From assembly GCA_010909165.1 (NCBI GenBank), contig VJWM01000280.1, positions 1-64,000 of the forward strand: a DNA stretch of 64,000 nucleotides, read 5' to 3'. The notes under the pieces are model-generated. The model saw only the letters and a program-made list of their open reading frames with translations, was not told the DNA's origin and made no database searches. Position 1 is the stretch's first letter; each line of letters starts with the position of its first letter. The translations under genes were made by a program, and so were the position numbers. The DNA is from Anthoceros angustus (lineage: Eukaryota > Plantae > Anthocerotophyta). Shown here one piece after another: positions 1-64,000 of the stretch.

Positions 1-1050
1 ACATTTACCCTCTATGTCGTTATAGTCCTAGGATTCGATCCCAAGGGAATGGTTTTGTGTCAAGATGAGCTAATCTGGATTCTAACCCACTACGACCACC
101 CACTCACCTACCACTACCACCGTCGCGGGGGTTCACTCGTAGTGGCGTTCCGCCACCGATGGTTGACTCAACCCGGGCGGGCCACACCGCGCGTCTTGGC
201 GTGACCACCGTCACCGGCTTCGGACGGGTCTCGGTCAGTCTTCCACACACACACACATAGACTCACTCTAATTCACTCCTGGTATACTTCCCGAATTAGG
301 CACTGATCGGGAATACCCGCGACTTCGCCCTCGGCCCATGGGGACCCCTCTTCATCTCACTCCGCTTCCCTCCTCTTTCTATTACTCCCGTTTCCTCAAC
401 GCAACCACAATTTCCTTACCACGGCACCTCTTCTTGAGAACCTCTCACCGCACATGTATACCCGTCTCTCCCTTTTCCCGGGCCACAGACCTCACCACGG
501 GCCACACGGACCCCTCCTCATAGAATTAAACACGTTCGATGGGCGGCTTGGGAAGGAGGGGGGAAACCGGTCGATGCTTGGGCGATTCACTCGTTCGATC
601 TCACCCGACTTTCCGCAACCCTTGCCTTCTCGGCGCATGTTGGGCGCCTCACCATTCCTTGTCGGGCGTGGGCTTGGCCACTCCGCTCTCGACTATCCAG
701 GATCTTCCGGTCTTCTTGTGACGAGAAGGCGGTCGCGCCCGTTTGATCTTGACGGGCGTCTCCAATCAACCCCACGAGGATTCGATACGGAAGTTCACAC
801 ACGAAATCGTCATCTTTGAGAGACACCCAAAGGGTCTCTTATACATCTGGGCGTGGTCCAACACTCACTTCTCTTTAGGGTCTAAAATTGTAGCTCCTAC
901 CACGGCCCTTACCAATCTAAGCAACATGACTCTGGTGATGGAACTCCCTATCCCTCGCCCGAAAAACCCGGTCCTAGGCTATCGCGACTCCCCTAAAATC
1001 AGCGCTGCCGCCTCGCGATTCTTTGCCTCGCCCTCGGCCCATGGGGACCC

Positions 1051-1383
1051 CTCTCGCTCTTGACCTCGCCTCGATCCGGCGATTTTCCCCACAACCTCCA
1101 CCTCACTCTCACTTTGAGTTTCCCTCGCGCCTTCCGCGGGCGTTGCGCCGACCTCTGTATGTTGTCCGCTCCTCCTCATTTGGACAACCATACCTGCTCC
1201 TCCCTCCATGCTCGGCCTCTCGCTCTTGACCTCGCCTCGATCCGGCGATTTTCCCCACAACCTCCACCTCACTCTCCTGCAGTTCCCTCCCTTCCCTTGG
1301 ACGTTGCGCGCTGTGACCTCTATGTCCATTGTCCGCTCCTCCTCATTTGGACAACCATCGTGTGCTCCTCCCTCCATGCTCGG
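1051..1383. repeat. ~166-bp tandem duplication present only in the left LTR
   Basis: CTCTCGCTCTTGACCTCGCCTCGATCCGGCGATTTTCCCCACAACC starts at 1051 and 1217; single copy at ~20249 in the right LTR. Confidence 0.85.
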
Positions 1384-1399
1384 CTGCGCCTCGCTCATC

Positions 1400-3249
1400 T
1401 CTTCCCAGCACCACTTGCGGAGGATAGGCGCCCGCTCCTATTCGAAGGAACCAGCAGTAGCGCTTTGTGGCGGTCAAGATGTCTGACCGGTTTACGCCCC
1501 TCTGTCCCAACAACCACATACACGTTTAGAGTGAGCACCCGCTCACCATGCAGCGGCAGGACATGAGCATCCTCATCCGGACCGTAACTGTCGCCCCTTC
1601 GATCTGAGGTCCTTACCCTCTCCTCCGTGGACAATCACAGGCGGCTGCTGTTGATTCTCCGGAGATCATCCCTCCATCTGCGACACTCCTGGTGACTTCC
1701 CCACCTCGGTTCCCGTTCCACGGCGGTGGCTGGTTTAGCCACCGTGGTGGTTCCCCCGGTGGTTGCTTGGCTCCTGCGGTGGCTGCTCGGCCTTTCTTGG
1801 TTTGGCCACCTCTCTCTTGACTGGCCTAAGCCGTCTCTTTCCGCTTGTATCTCTCCCGACTTCTTGAATTTCTCCAAGGCGCCATCGCTTCCACTGCTCC
1901 TGGACTCGCGAGACCTCATCTTGAAGCTCTTCAATTGTAGCATCGCCCCTTGACTGATTTACTAAGGCCTCCTTGAGTGGACATGTCCCTTCTCATGCCT
2001 TGCATAAGGCCGCCCGCACTCCGTCTGCGCTCCTCGGCCGCCTTGCTCTCGCCTTCAGGCTTTCCAACTTCTCCTTGAGCAACTTCTCCTGTTGGCCTTG
2101 CACACTCGGCCGGTGAGAGCCATGGGCACTTGATCGAGGAGATCCGCTGCGTCATGCCATGGCGAAGTCAAACCACCAAATCCCAAATTGGGCTGTCCCT
2201 TTGCCCATCCGCCTCCACAACAATTCTCGCGGTGTCCTATCCCCACCTCAGAGACGGTTCGGTGAAATGTCGCCAAAAATATCCGGAGCTCCGTGCGGTC
2301 TTGGTGTTAACCCCTCCTCTCCTAGGGGTTGGTGCGCCTTGCCTCTTCCCCATTCTCCCCTAGCGGCGCGATTCATCCCCACACGGGAGGAGCAACTTGC
2401 CATTTCCCTTTATTTTCCTCCTTTACCGCGTTCTGCTGCCGTCTTGACTGGTGACCACAGGTGTGGCTGTGGGTTCCTCCTCTCTGTCCTCCCTTTTCGA
2501 CCCCGTTCGACCGTGCCGCCCGCCGCTTCTTACCCTTGGAAACTTCCCACCCTCTTCCGAACCTTCCGAGGCGCATTCCCAACTGGAATCCTTGCCGAAT
2601 CCTCCTTAAATTCCTCCTCTTCTACCTTGGGTTCCGAGGCTTCCAACCATGCAGGCGGACCGACTTCAACTCCGTTAAACACCGGAATGCGCAAATACAT
2701 GAATCGAGAAAAGGCGAAATCAAGGAGGCCGAGGGAAGAGAGAGTAAATTCGCCTTCTCCTCCACAGGCTCTTTCGAAAATCATCCTTCCCCAATCAATT
2801 TGTGTACCCTTGACCACCTCGTGAAGAAAAACCAAGAAGTGATCCGCCATATGATCCGACTTGGTTACAGAAACACAAAATCCATTTGGCCAATCCCACG
2901 GTGCGAGACACGAGTTGGCGAGTCACCCGACCATTATTCACTCTCACTTCCCGAGGCTTCATGGCGCGGCTGCGGCTCTCAAGGTCTTCTTCATGGGGTC
3001 AATCACCAAGCTCCCATCTTGATGCTTCTCGCCCATACCTTTGCTCGAAAGGGCCAAATCCAGTTCTGCGGCCTTTTCCTCGCGTCACCCTCTTGCGACT
3101 TGGTCCTTAATTGCAGGCGCACTCTTGCACCAATGCAGGTAGCCACCATTTCTTCTCCATGAACTGGGCTCACGCACGGTGCCGGCTCTCACTTTCCGAT
3201 GGTCCATGTTGGGCCCTGCGTGGGGATTTCGGCGCGGCTCGGGCGCCAT
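1400..3249 (-). pseudogene. Frameshifted accessory ORF inside the 3' LTR (transposon-protein-like N-terminal part plus coiled-coil)
   Basis: Stitched frames from ATG at 3249: MAPEPRRNPHAGPNMDHRKVRAG...SDHMADHFLVFLHEVVKGTQIDWGRMIFE...QQEKLLKEKLESLKARAR...EALVNQSRGDATIEELQDEVSRVQEQW. The 3' end is approximate. Confidence 0.6.
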
Positions 3250-3485
3250 CTCCTTCTCTCGTTGTTTCCCAAAAACAAAACCTCGACCTCCTGCAGTTAA
3301 GAGAAAAAAAAATCGAGGCCGCCCTCGCGCTCCTTCCACGCCTCCTCGCGAACTTGCGGCGCCCGATTTCTCTCCTCCGCCGCCCGCTCTGTCTGATCGT
3401 GCGCCCTTCCTCCTGCAGTGAGATTTGCTTTGGCGTGGTTATCGCGCCTCTTCTTCTGCTCGCTCCGCCCGGCCCCTCACGGAAA

Positions 3486-3589
3486 TGTGCGTGCATCACC
3501 TGTTGGGCACACACAAGTACGTGCATCCCGCTCCGTCCGGCCCGACCTTGGTGCAACAAGAAAACAGGGCAAAAGGAAATTCTGTCCAT
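3486..3589. repeat. Split repeat B2 (~105 bp, copy of 4168-4280)
   Basis: GTGCGTGCATCACC...GGGCACAC...GTACGTGCATCCCG...CCGGCCCGACCTT...GCAACAAGAAAACAGGGCAAA.GGAAATTCTGTCCAT occurs at both sites. Confidence 0.9.
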
Positions 3590-3616
3590 GCCACACACGA
3601 CTGCGATCGCTATAAA

Positions 3617-4165
3617 CCAGCAGCGCTCACATGTCTGGCGCACCTCGGCAAATCTGAATCAAAGGGCTACGGGCTGCACAGTTGGTAAATCCGTGACCTG
3701 CGGCACCCACATTACATGCAATTCTGAGCCACATGCACACCAAAACCTTGCATTCCAATCAGAAATCCAGCAACACCGCGGTTTTGCGTGAGTCTCAACA
3801 ACATTCCCTTTCCACGGACTTGACAACTGGTTGTTGCAGCTGCCATCGCCAGTCTTGAGGTCTTGGCCGCCATCATGAGCAAGCACCTCCCTCTCGGTGT
3901 GATGAGGCCACCACCTCGCGTGATCCTTTGGCGTTGCAGCAGCGGGCTTCATGATGTAGCCCACGAGCCACCTGCCGGGTTTGCAGCCCTGGTTCTAGAA
4001 ATGACCTAAATGGCCTAATAACCTATCCTGATAATGTCAGTTAAATAGCTTCATATGGGGTAAGCTAATTAATAGCTATTTCCTAATGGCCAAAATCACA
4101 TATATAGCCAGCCTACCTCTAGGCTAATATATATATTCTTGTAAAACAAGTCTGGTGCCACGACA
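3617..4165. repeat. Split repeat A2 (~550 bp, copy of 12449-13016)
   Basis: Colinear from CCAGCAGCGCTCACATGT to GTAAAACAAGTCTGGTGCCACGAC. Confidence 0.93.
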
Positions 4166-4167
4166 GC

Positions 4168-4280
4168 TGTCGTGCGTGCATCACCGGCTGTTGGGCACAC
4201 AAGGTACGTGCATCCCGCGCTCCAGTCCGGCCCGACCTTCAGCTGCAACAAGAAAACAGGGCAAAGGAAATTCTGTCCAT
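4168..4280. repeat. Split repeat B1
   Basis: Begins TGTCGTGCGTGCATCACC immediately after CACGACA-GC; matches 3486-3589. Confidence 0.9.
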
Positions 4281-4569
4281 ACACAGCTGATGGACGGGCT
4301 AGAAGAAAGGCAGCATGGCGAAGAAGGAGAACTGGAATTATCCAGCACCTGGAAGGAAAGAATAAGGAAACCCCAAACAGCATCAGCATCACAGCCATGC
4401 TCAAGCACGATTGCAACGCTATGGGGCCATAGCACCTGTCACACGTAGAATGGCAGATGCCACATGAACCCAATTGTGACTAGCAGCCATGAAACCTTGC
4501 AATGCAATCACATCCATCTTCACAACTGAAAACGAATTGAAACAGTCACACCTGAGTAGCAGTTTCAGC

Positions 4570-4710
4570 ACACTTTGAACAATACCAAAGTTGCTCAGGA
4601 ACCTCAGCCAAAGGTGGCTGCAAGCAGAAAAGGTGGAACCCCCATTGCATCCATCACAAAGCAGCATGAGCTCTCGTCATCCGTGCGGCTGCAGATCTGG
4701 CATGGGTAAT
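4570..4710 (-). CDS. PHD finger (C4HC3) at the C-terminus of integrase
   Basis: Stitched across two indels: [44 protein letters not shown]. Confidence 0.88.
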
Positions 4711-4899
4711 CCGCTGGCGGGATCCAATCAGCTGTTACAATGGTGGGGTCAAGGTTAGGGAGATGGCACGGGCACAATTTTGGTGTGATCAGAAATGACC
4801 CTGCCATCAGATCCCTGCAGCACCAACACTCCATTGGACTTGACCTCCTGATCCTAAGCACATGTCTGCTGCTGGAAGTCTCAAGAGTGTCAGCTGTTT

Positions 4900-5900
4900 G
4901 GCGTTGAAGATACACATCCCAGCCTGGAATTTCTTAAGCTTGGGCCTGAAGCTCCGCTGCAGTGTGGGCGTACCTTAGTGTCCCGATGCTGTGCAATGTG
5001 CAAATTTTCCATAGCCATCGGCATCACTCGACGGAAAAGGGCAGCCCTGTCACCTATCATCCTAGCCCAAGTGGCTGGATCATCCAGCGAGACCACGGCC
5101 TGCATCTGTTTAGCGATGGAGCTAGGTGGAACAGGCTCCCTGCCAAAAGAAGGAAATAGGGTGAGAAATGAGCTAGGAAGCGTGCTCATTCGGTACCCCA
5201 TCAATATATAAGGCAGCATGATGTCCCAATCCCCTTCGGCTGCAGACAGAGCTTGGAGGCCCTTTTGATGGTTTGAACCATCCTCTCAGCCAACCCGTCG
5301 GCCTGAGGGTGGTCCCTGCTGGTCCTCCTGTGGTCAATTAGTGCCACATCCAACAGGTCTTGAATTCCCTCGAATTCTGAACCTTGGTCGGTGAGACACT
5401 CCGCAACTGCCAAAGCGGCTCAGCACGTTCTGCAAGAAAGCCTGTGATGTGCTCCTGGATGACTTGTCAGGCAACGCCACGGCCTCCACCCACTTGCTAA
5501 AGTGCTCTATCATCACCAAGATGTACACGTTACCCCTTGGTGTCTTGGGCAGCTCTCCTATGAGGTCGCAGGACCACCTGAAGAAGGGCCCCATGATGGG
5601 GAGTGGGTGCAGCTCTGGGTGCTGCATAGTGAAGGATGTTTTGACGCGGTCACATGGCTCACAGCAAGCGACACATTCCCGGACTTGTGCATGCATGCCA
5701 AACCAGTGGAAGTGAGGGGCCAGCAAGCTGTAGGTCCTCTTGACTCCAAAATGCCCCATGTCATCATGTACTCTTGAATGAGATCAGCACGATCTCCGGG
5801 AGGTGGAACCAGCCGTTCCACACCATGGGCCTGCCTCCGGATGAGGTACCCATCTCTCCAGTAGTAGGCAGCAGCACGTTGCTGCCCGCTCACATTCTGC
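4900..5900 (-). CDS. pol: Gypsy DDE integrase (frameshifted in this sequence)
   Basis: HHCC region GHFGVKRTYSLL...CCEPCDRVK, WSCDLIGELP, TDQGSEF, HPQADGLAERMVQ. Confidence 0.92.
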
Positions 5901-6149
5901 TGCTGTCCAATCTTCACCTAGCTGGCCAGTTTGCACAAACTGAATTGTATGCACGTCCTCCCATATGTCCTTGGGGACATGTTGAGCTGCTGCAACCTCA
6001 AGCTGTCCAAGGCATGTCATGGCCACCAAGGCAGCTACAGCAAAATCTGCCTGTCCTCGTGGCTGATCATCCTCATCCTGCCTAGCCTCCGTGGCATCCC
6101 TACAGCTGCTATCCGGATTCCTGGAGAGGGTGTCCGCATTCTGATGTGA

Positions 6150-7500
6150 CACCCCGGCCTGTGCTCCACATGGAAGTTGTAATCCTGCAAAATCATGGCC
6201 CAGCGAGCAAGTTTCCGCTGAGCTTTGTGTTTGTCATCAGCCACTTCAAGGGTTGATGGTCAGTGACAAGGGTAAACTGCTGCCCATAGAGGTAAGGTCT
6301 GAAGTGGCAGACTGCCCAAACAGCGGCGAGGCATTCGCCCTCATAGCTGCTGTAATTGGCCTCAGCACGGTTGTTGCTGCGTGAGGCAAAGGCAATCACA
6401 CGTTCCTTCCCTGCTCATCCTCTTGCGCAAGTACAGCACCCAGCCCCAGACTACTCCAGTCTGTATGAAGCACAAACGGCTTGTCAAAATTGGGACGAGC
6501 CATAATGGGTGATGTGCTGAGCCGCTCTTTCAAGGTGTCAAAAGACTGTTGAGCATGCTCATCCCACAGCCACTCCACGTCCTTGCGCAATAGGTTGTTC
6601 AGCGGTTTAGCAATCCTGCTGAAATTCTGGATGTACACCCTGTAATAGTTGCACAATCCTAGAAATGCCCGTAGTGCTGACACATTGGTGGGCTCCTTCA
6701 CCCGCTGAATGGCCTGGATCTTGGCTGCATGAGGCATGACTCCATTGGGCACGATCTTGTGTCCCAAGTATGCTACAGTGCTCATCCCAAACTCACATTT
6801 GGAGGGTGGCACGTGAGCTCAGCCTTCCGCAACCTAAGGAACAGATCCTCTAGATGTGCCAAGTGCTGCTCAAAATCCTCGCTGTGCACAAGGACATCAT
6901 CAATGTAGCACATCAAATATGCTGCACCTGCCAGCACAAGATCCATTATCCTCTGGAAGGTGACTGGTGCATTTTAAATCCAAAAGGCATCACCAGCCAC
7001 TCCCACAGCTGCTGAGATCCATGGAAGGCAGTCTTCTTGATGTCCTCCTCAGCAACCGCACCTGGTTGAATCCTTGGCGTAGGTCAAGTGTGGAGAAGAA
7101 GACTGACTGCCCAATGCGGTCAAAAATTTCTTCAGGGGTCGGCATCGGTACCGATCCTGTGCTGTTGCTACATTTATGGGACGATAGTCCCGCATCCTCT
7201 TCTCAGTCCACAGCCCTTGGCTGTCCTTCTTGGCGGCATCACGGTGGCAGCAGCATAGTCACTGCTGGAGGGCCTGATCAACCCTGCTTCCAGCAATTCC
7301 TGCAGCGGGCGTCCACCATGTCCCATTCTGTCTTGCTGAGACGGTACCTTCTCCTGTAGATGGGCTCCGAGGTGGTAAGGTTGATCCTAAAGGTCAACAC
7401 ATTACACCTCTTCAGCTCCTTCATTGAGAAGGCGAAGCAGTCTCGATACTTCAGCAGTAGCACGTGAATCCTCTGCTTCTGCAGGTCTGTGAGCTCATCC
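6150..7500 (-). CDS. pol: Reverse transcriptase and RNase H
   Basis: IYRRRYRLSKTEWDMVD, CYIDDVL (~6891-6910), AYLGHKI, FLGLCNYYR, FVLHTDWSSLGLGAVL, YSSYEGECLAAVWAV, TDHQPLKWL. Confidence 0.95.
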
Positions 7501-7749
7501 CCATCTTCCAAGGGAAATTATCAGCTGTGACCTTTGTTGATGCTCCATGCTCACTTCCCTTGTGGTCAGATGCGGAAAAAGCAGACCTGTTTCCCCATGT
7601 AGGCTGCTCCACCCCCAGCATCTGGCCAAAAGGGTAGGTGAGTGTAGCCAGGAAAGGGAAAATGGACAGCATCTGCTGGGCACATACTGGCCAGCAAGCT
7701 AGGAAGGGCTACAGCTGCAAACTTGGCGTGCAATTGAAAGGCGAGGCAG

Positions 7750-8690
7750 AGGCTGACCAGCCAAGTAATGGCGTGAAGGTCCATGGCTCTGCCTATGGCT
7801 GCAGCACGCTGGGGTCGAGTGACTTGAGGTGCTGCTGTAGAGCCTGTTTGAAACCCATCAGGCGCTCTCGCTCCTCTACTCCAGGTTCCTCCCATTGCTG
7901 AGTGGTAGTGTTAAGGAGCATGCCATTGCCTTGAGCTCTGTATGCAAAAGAGCCTGGAAAACTCACGAGCGTGGGCAACGTCTGTCTCGGCTGCCCTGGC
8001 ACATTGGTAGGGAACCAAGGTGCACGCTCACTAGCAGTGACTGGCTTGGGCTGATGATGTGGTTCCAAGACCAGCTGCAGCTGCAAGTGGGGATCCCTGG
8101 TGGTGCCACGTAAGGCTAGCTCCGCAACCGAAGAGGGACAAGGTTTGTCCAATAATTGCGTAGCCTGTGGGCATAGCTACCCACCTGGGCAGCATCCATA
8201 AGGAATGGGAGCCCACATAATGCTGCACAATCACCATGTCCTGTTGCACATGTGGGCGTGAGTCCAGCTGGGCAGGTGTGTTTTCAAGAGATAAGCACAG
8301 CGTGGATTATCTTGCTGAGCCCATGCGAGCACCTGGTGCAAGTCCCGAAAGAGGCCTGAACGTGCATCTTCTAAGCCTTGGCCACGGCCTGCCCTGGAAA
8401 ACCCCTGGCATTCCCAGCCAGCGATGACCATGTCCACAGGTCCCAAAGCATGGATGTGGGCCTGTTGGATGTACTGCACATCCTGTGGCCAGGCCGTAAA
8501 ACGCTGTGAGTGGCCTCTGGGGGTAGTTGCTGTGGAAAGCGCTGTTGCAGCCCAAGCAGTCTGAAGGCTGCAATGTCCCTGGCTATTGGGTCCTTGTCAC
8601 AATAGACATAGCGCGGATAGTGAGCCCGTCAATAGCAAAGCCTCCAGGCCAGTGCAGATACCCCAAATAGCTCTACCACCGTTAGTTCAG
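7750..8690 (-). CDS. C5 cytosine DNA methyltransferase domain (DNMT3/DRM-like) embedded in pol
   Basis: Motifs in order: I VVELFG(G)ICTGLEA (~8640-8690); II/III YCDKDPIAR; IV VDMVIAGWECQGFS (Cys codon 8408-8410) followed by GLEDARSGLF; VI YLL(E)NT (needs one G restored); VIII DAAQVGSYAHRLRNYWTN; IX EPGVEERERLMGF; X IGRAMDL (~7780). Confidence 0.9.
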
Positions 8691-9099
8691 GCTGAGAGGG
8701 TGCCCACGTGATCACAGTGCAGTTCAGCAGCTTGTCCTGTGTGGGATGCGCCAACCCTGTAGCCACAAGGCTCTGGACACGTTGCAATTGAGCCTTGGCA
8801 TTCTGCAAACGTGCGGCCACCTCAGCAGGGTAGTCTGGATGAGCCATGGCTTGAGACAAAGTGCTGCCACTGCCAGGTGAGTCCTCATCAGCTGCAGACT
8901 CCAGCTGCCGTTCTACATGGGCAGTGTCCCTCACTAGCTCGCCAAGGTTGCAAGACTGAATGTCACAAACCATTTGGCAGGCTACAAGCGAGGCCACATC
9001 AGCAACTGTTTTACCATGAAGGTCCAGTGGCAGATGCGCCACACGGAGCCCCCCCGTCTCCAATCAGGCCTGTAAAAGGCTTGTTCCGTCCAGTTGTCC

Positions 9100-9400
9100 A
9101 CGCCAATGCCTGGTGGGTACAAAAATTCTTGACCCAACAAGACATCGTAGTTGGTGGCTGTGGTCACAAGACAGGGCAATGACAAGGTCATCTCATCTGG
9201 CGTGCCGGGTTAAGGGTAATATCCACCGGTCGGATGGTTTCCACACACTGGCTCAATTGCCCTGGAAGCAGTCCTGATGTTCCAGGGTGATGTGCGAAGA
9301 GCATCACCCTTCAGATGCAACCTGGCTGCCAGCACCTTGCCGATTATGACTGGCTGTGCACCTGTGTCAAGCAGCACCACCCTGGGTGCGTAACCATTCA
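9100..9400 (-). CDS. pol: Retroviral-type aspartic protease
   Basis: VVLLDTGAQPVIIG and the downstream YDVLLGQEFL flap. Confidence 0.85.
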
Positions 9401-10249
9401 CTGTCACGTGCCCTGCTCGATTATCAACAACAGCGTTGCTAACCCGGGTGTTGAGCCTGTTGGTGGGCTGCACTCGTGGTCTGTCACCAACTTGGCCTGC
9501 CACCTGTACACTGCAGACTCCTTCCAGCAAGCCGGAATGCATTCGTGGCTGCTCCATGGGCTGAAGGCTGCTGTCACAGCGTGACGATCTGTCTGGTGGG
9601 AGTTCCCACAATCGGGCATGAGCAACCACAGGATCGGGCTCATTGCATGTGGCCACAACTTCTAGTGTCTGCATCATTTGCTGCAGCCGGCTGGGTGTAA
9701 CTCCAAGCTCCTGGAGAGTGAAGAGTGGGATCTCCGTGAGCCTCTTAGCCACCTGTTCAGCAGTGACAGCCTGTGGAAGCAAGTACAATTTTTCCGCATG
9801 TGATATGCCCTGCCCCTTTGAGGGGCTGATCCACCAGCTCTGACCTGGATGAAGAATGGCTCTGCCCCTGATCGGAATGGCAGAACCTGGCGGCAATGGC
9901 ACATAGGATTGAGGCATCACTGCCCTCGCCCCTCGTTGCCTAGTGACAGGTCCAGTAGCTGCTGATGTAATGTCCAGCGTGGTATTTGGGAGCACATGCC
10001 CCACCCAGCTGGTCGGCATCACAACACGTCCCTCTTGGCTGTCACTTGGTGCCTTATCCGCTGTGCAGACCTGATGTGGCAGGCCGTAGTCCTCTCCTTC
10101 AGGTACTGCAACAAGTTCTACTGCTGCAGCCGGTTTGGCTCCTTCAGCACTAGAGAGATTGGCCACTTGCGTGGCCAATGCTGCCAGTTGTGCCTCCAAG
10201 GTTGCGACCTTCTCAGCATTGGCAGTATTCTTGGCCTTGGCCTTGTCAC

Positions 10250-11714
10250 GTTGTTGTTTGCTCCGTGAAGGCCCTGCTGTTCCAGCTGCAGCAGCTGTAG
10301 GTGCCACTGCTGTCCCACCAACCTCTGCCTTTGCCTTCTGATACCGTCTCCGGATGTTTCTGGAAGCAGACCGTGACAACATGGCCGTTCTTCTGGCAGT
10401 GAGTGCAGAACAAACCCTCCGATGGACACTTGCATGCAGTGGACAAGTGCTCTGGACTGCCACAGTAATTGCATAAGGCTGCCGCGGTGCTGCTGCTGCT
10501 GTAGTAGCTGCCCTGCCTTGGCTGGCTTAGCTGGCCTGCCCCTTGAGGAAGCTCCCCATGCGTGGTTGACCCCTTGTTGGTGAACATGGACTGGTAGTGA
10601 TGGAAGGACTTGGCATGCTTGGAGGAGAACACCGGTAGGCGATCTCCTTCTTCTCCGCCTCTTCATGCACTTGCTCCAAGGTGTAGTTATCACCATATTT
10701 GTCCACCAAGGAGGACACAAGCTGGAAGTGAAAAGAGAATCACCCTCCAGGGCAACTAAGAATTTCTCCGCTGCCTCCTGATCCGTCAACATGCCAGTAC
10801 CCTCACGTAGCTTTTGCAGCCTACGGAAGCACATCTGGACTGTCTCCCTTTCTTCCTCGCAAAAGTAGCCAACTCAGCGATTTTCTCCGGAGTTTTGAGG
10901 GGAAGGCCTTTTCCAGAATCTTCAGAAACTCCTCCACGGGGTTGGCATGCTTGGGAGTCTGGATGAACTCATCAATCCCTGCGTTGCTGTTGTCCTCTCC
11001 GCTGGGGTGAGGGGCTCACCACTGTAGGAGGCTGCAGTGGCAGCAACAGTGCCATTAGCAATGGCCTGTTGATGAGCTGTAATGGCGGCCTGCAACTTGG
11101 CATTGTAGGCTAGCTGCAGCGCCCCTGGTGCAAAGGATTCAAGGTCTGCACCGTGGCAGTCAAATCTGCTTGGTGAGCCTCGTACAAATCCAATGCCTCA
11201 TCAGCCATGTAGGCAGACAGCTGTTCGAACATGTACAGGTGATTGTACAACGCAGCGTGCTTGAACTTCACCCGGCTGATTGCCTCACTCACACCGTGGC
11301 GGAAATCTCTCAAAGACATAGTCCCAGGCCTGCCTGAGAATTTTTCGTGCCTACTTGATGGTCCTGACTCCATGGTATCAGATCCCTCCGAGAGGTCAGC
11401 TTTAGTCTGTCCTCCTTGTGCTGTTAAAATCACCAATGAATGGTCAGCACCTTGGCCTCCACTATCCTGCCTCAAGTCACCAAAATCTGGTGCAACTGGA
11501 TCGGGGGCCCGGTTAGCAAAAGGGGACCAACTTGTGCCTGCAGCAGGTTGTAGCTGCTCAACACCAGGATCTGCTCCCGCTGAGTCTCCTCCTAGAGACA
11601 GCCGTTGCCGTTGTGCTGGCCGCCTCCTCCTTGCAAAGACCCTGGCTGGCACGTCCCTTGTCCTCAGTCGATAGCGTGGACTACCTCCCTCCTCGTCAGA
11701 GGGCATTGCCCATG
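10250..11714 (-). CDS. gag: gag with two CCHC zinc knuckles (frameshifted)
   Basis: MPSDEEGG...EKFSGRPGTMSLRDFR...; CNYCGSPEHLSTAC and CTHCQKNGHVVTVC at ~10390-10480. Confidence 0.8.
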
Positions 11715-11920
11715 TAGACAGCACGCCAGAGATCAGCCACCAGCAAGGTAAGCAAGTGCTGCAAGGCAGCCTCCGAGAAAGCAAAAACCCCAGCCACAGA
11801 ATCAATGTGAAACGCAAAATTCCTGAACACACCAACGCTGCAACTCTGATCCTTCTCCTCAGTAAGCAAAAGGGACCTGGAATATCACTATCCTAGCACC
11901 TATGCTGCAACAAGGGAAGT

Positions 11921-12284
11921 GATGGCTGCAAATAGCCAATTTCCCCAACTGAACCCTAAGTGCCCAACCTTTCCAAGGCATTCAGTCCTTGGATTGCACT
12001 CAGTAGACAAAAATGGTACCAACAGATTTGTCTCAACAAGGCGAACACTTTGGTATGCAAATCAGCGGAAACCGACCTGTGGATCGATCGCTATGAACGC
12101 TGATGGCTGCAAATAGCCAATTTCCACACCTGAACCCTAAGTGCTCAACCTCTCCAAGGCATTCAGTCCCTGGATTGCACTCGAAAGTAGACAAAAATGA
12201 TACCAACAGATTCGTCTCAACAAGGCGAACACTCTGGTATGCAAATCGACGGCAACCGACCTGTGGAGCGATCGCTATGAACGC
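11921..12284. repeat. ~180-bp tandem repeat x2 in the 5' leader of the nested element
   Basis: TGATGGCTGCAAATAGCCAATTTCC...ATCGCTATGAACGC at 11921 and 12101. Confidence 0.9.
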
Positions 12285-12448
12285 TGGAAGACTTGGGCAG
12301 CTTGCTGCAGATGAAATGCAGCTGCTTCTGCTGCACAATCAGGGCGTGTGGGGATGCTGCCTTGCTAGAGTTGCACGGCCGCCTCCACCAGCTCACTCGC
12401 CTCACACGTGAGCTCCAGCAATTGAAAGCAGTTGTCGAAGTAGACAAG

Positions 12449-13016
12449 CCAGCAGCGCTCACATGTGCTGTGGCGCACCTCGGTGCAAATACGAATCAAA
12501 GGGCTGCCCTACACGGGCTGCCTGGAGTTGGTAAATCCGTGACCTGCCGCAGCACCACACACATTGCAATCGTTCTGAGCCACATGCACACCAAAACCTT
12601 GCATTCCAATCAGAAATCCAGCAACACCGCGGTTTTGCGTGAGTCTCAGCAACATTCCCTTTCCACGGACTTCGACAACTGGTTGTTGCAGCTGCCATCG
12701 CCAGTCTTGAGGTCTTGGCCGCCATCATGAGCAAGCACCTCCTCTCGGTGTGATGAGGCCACCACCTCGCATGATCCTTTGGCCGTTGCAGCAGCGGGCT
12801 TCATGATGTAGCCCACGAGCCACCTGCCGGGTTTGCAGCCCTGGTTCTAGAAATGACCTAAATGGCCTAATAACCTATCCTGATAATGTCAGTTAAATAG
12901 CTTCATATGGGGTAAGCTAATTAATAGCTATTTCCTAATGGCCAAAATCACATATATAGCCAGCCTACCTCTAGGCTACTATATATATTCTTGTAAAACA
13001 AGTCTGGTGCCACGAC
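12449..13016. repeat. Split repeat A1 (5' terminal repeat of the nested element)
   Basis: Matches 3617-4165; the minus strand begins GTCGTGGCACCAGACTTGTTTTACAAGAATATATATAG. Confidence 0.93.
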
Positions 13017-13421
13017 GAGTCGCGACCTCGCGTTGCTGGGTGTGCCCTTCTCTCGATTCTTTGTTGGTAGTCGCTCGCCACTAGGGTTGTAAATTCCCCA
13101 CAGTACATGCGTCCGTTTCTCGGCCACCGTGGTGGAACTAGCCACCTCCCTTGACTACTCAAGCGTGGCATATTGTGAGCATCCTAGCATATATAGACAC
13201 CTTTTATTCTAAAATTCCCAATACCCAAGGACTCTATTTCTACCCACCCTGGGGTCAAACCTAAGGTCGAAAATTATTATTATCTCCAAGGGCCAAGGAC
13301 CATTCCGTATAAAAGACGACTCGACGATTCTCAAAGCACTTTGCTATTCTAACACATCCAAAACAAAAAAATCGTTCATCGACACTTGGAGGCGGGGTTA
13401 GTGCACATGTGGTCTTCCACA
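13017..13421 (-). repeat. 3' LTR of outer element, second part
   Basis: Matches ~22473-22876 and ends GGTCTTCCACA. Confidence 0.93.
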
Positions 13422-13436
13422 TACTCCCCTTCTCAT
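13422..13436 (-). other. Polypurine tract of outer element
   Basis: Minus strand ...ATGAGAAGGGGAGTA directly precedes the TGTGGAAG LTR start. Confidence 0.85.
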
Positions 13437-13449
13437 TTGTTGGCGTCCT

Positions 13450-14620
13450 CGCCAACTTATTGGTAATATTCTTGACCCGCCAACCGTTGTGGCGTTGGCG
13501 GTGAGCCACTAAAATCTTGGAGTTGAATTGATCCGTTGTCGAAAACTTCGAAAACTACGAAGGGCCCCATCCATCGAGATGTAATTTACAGGAAATGCAT
13601 GTATCGGTTATCATATAGTAAAGCGGATCCCGGGAACAACGTATTCTTGGCCTTCAATCTCTTGTCGTGCCACTCCTTCCTCCTTTCTTTGGACATCCGC
13701 ATAACTTGGAGGCTTGTTCTCTGTCCTCCGTGTGTCGTCAAAAACCCTTTCCAAGCGACTTTCCTCCACCGGCATTCGACTTGGTTCCTGTATTCTCGGT
13801 GGAACTTGAATTCTATTGGCATGACGAATGCCGTAAGTAAGATAATCTGAGGTTTGCGTTGTCACTTTTCGGTCGATGCCAGTCTTGAATGCGATTTCAT
13901 ATCGATCATACGCATAGGCTGTGAGTTTGGTTAGGATCTTGCACAACAAGCCATTTGCCTTTTTCGGCCCATTGGCTTTTGGGTTATAAAGGCGTGGACT
14001 TCACAGCGGCGTTGAAGTGGCTGGTCATGTTGGAGATTACCTGATTGACGAAATGTGTTCCTCTGTCCGACCAGCTCCGGTAGGACCATATCGGTGATGA
14101 TTTGCTCGAACAGAATCGCCCGACGTGCGCCGAATCTACCGGCAGTGCCTGTGCTTCTACCATCCGCGTACAGTAATCTGTGGCCACCAGGATGTATTGG
14201 TTTTGGCGAGCCTTGGTTTTGGGCTGGATAGGACCGACAAAATCGATTCCCCATTTCTCGAATGGTGCGGTGCAAGTATGGGGACAAGGGGCCATTGGGT
14301 TGTTCTTTGTTGGCTTGCCGACCCTTTGTAGCGTCACGGCTTCACGAACTCCTTGGCATCCTTGTACATTGTAGGCCAAATACCGACCTCAAAATTTTCC
14401 GCATGTGACATGCGCGGCATAATGACCTCCGCCTCTTCTTCGTGTAAAGAGCTCGGGACTCGCTCACGCTTGATGTGTACCCTAACCGCTCCCGTCCGGG
14501 CTCGGTATAAATTCATATTGTGCCGTGTGAATGGTGCGGAGTAGTGACAACGCTTTGAATCATGTCTTGGATAGATGTGGAGGAATTTGGCCCGTGCCAA
14601 GATAATCGTATATCTCGATA
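13450..14620 (-). pseudogene. pol: Integrase of outer element (degenerate)
   Basis: [83 protein letters not shown]. Confidence 0.88.
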
Positions 14621-14699
14621 TGTTGGTCTTGAAGCCACTCCTCCCTTCTCAATCGATCTGGCTCTCCTCCTTCCGAGGCCCTTCGTTGGTTTGCAACTC

Positions 14700-15900
14700 C
14701 TGCGAGCGTGTCTCATCGGGAAAGTCGTCTTCTGGTCCTTTCCACCTTCCTGTTTTCAATCGAGATATGAAGTCGGCATTGATATGCTTCCTACCTCTCT
14801 CGTTTCCTTTGTGAAGGTAAACTCACAGGCGGCAAGATCCAGGCTATCGTCCGAAAGGTCGGGTTTATTCACAAGGTGTTTCAAGGCAAAGTGGTCAACA
14901 TGGAACACAAATTCATACGAGAGGAGGTAGTGTCGAATTTCGACCGAGTAAACCATTCCCGATTGCTTGGCGCTCCGTGGTGGTATACTTTCGCTCGCGT
15001 CCGTTAGTTGTCTCCGGCATAGTAGATCGGAAAATCCTTCTTCTTCTCATCCGGCTAAGGGGCCAATTGCAAATCTTTGAAACATCAAGCGTGGAACTTC
15101 TTACTCGATCCGGTCCTTTAGCGTGGGGCTGTAGCGATTGTGTGCGTAAGTCACGAATGCTTCCTCCGTTCGTCGTCCATTCCCTCACAGTCCTTCCTTA
15201 ACAAGCTCGTTAGTGGGGCGGCCCGCTTGGCGAAATTTGGAGCAAGCGTCTATAATGCGACCATCCCGGGAACCCGCGGAGTTCCTTTAGCGTTGTTGGT
15301 GCTCTAAGGGTGGCGATGACCTTTACCTTGTCCGGATCTACTTCTATACCTCGGCTTGAAAATTGATGCTAGCGAATTCCCTCGACATGCAGTAGCACTT
15401 TTACGGATGCGAGCATAATTGCGTTGCTCGGCGGCGCTCCGAGGCCGGAGGTGCGGCGGATGGTCCAGCGGCCGAATCGCGAAGTCGTCGGAAAACTTCC
15501 ATAAAGTCGCGGAGGAAGTCCTTGAAAATTTTTGGCGATGGCTCGCATGAAGGACCCGGTGCTCCGTCAACCCTCATGCGCTTGTAAGCATATGTCCCCG
15601 ATCGGTTGTAAAAGCGGTCGAGGCCAATCGCTCTCCCTAAGGTGCGGTGATTATACCCAGTACCGTCTAGGAATGAATCGCCGCCACACTGCGACGGATC
15701 CGAGGATATTATCGATGAAGGGTAGCGGAAAGTGATCCTTCTTGGTGACTTTATTCAACCTTCTCTCACGACAAACTCGGATTTTGCACAGGCGCCTCTT
15801 AGGTACTACCACTATTGGAGCCACCCATTCGGTATTGACTATAGGATAGATCACGTCGCCTTGAGGTACATCTCCAAGCGATCCTTTACCTTGAGGAGTA
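14700..15900 (-). pseudogene. pol: RT/RNase H of outer element (heavily degraded)
   Basis: IYPIVNTEWVAPIVVVPK, RRLNKVTKKDHFPLPFIDNIL, VYSVEIRHYLLSYEFVFHVDHFALKHLVNKPDL. Confidence 0.8.
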
Positions 15901-16539
15901 CTTGGATTTAACTTGTCTTGTGGAATCCTTCGGATTGCTCACGGTTCCAGTCAATCCTATGCTCCCCATTCTTTGGGGATCCCTTCATGTCATTACCTCG
16001 GCGAAAACATCGATGAATTACGCAGCGGTTGCTTCATTCCTTCCTCCAACGCCGCATCCATTGTTCGGAGAATTTGAGCACCTTCCGGAAGAACCTCAAC
16101 GTCCTTGACTTCATCTGTACCACTCGCGCTCTCTCGGTGCGGTGCTAACCCGAATCCTTCTTACGGCTCCGCGGTTCCTCTTCTCTCATGCCCCATTCCC
16201 TAAACAAATCCTCCGCTGCGTGGCGCCTCCTCCGGCTTTCTCCACTGCTGTTAATCCCCGGACCCCTTGCGGAGCATTCGGCGGTTACCCGTAACGACCC
16301 TCGGGGTTAATTGTATATGGGATATCTCTGTAGTCCGCTCCTCATCGAGACCATGAGATGTGTGCGAGCAGGAACCTATCTTCCTCTTCCCCATCTCCCG
16401 GACGTGTCCTCTGCGAGTGTACCCTGTTTGATTGGAGTTTCACTGCATACATGTCCTTACTCACGATAGGCACATCCTTCCCTCCTTGGTCTTGGGATCC
16501 CATTCCAGCGGTTTAAAACCGACTTCCTTCCCCACTTGG

Positions 16540-16830
16540 CGTGCATTGCGATCGTACATCCATGTTCGGCCAATTAGGACGTCGTGCCACAGCGATTTTT
16601 TGGATGACTACATAATCCATCAAGTAGGGATGGTTCCAATGGTCGTTAGCACCTGTCGGTTCCCCGGCACCATTACGGACATGTCTAGCCTCAAAACCTT
16701 GGTAGTATGTTCAATATCCAAGCCCAATTTCCTAGCCGTGTCTTACGTCATAATATTTACACCCGACCGTGTCGAGAGGCACTCCTTTGATGACACATCC
16801 GAAATTTCCACAGGTTGGTGGGCCTTGATC
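16540..16830 (-). pseudogene. pol: Aspartic protease of outer element
   Basis: Minus-strand GVPLD..SGVNIMT.DTARKLGL...DVLIGRTW. Confidence 0.65.
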
Positions 16831-17299
16831 CACCATGGATACCAAGTTCACCGAGCGGCGGGTATAGGAACATTGCGCCTCTTTTGGGTTGCGCCTCTTT
16901 TAACGCCCTCGATCATTGCCTATACGCGGATTGTCTCGGAGGAGTTGTCGAATGTGATCATGAAATGTTGGTCCATGATGGCCTCGGCGAGATTGAAAAG
17001 CGGTGGCCATGACCTTCGCCATCCGAGTTTGGTTGGTGTGGGTTCCCCGGTTCGTCATGACTTGGGTACGGTGGCCCTTCCGGTGGGGTGGTGGACTCCC
17101 ACAGGGTGGTGGAAATCGACACCCCGCCTTTTCCCGTAGCCTCCCTTGCCAATTCTTCTTGTATCATATCCATGACTTCTCCCGTCGTCCGGTGGAAACC
17201 CTAACTCGGTTCGGTAACTTTCTCGAAATCGGTGGGGTTCCACCCCTTCTGACTTCGTCGTGACCCTTCATTCACCTTTCCGCTGGAACACTCAATGTC

Positions 17300-19190
17300 T
17301 CATGCATCACTCTTTTGCACATATGGTCCATCCGCCAAGTCACTGCGGGACTTGTTTTTTAATCTTTGGCCAGCGTTCCGGTGTTGGTATTTCGCCCAGT
17401 GGTGGCGACACTCTCCCTCATCCGATCCGTGGTCGTATCCGCCTCCTTTCTTCTTTTTTCCCCATCGCCTCTCTTTTGCTTTTGTGCTCCTTGTTCTATG
17501 ACCATGGCGGAGGCTTCCCCATAATAATCGCTTCCTCTGCGTCTAATCCCTCCAAGCTCCTCGGGGTTCCAATCTCGGCATCCTCCCATACCGCCATAAG
17601 TGCATCCTCAACATGCATGGCGGACAGGACTTGGGTTTGGTCTTGGTGAACTCCCGTTACGGGTGGGCTGCGATCCTCACCGTCTTTACGGGGCTTTGGC
17701 GAGCACACTTCACCAAATGCCCTGCTTCAATCTTGACATAGTTTATCAAAATCTCCATTGCCACCAGTTGGATAAGGCATTTGTGAGCATAGTGTCAGGT
17801 TAGTTGTAGCACAAGGCATTGTTATTGTTACCCGGATTCTGACGCCTACCCGTGGAATTCGTGAGGTTGGCGGGTACATGGTCTTTGGGTACACTTGGGT
17901 TGGTGAACCTCCACGGATCGATATGTATCTTCCAGGACCCTCTTCCTCCTCTTCCTCATATCCCGGCGGGTGTACCCTTGTCGTCGGACAATTAGCTTTG
18001 GAGTGTCCTGCTGCCCACACGTTGAGCAGAAGAGGTTGGCTCGTGGGTTCGTGTGACTCTCCGCCTCTCATGTTCCTTGACCGCATTAAGATGGAATTTC
18101 GAATTTTGCCATCATCTCCTCCATCTTGTTCCCTGTTGTTCTACTTTCTTGGCTGCTACCTCGGCCTCCCTTCTCCTTTATTCGCGTCCTTTTTGCATCG
18201 CGCCTCTGTTTGCCTTGCCCCTTGTCCTTGTTGTCACCACCCTTCATTTCTTTTTTCCATTTGGCGCTCCTCATCGATGGCGCTCCTCCAGAGTCACTTT
18301 CCTCCTCGAGGAACTGAATCTTGAGCTTTCTCTGATGAACTTCCTTAGGGATGAGGAATCCTTCTTTTTTCGATCTCTCGGCTTCTTCTTCTCCTTCTTA
18401 GCCTCCTCCTCCCGGGTTGGATTCCTCATAGTTTAGCGCCTTGATAGCCTTGCCCAAATTCTTCTCCGCTTGTAACCTTCGTGTCTCCCATCTTAGAACC
18501 CGGGCCTTTAGCGAACCACCGTGTACTGCAACTCGAGGGCCACTTGCGATCGCGTGGTGAACCTCTCCACATAGGCGCAAGGTTTCCTTCTTTTCCTCTC
18601 TGCCTTTTCAAGCTTGGACAACACGTATCCCTCGTCCCCCAAACCTCTCCAGGCGGTTTTAATTCTTCATAGGTTGGAGGTGTGGCTAACTTGAGGTATT
18701 CGCCTATCTGGACCCCGAAGAACTCCATAGAACAATGAATCTGTTGGCATCTCTCTTCTGGTTTGCAAATGTTGCTCAAAGCGCTCAACAAATTCATCGG
18801 GTCTTCATACCCCTTCCCTCTCCATACGGTAAGGTTGCTTGGTGGTGACCACCACCGTGTGGTGGTCATGACTATCGTTATTTGGTGATGGGTCCAACAC
18901 GTTTCCGCGGAGTTGTTGATCGATTGATCGCACACACACAGGAAGGTCGGTTGGAATTGGTCGAGGTTCCTTGGCGGTGGTACCTCGTCCAAGTCCGAGG
19001 TTGGGGATCTTGCTCCAACAAGATCGGACCCCTCGTTGCTTCCTTCTTCTCCCCAGTGCGTCTTCCAATTGGATCCTCCTCAACTCGCGGTTTGCAACCC
19101 AACCTTTCCAAGCCGTTGCCGCTTGGCTTGTGGCCTTTCCGTCCGACTTGACTCGAACCCTCGACTCAACCGTGGCATCCATCTACCTAA
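17300..19190 (-). pseudogene. gag: gag of outer element
   Basis: WRGKGYEDPMN...TPPTYEELK capsid-like region; zinc knuckle CSTCGQQ.HSKANCP at ~17985-18030. Boundaries approximate. Confidence 0.7.
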
Positions 19191-19250
19191 CTAGATACAC
19201 TCCAAAACTAGACACCTAAGCTATGGTTAGTCCCCTATAACAGTTTCATT

Positions 19251-19265
19251 CCCGGCAGCGCGCCA
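19251..19265 (-). other. Primer binding site, tRNA-Asp type
   Basis: Minus strand CCACA-TTT-TGGCGCGCTGCCGGG resembles the Athila-type PBS TGGCGCCGTTGCCGGG. Confidence 0.8.
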
Positions 19266-20449
19266 AAATGTGGAATGGGTTTTGCATCCAAAAGGCGCCA
19301 CATTTACCCTCTATGTCGTTATAGTCCTAGGATTCGATCCCAAGGGAATGGTGTTGTGTCAAGGTGTGCTAAATCTATGGATTCTAGACCTACCCTGCTT
19401 TCCTACCCACCTTCTCCCACCACTAACTCACCTGCACCGACTCGCCACCTGGTTGACTCAACCGGCGGGCCCGCCAGACGCGCGTCTTCCTGACCACCAC
19501 ACGGCCGCCTCTATCTCTTACACACGCCTGACTCTCTACTCTAATTCCTCCTCTCCTAGGGGCTCGGACACCTCCTCTTCTCGACTCTTCCCCTCTCTCA
19601 CTCCTCGCTTTCCCTCCTCTTTCTATTACTCGCGTTTCCTCAATCGCAACCACAATCCTCTACCCGACCTCTTCTTCCAATGAACCTCTCCCCCACATAC
19701 CCTCTCTCCCTTTTCCCGGGCCACCTGACTCCCACGGGCCACAGACCCCTCCTCATGGAATGAACACACCTGGCGGTTGGAAGAGGATCGGGAAAACCCG
19801 AGTGCTTGGGCGATTCGCCTTCCGATTCACCCCGATCCGGCAACCCTTCTTTCTTTTGGCGCTACCTTCCGGGCGTGGAGCTTGGCCACTCCGCTCTCGA
19901 CCATCCGAGATCTTCCGGCCTTCTTGTGAGAAGGCGGTGCGCGAACCCGTTTGATCTTGACGGGTCTCCAATCAACCCCACGAGGTTCGATACGGAAGTT
20001 CACACACGAAATCGTCTTTGAGAGACACCCAAAGGGTCTCTTATACATCGGTGGTCCAACACGACTCACTTCTCTTTAGTGTCTAAAATTGTAGCTCCTA
20101 CCACGGCGCCTTACCAATCTAAGCAACAACGACTCTGGTGATGGAACTCCCTATCCTCTGAAAAACCCGGTCCTAGGCTATCGCGACTCCCCTAAAATCA
20201 GCTGCCGCCTCGCGATTCTTTGCCTCGCCCTCGGCCCATGGGGACCCCTCTCGCTCTTGACCTCGCCTCGATCCGGCGATTTTCCCCACAACCTCCACCT
20301 CACTCTCCTGAGTTTCCCTCGCGCCTTCCAGCGGACGTTGCCTTTGTGACCTCTATGTCCATTGTCCGCTCCTCCTCATTTGGACAACCATCGTGCTCCT
20401 CCCTCCATGCTCGCTGCGCCTCGCTCATCTCTTCCGGCACCACTTGCGG

Positions 20450-22239
20450 AGGATAGGCGCCCGCTCCTACTCGAAGGAACCAGTGTAGCGTGGCGGTCAA
20501 GATGTCTGACCCGTGGTTTACGCCCCTCCTGTCCCAACAACCACATACACGTTTAGAGTGAGCACCTCACCATGCGGCGGCCGAGGACATGAGCATCCTC
20601 ATCCGGACGCCCGTAACTGTCGCCCCTTCGATCGGTCCTTACCCTCTCCTCCGTGGACAATCACAGGCGGCTGCTGTTGATTCTCCGGATCATCCCTCCA
20701 TCTGCGACACTCCGGTGACTTCCCCACCTCGGTTCCCGTTCCACGGTGGCTGGTTTAGCCACCGTGGTGGTTACTTCCCCCGGTGGTTGCTTGGCTCTGC
20801 GGTGGGCGCTCGGCCTTTCTTGGTTTGGCCACCTCTCTCTTGACTCGGCCCTAACCGTCTCTTCCGCTTGTACCTCTCCATGACTTCTTGAATTTCTCCA
20901 AGGCGCCATCGCTTCCACTGCTCTGGACTCGAGACCTCATCTTGAAGCTCTTCAATTGTAGCATCGCCCCTTGACTGATTTACTAAAGCTCTGCTGAGTG
21001 GACATGTGCCTTGCTCCTGTGCCTTGCATAAGGCCGCACTCCGTCTGCGCTCCTCGGCCGCCTTGCTCTCGCCTTCCGGGCTTCCAACTTCTCCTTGAGC
21101 AACTTCTCCTGTTGGCCTCGGCCGGTGAGAGCCATGGGCTTGATCGAGGAGATCCGCTGCGTCATGCCATGGCAGTCAAACCACCAAATCCCCAAATTGG
21201 GCTGTCCCTTGCCCATCCGCCTCCACAACAATTCGTGCGGTGTCTCCTATCCCCACCTCGGGACGGTTCGGTGAAATGTCGCCAAAAATGTCCGGAGCTC
21301 GTTGCGGTCTCGGCTGAAGTTAACCCTCCTCTCCTAGGGGTTGGTGCCTTGCCTCTTCCCCCGCTCATTCTCCCTAGCGGCTTCATTGCACACAGGAGGA
21401 GCAACACCATTTCCCTTTATTTTCCTCCTTACCCGCGTTCCTGCTGCGTCTTGACTGGTGACCACAGGTGTGTATGTGGGTTCCTCCTCTGCTGGTGTCC
21501 TCCCCTTTCATCCCGTTCGCGCGTGCCGCTTCTTACCCTTGGAAACTTCCCCACCCTCTTAGAACCTTCCGAGGCGCACTCTGGAATCCTTGCCCGAATC
21601 CTCCTTCAATTCCTCCTCTTCTACCTTGAGTTCACGGCTTCCAACCATGCGGGCGGACCGACTTCAACTCAGTTAAACACCGGAATGCGCAAATACATGA
21701 ATCGGAAAAGGCGAAATCAAGGAGGGCCGAGGGAAGAGAGAGTAAGTCGCCTTCTCCTCACAGGCTCTTTCGAAAATCATCCTCCCCAATCAATTTGTGT
21801 ACCCTTGACCACCTCGTGAAGAAAAACCAAGAAGTGATCCGCCATATGATCCGACTTAGGTTACAGAAACACAAAATCCATTTGGCCAATCCCACGGTGA
21901 CACGAGTTGGCGAGTCACCCATTGTTCACTCTCACTTCCCGGGCTTCATGGCGGCGCTGCGGCTTTCAAGGTCTTCTTTCTGGGGTCAATCACCAAGCTC
22001 CCATCTTCGATGCTTCGCCCATGCTTTGCTCGAAGAGGCCAAATCCAGTTCTGCGGCCTTTTCCTCGCGTCACCCTCTTGCGACTTGGTCCTTAATTGCG
22101 GGCGCACTCTTGCACCAATCACGCGTAGCACCATTTCTTCTCCATGAACTTGACCCGGCTCACACGGTGCCGGCTCTCACTTTCCGATGGTCCATGTTGG
22201 GCCGCTGCGTGAGTGAGATTTCGGCGGCTCGGGCGCCAT
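20450..22239 (-). pseudogene. Second copy of the LTR-embedded accessory ORF
   Basis: ATG at 22239 (MAPEPP/R...); same DHFLVFLHEVVKGTQIDWG and QQEKLLKEKLE segments as 1400-3249. The 3' end is approximate. Confidence 0.6.
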
Positions 22240-22644
22240 CTCCTTCTCGTTGTTTCCCAAAACAAAACCTCGACTACCTCCTAGTTAAGAGAAAAAAAAA
22301 TCGAGCCGCCCTCGCGCTCCTTCCACGCCTCCTCGCGAACTTGCGGCGATTTCTCTCCTCCGCCGCCGCCGCTCTGTCACGATCGTCGCGCCTTCCTCCT
22401 GCAGTGAGGCGGATTTGGCTGGCGTGGTTGCGCGCGCCCCTCTTCTGCGGCTCGCTCAGCCCCTCACGGAAAGTCGCGACCTCGCGTCTTGGGTGTGCCC
22501 TTCTCTCGATTGCGCTCCGGTGGTAGTCCCGCTCCGCCACTAGGGTTGTAAATTCCCACAGTGCATGCGTCCGTTTCTCGGCCACCGTGGTGGAACTAGC
22601 CACCACCCCTTGACTACTCAAGCGGCATATTGTGAGCATCCCTA

Positions 22645-22654
22645 GCATATATAG
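22645..22654 (-). promoter_or_regulatory. Candidate TATA box of the outer LTR
   Basis: Minus strand GTCTATATATGCTAGG, ~225 bp from the LTR 5' end; also present at ~13190. Confidence 0.4.
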
Positions 22655-22876
22655 ACACCTTTTATTCTAAAATTCCCAATACCCAAGGACTCTATTTCTA
22701 CCCACCTCGGGTCAAACCTAAGGTCGAAAAATTATTATTATCTCCAAGGGCCAAGGACCATTCCGTATAAAAGACGACTCGGGCGATTCTCAAAGCACTT
22801 TGCTATTCTAACACATCCAAAACAAAAAAATCGTTCATCACACGGAGGTTGGTTAGTGCACATGTGGTCTTCCACA

Positions 22877-22992
22877 CAAGGTTTCGTCGATGTGGCGTTC
22901 TTCTAACACTAGACCGCACCACTAAATCTTGTCTCGGACCTGCGTCCTCATAAATCTGTCTTTATCTTGCACTCTAGACATTTCGACTCCAT
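22877..22992 (-). pseudogene. TFIIB: 5' fragment of a TFIIB-like gene cut by the retrotransposon insertion
   Basis: ATG at 22992, MESKCLECKIK...CGLVLEER; the sequence stops at the LTR end inside the DETLEY codons (CAAGGTTTCGTCG). Confidence 0.85.
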
Positions 22993-24988
22993 ATTCTCTC
23001 ATCACGAGATAATTAAAAAGTGGAATGTAGCCTTGAAATCGTTAACCCACGAGGGCTTTGGACAATGAGTGACTAAGCACAATGATTGTTTTTCAAGCGA
23101 AGAAGGAGGGCGACGGCCGAGAACGGCCGGTGGCCGTGAGGCCGAGACCGTTCTAGGCCGGCGCCCGACGCGCCCGCCTCGGTAGGGAGCGCCGAGTCTG
23201 GGGCCGAGACGCCAACTCGACCGCAGCATCGAGGCGGGAGCCGAGGTCTGTGAATCAGATAGACTTGGTGCCTAAACCACCCCTTATATGTCATTTCTCT
23301 CTCTCTTACATTTTCACTGCTCGTTTTTCGTTTTGAATCCTTTTACACAATAAAAGCATTACCTTTCACCGTAAGGTAATTCAAATGGTTTTGGTAAATT
23401 CTACTCATCTTCTATTGGAGTAGATGGAGTGTAAAATGGTTCTCGTGCCTTCTCTTGAATAGTACTTTTGAGCTGCTGATTGTATGGTCCGGATAAATGT
23501 ATAATCATTTGAATATTTCATCAAGCGAGAATATTTCATCAGCGAGAATATTTACGCAATTTAAACCATTATCGAATTCATATATAAAACATATTTGTTT
23601 TCCAACTTTAGTACTCACTCAAAGAGTGAAAACAACTCGTTTTGATTCTCCGATAACTACAAACAAAAAGTAAAAGTAATTAGTCATTTACCTCCATTTC
23701 AATTCGGAGAAGATCTTTCTTTGCATATACCTTTTCGACAAGCGTTAAACACGTCTTTGTGAAGATTTTACATCGCTGAAATGTGATCGTATGTTCAAGA
23801 AACATATTCATTAGAATTCATCTTGGAATGCAAGCGGATATTATCTTTCAACGATGTACCTTTTGAATATTTTCGTTGTCTCGGTTCTTCCATGAGAGAC
23901 AACAAGTCCGCTGCTTTCAACTCCTTATTTTCAATTGCTGCCCCTATCTCGCATTCAATGCATGTAATTACATTACATAGAGTTATATGAAAGAAAATAA
24001 GAAAGAAAGAAAGAAGTTATCGCTTTGCTTGGATCTCTGCATCGTCGAATGGGGTTGGACCCATCTTCATTCAAGATGGCTTTGCTCTTTTAGACTATGC
24101 TCCCAAATTGCGATACTTAGATTTAAAGTCTTCAAAAGTGGTGGATATTGAAAATTGCTCATCCACTTTCCAAACTCGTGAACTCTTGTGACGGCCCGTA
24201 AGTTGGTCCATTCTCCATGAAGTCATCTATTTTTCTTTTTGCACGATCAAAACCAAAATCATTAGTGTCTTAAACCAAAATCATATTAAAACAAATTAAA
24301 TACAAAATACATTTTGTGTAACGATTAGATGGCGCATTGTCAATGTTGTTGTCAATCTCATCGACTTTGTCCTTTATATTTTTATGCAGCGGCTTGTTTT
24401 TCCAGATTACATGTGCCAAGTTAAAGAAGGTAAATGTGAAGAAGCAAAGAAGGTATGAATGTTAATTTGATTACCTCGATCTTGCTGGATGGAACTTTGA
24501 TATCCCTCCAACATTGTTTGCATTGAAAATCGGTGTCCATTAAACCTTTCAACAAGTGTGTACGTTTCAGTTCAATTGAGTCATTGTTGAAGGTTCTTTT
24601 TATATCCTGGAATAAATTTAGGGTTAAGATTTTGGATTGAGCATACTTAGATCAGTTTATGAAATAGGAAAAGTGCTTACCTTCTTTATCTTATTCAATG
24701 GCGGGCATCTACAAAGATGCTTAAGGTCTTGTTTGTCCATCACAGAGAACATTGTGTGCTCATGAGGAAACCCAGGTTTTGTTAGACTCGACCAACGAGA
24801 ATATACAGGACTAACGCAATCATTTTCACGAATACCTTTTTCTACGATCTTTCGATCTCCAGTGGTGGTTCAAACTCTGCGTTAGCGTCATATCCTGGAT
24901 CCCCATGGGTGGGAAGTAATTTGTCTGAATGGCGCTCACAGGGTGGCGTCATGTGAGTTCTGTCTGCAGGGGGTTGGCACGATTGATA

Positions 24989-25029
24989 TAAGTAAAAGTA
25001 AAAGTAAAAGTAAAAGTAAAAGCAAAGTA
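24989..25029. repeat. (AAGTAA)n microsatellite
   Basis: TAAGTAAAAGTAAAAGTAAAAGTAAAAGTAAAAGCAAAGTAAG. Confidence 0.9.
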
Positions 25030-26049
25030 AGAAACGTATAATACAAGTAGCAATCAAGTACCTTCTTGGATTTGAAAATCGTTATTGCTTTCATTGTCAG
25101 ATTCCATCCTGATTCAAATGAAAAGCCATCGAATGCATCATAGAGGCCTCACAATCGCATGACAAAGGCATTGCGCAAGCGATGAGTTGAGCAAGGTATT
25201 ACTTACGTCCACGATACGTCGTTTCCGACGCTTCACGCGAATGGATGTTATTCAAACATTTAAAGCCGTCATTGACCATTGTCCAAAGTGGGCAAATGAC
25301 AAGAATATATCTATCCAAGGGTTTCTTTTCAATTCTCCCATCGATAATCCAAGATCGAATGTAAGTATCTTTTGATAAGGGTTCTAGGTTTGTGTTCCAT
25401 TGGACGTGCTAACTTTAATTTTCTCTGTGAGTAGGCTTGGTATGCAAAACTCCGGGTATCAAAGGAATGCTCTCAAAATATATGAAGACAATGGCGAAAT
25501 GGTCTTGATGGGTATTACACGAACAAGAGCGTGTAACGATGATTCTGTGGTGACCATGGCTCGGTGCCCTCGGATCTTGGCGAGCGTCAGCCACAAAAGC
25601 GATCTTTGGCGAGCGTCAGCACCGCGATGCTGGATTTTCAAGGTAGGATCTATTTGTTGATGCCGTCTGTAACTTGTTTATGCCTTCTATTGACATGATG
25701 TGTTCTCACAGACTGTGGACTTTGCAGGTATGACCGTTCGGGGCAAGCAAAACAGGCAGCTGCAGCCAGGGTTCTAGTTCCTGGTGAAAGAAGATCATAC
25801 AATGAGTTGCTCAATGAAGAACTCAGTCGGATGCGGGATGACTTGCGGGGTGTGCTTCCGTCAGTTGTTGTCAATGGGACTCCAGATATAGTTTTTTCCA
25901 GTCAGCCTGAAGATGTAAGTATTTTCTACCATGAAGGGAGTGATTTTCGCCTGGAGAAGATTATGATTCTACTTCTGTAAAGGATGCTGATGTTAAGAAT
26001 TTGTTGTGCATAGGCTTGTGCTCAATGTTGCCTACAAGTTCAGAGCGTA

Positions 26050-27612
26050 AGCATTCCATGAGTCGTTTTGGTTTTGAAGGTTTGTTTCTTTTAATCTTTC
26101 TTGATTGGTATTTGATTCTTTTTGTTGCTTTTTGTTGCAGTGTTGCCAAGTTACCACCACTATCCACCATGAAAGCGGGGCCCCTTTTGTCGACCTTGGA
26201 CCGGTTAGTATCTTCTGTTGTATTTTTGTCCTCCTTGGTTTGCACCCAATATTTCATGCAATGTTTGTTGTTGTTTCGGCATTGTGAAGCTTTGGAAGCT
26301 GTCAAGTGCGAGAAGTAGTGTTAAAGATCTTGATTGACAGCGAGACCAACTCACAGGTGTATTCAACATCGACATGTTGAAAAGGTTAAGTGTAAAGGTG
26401 GTTTAAGTTTTATCCTTCATTCTCTTATTGTGTTTGTCGATTCTATGTTTCTTTGGCGAGTATTACCACTAAAGATCTTCCACTAGTTTGATTTTCGGTC
26501 CTCGATTCAACATTGATGGTGCCCTAAGTGTGGTGGAGGTGATGCCTCCTCGGTTGGAGGCACAGCATTATGAGTCGTTTTGGTGTCGAAGGTTTGTTTC
26601 TTTTCTTCTTTTCTGATTGGTATTTGACTCTTTTTGTTGCTTTTTGTTGCAGTGTTGCCAGCTGTTACCACCCTTGCTATCCACCATGAAAGCGGGGCCC
26701 CTTTTGTCGACCTTGGACCGGTTAGTATCTTCTTTGTTTTCGTCCTCCTTGCTGGTTTGCACCCAATATTTCATGCAATGTTTGTTGTTGTTTGCGTTCC
26801 AGCATTGTGAAGCTTTGGCTCCAAGTGCGAGAAGTAGTGTTAAAGATCTTGATTGACAATGACCAACTCACAGGTGTATTCAACATCGACATGTTGAAAA
26901 GGTTAAGTGTAAAGGTGGTTTAAGTTTTATCCTTCATTCTCTTATTGTGTTTTATCGATTCTATGTTTCTTGGCGAGTATTAGCCCCACCACTAAAGATC
27001 TTTGTGTCGACCACTAGTTTGTGCATTTGGTCCTCAGTTCAACATTGATGGTGCCCTAAGTGTGGTGGAGGTGATGCCTCCTCAGTTGGAGGCTTTTGTA
27101 AGCATTTTATGAGTCGTTTTGGTGTCAAGGTTTGTTTCTTTTCTTCTTTTGCTGATTGGTATTTGACTCTTTTTGTTGCTTTTTGTTGCAGTGTTTTGCT
27201 ATTACCACCCTTGCTATCCACCATGAAGGGCCCCTTTTGTCGACTGGACGGTTAGTATCTTCTTTGTTGTATTTTGGTTCTCCTTGCTGGTTTGCACCCA
27301 ATATTTCATACAATGTTTGTTGTTGTTGCAGTTCCGGCATTGTGAAGCTTTGGAAGCTCCAAGTGCGAGAAGTAGTGTTAAAGATCTTGATTGACAGCGA
27401 GACCAACTCTTGGGTGTATTCAACATCGACATGTTGAAAAGGTTAAGTGTAAAGGTGGTTTAAGTTTCATCCTTCATTCTCTTATTGTGTTTGTCGATTC
27501 TATGTTTCTTTGGCGGTATTAGCCCCACCACTAGTTTGTGAGCATTTGGTTCCTCATTTCAACATTGATGGTGCCACAGGTGTGGTGGAGGTGATGCCTC
27601 CTCGATTGGAGG
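26050..27612. repeat. ~520-bp tandem repeat x3
   Basis: GCATT..ATGAGTCGTTTTGG at ~26051, ~26565 and ~27101; each unit ends GATGCCTCCTC..TTGGAGGC. Confidence 0.9.
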
Positions 27613-30324
27613 CCTGTGCCAAGTCATTGTGGTGAGACTTGAGCGGAAGTGCAACAGGGGAAGGATTGTGGAGACACCGCCTATAGCTTTGGATATGGTA
27701 GAGCGGCATGGGGTTGAGAAGGGTGGTTCAAGCGGTTTGAGCGGCGTCTTCTTGAGATTAGAGAAAGGAGAATGACGGGGAGAATCGAGAAAGGGAATTT
27801 CAACGGCAAGCAGTTTAGAATCATTGATTTGCAGCAAGCAGGTACAACCGAGTTTCCAAGCAAGAGAAAGCTTTGGAGATCCAAAGGAGAAAAATGTCGA
27901 AAGGAGGCAAGAGTATTTCAAGCAGGAAAAACTCAAGCAAGAGGAAAGCGAAATCAAGAGTGGGAAAGCGCAGCAAACTATTGACAATGTTACACTCCTC
28001 GCTCCACTTCCATCCATGGAAAACCATATAAAGCTGTAAGTTGATTTAATTGTTCCCTTGATTTTGATCGCTAATTTTACTTTAGTAGACTAAGACGGTA
28101 ATGTTTGATTAGGTTCTCAACTTTCGGAAGATGAAGAATTTCTCCAAAGCCCCGGGTTCATCAACTCGGCAAACTATGATAATGTTGGACAAGTTGCCCG
28201 GTTAAACCAAGTGGTCTTGGAAACTATGTCTTCAATCTCTACAATTGTACGATCAATTTTCCAAAATAAGGTGGGAATCTTTTCTAATGAACTTTTCTTT
28301 TGCGTCTATTCGAATCATCTAATTGGTTACAAGCCTAATTTACTTTGTATATGTAGATTTGTAATTTGAATAAGGAGGATCAACTATTCTGGTATTTTCT
28401 CTATTTTCTGTTATTTTGAATTCATGCAATTACGGATATACGAAACTTTGCAAAGATGATATTTCTTTGTTGGTTTTTGTATATCCCGGATCCGCATGAA
28501 TGGTACTTATGTAAGATGTTTCTTGCCAGTTAGCGATTGTGTTGGAATTACTAGGCCTCCACAGATTACAATCTACCATGGTATTTCAGCTGCACTTGCT
28601 ATTCACTTGGTGATCATTCTTTACCCTCTTGTTCTAGTTTTGATTTGGATGGTAAAATGTTTCCATTCATCGCGTTTTTACTCTATATTCACTTGGTTGA
28701 TCCATTCTTTACCCTCCTGTTCTAGTTTTGACTTGGATGGTAAAATGTTTCCATCCATCGATCTATGCTTTCTACTCTATTGTTACAATTTTCCACCTTA
28801 TTCGTAAAAAATTTTACCAATTGAAAAATTCTCTCTCTTCGTTTTACCCTTTTGGCCGAAAAAACCAATGGGCGGCGTCGAGGCCCCACGAGGGCCGACT
28901 TCGGATTCCACGGTGACCTTGAACCTTGACACCTTACGAGGGCTTGTCCAATGTTTATGAATATATGTAAGTCGCATCCCTCATTTATATACCCAAGTTT
29001 TCCTTGGCCCTTGGGAATCTTACGTGGAATTTTGCATCCGAAACCCCTAATTACCATGGGCCAAGGAACAATCATCCTTGGATTTCGTCATCCCTTTTTT
29101 TCCCCTTAAATTCGCCCCACTTCCTTGAGGTTGATTCCGTCCTTGGACTTTGGCCTCACAAATTTTTCCACAAAGTTCTTCTTTCTCGAGCGCCGGACGC
29201 CAAGAGTCCGCTAGCCTACTTCTGCGCCTCGGGGCCGTCTGGTCCTATTGGCGCACTCGGCACACCCGCAAGGCCAAGATGCACTGAGTCCGTCGGCCTA
29301 CCCGCAGTCGAGCCTCCCACTCCCCAATGCGGCGTTCTCTCGGCCCACGGTTTAGGGTTATCGGGCCTACCACTCCCGAGTCGCCCTTCCGCCCTCCCGT
29401 GAGACTTCTCACCGGTGAGTGCACGATGGCGGTGTCGTGCAATCCGACCACATGGCGTGAAGCTTGAGAAACCGCTTTTAATTTTTGAAAGTGTTTCGTG
29501 AAAGGGCCTATGTAAATTAGCCTACTTGTACCAAATATCAAAGGCTATCGATCAAGCTATGTTGGAGCTTGAAATGACAACTTGCATGCAGAGGCGAAGT
29601 CAACCAAGAACAACCTTTAGACTAAACCACATCCTTGTAGGCGGTGAAAACCAAGCGTGGGATGAAAACAATCACTACTATTCAAGTTTTGAAAAGGGTG
29701 GAGACCCCATTAAAAGCGTTGAGCGTTTTTAGAGGACTTAACTTTCTCGAAGCTCTTTTGCCCACCAAAATTTTCAAACCTCCTAGGAGCAAAGATTTGC
29801 ATAGTACTAAATTGCAATCAAGAATGTAGGTCGCTAGAATGAAGGTGGCGAGATAGTCTAAAATCTTATGTGAAACGAGTCATGTCCATGCACACGATGT
29901 TTGATTTAACGTAAGCAAAAATCTTGTCACTAAAGGGCGTGGGGCGGTCTTTTTCCAATCCATGAAGTCCATCGGCGTAAACCTTTAACTTGCATGGTCG
30001 GAGTGTGCATGAGTGTAAGTGTTGGGAATGCGTGTTGGATCTTGACCGTGGAATGCGATGCGGATGTATGGATGGGCGCGGGTCGGATGCATAGGATTCA
30101 AACATTGATGATTAATGGAGGAGTCTCTGGTCACGGCAGCTATATCGACTATGCGACGCGACATACTCCTCACATCATTCTTGGCACCGGGGACAAACAT
30201 TTGACCCCTTGCTTCCGCATAACAAATTTGGCCGTCATAATGCACATCTATTGATACATTTAATTTTACGTAGTGAGAAAAAGTCACGACCATCTGCATG
30301 CTAGTATGTGAGCACACAAATGAG

Positions 30325-31274
30325 CTATTTGATTGAAGGCAAGTTCACACGCAATCTAAGGCTCAATTCGAGCTCTTCCAAACAAAAATTCCCACTTTGC
30401 AAAAACCATGCGGTACTATAACGGATGCATGCGGACGCAAAAATCGGTAAGTGCTCTTGAGCGTACTCACCGCCACATTACATGCGTCGGCAATGCTCTT
30501 GAGAGCTGCAGTTCCCTCGAGATCTTACAGACCATGTATATAACTCGGCGGTGGGGAGCTTGGATATCAATTTTTGTTTTCCGAGGGCACTCACGAAAGA
30601 CAGCTCTACTTTCCTTGCGCATTTCGAGCACGGAACAAAGCAGTCTTGCAAAATCCTTGGGCGGATAGCTTTGGGCCGCGCGGCGGATTTCCTCGGGTCT
30701 GTGGCTCGTCATGCACGGCCCTCATTTCTAGGAGGTCCACCAACTTCCCAACAACCCCTGGTCAAGGCTATAGCTGCAGTACCCAAAGCCTCGTAGATTT
30801 CTTGCATTGACCGAGGAGTCCTTTCTTCTTTACAAGCCACGTACATAGCGGCACATCGTCTCTTCACAACTCCTTTTCTCAAGACCCTCGCCTTCTTGTA
30901 CAAGGAACTTGCCAATACACCGTGTTGTGCACAATTCTCATTCTTCTGCGAGCTCGAAATCCTATCAAAGGCGATATGTCGTGCCGTCATGAGTGGGAAC
31001 CCGTGCATTCGTGTTCCGTGTGGATGCAACCCATTTTTCCTTGCGCTAGTGCGGATGCAAGTGGTTAGGCCAGCATGGTCGAGCAAGTCATCCGTGTCGT
31101 GGGGCGTCCCACACGCTCCTTCTCCTCGTGCTCGGTGTCATTATCGAACTTCCTATATTCCAAGGTTTCGTCGACGTTCTTCTAACACTAGACCGCACCA
31201 CTGCAAAATCGCCTCGGACTGCTGTCCTCATAAATCTCTGTCTTTATCTTGCACTCTAGACATTTCAGCTCCAT
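30325..31274 (-). CDS. TFIIB: Intronless TFIIB-like gene, copy 1 (indels may be sequencing error)
   Basis: Zn ribbon CLEC...CGLVLEER, B-reader ETLEYR.F...ERVG, cyclin repeat 1 AFDRI...ASSLYKKA...AAMYVACKEERTPRSMQEI, repeat 2 PKDFARLLCSVL...VIYMV...SIADACNVAVSTLKSTYRFLRPHASVIVPAWF; stop after NLPSIK; ~950 bp. Confidence 0.88.
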
Positions 31275-31466
31275 ATTCTCGGTCACGAGATAATTAAAAA
31301 GTGGAATGTGTAGCCTTGAAATCGTTAACCCACGAGGGCTTTGGACAATGAGTGACTAAGCACAATGATTGTTTTCAAACAAGAAAGGATTCCACGGTGA
31401 CCTTGAACCTTGACACCTTACGAGGGCTTGTCCAATGTTTATGAATATATGTAAGTCGCATCCCTC

Positions 31467-31475
31467 ATTTATATA
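31467..31475 (-). promoter_or_regulatory. Candidate TATA box of the TFIIB-like gene (repeated in every unit)
   Basis: Minus strand GGGTATATAAATGAGGG, ~195 bp upstream of the ATG at 31274. Confidence 0.55.
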
Positions 31476-32044
31476 CCCAAGTTTTCCTTGGCCCTTGGGA
31501 ATCTTACGTGGAATTTTGCATCCCGAAACCCCTAATTACCATGGGCCAAGGAACAATCATCCTTGGATTTCGTCATCCCCTTTTTTTCCCCCTTAAATTC
31601 CACTTCCTTGAGGTTGATTCCGTCCTTGGACTTTGGCCTCACAAATTTTTCCACAAAGTTCTTCTTTCTCAGGGCGCCAAGAGTCCGCTAGCCTACTTGC
31701 GCCTCGGGGCCGGAGTCTGCCGTCCTATTGGCGCACTCCGGCACACCATGAGGCCAAGATGCCAGTCAGTCACACCCGCGATCGAGCCTCCCACTCCCCA
31801 ATGCGACGTTCTCGCCCCACGGTTTAGGGTTATCGGGCCTACCACTCCCGAGTCGCCGTCCTTCGGCCCTCCCGTGAGACTTCTCACCGGTGAGTGCGAT
31901 GGCATTGTCGTGCAATCCCGACCATCGGTGAAGCTTGAGAAACCGTTTTAATTTTTGAAAGTGTTTCGTAGAAAGGGCCTATGTAAATTAGCCTACTTGT
32001 ACCAAATATCAAAGGCTATCGCGGTCAAGCTATGTTGGAGCTTG

Positions 32045-33600
32045 AAATGACAACTTGCATGCAGAGAAGGCCAACCAACAAGAACAATCCTTAAGAGAAC
32101 AACGATGAAACAATCCTTAAGTTTTGAAACCAAGTGGGATGACAATCACTATTCAGAGTTTTGAAAAGGGAGCAACAGTACTAAAGCGTCAAGAATTTTT
32201 AGAGAACTCTTCTCAAAAGGATTTGCAAAAATTTTTCAAATTTAGTACAAGAATTGCAATAGGTGTGCACAATCTATGTCTATGAAGTGAAATCCACTAA
32301 AGGTAGTCGATGAAGTCATTTTTCCAATCCATGTGGATGCAAACCTTTAACTTTGTGTGCGGATGAAGTGTTATGCGTGGTGACGTCATGGGTGGGCGTA
32401 TGCGCGTGCTGGATGCATAGGATTCCATATTCATTTTAATGGAAACTGACGTTCTTCAATGCGACATACCTCACTCATTCTTGGTCATAAACATTTTATT
32501 ACATTTGGATATTTGACAAAGATAATAAAGTGGAATGTGTAGCCTTGAAATCCTATCAAAGGCTATCGTCAAGCTATGTTGGAGCTTGAAATGACAACTT
32601 GCATGCGAGAGAAGGAAAAGCGAAGTCAACCAAGAACAACCTTTAGACTAAACCACATCCTTGTAGAGGCGGTGAAAACCAAGCGTGGGATGAACAATCA
32701 TCCTTGGATTTCGTCATCCCTTTTTCCCCTTAAATTCGCCCCACTTCCTTGAGGTTGATTCCGTCCTTGGACTTTGGCCTCACAAATACTCTTTTCGAGC
32801 ATTGAACGCTACGCAAAAATGGGCTAATGCTCTTGGCGCATTTTTCCCGCACGTGCACGTCGCGGCTCTTGATATAACAACCCCCAAGGGCCAGTACGAG
32901 TTCTTCATTTTCTGAGACTTTCTTTTACGACTCCAAACATCAACTCCAAAAGTGGTGAAACTTGTAATTCCTCTGCATCCTTTTTCCTTTTAGCTTGAAA
33001 TCCTATCAAAAGCGAGTGCAGAACACCCCTGCATTTCGGATCACAACCTCTTTCCTTTGTGGATGCGGTTGCCAGTGGTCGTGAGTCATCTCTTTTCTAG
33101 GTCCACCAACTTCAACAACGTCACACTCATTATCGAATCCATTGACCGTCTTCTTCAAGACCACTCGCCATGTCACAACTCCTTTCTCGCCTTGCTTGTA
33201 TGCAACTTGCAAGTGTTGTGCCAATTCTCATTCTTCTCAGCTAAATCATCGCGGATAATGTAGCATGAGTGGGAACCCGTGCATTCGTGTTCCTGTGGAT
33301 GCAACCCATTTTCCTTTCAACGATGCGTGTTCTGTGAGCAATCATCCTGTACTCGTCACGCTCCTTCTCCTCGTGCTCTGTCATTATCGAACTTCCTATA
33401 TTCAAGGTTTTCGTCGTTCTTCTAACACTAGACCGCAGTGCAAAATCATCTCACGTCCTCATAAATCTCTTTATCTTGCACTCTAGACATTTTTCCATAT
33501 TCTGTCACGAGATAATTAAAAAGTGGAATGTGTAGCCTTGAAATCGTTAACCCACGAGGGCTTTGGACAATGGTGACTAAGCACAATGATTGTTTTTCAA
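32045..33600. other. Scrambled or degraded mosaic of array-unit fragments, including a decayed TFIIB copy at ~33000-33500
   Basis: Short array pieces joined out of order (e.g. ~32540 GAAATCCTATCAAAGGCTATCG; ~32695 GGATGAACAATCATCCTTGG) between low-identity tracts. Confidence 0.7.
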
Positions 33601-34109
33601 CGATTCCACAGTGACCTTGAACCTTGACACCTTACGAGGGCTTGTCCAATGTTTATGAATATATGTAAGTCGCATCCTCATTTATATACCCAAGTTTTCC
33701 TTGGCCCTTGGGAATCTTCGTGGAATTTTGCATCCCGAAACCCCTAATTACCATGGGCCAAGGAACAATCATCCTTGGATTTCGTCATCCCTTTTTCCCC
33801 TTAAATTCGCCCCACTTCCTTGAGGTTGATTCCGTCCTTGGACTTTGGCCTCACAAATTTTTCCACAAAGTTCTTCTTTCTCGAGCAGGGGCCAAGAGTC
33901 CGCTAGCCTACTGCGCCTCGGGTGAGTCTGCCGTCCTATTGGCGCACTCGGCACACCCATAAGGCCAAGATGCGAGTCCGTCGGCCTACCGCGATCGAGC
34001 CTCCCACTCCCCAATGCGACGTTCTCTCGGCCCACGGTTTAGGGTTATCGGGCCTACCACTCCCGAGTCGTCCTTTCGGCCCTCCCGTGAGACTTCTCAC
34101 CGGTGAGTG

Positions 34110-35555
34110 CGATGTTGTCGTGCAATCCCCCACCTGGCGGTGAAGCTTGAGAAACCGTTTTAATTTTTGAAAGTGTTTCGTAGAAAGGGCCTATGTAAAT
34201 TAGCCTACTTGTACCAAATATCAAAGGCTATCGTCAAGCTATGTTGGAGCTTGAAATGACAACTTGCATGCGAGAGAAGGAAAAGCGAAGTCAACCAAGA
34301 ACAACCTTTAGACTAAACCACATCCTTGTAGAGGCGGTGAAAACCAAGCGTGGGATGAAAACAATCACTACTATTCAAGTTTTGAAAAGGGTGGAGACCC
34401 CATTAAAAGCGTTGAGCGTTTTTAGAGGACTTAACTTTCTCAAGGAGAAGCTCTTTTGCCCACCAAAATTTTCAAACCTCCTAGGAGCAAAGATTTGCAT
34501 AGTACTAAATTGCAATCAAGAATGTAGGTCGCTAGAATGAAGGTGGCGGATAGTCTAAAATCTTATGTGAAACGAGTCATGTCCATGCACGATGGCGGTG
34601 TCGTGCAATCCCGACCACATGGTGAAGCTTGAGAAACCGTTTTAATTTTTGAAAGTGTTTCGTGAAAGGGCCTATGTAAATTAGCCTACTTGTACCAAAT
34701 ATCAAAGGCTATCGCGATCAAGCTATGTTGGAGCTTGAAATGACAACTTGCATGCGAGAAGGAAAAGCGAAGTCAACCAAGAACAACCTTTAGACTAAAC
34801 CACATCCTTGTAGAGGCGGTGAAAACCAAGCGTGGGATGAAAACAATCACTACTATTCAAGTTTTGAAAAGGGTGGAGACCCCATTAAAAGCGTTGAGCG
34901 TTTTTAGAGGACTTAACTTTCTCAAGGAGAAGCTCTTTTGCCCACCAAAATTTTCAAACCTCCTAGGAGCAAAGATTTGCATAGTACTAAATTGCAATCA
35001 AGAATGTAGGTCGCTAGAATGAAGGTGGCGGATAGTCTAAAATCTTATGTGAAACGAGTCATGTCCATGCACGATGGCGGTCGTGCAATCCGACCACCAT
35101 GGCGGTGAAGCTTGAGAAACCGTTTTAATTTTTGAAAGTGTTTCGTAGAAAGGGCCTATGTAAATTAGCCTACTTGTACCAAATATCAAAGGCTATCGCG
35201 TCAAGCTATGTTGGAGCTTGAAATGACAACTTGCATGCGAGAGAAGGAAAAGCGAAGTCAACCAAGAACAACCTTTAGACTAAACCACATCCTTGTAGAG
35301 GCGGTGAAAACCAAGCGTGGGATGAAAACAATCACTACTATTCAAGTTTTGAAAAGGGTGGAGACCCCATTAAAAGCGTTGAGCGTTTTTAGAGGACTTA
35401 ACTTTCTCAAGGAGAAGCTCTTTTGCCCACCAAAATTTTCAAACCTCCTAGGAGCAAAGATTTGCATAGTACTAAATTGCAATCAAGAATGTAGGTCGCT
35501 AGAATGAAGGTGGCGATAGTCTAAAATCTTATGTGAAGCGAGTCATGTCCATGCA
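34110..35555. repeat. ~485-bp sub-unit triplication within one array unit
   Basis: GATG..GTCGTGCAATCC ... GAGTCATGTCCATGCAC three times (starts ~34110, 34591, 35073). Confidence 0.9.
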
Positions 35556-35993
35556 CACGATGTTTGATTTAACGTAAGCAAAAATCTTGTCACTAAAGGG
35601 CGTGGGGCGACGAAGGTCTTTTCAATCCATGAAGTCCATCGGCGGCAAACCTTTAACTTTGCATGGTCGGGAGTGTGCATGAGTGTAAGTGTTGGGAATG
35701 CGTGTTGTGATCTTGGCCGTGGAATGCGATGCGGATGTATGGATGGCGCGGGTCGGATGCATAGGATTCAAACATTGATTAATGGAGGAGTCTCGGTCAC
35801 GGCAGCTATGTCGACTATGTGCGACGCGACATACTCCTCACATCATTCTTGGCACCGGGACAAACATTTGACCCCTTGCTTCGAAGCATAACAAATTGGC
35901 GTCATAATGCACGATCTATTGATACATTGAATTTTACGTAGTGAGAAAAAGTCACGACCATGCATGCTAGTATGTGAGCACAAGCACACTGAG

Positions 35994-36948
35994 CTATTTG
36001 ATTGAAGGCAAGTTCACAAAAATCTAAGGCTCAATTCGAGCTCTTCCAAACAAAAATTCCCACTTTGCAAAAACCATGCGGTACTATAACGGATGCATGC
36101 GAAAATCGGTAAGTGCTCTTGAGCGTACTCACGCCACATTACATGCGTCGGCAATGCTCTTGAGCGGTGCCACAGTTCCCTCGAGATCTTCTGGACCATG
36201 TATATAACTCCGCGGTGTGGAGCTTGGATATCGAATTTTGTTTTCCGAGGGCACTCCACGGCTTGAAAGACAGCTCTCGCACTTTCCTTTCGAGCACAGA
36301 ACAAAAGCAGTCTTGCAAAATCCTTGGGCGGATAGCTTTGGGCCGCGCCGCGGATTTCCTCGGGTCTGCGGCTCGTCATGCACGGCCCTCATTTCTAGGA
36401 GGTCCACCAACTTCCCTGGTCAAGGCTATAGCTGCAGTACCCAAAGCCTCGTAGATTTCTTGCATTGACCGAGGAGTCCTTTCTTCTTTACAAGCCACGT
36501 ACATAGCGGCTGACACATACGTCTCTTCACAACTCCCTTTTCTCAAGACCCTCGCCTTCTTGTACAAGGAACTTGCCAATACTGCGTGTTGTGCACAATT
36601 CTCATTCTTCTGCGAGCTCGAAATCCTATCAAAGGCGGATATCAGTGCCGTCATGAGTGGGAACCCGTGCATTCGTGTTCCGCGGTGTGGATGCAACCCA
36701 TTTTCCTTTCTTTGTAGTGCGGATGCAAGTGGTTAGGCCAGCATGGTCGAGCAAGTCATCCGTGTATGCGTGGGGCGTCCCACACGCTCCTTCTCCTCGT
36801 GCTCGGTGTCATTATCGAACTTCCTATATTCCAAGGTTTCGTCGTCGGCGTTCTTCTAACACTAGACCGCACCACTGCAAAATCATCTCGGACACTGCGT
36901 CCTCATAAATCTCATCTTTATCTTGCACTCTAGACATTTCAGCTCCAT
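35994..36948 (-). CDS. TFIIB: TFIIB-like gene copy
   Basis: Same motifs as 30325-31274; ATG at 36948, stop at 35994-35996. Confidence 0.85.
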
Positions 36949-37719
36949 ATTCTCTGTCACGAGATAATTAAAAAGTGGAATGTGTAGCCTTGAAATCGTT
37001 AACCCACGAGGGCTTTGGACAATGAGTGACTAAGCACAATGATTGTTTTTCAAGCGATAAAGGATTCCACGGTGACCTTGAACCTTGACACCTTACGAGG
37101 GCTTGTCCAATGTTTATGAATATATGTAAGTCGCATCCTCATTTATATACCCAAGTTTTCCTTGGCCCTTGGGAATCTTACGTGGAATTTTGCATCCCGA
37201 AACCCCTAATTACCATGGGCCAAGGAACAATCATCCTTGGATTTCGTCATCCCTTTTTTCCCCCTTAAATTCTTACTTCCTTGAGGTTGATTCCGTCCTT
37301 GGACTTTGGCCTCACAAATTTTTCCACAAAGTTCTTCTTTCTCGAGCGCCGGACGCCAAGAGTCCGCCTATGCGCCTCGGAGTCTGCCGTCCTATTGGCG
37401 CACTCCGGCACACCCAGGCCAAGATGCACAGTCCGTCGGCCTACCACGATCGAGCCTCCCACTCCCCAATGCGGCGTTCTCTCGGTTTAGGGTTATCGGG
37501 CCTACCACTCCCGAGTCGTCCTTCGGCCCTCCGTGAGACTTCTCACCGGTGAGTGCACGATGGCGGTGTCGTGCAATCCCGACCACATCGGTGAAGCTTG
37601 AGAAACCGTTTTAATTTTTGAAAGTGTTTCGTAGAAAGGGCCTATGTAAATTAGCCTACTTGTACCAAATATCAAAGGCTATCGCGGTCAAGCTATGTTG
37701 GAGCTTGAAATGACAACTT

Positions 37720-38567
37720 GCATGCGGACGCAAAAATCGGTAAGTGCTCTTGGCGTACTCACGCCACATTACATGCGTCGGCAATGCTCTTGGCGGTACA
37801 GTTCCCTCGAGATCTTCTGGACCATGTATATAACTCCGTGATGTGGGGAGCTTGGATATCAATTTTGTTTTCCGAGGGCACTCACGGCTTGAAAGACAGC
37901 TCCTTTCCTTGCGCATTTCGAGCACAGAACAAAAGCAGTCTTGCAAAATCCTTGGGCGGATAGCTTTGGGCCGCGCCGCGGATTTCCTCGGGTCTTGTGA
38001 CTCGTCATGCACGGCCCTCATTTCTAGGAGGTCCACCAACTTCCCAACAACCTGGTCAAGGCTATAGCTGCAGTACCCAAAGCCTCGTAGATTTCTTGCA
38101 TTGACCGAGTCCTTTCTTCTTTACAAGCCACGTACATAGCGGCAGCCACATCGTCTCTTCACAACTCCCTTTTCTCAAGACCCTCGCCTTCTTGTACAAG
38201 GAACTTGCCAATACTGCGTGTTGTGCACAATTCTCATTCTTTCTGCGAGCTCGAAATCCTATCAAAGGCGGATATCAGTCGTCATGAGTGGGAACCCGTG
38301 CATTCGTGTTCCGGTGTGGATGCAACCCATTTTCCTTTGCTGTAGTGCGGATGCAAGTGGTTAGGCCCGGCATGGTCGAGCAAGTCATCCGTAATGTGGG
38401 GCGTCCCACGCTCCTTCTCCTCGTGCCGGTGTCATTATCGAACTTCCTATATTCCAAGGTTTCGTCGTCGGCGTTCTTCTAACACTAGACCGCACCACCG
38501 TCATCTCCGGACTGCTGTCCTCATAAATCTCTGTCTTTATCTTGCACTCTAGACATTTCGACTCCAT
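37720..38567 (-). pseudogene. TFIIB: TFIIB-like copy lacking its last ~35 codons
   Basis: ATG at 38567 (MESKCLECK). A deletion junction CTTGCATGCG|GACGCAAAAATC at ~37725 removes ~850 bp of the unit, including the stop. Confidence 0.82.
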
Positions 38568-40118
38568 ATTCTCCTCACGAGATAATTAAAAAGTGGAATG
38601 TGTAGCCTTGAAATCGTTAACCCACGAGGGCTTTGGACAATGAGTGACTAAGCACAATGATTGTTTTTCAAGCGATAAAGGATTCCACGGTGACCTTGAA
38701 CCTTGACACCTTACGAGGGCTTGTCCAATGTTTATGAATATATGTAAGTCGCATCCCTCATTTATATACCCAAGTTTTCCTTGGCCCTTGGGAATCTTAC
38801 GTGGAATTTTGCATCCGAAACCCCTAATTACCATGGGCCAAGGAACAATCATCCTTGGATTTCGTCATCCCTTTTTCCCCCTTAAATTCTTACTTCCTTG
38901 AGGTTGATTAGTCCTTGGACTTTGGCCTCACAAATTTTTCCACAAAGTTCTTCTTTCTCGAGCAGGGACGCCAAGAGTCCGCTAGCCTACTTGCGCCCTC
39001 GGGGCCGCCGAGTCTGCCGTCCTATTGGCGCACTCACACATGAGGCCAAGATGCCGAGTCCGTCGGCCTACCCGCATCGAGCCTCCCACTCCCCAATTGG
39101 CGTTCTCTCGACGGTTTAGGGTTATCGGGCCTACCACTCCCGAGTCGCCGTCCTTCGGCCCTCCCGTGAGACTTCTCACCGGTGAGTGCCGCGATGGCGG
39201 TATCGTGCAATCCCGACCACAGCTGGCTGGTGAAGCTTGAGAAACCGTTTTAATTTTTGAAAGTGTTTCGTAGAAAGGGCCTATGTAAATTAGCCTACTT
39301 GTACCAAATATCAAAGGCTATCCTTGATCAAGCTATGTTGGAGCTTGAAATGACAACTTACTTGCATGCGAGAAGGAGCAAGTCAACCAAGAACAACCTT
39401 TAGACTAAACCACATCCTTGTAGAGGCGGTGAAAACCAAGCGTGGGATGAAAACAATCACTACTATTCAAGTTTTGAAAAGGGTGGAGACCCCATTAAAA
39501 GCGTTGAGCGTTTTTAGAGGACTTAACTTTCTACGAAGGAAGCTCTTTTGCCCACCAAAATTTTCAAACCTCCTAGGAGCAAAGATTTGCATAGTACTAA
39601 ATTGCAATCAAGAATGTAGGTCGCTAGAATGAAGGTGAGATAGTCTAAAATCTTATGTGAAACGAGTCATGTCCATGCACACGATGTTTGATTTAACGTA
39701 AGCAAAAATCTTGTCACTAAAGGACGTGGAACGAAGGTCTTTTCCAATCCATGAAGTCCATCGGCGCAAACCTTTAACTTTGCATGGTCGGGAGTGTGCA
39801 TGAGTGTAAGTGTTGGGAATGCGTGTTGTGATGCTGGCCGTGGAATGCGATGCGGATGTATGGATGGCGCGGGTCGGATGCATAGGATTCAAACATTGTG
39901 ATTAATGGAGGAGTCTCCGGTCACGGCAGCTATGTCGACTATGCGACGCGACATACTCCTCACATCATTCTTGGCACCGGGACAAACATTTGACCCCTTG
40001 CTTCAAGCATAACAAAATTTGGCCGTCATAATGCACCTATTGATACATTTAATTTTACGTAGTGAGAAAAAGTCACGACCATCTGCATGCTAGTATGTGA
40101 GCTGAAGCACACGGTGAG

Positions 40119-41059
40119 CTATTTGATTGAAGGCAAGTTCACGCATAATCTAAGGCTCAATTCGAGCTCTTCCAAACAAAAATTCCCACTTTGCAAAAAC
40201 CATGCGGTACTATAACGGATGCATGCGGACGCAAAAATCGGTAAGTGCTCTTGGCGTACTCACCGCCACATTACATGCGTCGGCAATGCTCTTGGCGGTA
40301 CGGTTCCCTCGAGATCTTCTGACCATGTATATAACTCCGGTGACCGTGGGGAGCTTGATATCGAATTTTTGTTTTCCGAGGGCACTCAAACGAAGGCTCT
40401 CGCACTTTCCTTGCGCATTTCGAGCACTGGAACAAAGCAGTCTTGCAAAATCCTTGGGCGGATAGCTTTGGGCCGCAGCGGATTTCCTCGGGTCTTGTGA
40501 CTCGTCATGCTGGCCCTCATTTCTAGGAGGTCCACCAACTTCCCAACAACCCCGGTCAAGGCTATAGCTGCAGTACCCAAAGCCTCGTAGATTTCTTGCA
40601 TTGACCGAGGAGTCCTTTCTTCTTTACAAGCCACGTACATAGCGGCCACATACGTCTCTTCACAACTCCCTTTTCTCAAGACCCTCGCCTTCTTGTACAA
40701 GGAACTTGCCAATACTGCGTGTTGTGCACAATTCTCATTCTTCTGCGAGCTCGAAATCCTATCAAAGCGGATATCAGTCGTCATGAGTGGGAACCCGTGC
40801 ATTCGTGTTCGGTGTGGATGCAACCCATTTTTCCTTCTTTGTAGTGCGGATGCAAGTGGTTAGGCCAGCATGGTCGAGCAAGTCATCCGTGTCGTGGGGC
40901 GTCCCACGCTCCTTCTCCTCGTGCTCGGTGTCATTATCGAACTTCCTATATTCCAAGGTTTCGTCGATCGGCGTTCTTCTAACACTAGACCGCACCGTCA
41001 TCTCATTTCTGTCCTCATAAATCTGTCTTTATCTTGCACTCTAGACATTTCAGCTCCAT
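40119..41059 (-). CDS. TFIIB: TFIIB-like gene copy
   Basis: ATG at 41059, stop at 40119-40121; ORF 40386-40823 gives the cyclin repeat 1 region. Confidence 0.85.
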
Positions 41060-42760
41060 ATTCTCGTGTCACGAGATAATTAAAAAGTGGAATGTGTAGC
41101 CTTGAAATCGTTAACCCACGAGGGCTTTGGACAATGAGTGACTAAGCACAATGATTGTTTTTCAAGAAAGGATTCCAGTGACCTTGAACCTTGACACCTT
41201 ACGAGGGGCTTGTCCAATGTTTATGAATATATGTAAGTCGCATCCCTCATTTATATACCCAAGTTTTCCTTGGCCCTTGGGAATCTTACGTGGAATTTTG
41301 CATCCGAAACCCCTAATTACCATGGGCCAAGGAACAATCATCCTTGGATTCGTCATCCCTTTTTTCCCCTTAAATTCGCCCCACTTCCTTGAGGTTGATT
41401 CCGTCCTTGGACTTTGGCCTCACAAATTTTTCCACAAAGTTCTTCTTTCTCGAGCAGGGGCCTTGAGTCCGCTAGCCTACTTGCGCCTCGGGACGCCGGA
41501 GTCTGCCGTCCTATTGGCGCACTCGGCACACCCATGAGCCAAGATGCACGGAGTCCGTCGGCCTACCCGCATCGAGCCTCCCACTCCCCAATCGGCGTTC
41601 TCTCGGCCCACGGTTTAGGGTTATCGGGCCTACCACTCCGAGTCGCCGTCCTTCTCCCGTGAGACTTCTCACGGTGAGTGCGATGGTTGTCGTGCAATCC
41701 CGACCATGTGGTGAAGCTTGAGAAACCGTTTTAATTTTTGAAAGTGTTTCGTAGAAAGGGCCTATGTAAATTAGCCTACTTGTACCAAATATCAAAGGCT
41801 ATCGCGGTCAAGCTATGTTGGAGCTTGAAATGACAACTTGCATGCAGAGAAGGAAAAGCAAGTCAACCAAGAACAACCTTTAGACTAAACCACATCCTTG
41901 TAGGCGGTGAAAACCAAGCGTGGGATGAAAACAATCACTACTATTCGAAGTTTTGAAAAGGGTGGAGACCCCATTAAAAGCGTTGAGCGTTTTTAGAGGA
42001 CTTAACTTTCTCGAAGGAGAAGCTCTTTTGCCCACCAAAATTTTCAAACCTCCTAGGAGCAAAGATTTGCATAGTACTAAATTGCAATCAAGAATGTAGG
42101 TCGCTAGAATGAAGGTGGCGAGATAGTCTAAAATCTTATGTGAAGCAGTCATGTCCATGCACACGATGTTTGATTTAACGTAAGCAAAAATCTTGTCACT
42201 AAAGGGTGGACGAAGGTCTTTCAATCCATGAAGTCCATCGGCAAACCTTTAACTTTGCATGGTCGGGAGTGTGCATGAGTGTAAGTGTTGGGAATGCGTG
42301 TTGGCGATGTGACCGTGGAATGCGATGCGGATGTATGGATGGGCGCGGGTCGGATGCATAGGATTCAAACATTGACGATTAATGGAGGAGTCTCGGTCAC
42401 GGCTATGTCGACTATGTGCGACGACATACTCCTCACATCATTCTTGGCACGGGGACAAACATTTGACCCCTTGCTTGACAAGCATAACAAATTTGGCGTC
42501 ATAATGCACACGATCTATTGATACATTGAATTTTACGTAGTGAGAAAAAGTCATGACCATCTTTGCATGCTAGTATGTGAGCCTGAAGCACATTGAGCTA
42601 TTTGATTGAAGGCAAGTTCACGGTAGCATAATCTAAGGCTCAATTCACTACTACATTTGAGGATCCAAAACAACGCTCAAAATAGCAGTTGGAAAAGTCG
42701 TTGTTTCTTAGGTTGAACCATACCTCGTTTGGTGTGGATTTAGTGCGGCTTAGTGCAGGT

Positions 42761-42845
42761 AATTCTTAACGGGTAATTTGAATTCTTAATGAGTAATTTT
42801 ACTTCTTAACAAATAATTTTAATTCTCAATGATTAATTTTATATT
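42761..42845. repeat. AT-rich 20-bp tandem repeat x4
   Basis: TAATTCTTAACGGGTAATTT / GAATTCTTAATGAGTAATTT / TACTTCTTAACAAATAATTT / TAATTCTCAATGATTAATTT. Confidence 0.75.
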
Positions 42846-42949
42846 TAATAAATATAGTATATAATTAATCTGATATTTAGTAAACAGTGGAGTACACTTA
42901 ACGCGGCTTCATTCGGACCAGGTCCCGTCCGATATAACTTGTCGAACTT

Positions 42950-43390
42950 AGCCGTCCAATCCAACGGGCCCCGTCCCACCTAATGTGCACATCCCATCTC
43001 GTTAAGAGCTGAGAAGCCCATCCGTCCCATTCGATCCTAAGGAGCCTTTCCGTCCCAATGGCTCCGTCCGATCCTAACGGTTCCGTTCAGCCCTAGCGGC
43101 TCCGTCAAGTTCGGTCCTAAGGGCTGTCCTGTCCCCAGCTCCGTCCGATCCTAACGTTCCGTTCAGCCCTAGCGGCTCCGTCAAGTTCGGTCCTAAGGGC
43201 TCCTCAACATCCGTCCGATCCTAGCAGTTCATTCTGACGGCTCCGTCCGATCCTAACGGTTCCATTAGCCCTAGCGGGAACAGCTCGTCCGATCCTAACG
43301 GTTCCGTTCAGCCCTAGCGGCTCATCCGATCCTAACGGGCAGCCCTAGCGGGACTCCGTGTCGCATCCGTCCGGACCTGACGGGTCTCGC
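42950..43390. repeat. Left subterminal repeat cluster of the CACTA element
   Basis: Repeated CCGTCCGATCCTAACGG and GCCCTAGCGG motifs. Confidence 0.85.
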
Positions 43391-43739
43391 ATATCCGAGT
43401 GTGGTGAGGACCCTCAAAGGGTGGAGGGAAGATTGGGTTTGAACCGGGTCTCCCCGATCCGAAACTCAAAGACAAACCACTAGAACAATGCATCATGCTT
43501 TACTGCGTTGTTTCTACATATACATCAGTTTGAAAACAACAAATTAAGTGTCATCTTCGTTCGCATGCCGATCGACACACATCTACCTCCCGCTAAACCT
43601 GCCAGGCCTATAGGCAACTCAAGGAAAAGGGACAATTGCATCGTCTGGACTCTACACTATGATGGCTCGGCTTTCTACAGGTGTTGTGTTGCTGCCCTAA
43701 CAACCACATGTTCCAGTCCTCTACATTGTGTACTCTACT

Positions 43740-46390
43740 CTTATTTGCTTAGGGATTACGGTATACGGATGGGCATTCCACAACTAGACTCCAACCTTCT
43801 GCGTTGAGAATGGCGAATCATGGAAAAACACTGCGTGACATGTTCGGGGAATGCAAAGGGCCTGACCCATCTTCTTCCACGGTTGTAGAGCAACTTGCGG
43901 TTTACTAAAGAGAATCCACTCAAGTCTCTTTGAGGGATGGAGTCCTCCCACCGCTTACACTCATACCAGTTCACCCTAAATATGAAATGATCCTCCTCCC
44001 ACATTTCATCTTGATGATTTGTTGGATGTTACCATAAAATGGCCGTGCTTGCTCATCATCTCCGACAATCCAAACCCCGTAACACCACTATCACATGTGA
44101 CTTTTCTATGCTTGTTCGCCTCTGCGATAGTGGTAGCCATAAGCCTTGAGTCCACGATACTCCTCGGTTTTGAGGGCTGCTATATCCCTGTTGGGGTGTC
44201 ATGTCGCCATCGGCCTTCATCGATGGTGGCGTAACCATTGTCTAAAATCCTTTTCACGAGTTAAACCATTTTCCACCTCGTCTACATGGATAGCCAAGTA
44301 TGGAGCCATGGCTTTCATATTCATCGGCATGTACTTGTGCATGCGCCTATGTTCATCTTCCCAAGATTATAGGCTTCCCTTTCCCAATAGGAACTTGAAC
44401 ATGATGTGCATCTTCATCGCAATTGACCGCAAGTGATTAGCTCTAGGGTACATTTCCCTCAAAAGGACTTGGCATATAACATGGCCTCCATAGCTAGGTA
44501 TCCAGGCAATGCTGCCCTGTCCCTTTTGTCGACAAAGATCTTTAAGCACTTTCAAATAACGCTCTATAGGGAACATCCAACGTGCATGGGTGTGTTTCCA
44601 CCTCTCCAACAAGATGCACAATCATGTGCATTTGTATATCAAACAACTGGTTGGAAAAAGTCGTTCCATTTCCACCATGACTTCTCTGACCTCTAATTTC
44701 ATGTGCACTTCACATACAAGAACCTCTTTCGGGTCAACCACACTGAATAAAAGCTCAACCGGGCAACAACCGAGAACACCTCCTCATCGATGAAGCCACG
44801 TGGGGCTATAGGTAGAAATAAAGCATAAGGACATACCAATCATGGGACTTGAATCACAAGCTTCTTGACCAACTTCGCACATATTCGAGCGAGAATCCGG
44901 TCGAGGTCGAATATCCAAGCGTACGCCAGAGTTCAAGATTCTCCTTTGTGAGAACCCATGCGACTTGGAAGCAAATAGTGGTCTGGTCTCCGGTGTTGGT
45001 TGTGGCCACATGCTCCTTTGTTTCCTTCTGAGATCCTCTCTTGTTGCCAAGTCGTCTCTTTGCCCAACCAAAGTATACCATAAGTCTTACGCCACATTCT
45101 TGATGATATGCATCCGTCCTTCCCACCAAATGGGTTCTCCAAGTGCTCCGGTAAGGTAAGATGTCATACCCAACAAAACTACGTTTACCCCCATTTTCGA
45201 TCCGTAGTTCAATCCCCGCTTCCAATTCGCTAGCTTCTTGTATGATGTCTTGGTGAGTTGCCTCTCCTCCCACTTCACCCAACTCGCTGACCATGAAACT
45301 CTACATCATGCACCTATGCGGATGTGGCAATGGTAGCAACTTCCTGCCAAGATAGATACTCTTTTACAGCTGACTGCGATGATCAATGCGAGACCAACAA
45401 GTTGGACAAGCTCTATATCCTGCACACGTAGTCCGAGAAGAAACTCCAGCCCCATAAAATCATGATAGTGTTCACAATTGCGACGCAGCCTTGAAATTAC
45501 GGCTTGGGTCGGATACATCCCGGATGCATCCACAACAAATACTCTGTCCAAAGTTCTCAAGCTCTTCATACATAGGCTCCGAAGATATCCGCATTTGCAA
45601 CTTTGTGAGGCCACGTATCAACACGCATCATGATATATTGTTTTTGAATGCAATCCAAGGAGGAAAATTTTGGTTGATGAGCAAAAGCAAGTTGATCGAG
45701 TAGAGGTCCGCATTCCAAAGCGGCGGATCTGTGCATTGCAAGTGTGAAGTGAATATTTCTTGGATCATCACCAAAACCATCCGAGCATCAACGATGGCCA
45801 TGCGGTGAGTCGGCAAATATGGCCATTCTCCTGTTGTACTCTGTTGGTAACATGTGAAGACATCTCAAGCAAGATCAAGACACACCTAATAATCGTTGCA
45901 ACCTAGGGATCACCGGAAGTACCACATACGCTTACGTGCCACGCGTGTCGTGCACCACAGTTCCTTTCTCATATCGGTACTCACCACACTTCCAAGTTTT
46001 ACGCTTCCGTCCATAGGTCCTCTAAAAGCGACAGTCTCCAATACATCAATTTTCTCATAGTCTTGGCCAACATGTAGCAGCTTCCTGCATCCCTCGCGTT
46101 TTGGCATATTATTGGGCTTGGAAGGGCTCTAGTTGCCAAGAATCCAAATAAAGCATTCATAAAGGCGTCGATACCTTGAATTGCATTTGCATATACAACA
46201 AGTGCAACGTTGTAGTCAAACGATTCTCTTGAACCCTCACACAACTTAGTCTCTGCTACTCTTATTTTGTTGCGCCAAGGATCCTCATCATCCTCACCAA
46301 CATTCATGGACTCTAGATAGGCTTCGTGGCGGTGCTATCTCGCTAGTTCTTGAAATGATCCTCGCCATCCTCCGACATCGCCGTCATCCG
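43740..46390 (-). pseudogene. TNP2: CACTA transposase (TnpD/TNP2-type; frameshifted)
   Basis: KLCEGSRES, DHYLLPSRMGSHKG, KSHDWYV, QMHMIVHLV, HARWMFPIERYLKVLKDLCRQKG (DUF4218-like), downstream DUF4216-like region. Confidence 0.88.
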
Positions 46391-47533
46391 ATGTGAGAGG
46401 AGAAGTGAGGAACTCGTCTTCGATGTATTGTCACTTTCATCGGTGGAGTCCCCTTCATACCACGGTGCATCGTCAAGCGGTGGTGAAAGCCACCTTCTAC
46501 ACTGCGATCACTCTTCCCTCACCTTCTACACCAGCAATTACTCTTCCCCACCTTCTACACTGGACACAATTCCTCTTCCCTCACCATCACTTCCTGTTCC
46601 CTCACCATCACTTCACGTTCCCTTAAAAGCGCATGCAATGTCGGGCGGAATGATCACCTCTCGCCCACCCTTGGTTTTGAGATGGGGCAAGGGCAAGGCA
46701 TCGGATATCTCGATTACGAACAGCAGCGAACTCGGGCTCATTCTATCGCAGCTCCATGGCTGGTGCTTCACGTGAACATTCCTTGTCCAAGTAATGTCGT
46801 CATTGGGCATGGTCCTTGCCATTGCGCTCACCACCCTTGATAATGTGCACTACCGAAGTCGGCACTGCAGCGGCTCGAGCCCGAAACCTCTGCTATGCTA
46901 TCCGAAATGTCCGCTTCATGCTATATCAGGTCGGTGACAAGTGCCCATCTTTGGTATACTAGCGATGATTGCAAGGTAGCGGTTGATTGTAGGAAGCACT
47001 TGCTGGGCACTTGTTGGATCGCAACAATGTGAGATAGTGGTCGTGTCTATAGTGATCCTTCACGAAATCGCTAGCACCGCAAGCTTATGGATCTCCACTT
47101 TGTTCCCTCGGAGAGAATCCTCCAACTTCCTCTGCGATGGCGCTCCTTCTTGATGTTCAAAACCGGGATCTTAGCCATTTTTGCTCCTCGGAGGCCAAGA
47201 CCTCAGCCATTTTGTGATTGATGATAACAAAGGCAATGCAACTGCCAAGTCGCGTTGCCTTTGTCCCACGCGTCCCACGTCTCATCTGACGTCGTTGTCA
47301 AGTGAAAATCGTCATCATCATTTCGCATTGCTCTTCAATTTTCATGATTCCCGCACCAATTTGATCTGCATGCTTCGTCACTGCATGTTTTGTCACTCAC
47401 TCGCTTGCTTGCTCGCTCTCCAAAGGGCGATGGCGCGCCAACAAATTTGGCAATAGACGATGGTTGGTGGCTTGTGGATGATGTCGAATGTCAAGTAGCG
47501 AGCCAAGCTCTAGCAGCGACATGAGGAAGGCTG

Positions 47534-48004
47534 TTGGAGGAGCTCCATGTGTACGAACAAGATTTGGAGCAGCAGAAAAAGGACGATATGGAGGAGAGGT
47601 GGAAAGCTGGTTTCAAAGAAGCTGGAGGCAAGTTTCAGCAACAGAGTATTTGTCGACCGGGCCAGTCATCTGTCGAGGTGCAAAACACATTAGCGGCAAT
47701 CCATCCTAACACGATCTTAGACTATGTGGTTGATCGTATGGGGCGGGCAGCTGTCCTTTCTGCAATGAGGGGATCGAGGAGGAATCCAGAACAAACCATC
47801 GAAGTGGAGGAGATGGAAGAATTAGAAAACAATGATCCCGATATTGCCTTTGGTGGCGATTCGAAACTTGGAAAAAGCATGTGCTCGGATCACGAAGATT
47901 GGCGGCGGATGTCCACGGGCATGGAGTGCTCACGATCTGAGAGAAGATGCGAGTTAATACATATCATTACCTCGAATTTCCCACCATCACTAACACGTCT
48001 TTGA
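47534..48004 (+). CDS. Possible second CACTA gene exon (acidic/charged, divergent from the transposase)
   Basis: 156-codon open frame EELHVYEQDLEQQKKDDMEERWKAGFKE...; no family recognised. Confidence 0.3.
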   Translation: MEELHVYEQDLEQQKKDDMEERWKAGFKEAGGKFQQQSICRPGQSSVEVQNTLAAIHPNTILDYVVDRMGRAAVLSAMRGSRRNPEQTIEVEEMEELENNDPDIAFGGDSKLGKSMCSDHEDWRRMSTGMECSRSERRCELIHIITSNFPPSLTRL

Positions 48005-48394
48005 TCGTGCAAAGGTTCTCTCAATGTGTGCAGCAAACGGGGCCTTAAACAAGGCTTCGAGCTATAGCGATTGTAACCGGGAGGCGTTCAAAGGATAAGA
48101 AAGCTAAGATGCCTTCTTGGGCGAGCCAGTCTTTGACAAAAGTGTAGAGGCGGTGCGATTCTAAAGAGGAAAAATGCCGGGAAGCGGTTGCGGTGAAACA
48201 ACAAAAGCAGACTTCCTCTCGGAGTAAAGGCAATCCCTTGGGCGGGGTGGCGAGAGACGCTTGCGAGCTTCCTTCAAGAAGAAATGGGAAGGAATCCTAC
48301 AGGCGGGTGGCCTATGCAACAAAAGCAGGGTGAATAATATGGAAGACTTCTTAGCTGCTGCTAGCAATCCTAATGATATCGTACAAAATGGAGA

Positions 48395-48640
48395 AAGCAG
48401 TGGAAGCGAGGTGGAATCAGGCTGGAATCGGAAGATGTGGGCGGAGGTGTGAATCTGGAAGTGTGGAATCGGAAGATGTGGGCGGAGGCTGAATCTGGAA
48501 CTTGTGGGCGGAGAAGGCTGTGAATCTGGAAGCTGTGGAATCAGAAGATGTGGAACTGGAGGCCGTGAATTTGGAAGCTGCGGAAGTGGAAGCTATAGAA
48601 TCGGAAGCCATGGAATCGGAAGCGAAGCAGTTAAAAAATG
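48395..48640 (+). repeat. Degenerate GGAATC(GG)AAG-type minisatellite, potentially encoding an acidic repeat
   Basis: Recurrent GTGGAATCGGAAGATGTGGGCGGAGG and TGAATCTGGAA; frame reads LEAVESEDVELEAVNLEAAEVEAIESEAMESEAK. Confidence 0.7.
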
Positions 48641-50479
48641 TGGCAGGCCCATCTTCTACAAGACCACGCAGGGCATGTACGATGCAACAGCCTATGGTTG
48701 CTGCCTGCGATAGGAGGAAGAAGAAGGTGGTCCCAAAAGCAAACAAAAGCAGTGAGGACTTCGTGCGTTCCCCTAGGTATCACTAAGTAGTGAACCACGG
48801 ATACCTTGCGCCCTTTGTAGATGCCGGCCGTAGCATCACCTCAACATGTAGAATGAACTCTCGAAAATGTAACATGTATGGACTTGGTATGTCCAGCCAC
48901 GGATTCATTGCCGCCGAGCTCTATTTTGGCTAATATTACGGCCTTGGCTTGCGTCACCTTTCATTTCGCCATGGCGGATTGCATCAACAAATTGCATCTT
49001 GGGTCATTTGCCTCTCAAGATATCGCAACATACCGATCGGATCGGTGTTACACTTGGGGCAGCTCGGACAAGGCATCGTCAAAGCATCCGATATTTGAGG
49101 ATCCTTTCTTTGCAGCTTGTCTACCTGGGAGTTCGTGCTTGGGGCAAGGACGACCTAAGCTCGGATCTGCCCGGTTTGGCGGATTACGAGCGGATTAGAG
49201 AATGTCTTGGAGGATGTGCTTGCGAAATCGGAGTACAACATGGACCAAGAGAAGGAGAAGCGGCGAGACTAGGTACCCTTGTGCTCTAGAACCCTTGTGC
49301 TCTAGGATTGCCTTCTGCCGTGGCTCATGGATGGAAGGCTGTATTCTGCTGGTGTCGTGCATTGATGCTGTATTTGTTCGTGTGTGAACGGAACAGCGGC
49401 CGAATTGGCCACCAAGGAGGCGGGCCGCAAAGGTGCCGGTGAGAGTGCCTTGTTGGCGGTCCATCCATAGTGCAAGGAAGCCGATTCGGGAGGCGGGGAT
49501 GATGATGAGGAAGCCGTGCGATCGGAGGACCGAGGTCAAGAAACATGGGCATATTGAAGATGGCTTGTCGATTCTCCTTTCTTGTCCCCAAGTTAGAGCA
49601 AGTTCACGATGTTGATGAGCTTTCATCGATTAGGAACTGCGTGTTACGCCACTTCTGTTGAAGGTAACAAGGTTGGGCTAAATGCCAAGGTGGCATCTGC
49701 GGCACCTTGACACCGACCTCAGCTTGGCTATCGGAGAAGGTGGTCTTTGGGGAGAAGCTAGAGGTGGTGGATGAGGAGGAGCAGTTGAGATTGCACCGGT
49801 GACGCCGATTTTCCTCGATCTTGATGGCCTCCCTTTACCTCATTGGCCGAAGAGGTGGAGCCAATCCGATGCATCTATCTCTTTGGGAAGGTGGATCATC
49901 TCCCCAGCGACTTGGAAATCTGTGTCATATACGACCGTGATGGTTGGAATGAAGTTGAGTCGCCTGTGCTTCGCGGTTACATTTGGTCGTAAATATCGAT
50001 TGCTACGGTGTCGTGCGGAACATTCAGCGATGCGTTTATGCCATTCTGCTCCAGCGTCTTCCACCGCGAGCTAGCGCTCAAGTCTTGCACAATCGGACGG
50101 GGAATCAGGTTGTGGCTTGATTGCCAAGTTGCAGTTATCTTCTCTTCTTTTTTTACTTCTTCTGAGGAGTAGTTTGTAGTTTGGTCACTTGACTCTTGGA
50201 GCCCGTCCTGTCTTTGTAGGGTGGCGGTGGCGTGAAAGATGAGATTGCTCAAAAGCTGCTGGATCTTAACGTGGCGAAGTTCACCATGGTTCCCGTGAAG
50301 GTAGAATGCACTGCGCCTTTTGTGTAGCGTGTGTGACTTGTCATAGCAATTGCTGAGCGGTGTTTTCTTCTTTTTTGCATTGAGAAGGCGTTTGAGCGAC
50401 CCGGATGTGACAAGTGGGAGCACTACTTCATAAAGCTAAGCTACCCTTTCAAGGTTTGTGAAGCGTTGCCTTTTACACA

Positions 50480-51108
50480 ATTACTTGCAATGGTCGAGGT
50501 TACAAGAAGGGCATTTGGCGTTATACGAGTCACACATCGTGATGTGATCGATCCTTCGGCACATTTGAAGGTCGACATTTTACGGCTTCTTTGGGACACA
50601 AACCCGAGTTCAAGCTCTGGATAATGTGTTCACTTTTCAACATAATGTGTGTTCACGATTGGAGGATGTAAGTGATCTTTGTGGACCCGGTGGGGTTTTT
50701 GTATGCGTGCATGTGGACTTTGGTCTTGGAGCCAGTGCTTGTGTAAGCGATTTCAAGTTTTCACACGGTGATGTAGTGGAAGCTCAGAGGTCACAACAGG
50801 TCTTTCGAAGTTGGGGATGATGAGCTACATGACCTTGTTCTACTGGAGTAAGATCATATTGTTCATGCATTCCAGTAATTACCAAAACTCCAATATCCTC
50901 GATCGCGAGTATTGTTTGGTTCTAGGCGATCAAGCTGTCGGTGTGAAGGACATTGTATGAGTGCGTGATGGTCTCTGCAAGGTACTTCTTCATCTAGTAC
51001 AAGCTGTGAATGTTCAATTCTGGTAGACGTCAGTCGGTAGTCTTGGTGTAGCTGATGCAACTGATGTACAAGGTAGACAGAGCCGGTGGAGCACGTAAAC
51101 CGCAGCAT
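50480..51108 (-). pseudogene. Probable L1-type LINE ORF1 remnant
   Basis: Stitched frames: RGYWSFGN...MILLQ...PNF..P...LPLHH...TRVCV...(C)FKCRRIDHITMC, resembling DUF4283 plus a zinc knuckle. Confidence 0.4.
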
Positions 51109-52399
51109 CCTATTTATATATGACCGTCACCACTTGGAGAATGGTGGCTTTTTGTGTGCGATCACAAGTGTGTGTTGCACTTGGTGGTATAAGTGGGAAT
51201 GAGCAGGTGGTAAGCCCTTTGTTATGTGTGTTCAGCATGCGGAGGCTGTCGGGCAAACAGTATTGGTAGTCTGTATGGACCTTAATTCTTTACATTGAAG
51301 TTTTGGTTTGACGACGGTGGTTGGAATTGATAGGCATTGGGATTATATGTGCATGCAATTCAACGTGTCTGCAACTTTGGAAGTTCTTGGGCTATCTTGC
51401 AGAGGCGGTTACATCAAGCTTCAGCAACCTAAATCCTCCATCTCGGTACCTTCCTCAAAGTGTTAGGTTTGGTGCCTTCTGCAGGCACCGTGATGTTCTG
51501 GGTTTCGTAGGTAGACCAACGTTGCTGAGATAAAATTGACTGCAGGGTTTGGAGGAGGTTATGGGGCCACGCCCTAAGAGATGAGGGGCTACTTGGGAGG
51601 ACAGTCAAAATAAGATTGGGGCGGTCCAAAGGTTACCGAGGCCGTGTAAAGGATGTACAAACACCACTGTTCGATTTGACCTAGAGTCTCAAATGGAGGA
51701 GGGTACAGTTATGCCTTGTGTCCTCCGTGTGTGTTTGTCCAAACAATTGTTCACAACTCTGAACTGCCCGGTGCTGTCTATCTAGGATGTTGTGTCTGAG
51801 CCTGCATCTGATCGTGTGGCAGTGCGGAGAGATCAACTCTCAGACATTGGTGACACGCCGATGGCTTGGAGCTCCTTCAGGTCTGTGCTCATGACAGACT
51901 CAAGTAAGCTTGTTAGAAGCGTATTTATAAACCCTCTGCCATTTCCTTGCAGGGAATCCTGTAGATATGGACTTGGTGGTGAAATACCTACGCACCCTTC
52001 CAGAACTCCCATGCACCCAGGCTCCTTCATGACTCTCCCATGCGGGATCCATCAGGTGAGTGTGATGATCAATCTCAATCTCGTTGTGTTGACATAGCCT
52101 TGCCTTTGTATGATCATGGTCTGATATTCTTTTTCTCGCAGCAACCCCATTCATGAGGGTATGCGGACGCCAATGCGGGATAGAGCTTGGAACCTGAGTA
52201 GAGCCCTGCTGCCCCAAAATGGACTCGAACAGCTAGGATGGCCTGGAACGCCACCAATACCCCATCGAAACGCACCACCGATTTCCTCAGCTTCATAAAG
52301 TCTCAGCCCAGCAGACCCAGTGGGGGGCTTGATTGCAGCATGCACACCAAGGGTTCAGAGAAGCTCTTGGGCTTTCCAGATGTATGCAACTGGAGGCCA

Positions 52400-53040
52400 T
52401 TTCGTTGAGGAGCTGTCCTGGAGGATGCCTGCTGATAGTTTCACGTTTGTTTGCCTCCTGAATGCATGCTGGCTTGGGTGACCTACAGGGGAGGGAGCCC
52501 CATTTTCAGCAACAAGAAATAGGTCTAGAAGCTGATTTGGTTGTTGGTACCAGTGTGGTGGGCATGTGCAGAATGTGGTAGCTTAGAGGATTGTTGCAGG
52601 TGTTGGACAGACTGCCAGAAACTAGTTTGGTGACGTGGAATACCATGATCATAGGATTTGTTCAGCCAGGGCTTGGTGAAGAAGCTTGGACTCTTTATGC
52701 ACGCTTCCTGTGGCATGCAGACACGCTGGACTGGTGGATGAGGGTCAGCAGTATTTTGAACGCATGGTGCAGGAGCATGGCGGGATCTCATCTGGGGTTT
52801 ATCACTGCGCTTGCATGGATAACATCCTTGGGCGAGCCAGGGCGTCTGGATGAGGCAGGGAAGTTGTTGTACTCCATGCCCTTTGAGAATGATGTTGTGA
52901 GGTGGAAAGCCTTGCTGAATGCGTGCAAAAGCCATGGAGATCCTGAGCGTGAGGGTCGATGCTTTGAGCAACTTATAAAACTTGAACCTAAAATGCGTGC
53001 ATATATGCTGGAAATGTGTACAGAGATCTGGCATGTGGAG
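52400..53040 (+). pseudogene. Captured fragment of a PLS/E-class PPR gene
   Basis: PADSFTFVCLLNAC, GLEADLVVGTSVVGM...CGSLED, VLDRLPETSLVTWNTMIIGFVQPGLGEEA, LGEPGRLDEAGKLLYSMPFENDVVRWKALLNACKSHGD...LIKLEP. Internal motifs are missing. Confidence 0.85.
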
Positions 53041-53384
53041 GATGTAGAGGGCTATTTTGCACCTCACCTATTTTGCTCTCGCATCATCGAGCGAAGGGAC
53101 TAGATATTGTATGGCGTGGCGGAGTATGTTATCCAAGGAGATCGGAAATTTACATCTTGGCGAGATACTGGAGGGTGAGTCTCTCATCTGGGCCTTCCCT
53201 TCACTCCATATTTGATGTGTCACCCAGTGTTGTTGGCGTTGCCATTCATCATGAGTCATCTCACCGCCCAACCCCTTCCGTGTGCTTGGCTAGACTTTTC
53301 CTGTCCATTGTGTGGCCTAAATTTCATCTGGATTCTTCCTCCTAACGGTGACTTATAGTTCTCCCCACAGCGAACTTGCGGTGT

Positions 53385-55575
53385 GGATTCTCGATTCTTG
53401 GGCGTGTTGTCGGGGTGATGGTACAGTGTTGGAGATCACGAAGATTTATATTCTGATGTTTCGAGCAACCTCGGTCTCACAAGGATACTACAAGCTTGAC
53501 CATGCATGCGACTTACATTTGTGTTTCTTGTAGCGGCTTGCATGCACCTCCGCTGGATGTTAGAATGCCATTTATTACATTCTAGAACTTTGCAAAGAGT
53601 GTTGGTCAATGTTCTCATCGGTCACCTCTACCCACTACAATATGGGTAGAAAACTCACTCTGATTGGCCCCGGAACTTTCTGGTGAGGCTTATCTATTTT
53701 GCCTCCTCACTGTAGGTCATGTGCTTTTGTTTTGCAAATATGTCGTGGCTTCTTGCTAACTCCCAAGATGCCAAACAGTGCTACCAAACATGGCTTCTAT
53801 ATCATATATAATTGCTACGCACAATGTTTGTGGAGTTGTTGAAAGTATTCTCCACAGTGTTGAAAGCAAGGTTGGTGTTTGTAGTGATAAGTCAAGAAGG
53901 TGGATGGTGCGGATGTTACATTGCCGTCTACGTGTGGAAATCGTGATTTCGCATTCTAACTGATGATCTTTTGGGTCCTGCCAACATTACATCCAACTCA
54001 CCCATGGACTGTGTTGAAGCCTTGAGTCAAACAAAGAAGGTTGATGACAAGGGATTGTTTTGTTTCGAGGTAGGTGGCCCTCCATGGTCTAGTATGTAAT
54101 CATGTATGTTCATGCTTCTTATGTCTTTTCTCCTCATGCAGGTTCCTCAAGGAGAGTATAGGCTTTCTTTTCTTTGGATGGAGAGGAAAGAGCTATGGGT
54201 GTCTTTTTTGCCACTGTCTTGGATGTGTCATCAATGCACCGATTGAATATTTTGTTCACAGTATAAGTGATCGAAGATCTTGCGTTATGTCTTATTTTGT
54301 CCATATCTTGCGTTTAGGGTTCATCAGTTTTGTCGTTGATAGGCCCAAGTAAGCATCTCAGCCTGTGAAGTGCAAGTGAATCTGACGTGTGGTATGTCTC
54401 TTACTCCTTCAGAAGACACATTCTTGGAAGCAGAACCTAGACTATCATTTGTGGACCTCGGTGGTTTTATATTTGACTGGATTCTCGATTCTTGGGCGTG
54501 TTGTCGGGGGGTGATGGTACAGTGTTGGAGATGAAGATTTATTCTTGATGTTTCGAGCAACCTCGGTCTCACAAGGATACTACAAGCTTGACCATGCATG
54601 CGCCTTGTGTTTCTTGTAGCTTGCATGCACCTCCTATCGGATGTTAGAATGCCATTTATTACATTCTAGAACTTTAGCAAAGAGTGTTGGTCAATGTTCT
54701 CATCAGTCACCCACTACACAATATGGAGAAAACTCACTCTGATTCGGCCCCTTGCAGAACTTTCGGTGAGGCTTATCTATTTTGCCTCCTCACCTTAGGT
54801 CATGTGCTTTTGTTTTGCAAATATGTCGTGGCTTCTTGCTAACTCCCAAGATGCCAACAGTGCTACCAAACATGGCTTCTATATCATATATAATTGCTAC
54901 GCTACAATGTTTGTGGAGTTGTTGAAAGTATTCTCCCGGTGTTGAAAGCAAGGTTGGTGTTTGTAGTGATAAGTCAAGAAGGTGGATGGTGCGGATGTTA
55001 CTGTTGCCGTCTCTGTGGAAATCGAGATTTGCGCATTCTAACTGTTGATCTTTTGGGTCCTGCCAACATTACATCCAACTCACCCATGGACTGTGTTGAA
55101 GCCTTGAGTCAAACAAAGAAGGTTGATGACAAGGGATTGTTTTGTTTCGAGGTAGGTGGCCCTCCATGGTCTAGTATGTAATCATGTATGTTCATGCTTC
55201 TTATGTCTTTTCTCACATCTGTAGCAGGTTCCTCAAGGAGAGTATAGGCTTCTGTTTCTTTGGATGGAGAGGAAAGAGCTATGGTGTGTCTTTTTTTGCC
55301 ACTGTCTTGGATGTGTCTCAATGCACCGATTCTGAATATTTTGTTCACACAGTATTAAGTGCGATCAAGATCTTGCGTTATGTCTTATTTTGTCCATATC
55401 TTTGCAGTTTAGGGTTCATCAGATTTTGTCGTTGATAGGCCCAAGTAAGCATCTCTGGCAGAAGTGCAAGGCTGGATGCAGCACGTGTGGGCTGTCTCTT
55501 ACTCCTTCAAAGACACATTCTTCAGAACCAGCTAGACTATCATTTGTGGACAGACTGGTGGTTTTATATTTGACG
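53385..55575. repeat. ~1.1 kb tandem duplication inside the CACTA element
   Basis: ATTCTCGATTCTTGGGCGTGTTGTCGGGG at ~53387 and 54481; the two copies are colinear to ...GGTTTTATATTTGAC. Confidence 0.92.
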
Positions 55576-55650
55576 GATTATTTCTGGAAAATGCATTCTT
55601 GAGGTACATTTCTTGTTGGAAAATGCATACTTGAGGTACATTTCTTGTTT
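55576..55650. repeat. ~39-bp tandem duplication
   Basis: GGAAAATGCAT.CTTGAGGTACATTTCTTGTT twice. Confidence 0.8.
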
Positions 55651-55865
55651 CTTGATCAATACAAGTGCTAAGGGATATCTTGAAGGCTCATACCGCAAAT
55701 CTGAGTTCATGGTAGGAGGGAGAGGTTGCACATTGGTGACTTCGGTCTAAATATAAGAAGCACCAAGTCCCTACATACCTCCATGGAATTTCGAATTGAG
55801 TGACCTTTAAGGTGTGGCAACATTCGACAAGAAAGTCGAGTTCGATTGTTTCTTTTATTTTGTGT

Positions 55866-56087
55866 CCGAGGTGTTGAGGCGAGATTATTATACTATCACT
55901 TCTCGCCTGGATATGTTCACACTATTGAGGAGCGGTTTGATCACTTTGGATATGGCGGAGTCCTTGATGATTTGGCCCGAGGTGTTGAGGCGAGATTATT
56001 ATACTATCACTTCTCGCCTGTCGATATGTTCATACTATTGAGGCGGTTTGATCACTTTGGATATGGCGGAGTCCTTGATGACTTGGC
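55866..56087. repeat. ~110-bp tandem repeat x2
   Basis: CCGAGGTGTTGAGGCGAGATTATTATACTATCACTTCTCGCCTG...GTCCTTGATGA.TTGG twice. Confidence 0.88.
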
Positions 56088-56224
56088 TGAGATAATTAAA
56101 AAGTGGAATTGACCTGGAGCATCCTGTTATGATCCCATTTTTAGTAAAGTATTTTTATTGAGTAATTATTGTTTTATTATCCAAATGGGGAATAATAAAG
56201 CGGGGAATGGAAGCGATGCATCTG

Positions 56225-56350
56225 AGCAGCGGGCAGGAGCAGTGAAGCAGGAGCAGCGGGCGAAGCAGCGGGCGAAGCAGCGGGCGAGAGCAGCGGGCGA
56301 GCAGCGGGCGAGCAGCGGGCGAAGCAGCGGGCGAAGCAGCGGGCGAGCGT
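56225..56350. repeat. (GCAGCGGGCGA) subterminal minisatellite
   Basis: About 8 near-tandem GCAGCGGGCGA units with 1-3 nt spacers. Confidence 0.9.
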
Positions 56351-57086
56351 TGGGCGATAATGATGAAGCAGGGGCGGTGGGCAGGGGCGACCAGCGTAGC
56401 AGTGAAGCAGGAGCAGTGAAGCAGGAGCGAGGTTAGGGGTATGGGTTAAAGATGAGTTAGGAAAAACAACGGTTCCTAAATAGCAAAAGCGAAAACAACG
56501 GCGTTTAGTTATTTTCAGCTAGGTTCGGGTGGCCGTTGTTTTTTCAACTTTTCCGTTGTTTTTTACAAACATGCGTTGTTTTTACACGTTGTTTTGGATC
56601 CTCAAATGTAGTAGTGATTCCTGAGCTCTTCCAAACAAAAATTCCCACTTTGCAAAAACCATGCCGGTACTATAACGGATGCATGCGGACGCAAAATCTG
56701 GTAAGTGCTCTTGAGCGTACTCACCGCCACATTACATGCGTCGGCAATGCTCTTGAGCGAGCTGCAGTTCCCTCGAGATCTTCTGACCATGTATATAACT
56801 CCGGTGACCGTGGAATGCGATGCGGATGTATGGATGGGCGCGGGTCGGATGCATAGGATTCAAACATTGACGATTAATGGAGGAGTCTCGGTCACGGCTA
56901 TGTCGACTATGTGCGACATACTCCTCACATCATTCTTGGCACCCGGGACAAACATTTGACCCCTTGCTTCAAAGCATAACAAATTTGGCCGTCATAATGC
57001 ACGATCTATTGATACATTTAATTTTACGTAGTGAGAAAAAGTCACCGACCATGCGCATGCTAGTATGTGAGCACAGCACACTTGAG

Positions 57087-58056
57087 CTATTTGATTGAAG
57101 GCAAGTTCACAGCATAATCTAAGGCTCAATTCACGAGCTCTTCCAAACAAAAATTCCCACTTTGCAAAAACCATGCCGGTACTATAACGGATGCATGCGG
57201 ACGCAAAATCGGTAAGTGCTCTTGGCGTACTCACCGCCACATTACATGCGTCGGCAATGCTCTTGAGCGAGCTGCAGTTCCCTCGAGATCTTCTGACCAT
57301 GTATATAACTCCGGTGACCGTGGGGAGCTTGGATATCAATTTTTGTTTTCCGAGGGCACTCACGGCTTGAAAGACAGCTCGCACTTTCCTTGCGCATTTC
57401 GAGCACAGAACAAAGCAGTCTTGCAAAATCCTTGGGCGGATAGCTTTGGGCCGGATTTCCTCGGGTCTTGTGGCTCGTCATGCACGGCCCTCATTTCTAG
57501 GAGGTCCACCAACTTCCCAACAACCCCTGGTCAAGGCTATAGCTGCAGTACCCAAAGCCTCGTAGATTTCTTGCATTGACCGAGGAGTCCTTTCTTCTTT
57601 ACAAGCCACGTACATAGCAGCCACATACGTCTCTTCACAACTCCCTTTTCTCAAGACCCTCGCCTTCTTGTACAAGGAACTTGCCAATACTGCGTGTTGT
57701 GCACAATTCTCATTCTTTCTGCGAGCTCGAAATCCTATCAAAGCGGATATCAGTGCCGTCATGAGTGGGAACCCGTGCATTCGTGTTCGCGGTGTGGATG
57801 CAACCCATTTTTCCTTTCAGAAAGTGGATGCAAGTGGTTAGGCCAAGATGGTCGAGCAAGTCATCCGTGTCGTGGGGCGTCCCACACGCTCCTTCTCCTC
57901 GTGCTCGGTGTCATTATCGAACTTCCTATATTCCAAGGTTTCGTCGATACGACGTTCTTCTAACACTAGACCGCACCCTGTGCAAATGCTGTCTCCAGAC
58001 CTGCTGTCCTCATAAATCTCTGTCTTTATCTTGCACTCTAGACATTTCAGCTCCAT
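57087..58056 (-). CDS. TFIIB: TFIIB-like gene copy
   Basis: ORF 57838-58056 MELKCLECKIKTEIYEDSRSGDSICTGCGLVLEERRIDETLEYRKFDNDTEHEEKERVGRP plus downstream cyclin-fold blocks. Confidence 0.9.
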
Positions 58057-60920
58057 ATTCTCGGCTGTCCTGAGATAATTAAAAAAGTGGAATGTGTAGC
58101 CTTGAAATCGTTAACCCACGAGGGCTTTGGACAATGAGTGACTAAGCACAATGATTGTTTTTCAAACAAGAAAGGATTCCATGTGACCTTGAACCTTGAC
58201 ACCTTACGAGGGCTTGTCCAATGTTTATGAATATATGTAAGTCGCATCCTCATTTATATACCCAAGTTTTCCTTGGCCCTTGGGAATCTTACGTGGAATT
58301 TTGCATCCCGAAACCCCTAATTACCATGGGCCAAGGAACAATCATCCTTGGATTTCGTCATCCCTTTTTTCCCCTTAAATTCGCCCCACTTCCTTCGAGG
58401 TTGATTCCGTCCTTGGACTTTGGCCTCACAAATTTTTCCACAAAGTTCTTCTTTCTCGAGCCGGACGCCAAGAGTCCGCTAGCCTACTTGCGCCCTCGGG
58501 ACGCCGGAGTCTGCCGTCCTATTGGCGCACTCCGGCACACCCGCAAGGCCAAGATGCACGGAGTCCGGCCGGCCTACCCGCACGATCGAGCCTCCCACTC
58601 CCCAATGCGACGTTCTCTCGGCCCACGGTTTAGGGTTATCGGGCCTACCACTCCCGAGTCGCCGTCCTTTCGGCCCTCCGTGAGACTTCTCACCGGTGAG
58701 TGCACGATGGCGGTCGTGCAATCCCGACCAGAATCGGTGAAGCTTGAGAAACCGTTTTAATTTTTGAAAGTGTTTCGTAGAAAGGGCCTATGTAAATTAG
58801 CCTACTTGTACCAAATATCAAAGGCTATCGCGGTCAAGCTATGTTGGAGCTTGAAATGACAACTTGCATGCAGAGAAGGAAAATCAAGTCAACCAAGAAC
58901 AACCTTTAGACTAAACCACATCCTTGTAGAGGCGGTGAAAACCAAGCGTGGGATGAAAACAATCACTACTATTCAAGTTTTGAAAAGGGTGGAGACCCCA
59001 TTAAAAGCGTTGAGCGTTTTTAGAGGACTTAACTTTCTCTCAAGGAGAAGCTCTTTTGCCCACCAAAATTTTCAAACCTCCTAGGAGCAAAGATTTGCAT
59101 AGTACTAAATTGCAATCAAGAATGTAGGTCGCTAGAATGAAGGTGGCGATAGTCTAAAATCTTATGTGAAACGAGTCATGTCCATGCACACGATGTTTGA
59201 TTTAACGTAAGCAAAAATCTTGTCACTAAAGGACGTGGACGACGAAGGTCTTTTTCAATCCATGAAGTCCATCGGCAAACCTTTAACTTTGCATGGTCGA
59301 GTGTGCATGAGTGTAAGTGTTGGGAATGCGTGTTGACGATGCCGACCGTGGAATGCGATGCGGATGTATGGATGGGCGGGTCGGATGCATAGGATTCAAA
59401 CATTGACGATTAATGGAGGAGTCTCGGTCACGGCAGCTATGTCGACTATGTGCGACGCGACATACTCCTCACATCATTCTTGGCACCCGGGACAAACATT
59501 TGACCCCTTGCTTGACAAGCATAACAAATTGGCCGTCATAATGCACACGTCTATTGATACATTTAATTTTACGTAGTGAGAAAAAGTCACCGACCATGCG
59601 CATGCTAGTATGTGAGCACAAGCACAGTGAGCTATTTGATTGAAGGCAAGTTCACAACAAGATAATCTAAGGCTCAATTCTGAGCTCTTCCAAACAAAAA
59701 TTCCCACTTTGCAAAAACCATGCCGGTACTATAACGGATGCATGCGGACGCAAAAATCTTGTCACTAAAGGGCGTGGACGGCGAAGGTCTTTTTCAATCC
59801 ATGAAGTCCATCGGCAAACCTTTAACTTTGCATGGTCGGGAGTGTGCATGAGTGTAAGTGTTGGGAATGCGTGTTGGCGATCTTGGCCGTGGAATGCGAT
59901 GCGGATGTATGGATGGGCGGGTCGGATGCATAGGATTCAAACATTGAGTTAATGGAGGAGTCTCGGTCACGGCAGCTATGTCGACTATGTGCGACGCGAC
60001 ATACTCCTCACATCATTCTTGGCACCGGGACAAACATTTGACCCCTTGCTTGACAAGCATAACAAATTTGGCCGTCATAATGCACAGTCTATTGATACAT
60101 TTAATTTTACGTAGTGAGAAAAAGTCACGACCATCTTTGCATGCTAGTATGTGAGCACAAGCACAGTGAGCTATTTGATTGAAGGCAAGTTCACGGTAGC
60201 ATAATCTAAGGCTCAATTCGAGCTCTTCCAAACAAAAATTCCCACTTTGCAAAAACCATGCCGGTACTATAACGGATGCATGCGGACGCAAAAATCGGTA
60301 AGTGCTCTTGAGCGTTTTTAGAGGACTTAACTTTCTCAAGGAGAAGCTCTTTTGCCCACCAAAATTTTCAAACCTCCTAGGAGCAAAGATTTGCATAGTA
60401 CTAAATTGCAATCAAGAATGTAGGTCGCTAGAATGAAGGTGGCGATAGTCTAAAATCTTATGTGAAACGAGTCATGTCCATGCACACGATGTTTGATTTA
60501 ACGTAAGCAAAAATCTTGTCACTAAAGGACGTGGACGAAGGTCTTTTTCAATCCATGAAGTCCATCGGCAAACCTTTAACTTTGCATGGTCGGGAGTGTG
60601 CATGAGTGTAAGTGTTGGGAATGCGTGTTGGATGCCGACCGTGGAATGCGATGCGGATGTATGGATGGGCGGGTCGGATGCATAGGATTCAAACATTGAC
60701 GATTAATGGAGGAGTCTCGGTCACGGCTATGTCGACTATGTGCGACGCGACATACTCCTCACATCATTCTTGGCACCGGGACAAACATTTGACCCCTTGC
60801 TTGACAAGCATAACAAATTGGCGTCATAATGCACACAGTCTATTGATACATTGAATTTTACGTAGTGAGAAAAAGTCACCGACCATGCGCATGCTAGTAT
60901 GTGAGCACAAGCACAGTGAG

Positions 60921-61985
60921 CTATTTGATTGAAGGCAAGTTCACGGTAGCATAATCTAAGGCTCAATTCGAGCTCTTCCAAACAAAAATTCCCACTTTGC
61001 AAAAACCATGCCGGTACTATAACGGATGCATGCGGACGCAAAAATCGGTAAGTGCTCTTGGCGTACTCACCGCCACATTACATGCGTCGGCAATGCTCTT
61101 GAGCGAGCTGCAGTTCCCTCGAGATCTTCTGGACCATGTATATAACTCCGGTGACCGATCGTGGGGAGCTTGGATATCAATTTTGTTTTCCGAGGGCACT
61201 CACGGCTTGAAAGAGCTCTGACTTTCCTTGCGCATTTCGAGCTGGAACAAAGCAGTCTTGCAAAATCCTTGGGCGGATAGCTTTGACGCGACGCGGATTT
61301 CCTCGTGCTGCTCGTCATGCACGGCCCTCATTTCTAGGAGGTCCACCAACTTCCCAACAACCCCTGGTCAAGGCTATAGCTGCAGTACCCAAAGCCTCGT
61401 AGATTTCTTGCATTGACCGAGGAGTCCTTTCTTCTTTACAAGCCACGTACATAGCAGCAGCCACATCGTCTCTTCACAACTCCCTTTTCTCAAGACCCTC
61501 GCCTTCTTGTACAAGGAACTTGCCAATACCGCGTGTTGTGCACAATTCTCATTCTTTCTGCGAGCTCAAATCCTATCAAAGGCGGATATCGTCACGTCAT
61601 GAGTGGGAACCCGTGCATTCGTGTTCCGCAGGTGTGGATGCAACCCATTTTTCCTTTGCGAGCTCAAATCCTATCAAAGGCGGATATCGGTGGTCATGAG
61701 TGGGAACCCGTGCATTCGTGTTCGCAGTGTGGATGCAACCCATTTTTCCTTGCGCTGTAGTGCGGATGCAAGTGGTTAGGCCAGCATGGTCGAGCAAGTC
61801 ATCCGTGTCGTGGACGTCCCACACGCTCCTTCTCCTCGTGCTCGGTGTCATTATCGAACTTCCTATATTCCAAGGTTTCGTCGACACGACGTTCTTCTAA
61901 CACTAGACCGCACTGCAAAATCATCTCGGACACTGTCCTCATAAATCTCTGTCTTTATCTTGCACTCTAGACATTTCAGCTCCAT
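60921..61985 (-). pseudogene. TFIIB: TFIIB-like copy with an internal ~95-bp duplication
   Basis: GCGAGCTCAAATCCTATCAAAGGCGGATATC...CAACCCATTTTTCCTT repeated at ~61560 and ~61657. Confidence 0.82.
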
Positions 61986-63554
61986 ATTCTCTGTCCCGAG
62001 ATAATTAAAAAGTGGAATGTGTAGCCTTGAAATCGTTAACCCACGAGGGCTTTGGACAATGAGTGACTAAGCACAATGATTGTTTTTCAAACAAGAAAGG
62101 ATTCCAGTGACCTTGAACCTTGACACCTTACGAGGGGCTTGTCCAATGTTTATGAATATATGTAAGTCGCATCCCTCATTTATATACCCAAGTTTTCCTT
62201 GGCCCTTGGGAATCTTACGTGGAATTTTGCATCCCGAAACCCCCTAATTACCATGGGCCAAGGAACAATCATCCTTGGATTTCGTCATCCCCTTTTTTTC
62301 CCCTTAAATTCGCCCCACTTCCTTCGAGGTTGATTCCGTCCTTGGACTTTGGCCTCACAAATTTTTCCACAAAGTTCTTCTTTCTCAGAACGCCGGGACG
62401 CCAAGAGTCCGCTAGCCTACTTGCGCCTCGGGACGCCGGGAGTCTGCCGTCCTATTGGCGCACTCCCGGCACACCCGCAAGGCCAAGATGCACGGAGTCC
62501 GTCGGCCTACCCGCACGATCGAGCCTCCCACTCCCCAATGCGACGTTCTCTCGGCCCACGGTTTAGGGTTATCGGGCCTACCACTCCCGAGTCGCCGTCC
62601 TTTCGGCCCTCCGTGAGACTTCTCACCGGTGAGTGCACGATGGCATCGTGCAATCCCGACCAGAATCGGTGAAGCTTGAGAAACCGTTTTAATTTTTGAA
62701 AGTGTTTCGTAGAAAGGGCCTATGTAAATTAGCCTACTTGTACCAAATATCAAAGGCTATCGCGGTCAAGCTATGTTGGAGCTTGAAATGACAACTTGCA
62801 TGCGAGAAGGAAAACTGAAGTCAACCAAGAACAACCTTTAGACTAAACCACATCCTTGTAGGCGGTGAAAACCAAGCGTGGGATGAAAACAATCACTACT
62901 ATTCAAGTTTTGAAAAGGGTGGAGACCCCATTAAAAGCGTTGAGCGTTTTTAGAGGACTTAACTTTCTCGAAGGAGAAGCTCTTTTGCCCACCAAAATTT
63001 TCAAACCTCCTAGGAGCAAAGATTTGCATAGTACTAAATTGCAATCAAGAATGTAGGTCGCTAGAATGAAGGTGGCGAGATAGTCTAAAATCTTATGTGA
63101 AACGAGTCATGTCCATGCACACGATGTTTGATTTAACGTAAGCAAAAATCTTGTCACTAAAGGGCGTGGACGAAGGTCTTTTTCCAATCCATGAAGTCCA
63201 TCGGCAAACCTTTAACTTTGCATGGTCGGGAGTGTGCATGAGTGTAAGTGTTGGGAATGCGTGTTGATGACCGTGGAATGCGATGCGGATGTATGGATGG
63301 GCGCGGGTCGGATGCATAGGATTCAAACATTGGATTAATGGAGGAGTCTCGGTCACGGCAGCTATGTCGACTATGTGCGACGCGACATACTCCTCACATC
63401 ATTCTTGGCACCCGGGACAAACATTTGACCCCTTGCTTCAAGCATAACAAATTGGCCGTCATAATGCACATCTATTGATACATTTAATTTTACGTAGTGA
63501 GAAAAAGTCACGACCATGCGCATGCTAGTATGTGAGCTCAAGCACACAGCTGAG

Positions 63555-64000
63555 CTATTTGATTGAAGGCAAGTTCACAACAGATAATCTAAGGCTCAAT
63601 TCGAGCTCTTCCAAACAAAAATTCCCACTTTGCAAAAACCATGCCGGTACTATAACGGATGCATGCGGACGCAAAAATCGGTAAGTGCTCTTGAGCGTAC
63701 TCACCGCCACATTACATCGTCGGCAATGCTCTTGAGCGAGCTGCAGTTCCCTCGAGATCTTCTGGACCATGTATATAACTCCGGTGACCGATCGTGGGAG
63801 CTTGGATATCGAATTTTGTTTTCCGAGGGCACTCACGGCTTGAAAGACAGCTCGCACTTCCTTGCGCATTTCGAGCTGGAACAAAAGCAGTCTTTGCAAA
63901 ATCCTTGGGCCGGATAGCTTTGGACGCGCACGGCGGATTTCCTCGGGTGCGCGGCTCGTCATGCACGGCCCTCATTTCTAGGAGGTCCACCAACTTCCCA
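63555..64000 (-). CDS. TFIIB: 3' half of a TFIIB-like copy (truncated by window end)
   Basis: ORF 63555-63962 ...VIYMVQKISRELQL...NVAVSTLKSTYRFLRPHASVIVPAWFLQSGNFCLEEL...NLPSIK*. Confidence 0.85.

Follow-up and report, generated by a model that had tools for sequence, protein, structure and literature searches.

In animal sex-chromosome arrays of the TSPY type, a protein-coding gene, often expressed in the germline, is repeated head-to-tail over a long distance, in units of approximately 20 kb that contain introns. Among bryophytes, ORF162 of Marchantia polymorpha, which Okada and co-workers are said to have described in 2001, is reportedly a multicopy, repeat-embedded gene of the male (V) chromosome. 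General initiation factors are normally held at one or few copies, and the genes of plant TFIIB-like paralogues contain introns. The TFIIB family has expanded repeatedly in plants, with several paralogues active in reproduction (PMC7865254, PMC3044737, PMC4036515). The nearest analogue of the locus described here is the human D4Z4 macrosatellite (4q35/10q26), in which every tandem repeat embeds the intronless, retrogene-derived transcription-factor gene DUX4 (PMC5849414, PMC3616921).

The window analysed comprises 64,000 nucleotides of Anthoceros angustus (assembly GCA_010909165.1, contig VJWM01000280.1, positions 1 to 64,000) and contains a head-to-tail array whose unit carries a TFIIB-like gene. 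The favoured reading, held with a probability of roughly 0.55, is that of a gene-bearing macrosatellite derived from an intronless TFIIB paralogue that diverged under coding constraint, most of its frame breaks being assembly errors. A literature search returned no description of the array or of a TFIIB-type gene as a macrosatellite unit.

Organization of the array

A unit of nominally 2.48 kb recurs head-to-tail from 28903 to 64000 (plus strand; period measured against the unit at 38680-41168). When the segment 30325-32810 is compared with the window by blastn, plus/plus matches begin at 35994, 40119, 57087, 60921, and 63555, and further matches correspond to a truncated copy from 37719 and to partial copies at 28903 and 33213. 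Nine in-register, head-to-tail units of at least 1 kb, all plus/plus and thus in a single orientation, define the locus as a macrosatellite, and because all copies are direct repeats, hairpin formation is impossible. Unit length varies across the array through deletions and subrepeat expansions. The first-pass annotation had listed about five full-length copies, one 3'-truncated copy, one copy cut by the window end, and several fragments, all arranged head-to-tail; the blastn matches bear out both the list and the arrangement, as well as the claim that the array extends beyond the window, since the last copy (63555) runs off its end. As the gene lies on the minus strand, the copy coordinates given there mark stop-codon ends. 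The proposed array start, 28904, holds for the continuous array but not for a fragment at 22877-23097, which lies further left across a 5.8-kb insert, and the description of the copies as near-identical does not survive, their blastn identities in the assembly being 91-95.5%.

Each unit combines a TFIIB-like gene of approximately 323 codons, a TATA box, and a 1.5-kb spacer. Rfam and tRNA scans detected no RNA genes in the unit, and its plus-strand ORFs are without any family match. In six copies the TATA box (TATATAAAT) precedes the ATG by 198-204 nt, and in the degenerate copy at 33498 by 190 nt, in agreement with the conserved box previously placed at about 195 bp. In copy 1 it occupies 31467-31475 on the minus strand, 201 nt upstream of the ATG, and further sites lie at 28983, 33680, 37141, 38760, 41249, 58252, and 62178 (low coordinates).

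All gene copies are on the minus strand. Copy 1 (30325-31274), copy 2 (35994-36948), copy 3 (40119-41059), and copy 4 (57087-58056) are colinear with TFIIB over its full length, and copy 5 (60921-61985) is also full length, with a 96-nt internal tandem duplication. The copy at 37719-38567 lacks about 100 nt at its 3' end because 861 nt of the unit (reference positions 680-1541) are deleted, and the copy at 63555-64000 is cut by the window end. Additional pieces comprise a degenerate 5' fragment (33213-33498), with 82-88% identity to other units, and a 3' fragment (56623-56813) belonging to a copy that is split by a 14-kb insert about 45 nt before the stop codon, its last 45 nt lying at 42603-42646.

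This non-array insert (42647-56622; 13,976 bp) falls exactly between positions 1484 and 1485 of the unit and contains a frame-broken PPR gene remnant, a piece of which had no match in a word search of public proteins. An AT-rich 5.8-kb insert (23098-28902), in which a 514-bp tandem repeat occurs approximately three times (26047-27613), is located exactly at a unit junction; the leftmost array remnant (22877-23097, minus strand), consisting of the 5' end of a gene copy and its 5' leader, continues the unit exactly across this insert and is cut on its left side by a retroelement-like repeat. At 32097-33212, most of one unit is replaced by 1.1 kb of sequence that is largely foreign or divergent, and at 34116-35556 (plus strand) a spacer subrepeat is present in three tandem copies of 482-489 bp that are 97-98.5% identical to each other. 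Some of the damage, including the 14-kb and 5.8-kb foreign inserts, the 3'-truncated copy, the 96-nt duplication, and the subrepeat expansions, is real, and the window is the left, decaying edge of the array.

Identity of the unit gene

Judged from its sequence, the unit gene is a divergent member of the TFIIB family. Its approximately 323 codons on the minus strand are colinear with full-length plant TFIIB and cover the zinc ribbon, the reader/linker, and two cyclin repeats. The ribbon, with four cysteine ligands, aligns at 57841-58110 on the minus strand with positions 2-43 of the 43-position Pfam profile Zn_Ribbon_TF (PF08271), scoring 53.2 bits against a cut-off of 29 (E=2.2e-14), and is intact in copy 4 only, being scrambled in the other copies. 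In local blastp comparisons, the N-terminal piece is 43-46% identical to plant TFIIB residues 6-73, with the reader motif present and Tyr replacing Trp, while other pieces align to residues 67-178 and 190-298 of plant TFIIBs of about 305 aa. The first cyclin repeat scores 21.7-22.5 bits against the TFIIB repeat profile (PF00382), below the cut-off of 23.6, the match in copy 1 lying at 30709-31086, and reaches archaeal TFB at E=0.005 in a phmmer search of PDB. Its AlphaFold model has pLDDT values of 81-93 at residues 41-90 and 77-89 at residues 91-120, and the best PDB matches of this model, whose alignment was seeded with TFIIBs, are TFIIB chains (E ~0.1). The second cyclin repeat, a 138-aa in-frame piece of the copy cut by the window end (63558-63971, minus strand), has no Pfam match and is 28-31% identical to residues 190-298 of 305-aa TFIIBs (E=4e-9 to 9e-9, local blastp); its AlphaFold model superposes on the human TFIIB core (1c9b_A) with an rmsd of 2.0 A over 88 columns (probability 1.00). 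For both modelled in-frame pieces, the top PDB matches are TFIIB core chains at a probability of 1.00. Taken together, the ribbon, TFIIB-repeat, and second-repeat scores uphold the divergent TFIIB identity suggested by the first-pass annotation.

The reading begins at the ribbon and ends at a stop codon about 30 codons past the second cyclin repeat, with no long C- or N-terminal extension of the BRF, BRP1, or Rrn7 type, and is thus TFIIB-sized. The gene had also been called intronless, which is supported by the location of the pieces for residues 6-73, 67-178, and 190-298 within one uninterrupted stretch of approximately 950 nt. Similarly, residues 3-298 of a 305-aa TFIIB are spread by tblastn over 58056-57162, a single uninterrupted 895-nt stretch that displays the intron-free colinearity with an mRNA characteristic of a retrogene.

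A library that stands for 15 billion public proteins yielded no close relative: its representatives reach at most 56% identity to the N-terminus, and thus give no hint of a predicted or assembled open copy. Querying public proteins by word search with the 157-aa in-frame piece of copy 3 (40389-40859) gave no match, a blank that says little because the length window of the search left out full-length relatives. Among the full-length relatives found, divergent 'TFIIB / TFIIB-2-like' proteins of angiosperms come closest.

Frame breaks and probable assembly noise

None of the seven copies contains an open frame of about 300-350 codons, and the longest stop-free piece is 161 aa. A tiled reading of 323 residues, composed of five in-frame pieces by window coordinates, served only for local frameshift-aware alignment. 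Relative to this reading, the copies require 9-16 frameshifts each (9 in copy 1, 16 in copy 2, 11 in copy 3, 15 in copy 4, and 16 in copy 5) and only 0-1 in-frame stops (0 in copy 1), and 264-303 of the 323 residues are identical once frameshifts are allowed. The 'complete gene' of the first-pass annotation is therefore complete in its colinear coverage of TFIIB but not in its reading frame, which is open in no copy of the assembly.

Gap openings outnumber mismatches both in the array repeats (2293 versus 1229 over 70.6 kb) and in unrelated repeats of the window (337 versus 218 over 7.0 kb), and a gypsy pol and the PPR remnant are likewise broken mid-domain. The indel density estimated from pairwise gap-open counts is 0.6-1.6% per copy; at this density a 0.97-kb ORF is expected to carry 6-16 indels, which matches the observed load. 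An excess of gap openings over mismatches in every repeat family, whether or not it belongs to the array, is unlike natural decay, so most of the frame breaks in each copy are probably assembly indel errors and not mutations, in which case the copies may be much more alike and intact than they appear. With such an indel-dominated error pattern, decay is neither proven nor disproven by these frames, and the window constitutes a warning that open-frame calls are unreliable in the repeat regions of this assembly, which contain about 1% indel errors.

The majority consensus of the seven copies still contains 11 frameshifts, which recur at the same positions across copies; either the errors are systematic hot spots, or some frameshifts are real and shared. 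Most copies are also out of frame at four junctions of the tiled reading. Pairwise identities lie between 92% and 98.5%, and neighbouring units cluster by the variants they share, indicating that some of the variation is real; in a compatibility analysis of these variants, 59% of the character pairs are in conflict, and neighbour grouping amid such conflict suggests that real variation and noise are mixed. The gene is not conserved above the level of its spacer, and variability follows G+C content, with correlations per 100-nt bin of 0.44 for G+C and 0.38 for CpG and a weak association of variable columns with CpG (odds ratio 1.7). These relationships are suggestive, not decisive, of context-dependent errors. 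In a count by codon position and by synonymous or non-synonymous class across gap-free columns, nearly all 'substitutions' fall in short scrambled runs, leaving too few isolated ones for the count to be informative.

Alternative explanations

The array might instead be a dead satellite, in which a TFIIB retro-pseudogene, already frameshifted, was caught in a segment that turned tandem and left the TATA box and domain order as relics. This explanation, which is possible though doubtful, would account for the absence of an open frame from all seven copies, the 11 recurrent frameshifts of the consensus, the junctions at which most copies are out of frame, a gene no better conserved than its spacer, the foreign inserts and truncations, and the lack of a related protein in public collections. 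However, natural decay that produced 9-16 frameshifts should have been accompanied by about tenfold more substitutions and by several nonsense codons, against the 0-1 stops seen per copy, and since the indel excess also occurs in unrelated repeats, the frameshifts are not readable as mutations. Furthermore, all three domains score in spite of only 25-45% identity to TFIIB, which argues for divergence as a coding gene and against a pseudogene.

Repeats are where assemblers fail and this window is visibly noisy, so that one or a few real copies might have been inflated into an array by the assembler; such an artefact is hardly credible, because the units differ in large structural features beyond the reach of noise: 861 nt are deleted from one and 96 nt duplicated in another, the 489-bp subrepeat is tripled, and the inserts of 14 kb and 5.8 kb sit at precise positions of the unit. 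Carriage of the gene by a Helitron, an LTR element, or a similar transposon, with copies piled up in tandem, is very improbable as well. Although retroelement sequence surrounds and interrupts the array, the ORFs on either strand of the unit match TFIIB alone and encode no domain of a transposon protein, the unit has neither terminal repeats nor an RNA gene, and its copies abut in strict register and one orientation.

Origin and proposed history

Under the preferred reading of a gene-bearing macrosatellite, a lineage-specific TFIIB paralogue would have lost its introns, most simply via retroposition. The first-pass proposal of a retroposed and amplified paralogue stands with respect to the intronless TFIIB-family gene and its head-to-tail amplification, but retroposition is only the presumed cause of the intron loss, and no A-rich tract that would represent a poly(A) remnant occurs within 700 nt downstream of the stop codon. 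Amplification could have erased such a remnant together with the target-site duplication. Before it was amplified, the paralogue probably diverged far from canonical TFIIB under continued coding constraint, as suggested by the retention, in order, of the four-cysteine ribbon, the reader/linker, and both cyclin repeats.

The gene, its TATA promoter, and the 1.5-kb spacer were then probably multiplied head-to-tail by unequal crossing-over, a process that may still be expanding and deleting subrepeats within the spacer, with foreign DNA inserted and units truncated at the left edge. An open, transcribed copy would encode a variant TFIIB whose cyclin core would dock on TBP-DNA and whose ribbon and reader would dock on RNA polymerase II; this variant might either direct an alternative (e.g., germline) initiation programme or compete with the canonical factor. 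It is unlikely that many units are truly open, near-identical, and transcribed at a restricted stage (gametangia/spores), an arrangement that would provide tens to hundreds of variant-TFIIB gene copies, whose product could belong to a parallel machinery for initiation or, like animal ampliconic germline genes, serve as a dosage weapon in genomic conflict.

Comparison with known systems

The plant genes TFIIB1/2, BRP1, pBRP2, BRP4, and BRP5/PTF2 are single- or few-copy, none being reported as a macrosatellite unit, and the array protein is only 25-45% identical to any plant TFIIB-like paralogue compared (local blastp). ORF162 of Marchantia resembles the array gene in being a bryophyte gene embedded in repeats, there those of a sex chromosome, but belongs to a protein family other than TFIIB. 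TSPY-type arrays differ in their intron-containing units of approximately 20 kb, compared with a 2.48-kb unit and an intronless gene in Anthoceros.

If the Anthoceros copies prove to be dead, the locus would clearly exemplify a satellite that arose from a retrogene. If they are open and expressed, it would represent the DUX4/D4Z4 arrangement in a plant and would offer a direct test of the recruitment of basal-machinery paralogues into stage-specific programmes or genomic conflict. By analogy with D4Z4, most copies would be epigenetically silenced, with expression limited to the germline or early embryo. Both systems have a kilobase-scale tandem unit with an intronless transcription-factor gene; however, the D4Z4 unit is mammalian and measures 3.3 kb, and its cargo is a sequence-specific double-homeobox factor, whereas the 2.48-kb unit of the Anthoceros array carries a putative general initiation factor.

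Array organization

Alignment of the first unit (30325-32810) to the window with blastn returned plus/plus matches exclusively, at 88-93% identity, with further copies starting at 35994, 40119, 57087 and 60921, a copy from 63555 that the end of the window truncates, a copy from 37719 that lacks the first 101 unit positions, and partial copies at 28903 and 33213. The units re-derived in this way agree with the inventory of the first-pass annotation (five full-length copies, one 3'-truncated, one cut and several fragments). Because the TFIIB-like gene lies on the minus strand, its copy coordinates hold as positions and mark stop-codon ends rather than gene starts.

Against a second reference unit in another register (38680-41168, 2489 nt), nine units were resolved in the array region. 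Complete units occupy 28903-31378 and 38680-41168. The others comprise a unit in which 1.1 kb of other sequence (32097-33212) takes the place of most of the repeat, one whose 489-bp spacer subrepeat occurs in triplicate (33602-37054), one with an 861-nt deletion (37062-38672), one into which a 13,976-bp insert (42647-56622) has been placed precisely at the junction of unit positions 1484 and 1485, one that begins at unit position 1156 directly right of this insert (56805-58165), one with more subrepeat expansions and a 96-nt duplication within the gene (58174-62090), and one running past the window end (62099-64000). The array had been placed from 28904 onward, but blastn and the unit register locate a fragment farther left, from 22877 to about 23097-23107. 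Since fragment 22877-23097 closes on the last unit position and 28903 opens on the first, the intervening 5.8 kb (23098-28902) is another insert, and the continuing register means that the array began left of the earlier boundary.

Within the 14-kb insert lie a plus-strand remnant of a PLS/E-type pentatricopeptide-repeat (PPR) gene (52299-53100; Pfam PPR, E=3e-8), whose motifs, over some 800 nt, carry on through four or more changes of frame, and a 1.1-kb direct tandem duplication (53384-55579), whose halves are 91.7% identical, with 20 mismatches and 55 gap openings. At the array's left end, the 5.8-kb insert holds roughly three tandem copies of an AT-rich repeat unit of some 514 bp (26047-27613; 86-87% identity). 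Farther left, a stop-free minus-strand piece matching C-5 cytosine DNA methylase (8234-8596; E=3e-6, profile positions 49-98 of 324) sits within a gypsy-type element, between its protease (9210-10463) and its RNase H (6399-6818) and integrase (5337-5783) pieces.

Gene identity and relationships

Stop-free pieces drawn from different copies carry three TFIIB signatures in the correct order. The Pfam profile of the TFIIB zinc ribbon is matched by piece 57841-58110 (E=2.2e-14; 53 bits, cut-off 29), while pieces 57481-57816 and 40389-40859 match the TFIIB cyclin repeat at 22.5 and 21.7 bits, slightly below the 23.6 cut-off; the PDB sequence matches of the latter piece include archaeal and human TFIIB cores (E=0.005-0.1). 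Piece 63558-63971 is 28-31% identical to plant TFIIBs of 305 aa over their residues 190-298, with E=4e-9 as measured against 150 retrieved proteins. The two core pieces (40389-40859, first cyclin repeat; 63558-63971, second) were also modelled with AlphaFold. The models, not fully independent in that their alignments were seeded with TFIIBs, reach pLDDT 77-93 across the helical cores. In the PDB they match TFIIB chains best, with an rmsd of 2.0 Å over 88 columns for repeat 2 and a weaker match (E about 0.1) for repeat 1.

With a 305-aa TFIIB as tblastn query, residues 3-298 are spanned by 58056-57162 with no intron-sized gap, which bears out the proposal of an intronless gene. The upstream TATA-box motif, reported at about 195 bp, is likewise confirmed: in six copies TATATAAAT precedes the ATG by 198-204 nt, and in a degenerate one by 190 nt. 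In the tiled reading, the ribbon forms the start and the stop falls about 30 codons past repeat 2, giving about 323 codons, a size like that of TFIIB and unlike that of BRF- or Rrn7-type factors. No RNA gene was found in the unit, and its plus-strand ORFs gave no family match.

Plant TFIIB subfamilies include TFIIB, BRF, Rrn7/MEE12, BRP1 and BRP5 (PMC7865254). When 1.84 billion cluster representatives, which between them cover 15 billion proteins, were scanned with HMMER using the 72-residue N-terminus, 451 matches were obtained, with a top score of 56 bits and no relative more than 56% identical; by this sequence measure, the array's own TFIIB-like family appears to have no member in the public protein collection. 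Most of these matches are ordinary plant TFIIB N-termini, and the best-aligning full-length proteins include divergent angiosperm TFIIB or TFIIB-2-like proteins (Corchorus, Turnera, Malus, Pistacia), a prasinophyte TFIIB and a fern protein, which together mark the gene as a rapidly evolving branch within the plant TFIIB lineage. In apple and pear, several divergent TFIIB-2-like genes bear neighbouring locus tags (e.g. FF1_045183, 045185, 045186), pointing to small tandem clusters of fast-evolving paralogues in flowering plants too.

Reading frames and probable assembly error

The gene had been described as complete, but no copy in the window retains an intact open frame, the longest stop-free piece being 161 aa. 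A 323-residue reading was joined from five in-frame pieces and aligned to each copy by a frameshift-aware dynamic programme; once shifts are permitted, the copies agree with it at 264-303 of 323 residues, at a cost of 9-16 frameshifts and only 0-1 in-frame stop codons per copy. In natural decay, substitutions far outnumber indels and nonsense codons accompany frameshifts, so the pattern of the copies is unlike that of a decayed gene. The excess of indels extends across the window: in self-alignments of at least 300 nt, mismatches and gap openings number 1229 and 2293 in the array over 70.6 kb, and 218 and 337 in unrelated repeats (retroelement repeats, the AT-rich tandem repeat and the 1.1-kb duplication) over 7.0 kb, with single-base gaps making up 63% of gaps. 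The gypsy pol domains, all of them, and the PPR remnant are likewise broken mid-domain into pieces below 150 aa. From pairwise gap-opening counts, each copy is estimated to carry indels at a density of 0.6-1.6%, which predicts 6-16 indels per 0.97-kb reading frame, equal to the observed load. It is therefore concluded that most frame breaks are probably assembly errors of long-read type and that coding status is unreadable from this assembly, which seems to carry about 1% indel errors in the window and makes open-frame or pseudogene calls there unsafe. Gap openings are 1.5 to 2.7 times mismatches in every repeat family of the window, as in the pairs 3614-4164 and 12446-13016, 1216-3485 and 20247-22472, and 53384-54483 and 54478-55579.

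Several features qualify this conclusion. Differences among copies are strongly clustered. Different copies break frame at recurring codon positions, and a majority consensus of seven copies still requires 11 shifts, so that either errors are systematic and context-dependent or some frameshifts are real and shared. The former is supported by the correlation of variability per 100 nt with G+C (rho 0.44) and by a 1.7-fold enrichment of variable columns beside CpG. Pairwise identities of 92% to 98.5%, together with shared variants that mostly link physically adjacent units (yet 59% of character pairs conflict), suggest some real variation beneath the noise. Variability peaks outside the gene, in a G+C-rich segment of the spacer (unit positions 301-600, e.g. 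38980-39280), with up to 67% G+C, 12 CpG per 100 nt and half of all columns varying.

Proposed origin and possible function

The TFIIB-like sequence is 25-45% identical to TFIIB with all domains kept in order, and the copies differ very little from one another by substitution, which makes a four-step history the most economical. A TFIIB paralogue would have lost its introns, most simply by retroposition (no poly(A) tract remains), and evolved for long as a coding gene; it would then have been amplified recently with its promoter and spacer through unequal exchange, and the array edge would now be eroding. This picture, including breaks that are mostly assembly error, is assigned a probability of roughly 0.55. 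It is tentatively proposed, at somewhat less than even odds, that the genome contains some truly open copies. If any were open and expressed, the product is predicted to dock on TBP-DNA via its cyclin core, with ribbon and reader reaching into polymerase II, and would act as an alternative or competing initiation factor.

A wholly dead satellite is a less likely but substantial alternative. Gene conservation no greater than that of the spacer favours it, and the scarcity of stop codons beside frameshifts goes against it; clean substitutions among copies are too few for a selection test. The large structural differences among units are certainly not noise: foreign DNA inserted twice, each time at an exact unit position, an internal deletion that takes the last ~33 codons of one copy, the in-frame 96-nt duplication within another, and subrepeat expansions. 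They show that the end of the array seen in the window is degenerating and mark separate genomic copies, leaving little probability for a single unit inflated by the assembler. Little is likewise given to the gene as transposon cargo.

Comparison with known systems

In the literature searched, on TFIIB together with liverworts, Marchantia, hornworts or sex chromosomes, no such array was found. Any likeness to sex-chromosome amplicons would be one of analogy only, as the window gives no evidence on linkage. Reproductive roles are known among plant TFIIB-like paralogues (PMC7865254, PMC3044737, PMC4036515); unlike the gene of the hornwort array, these are not known as satellite units. The closest known arrangement is D4Z4, in which each 3.3-kb unit carries an intronless DUX4 retrogene (PMC5849414, PMC3616921).
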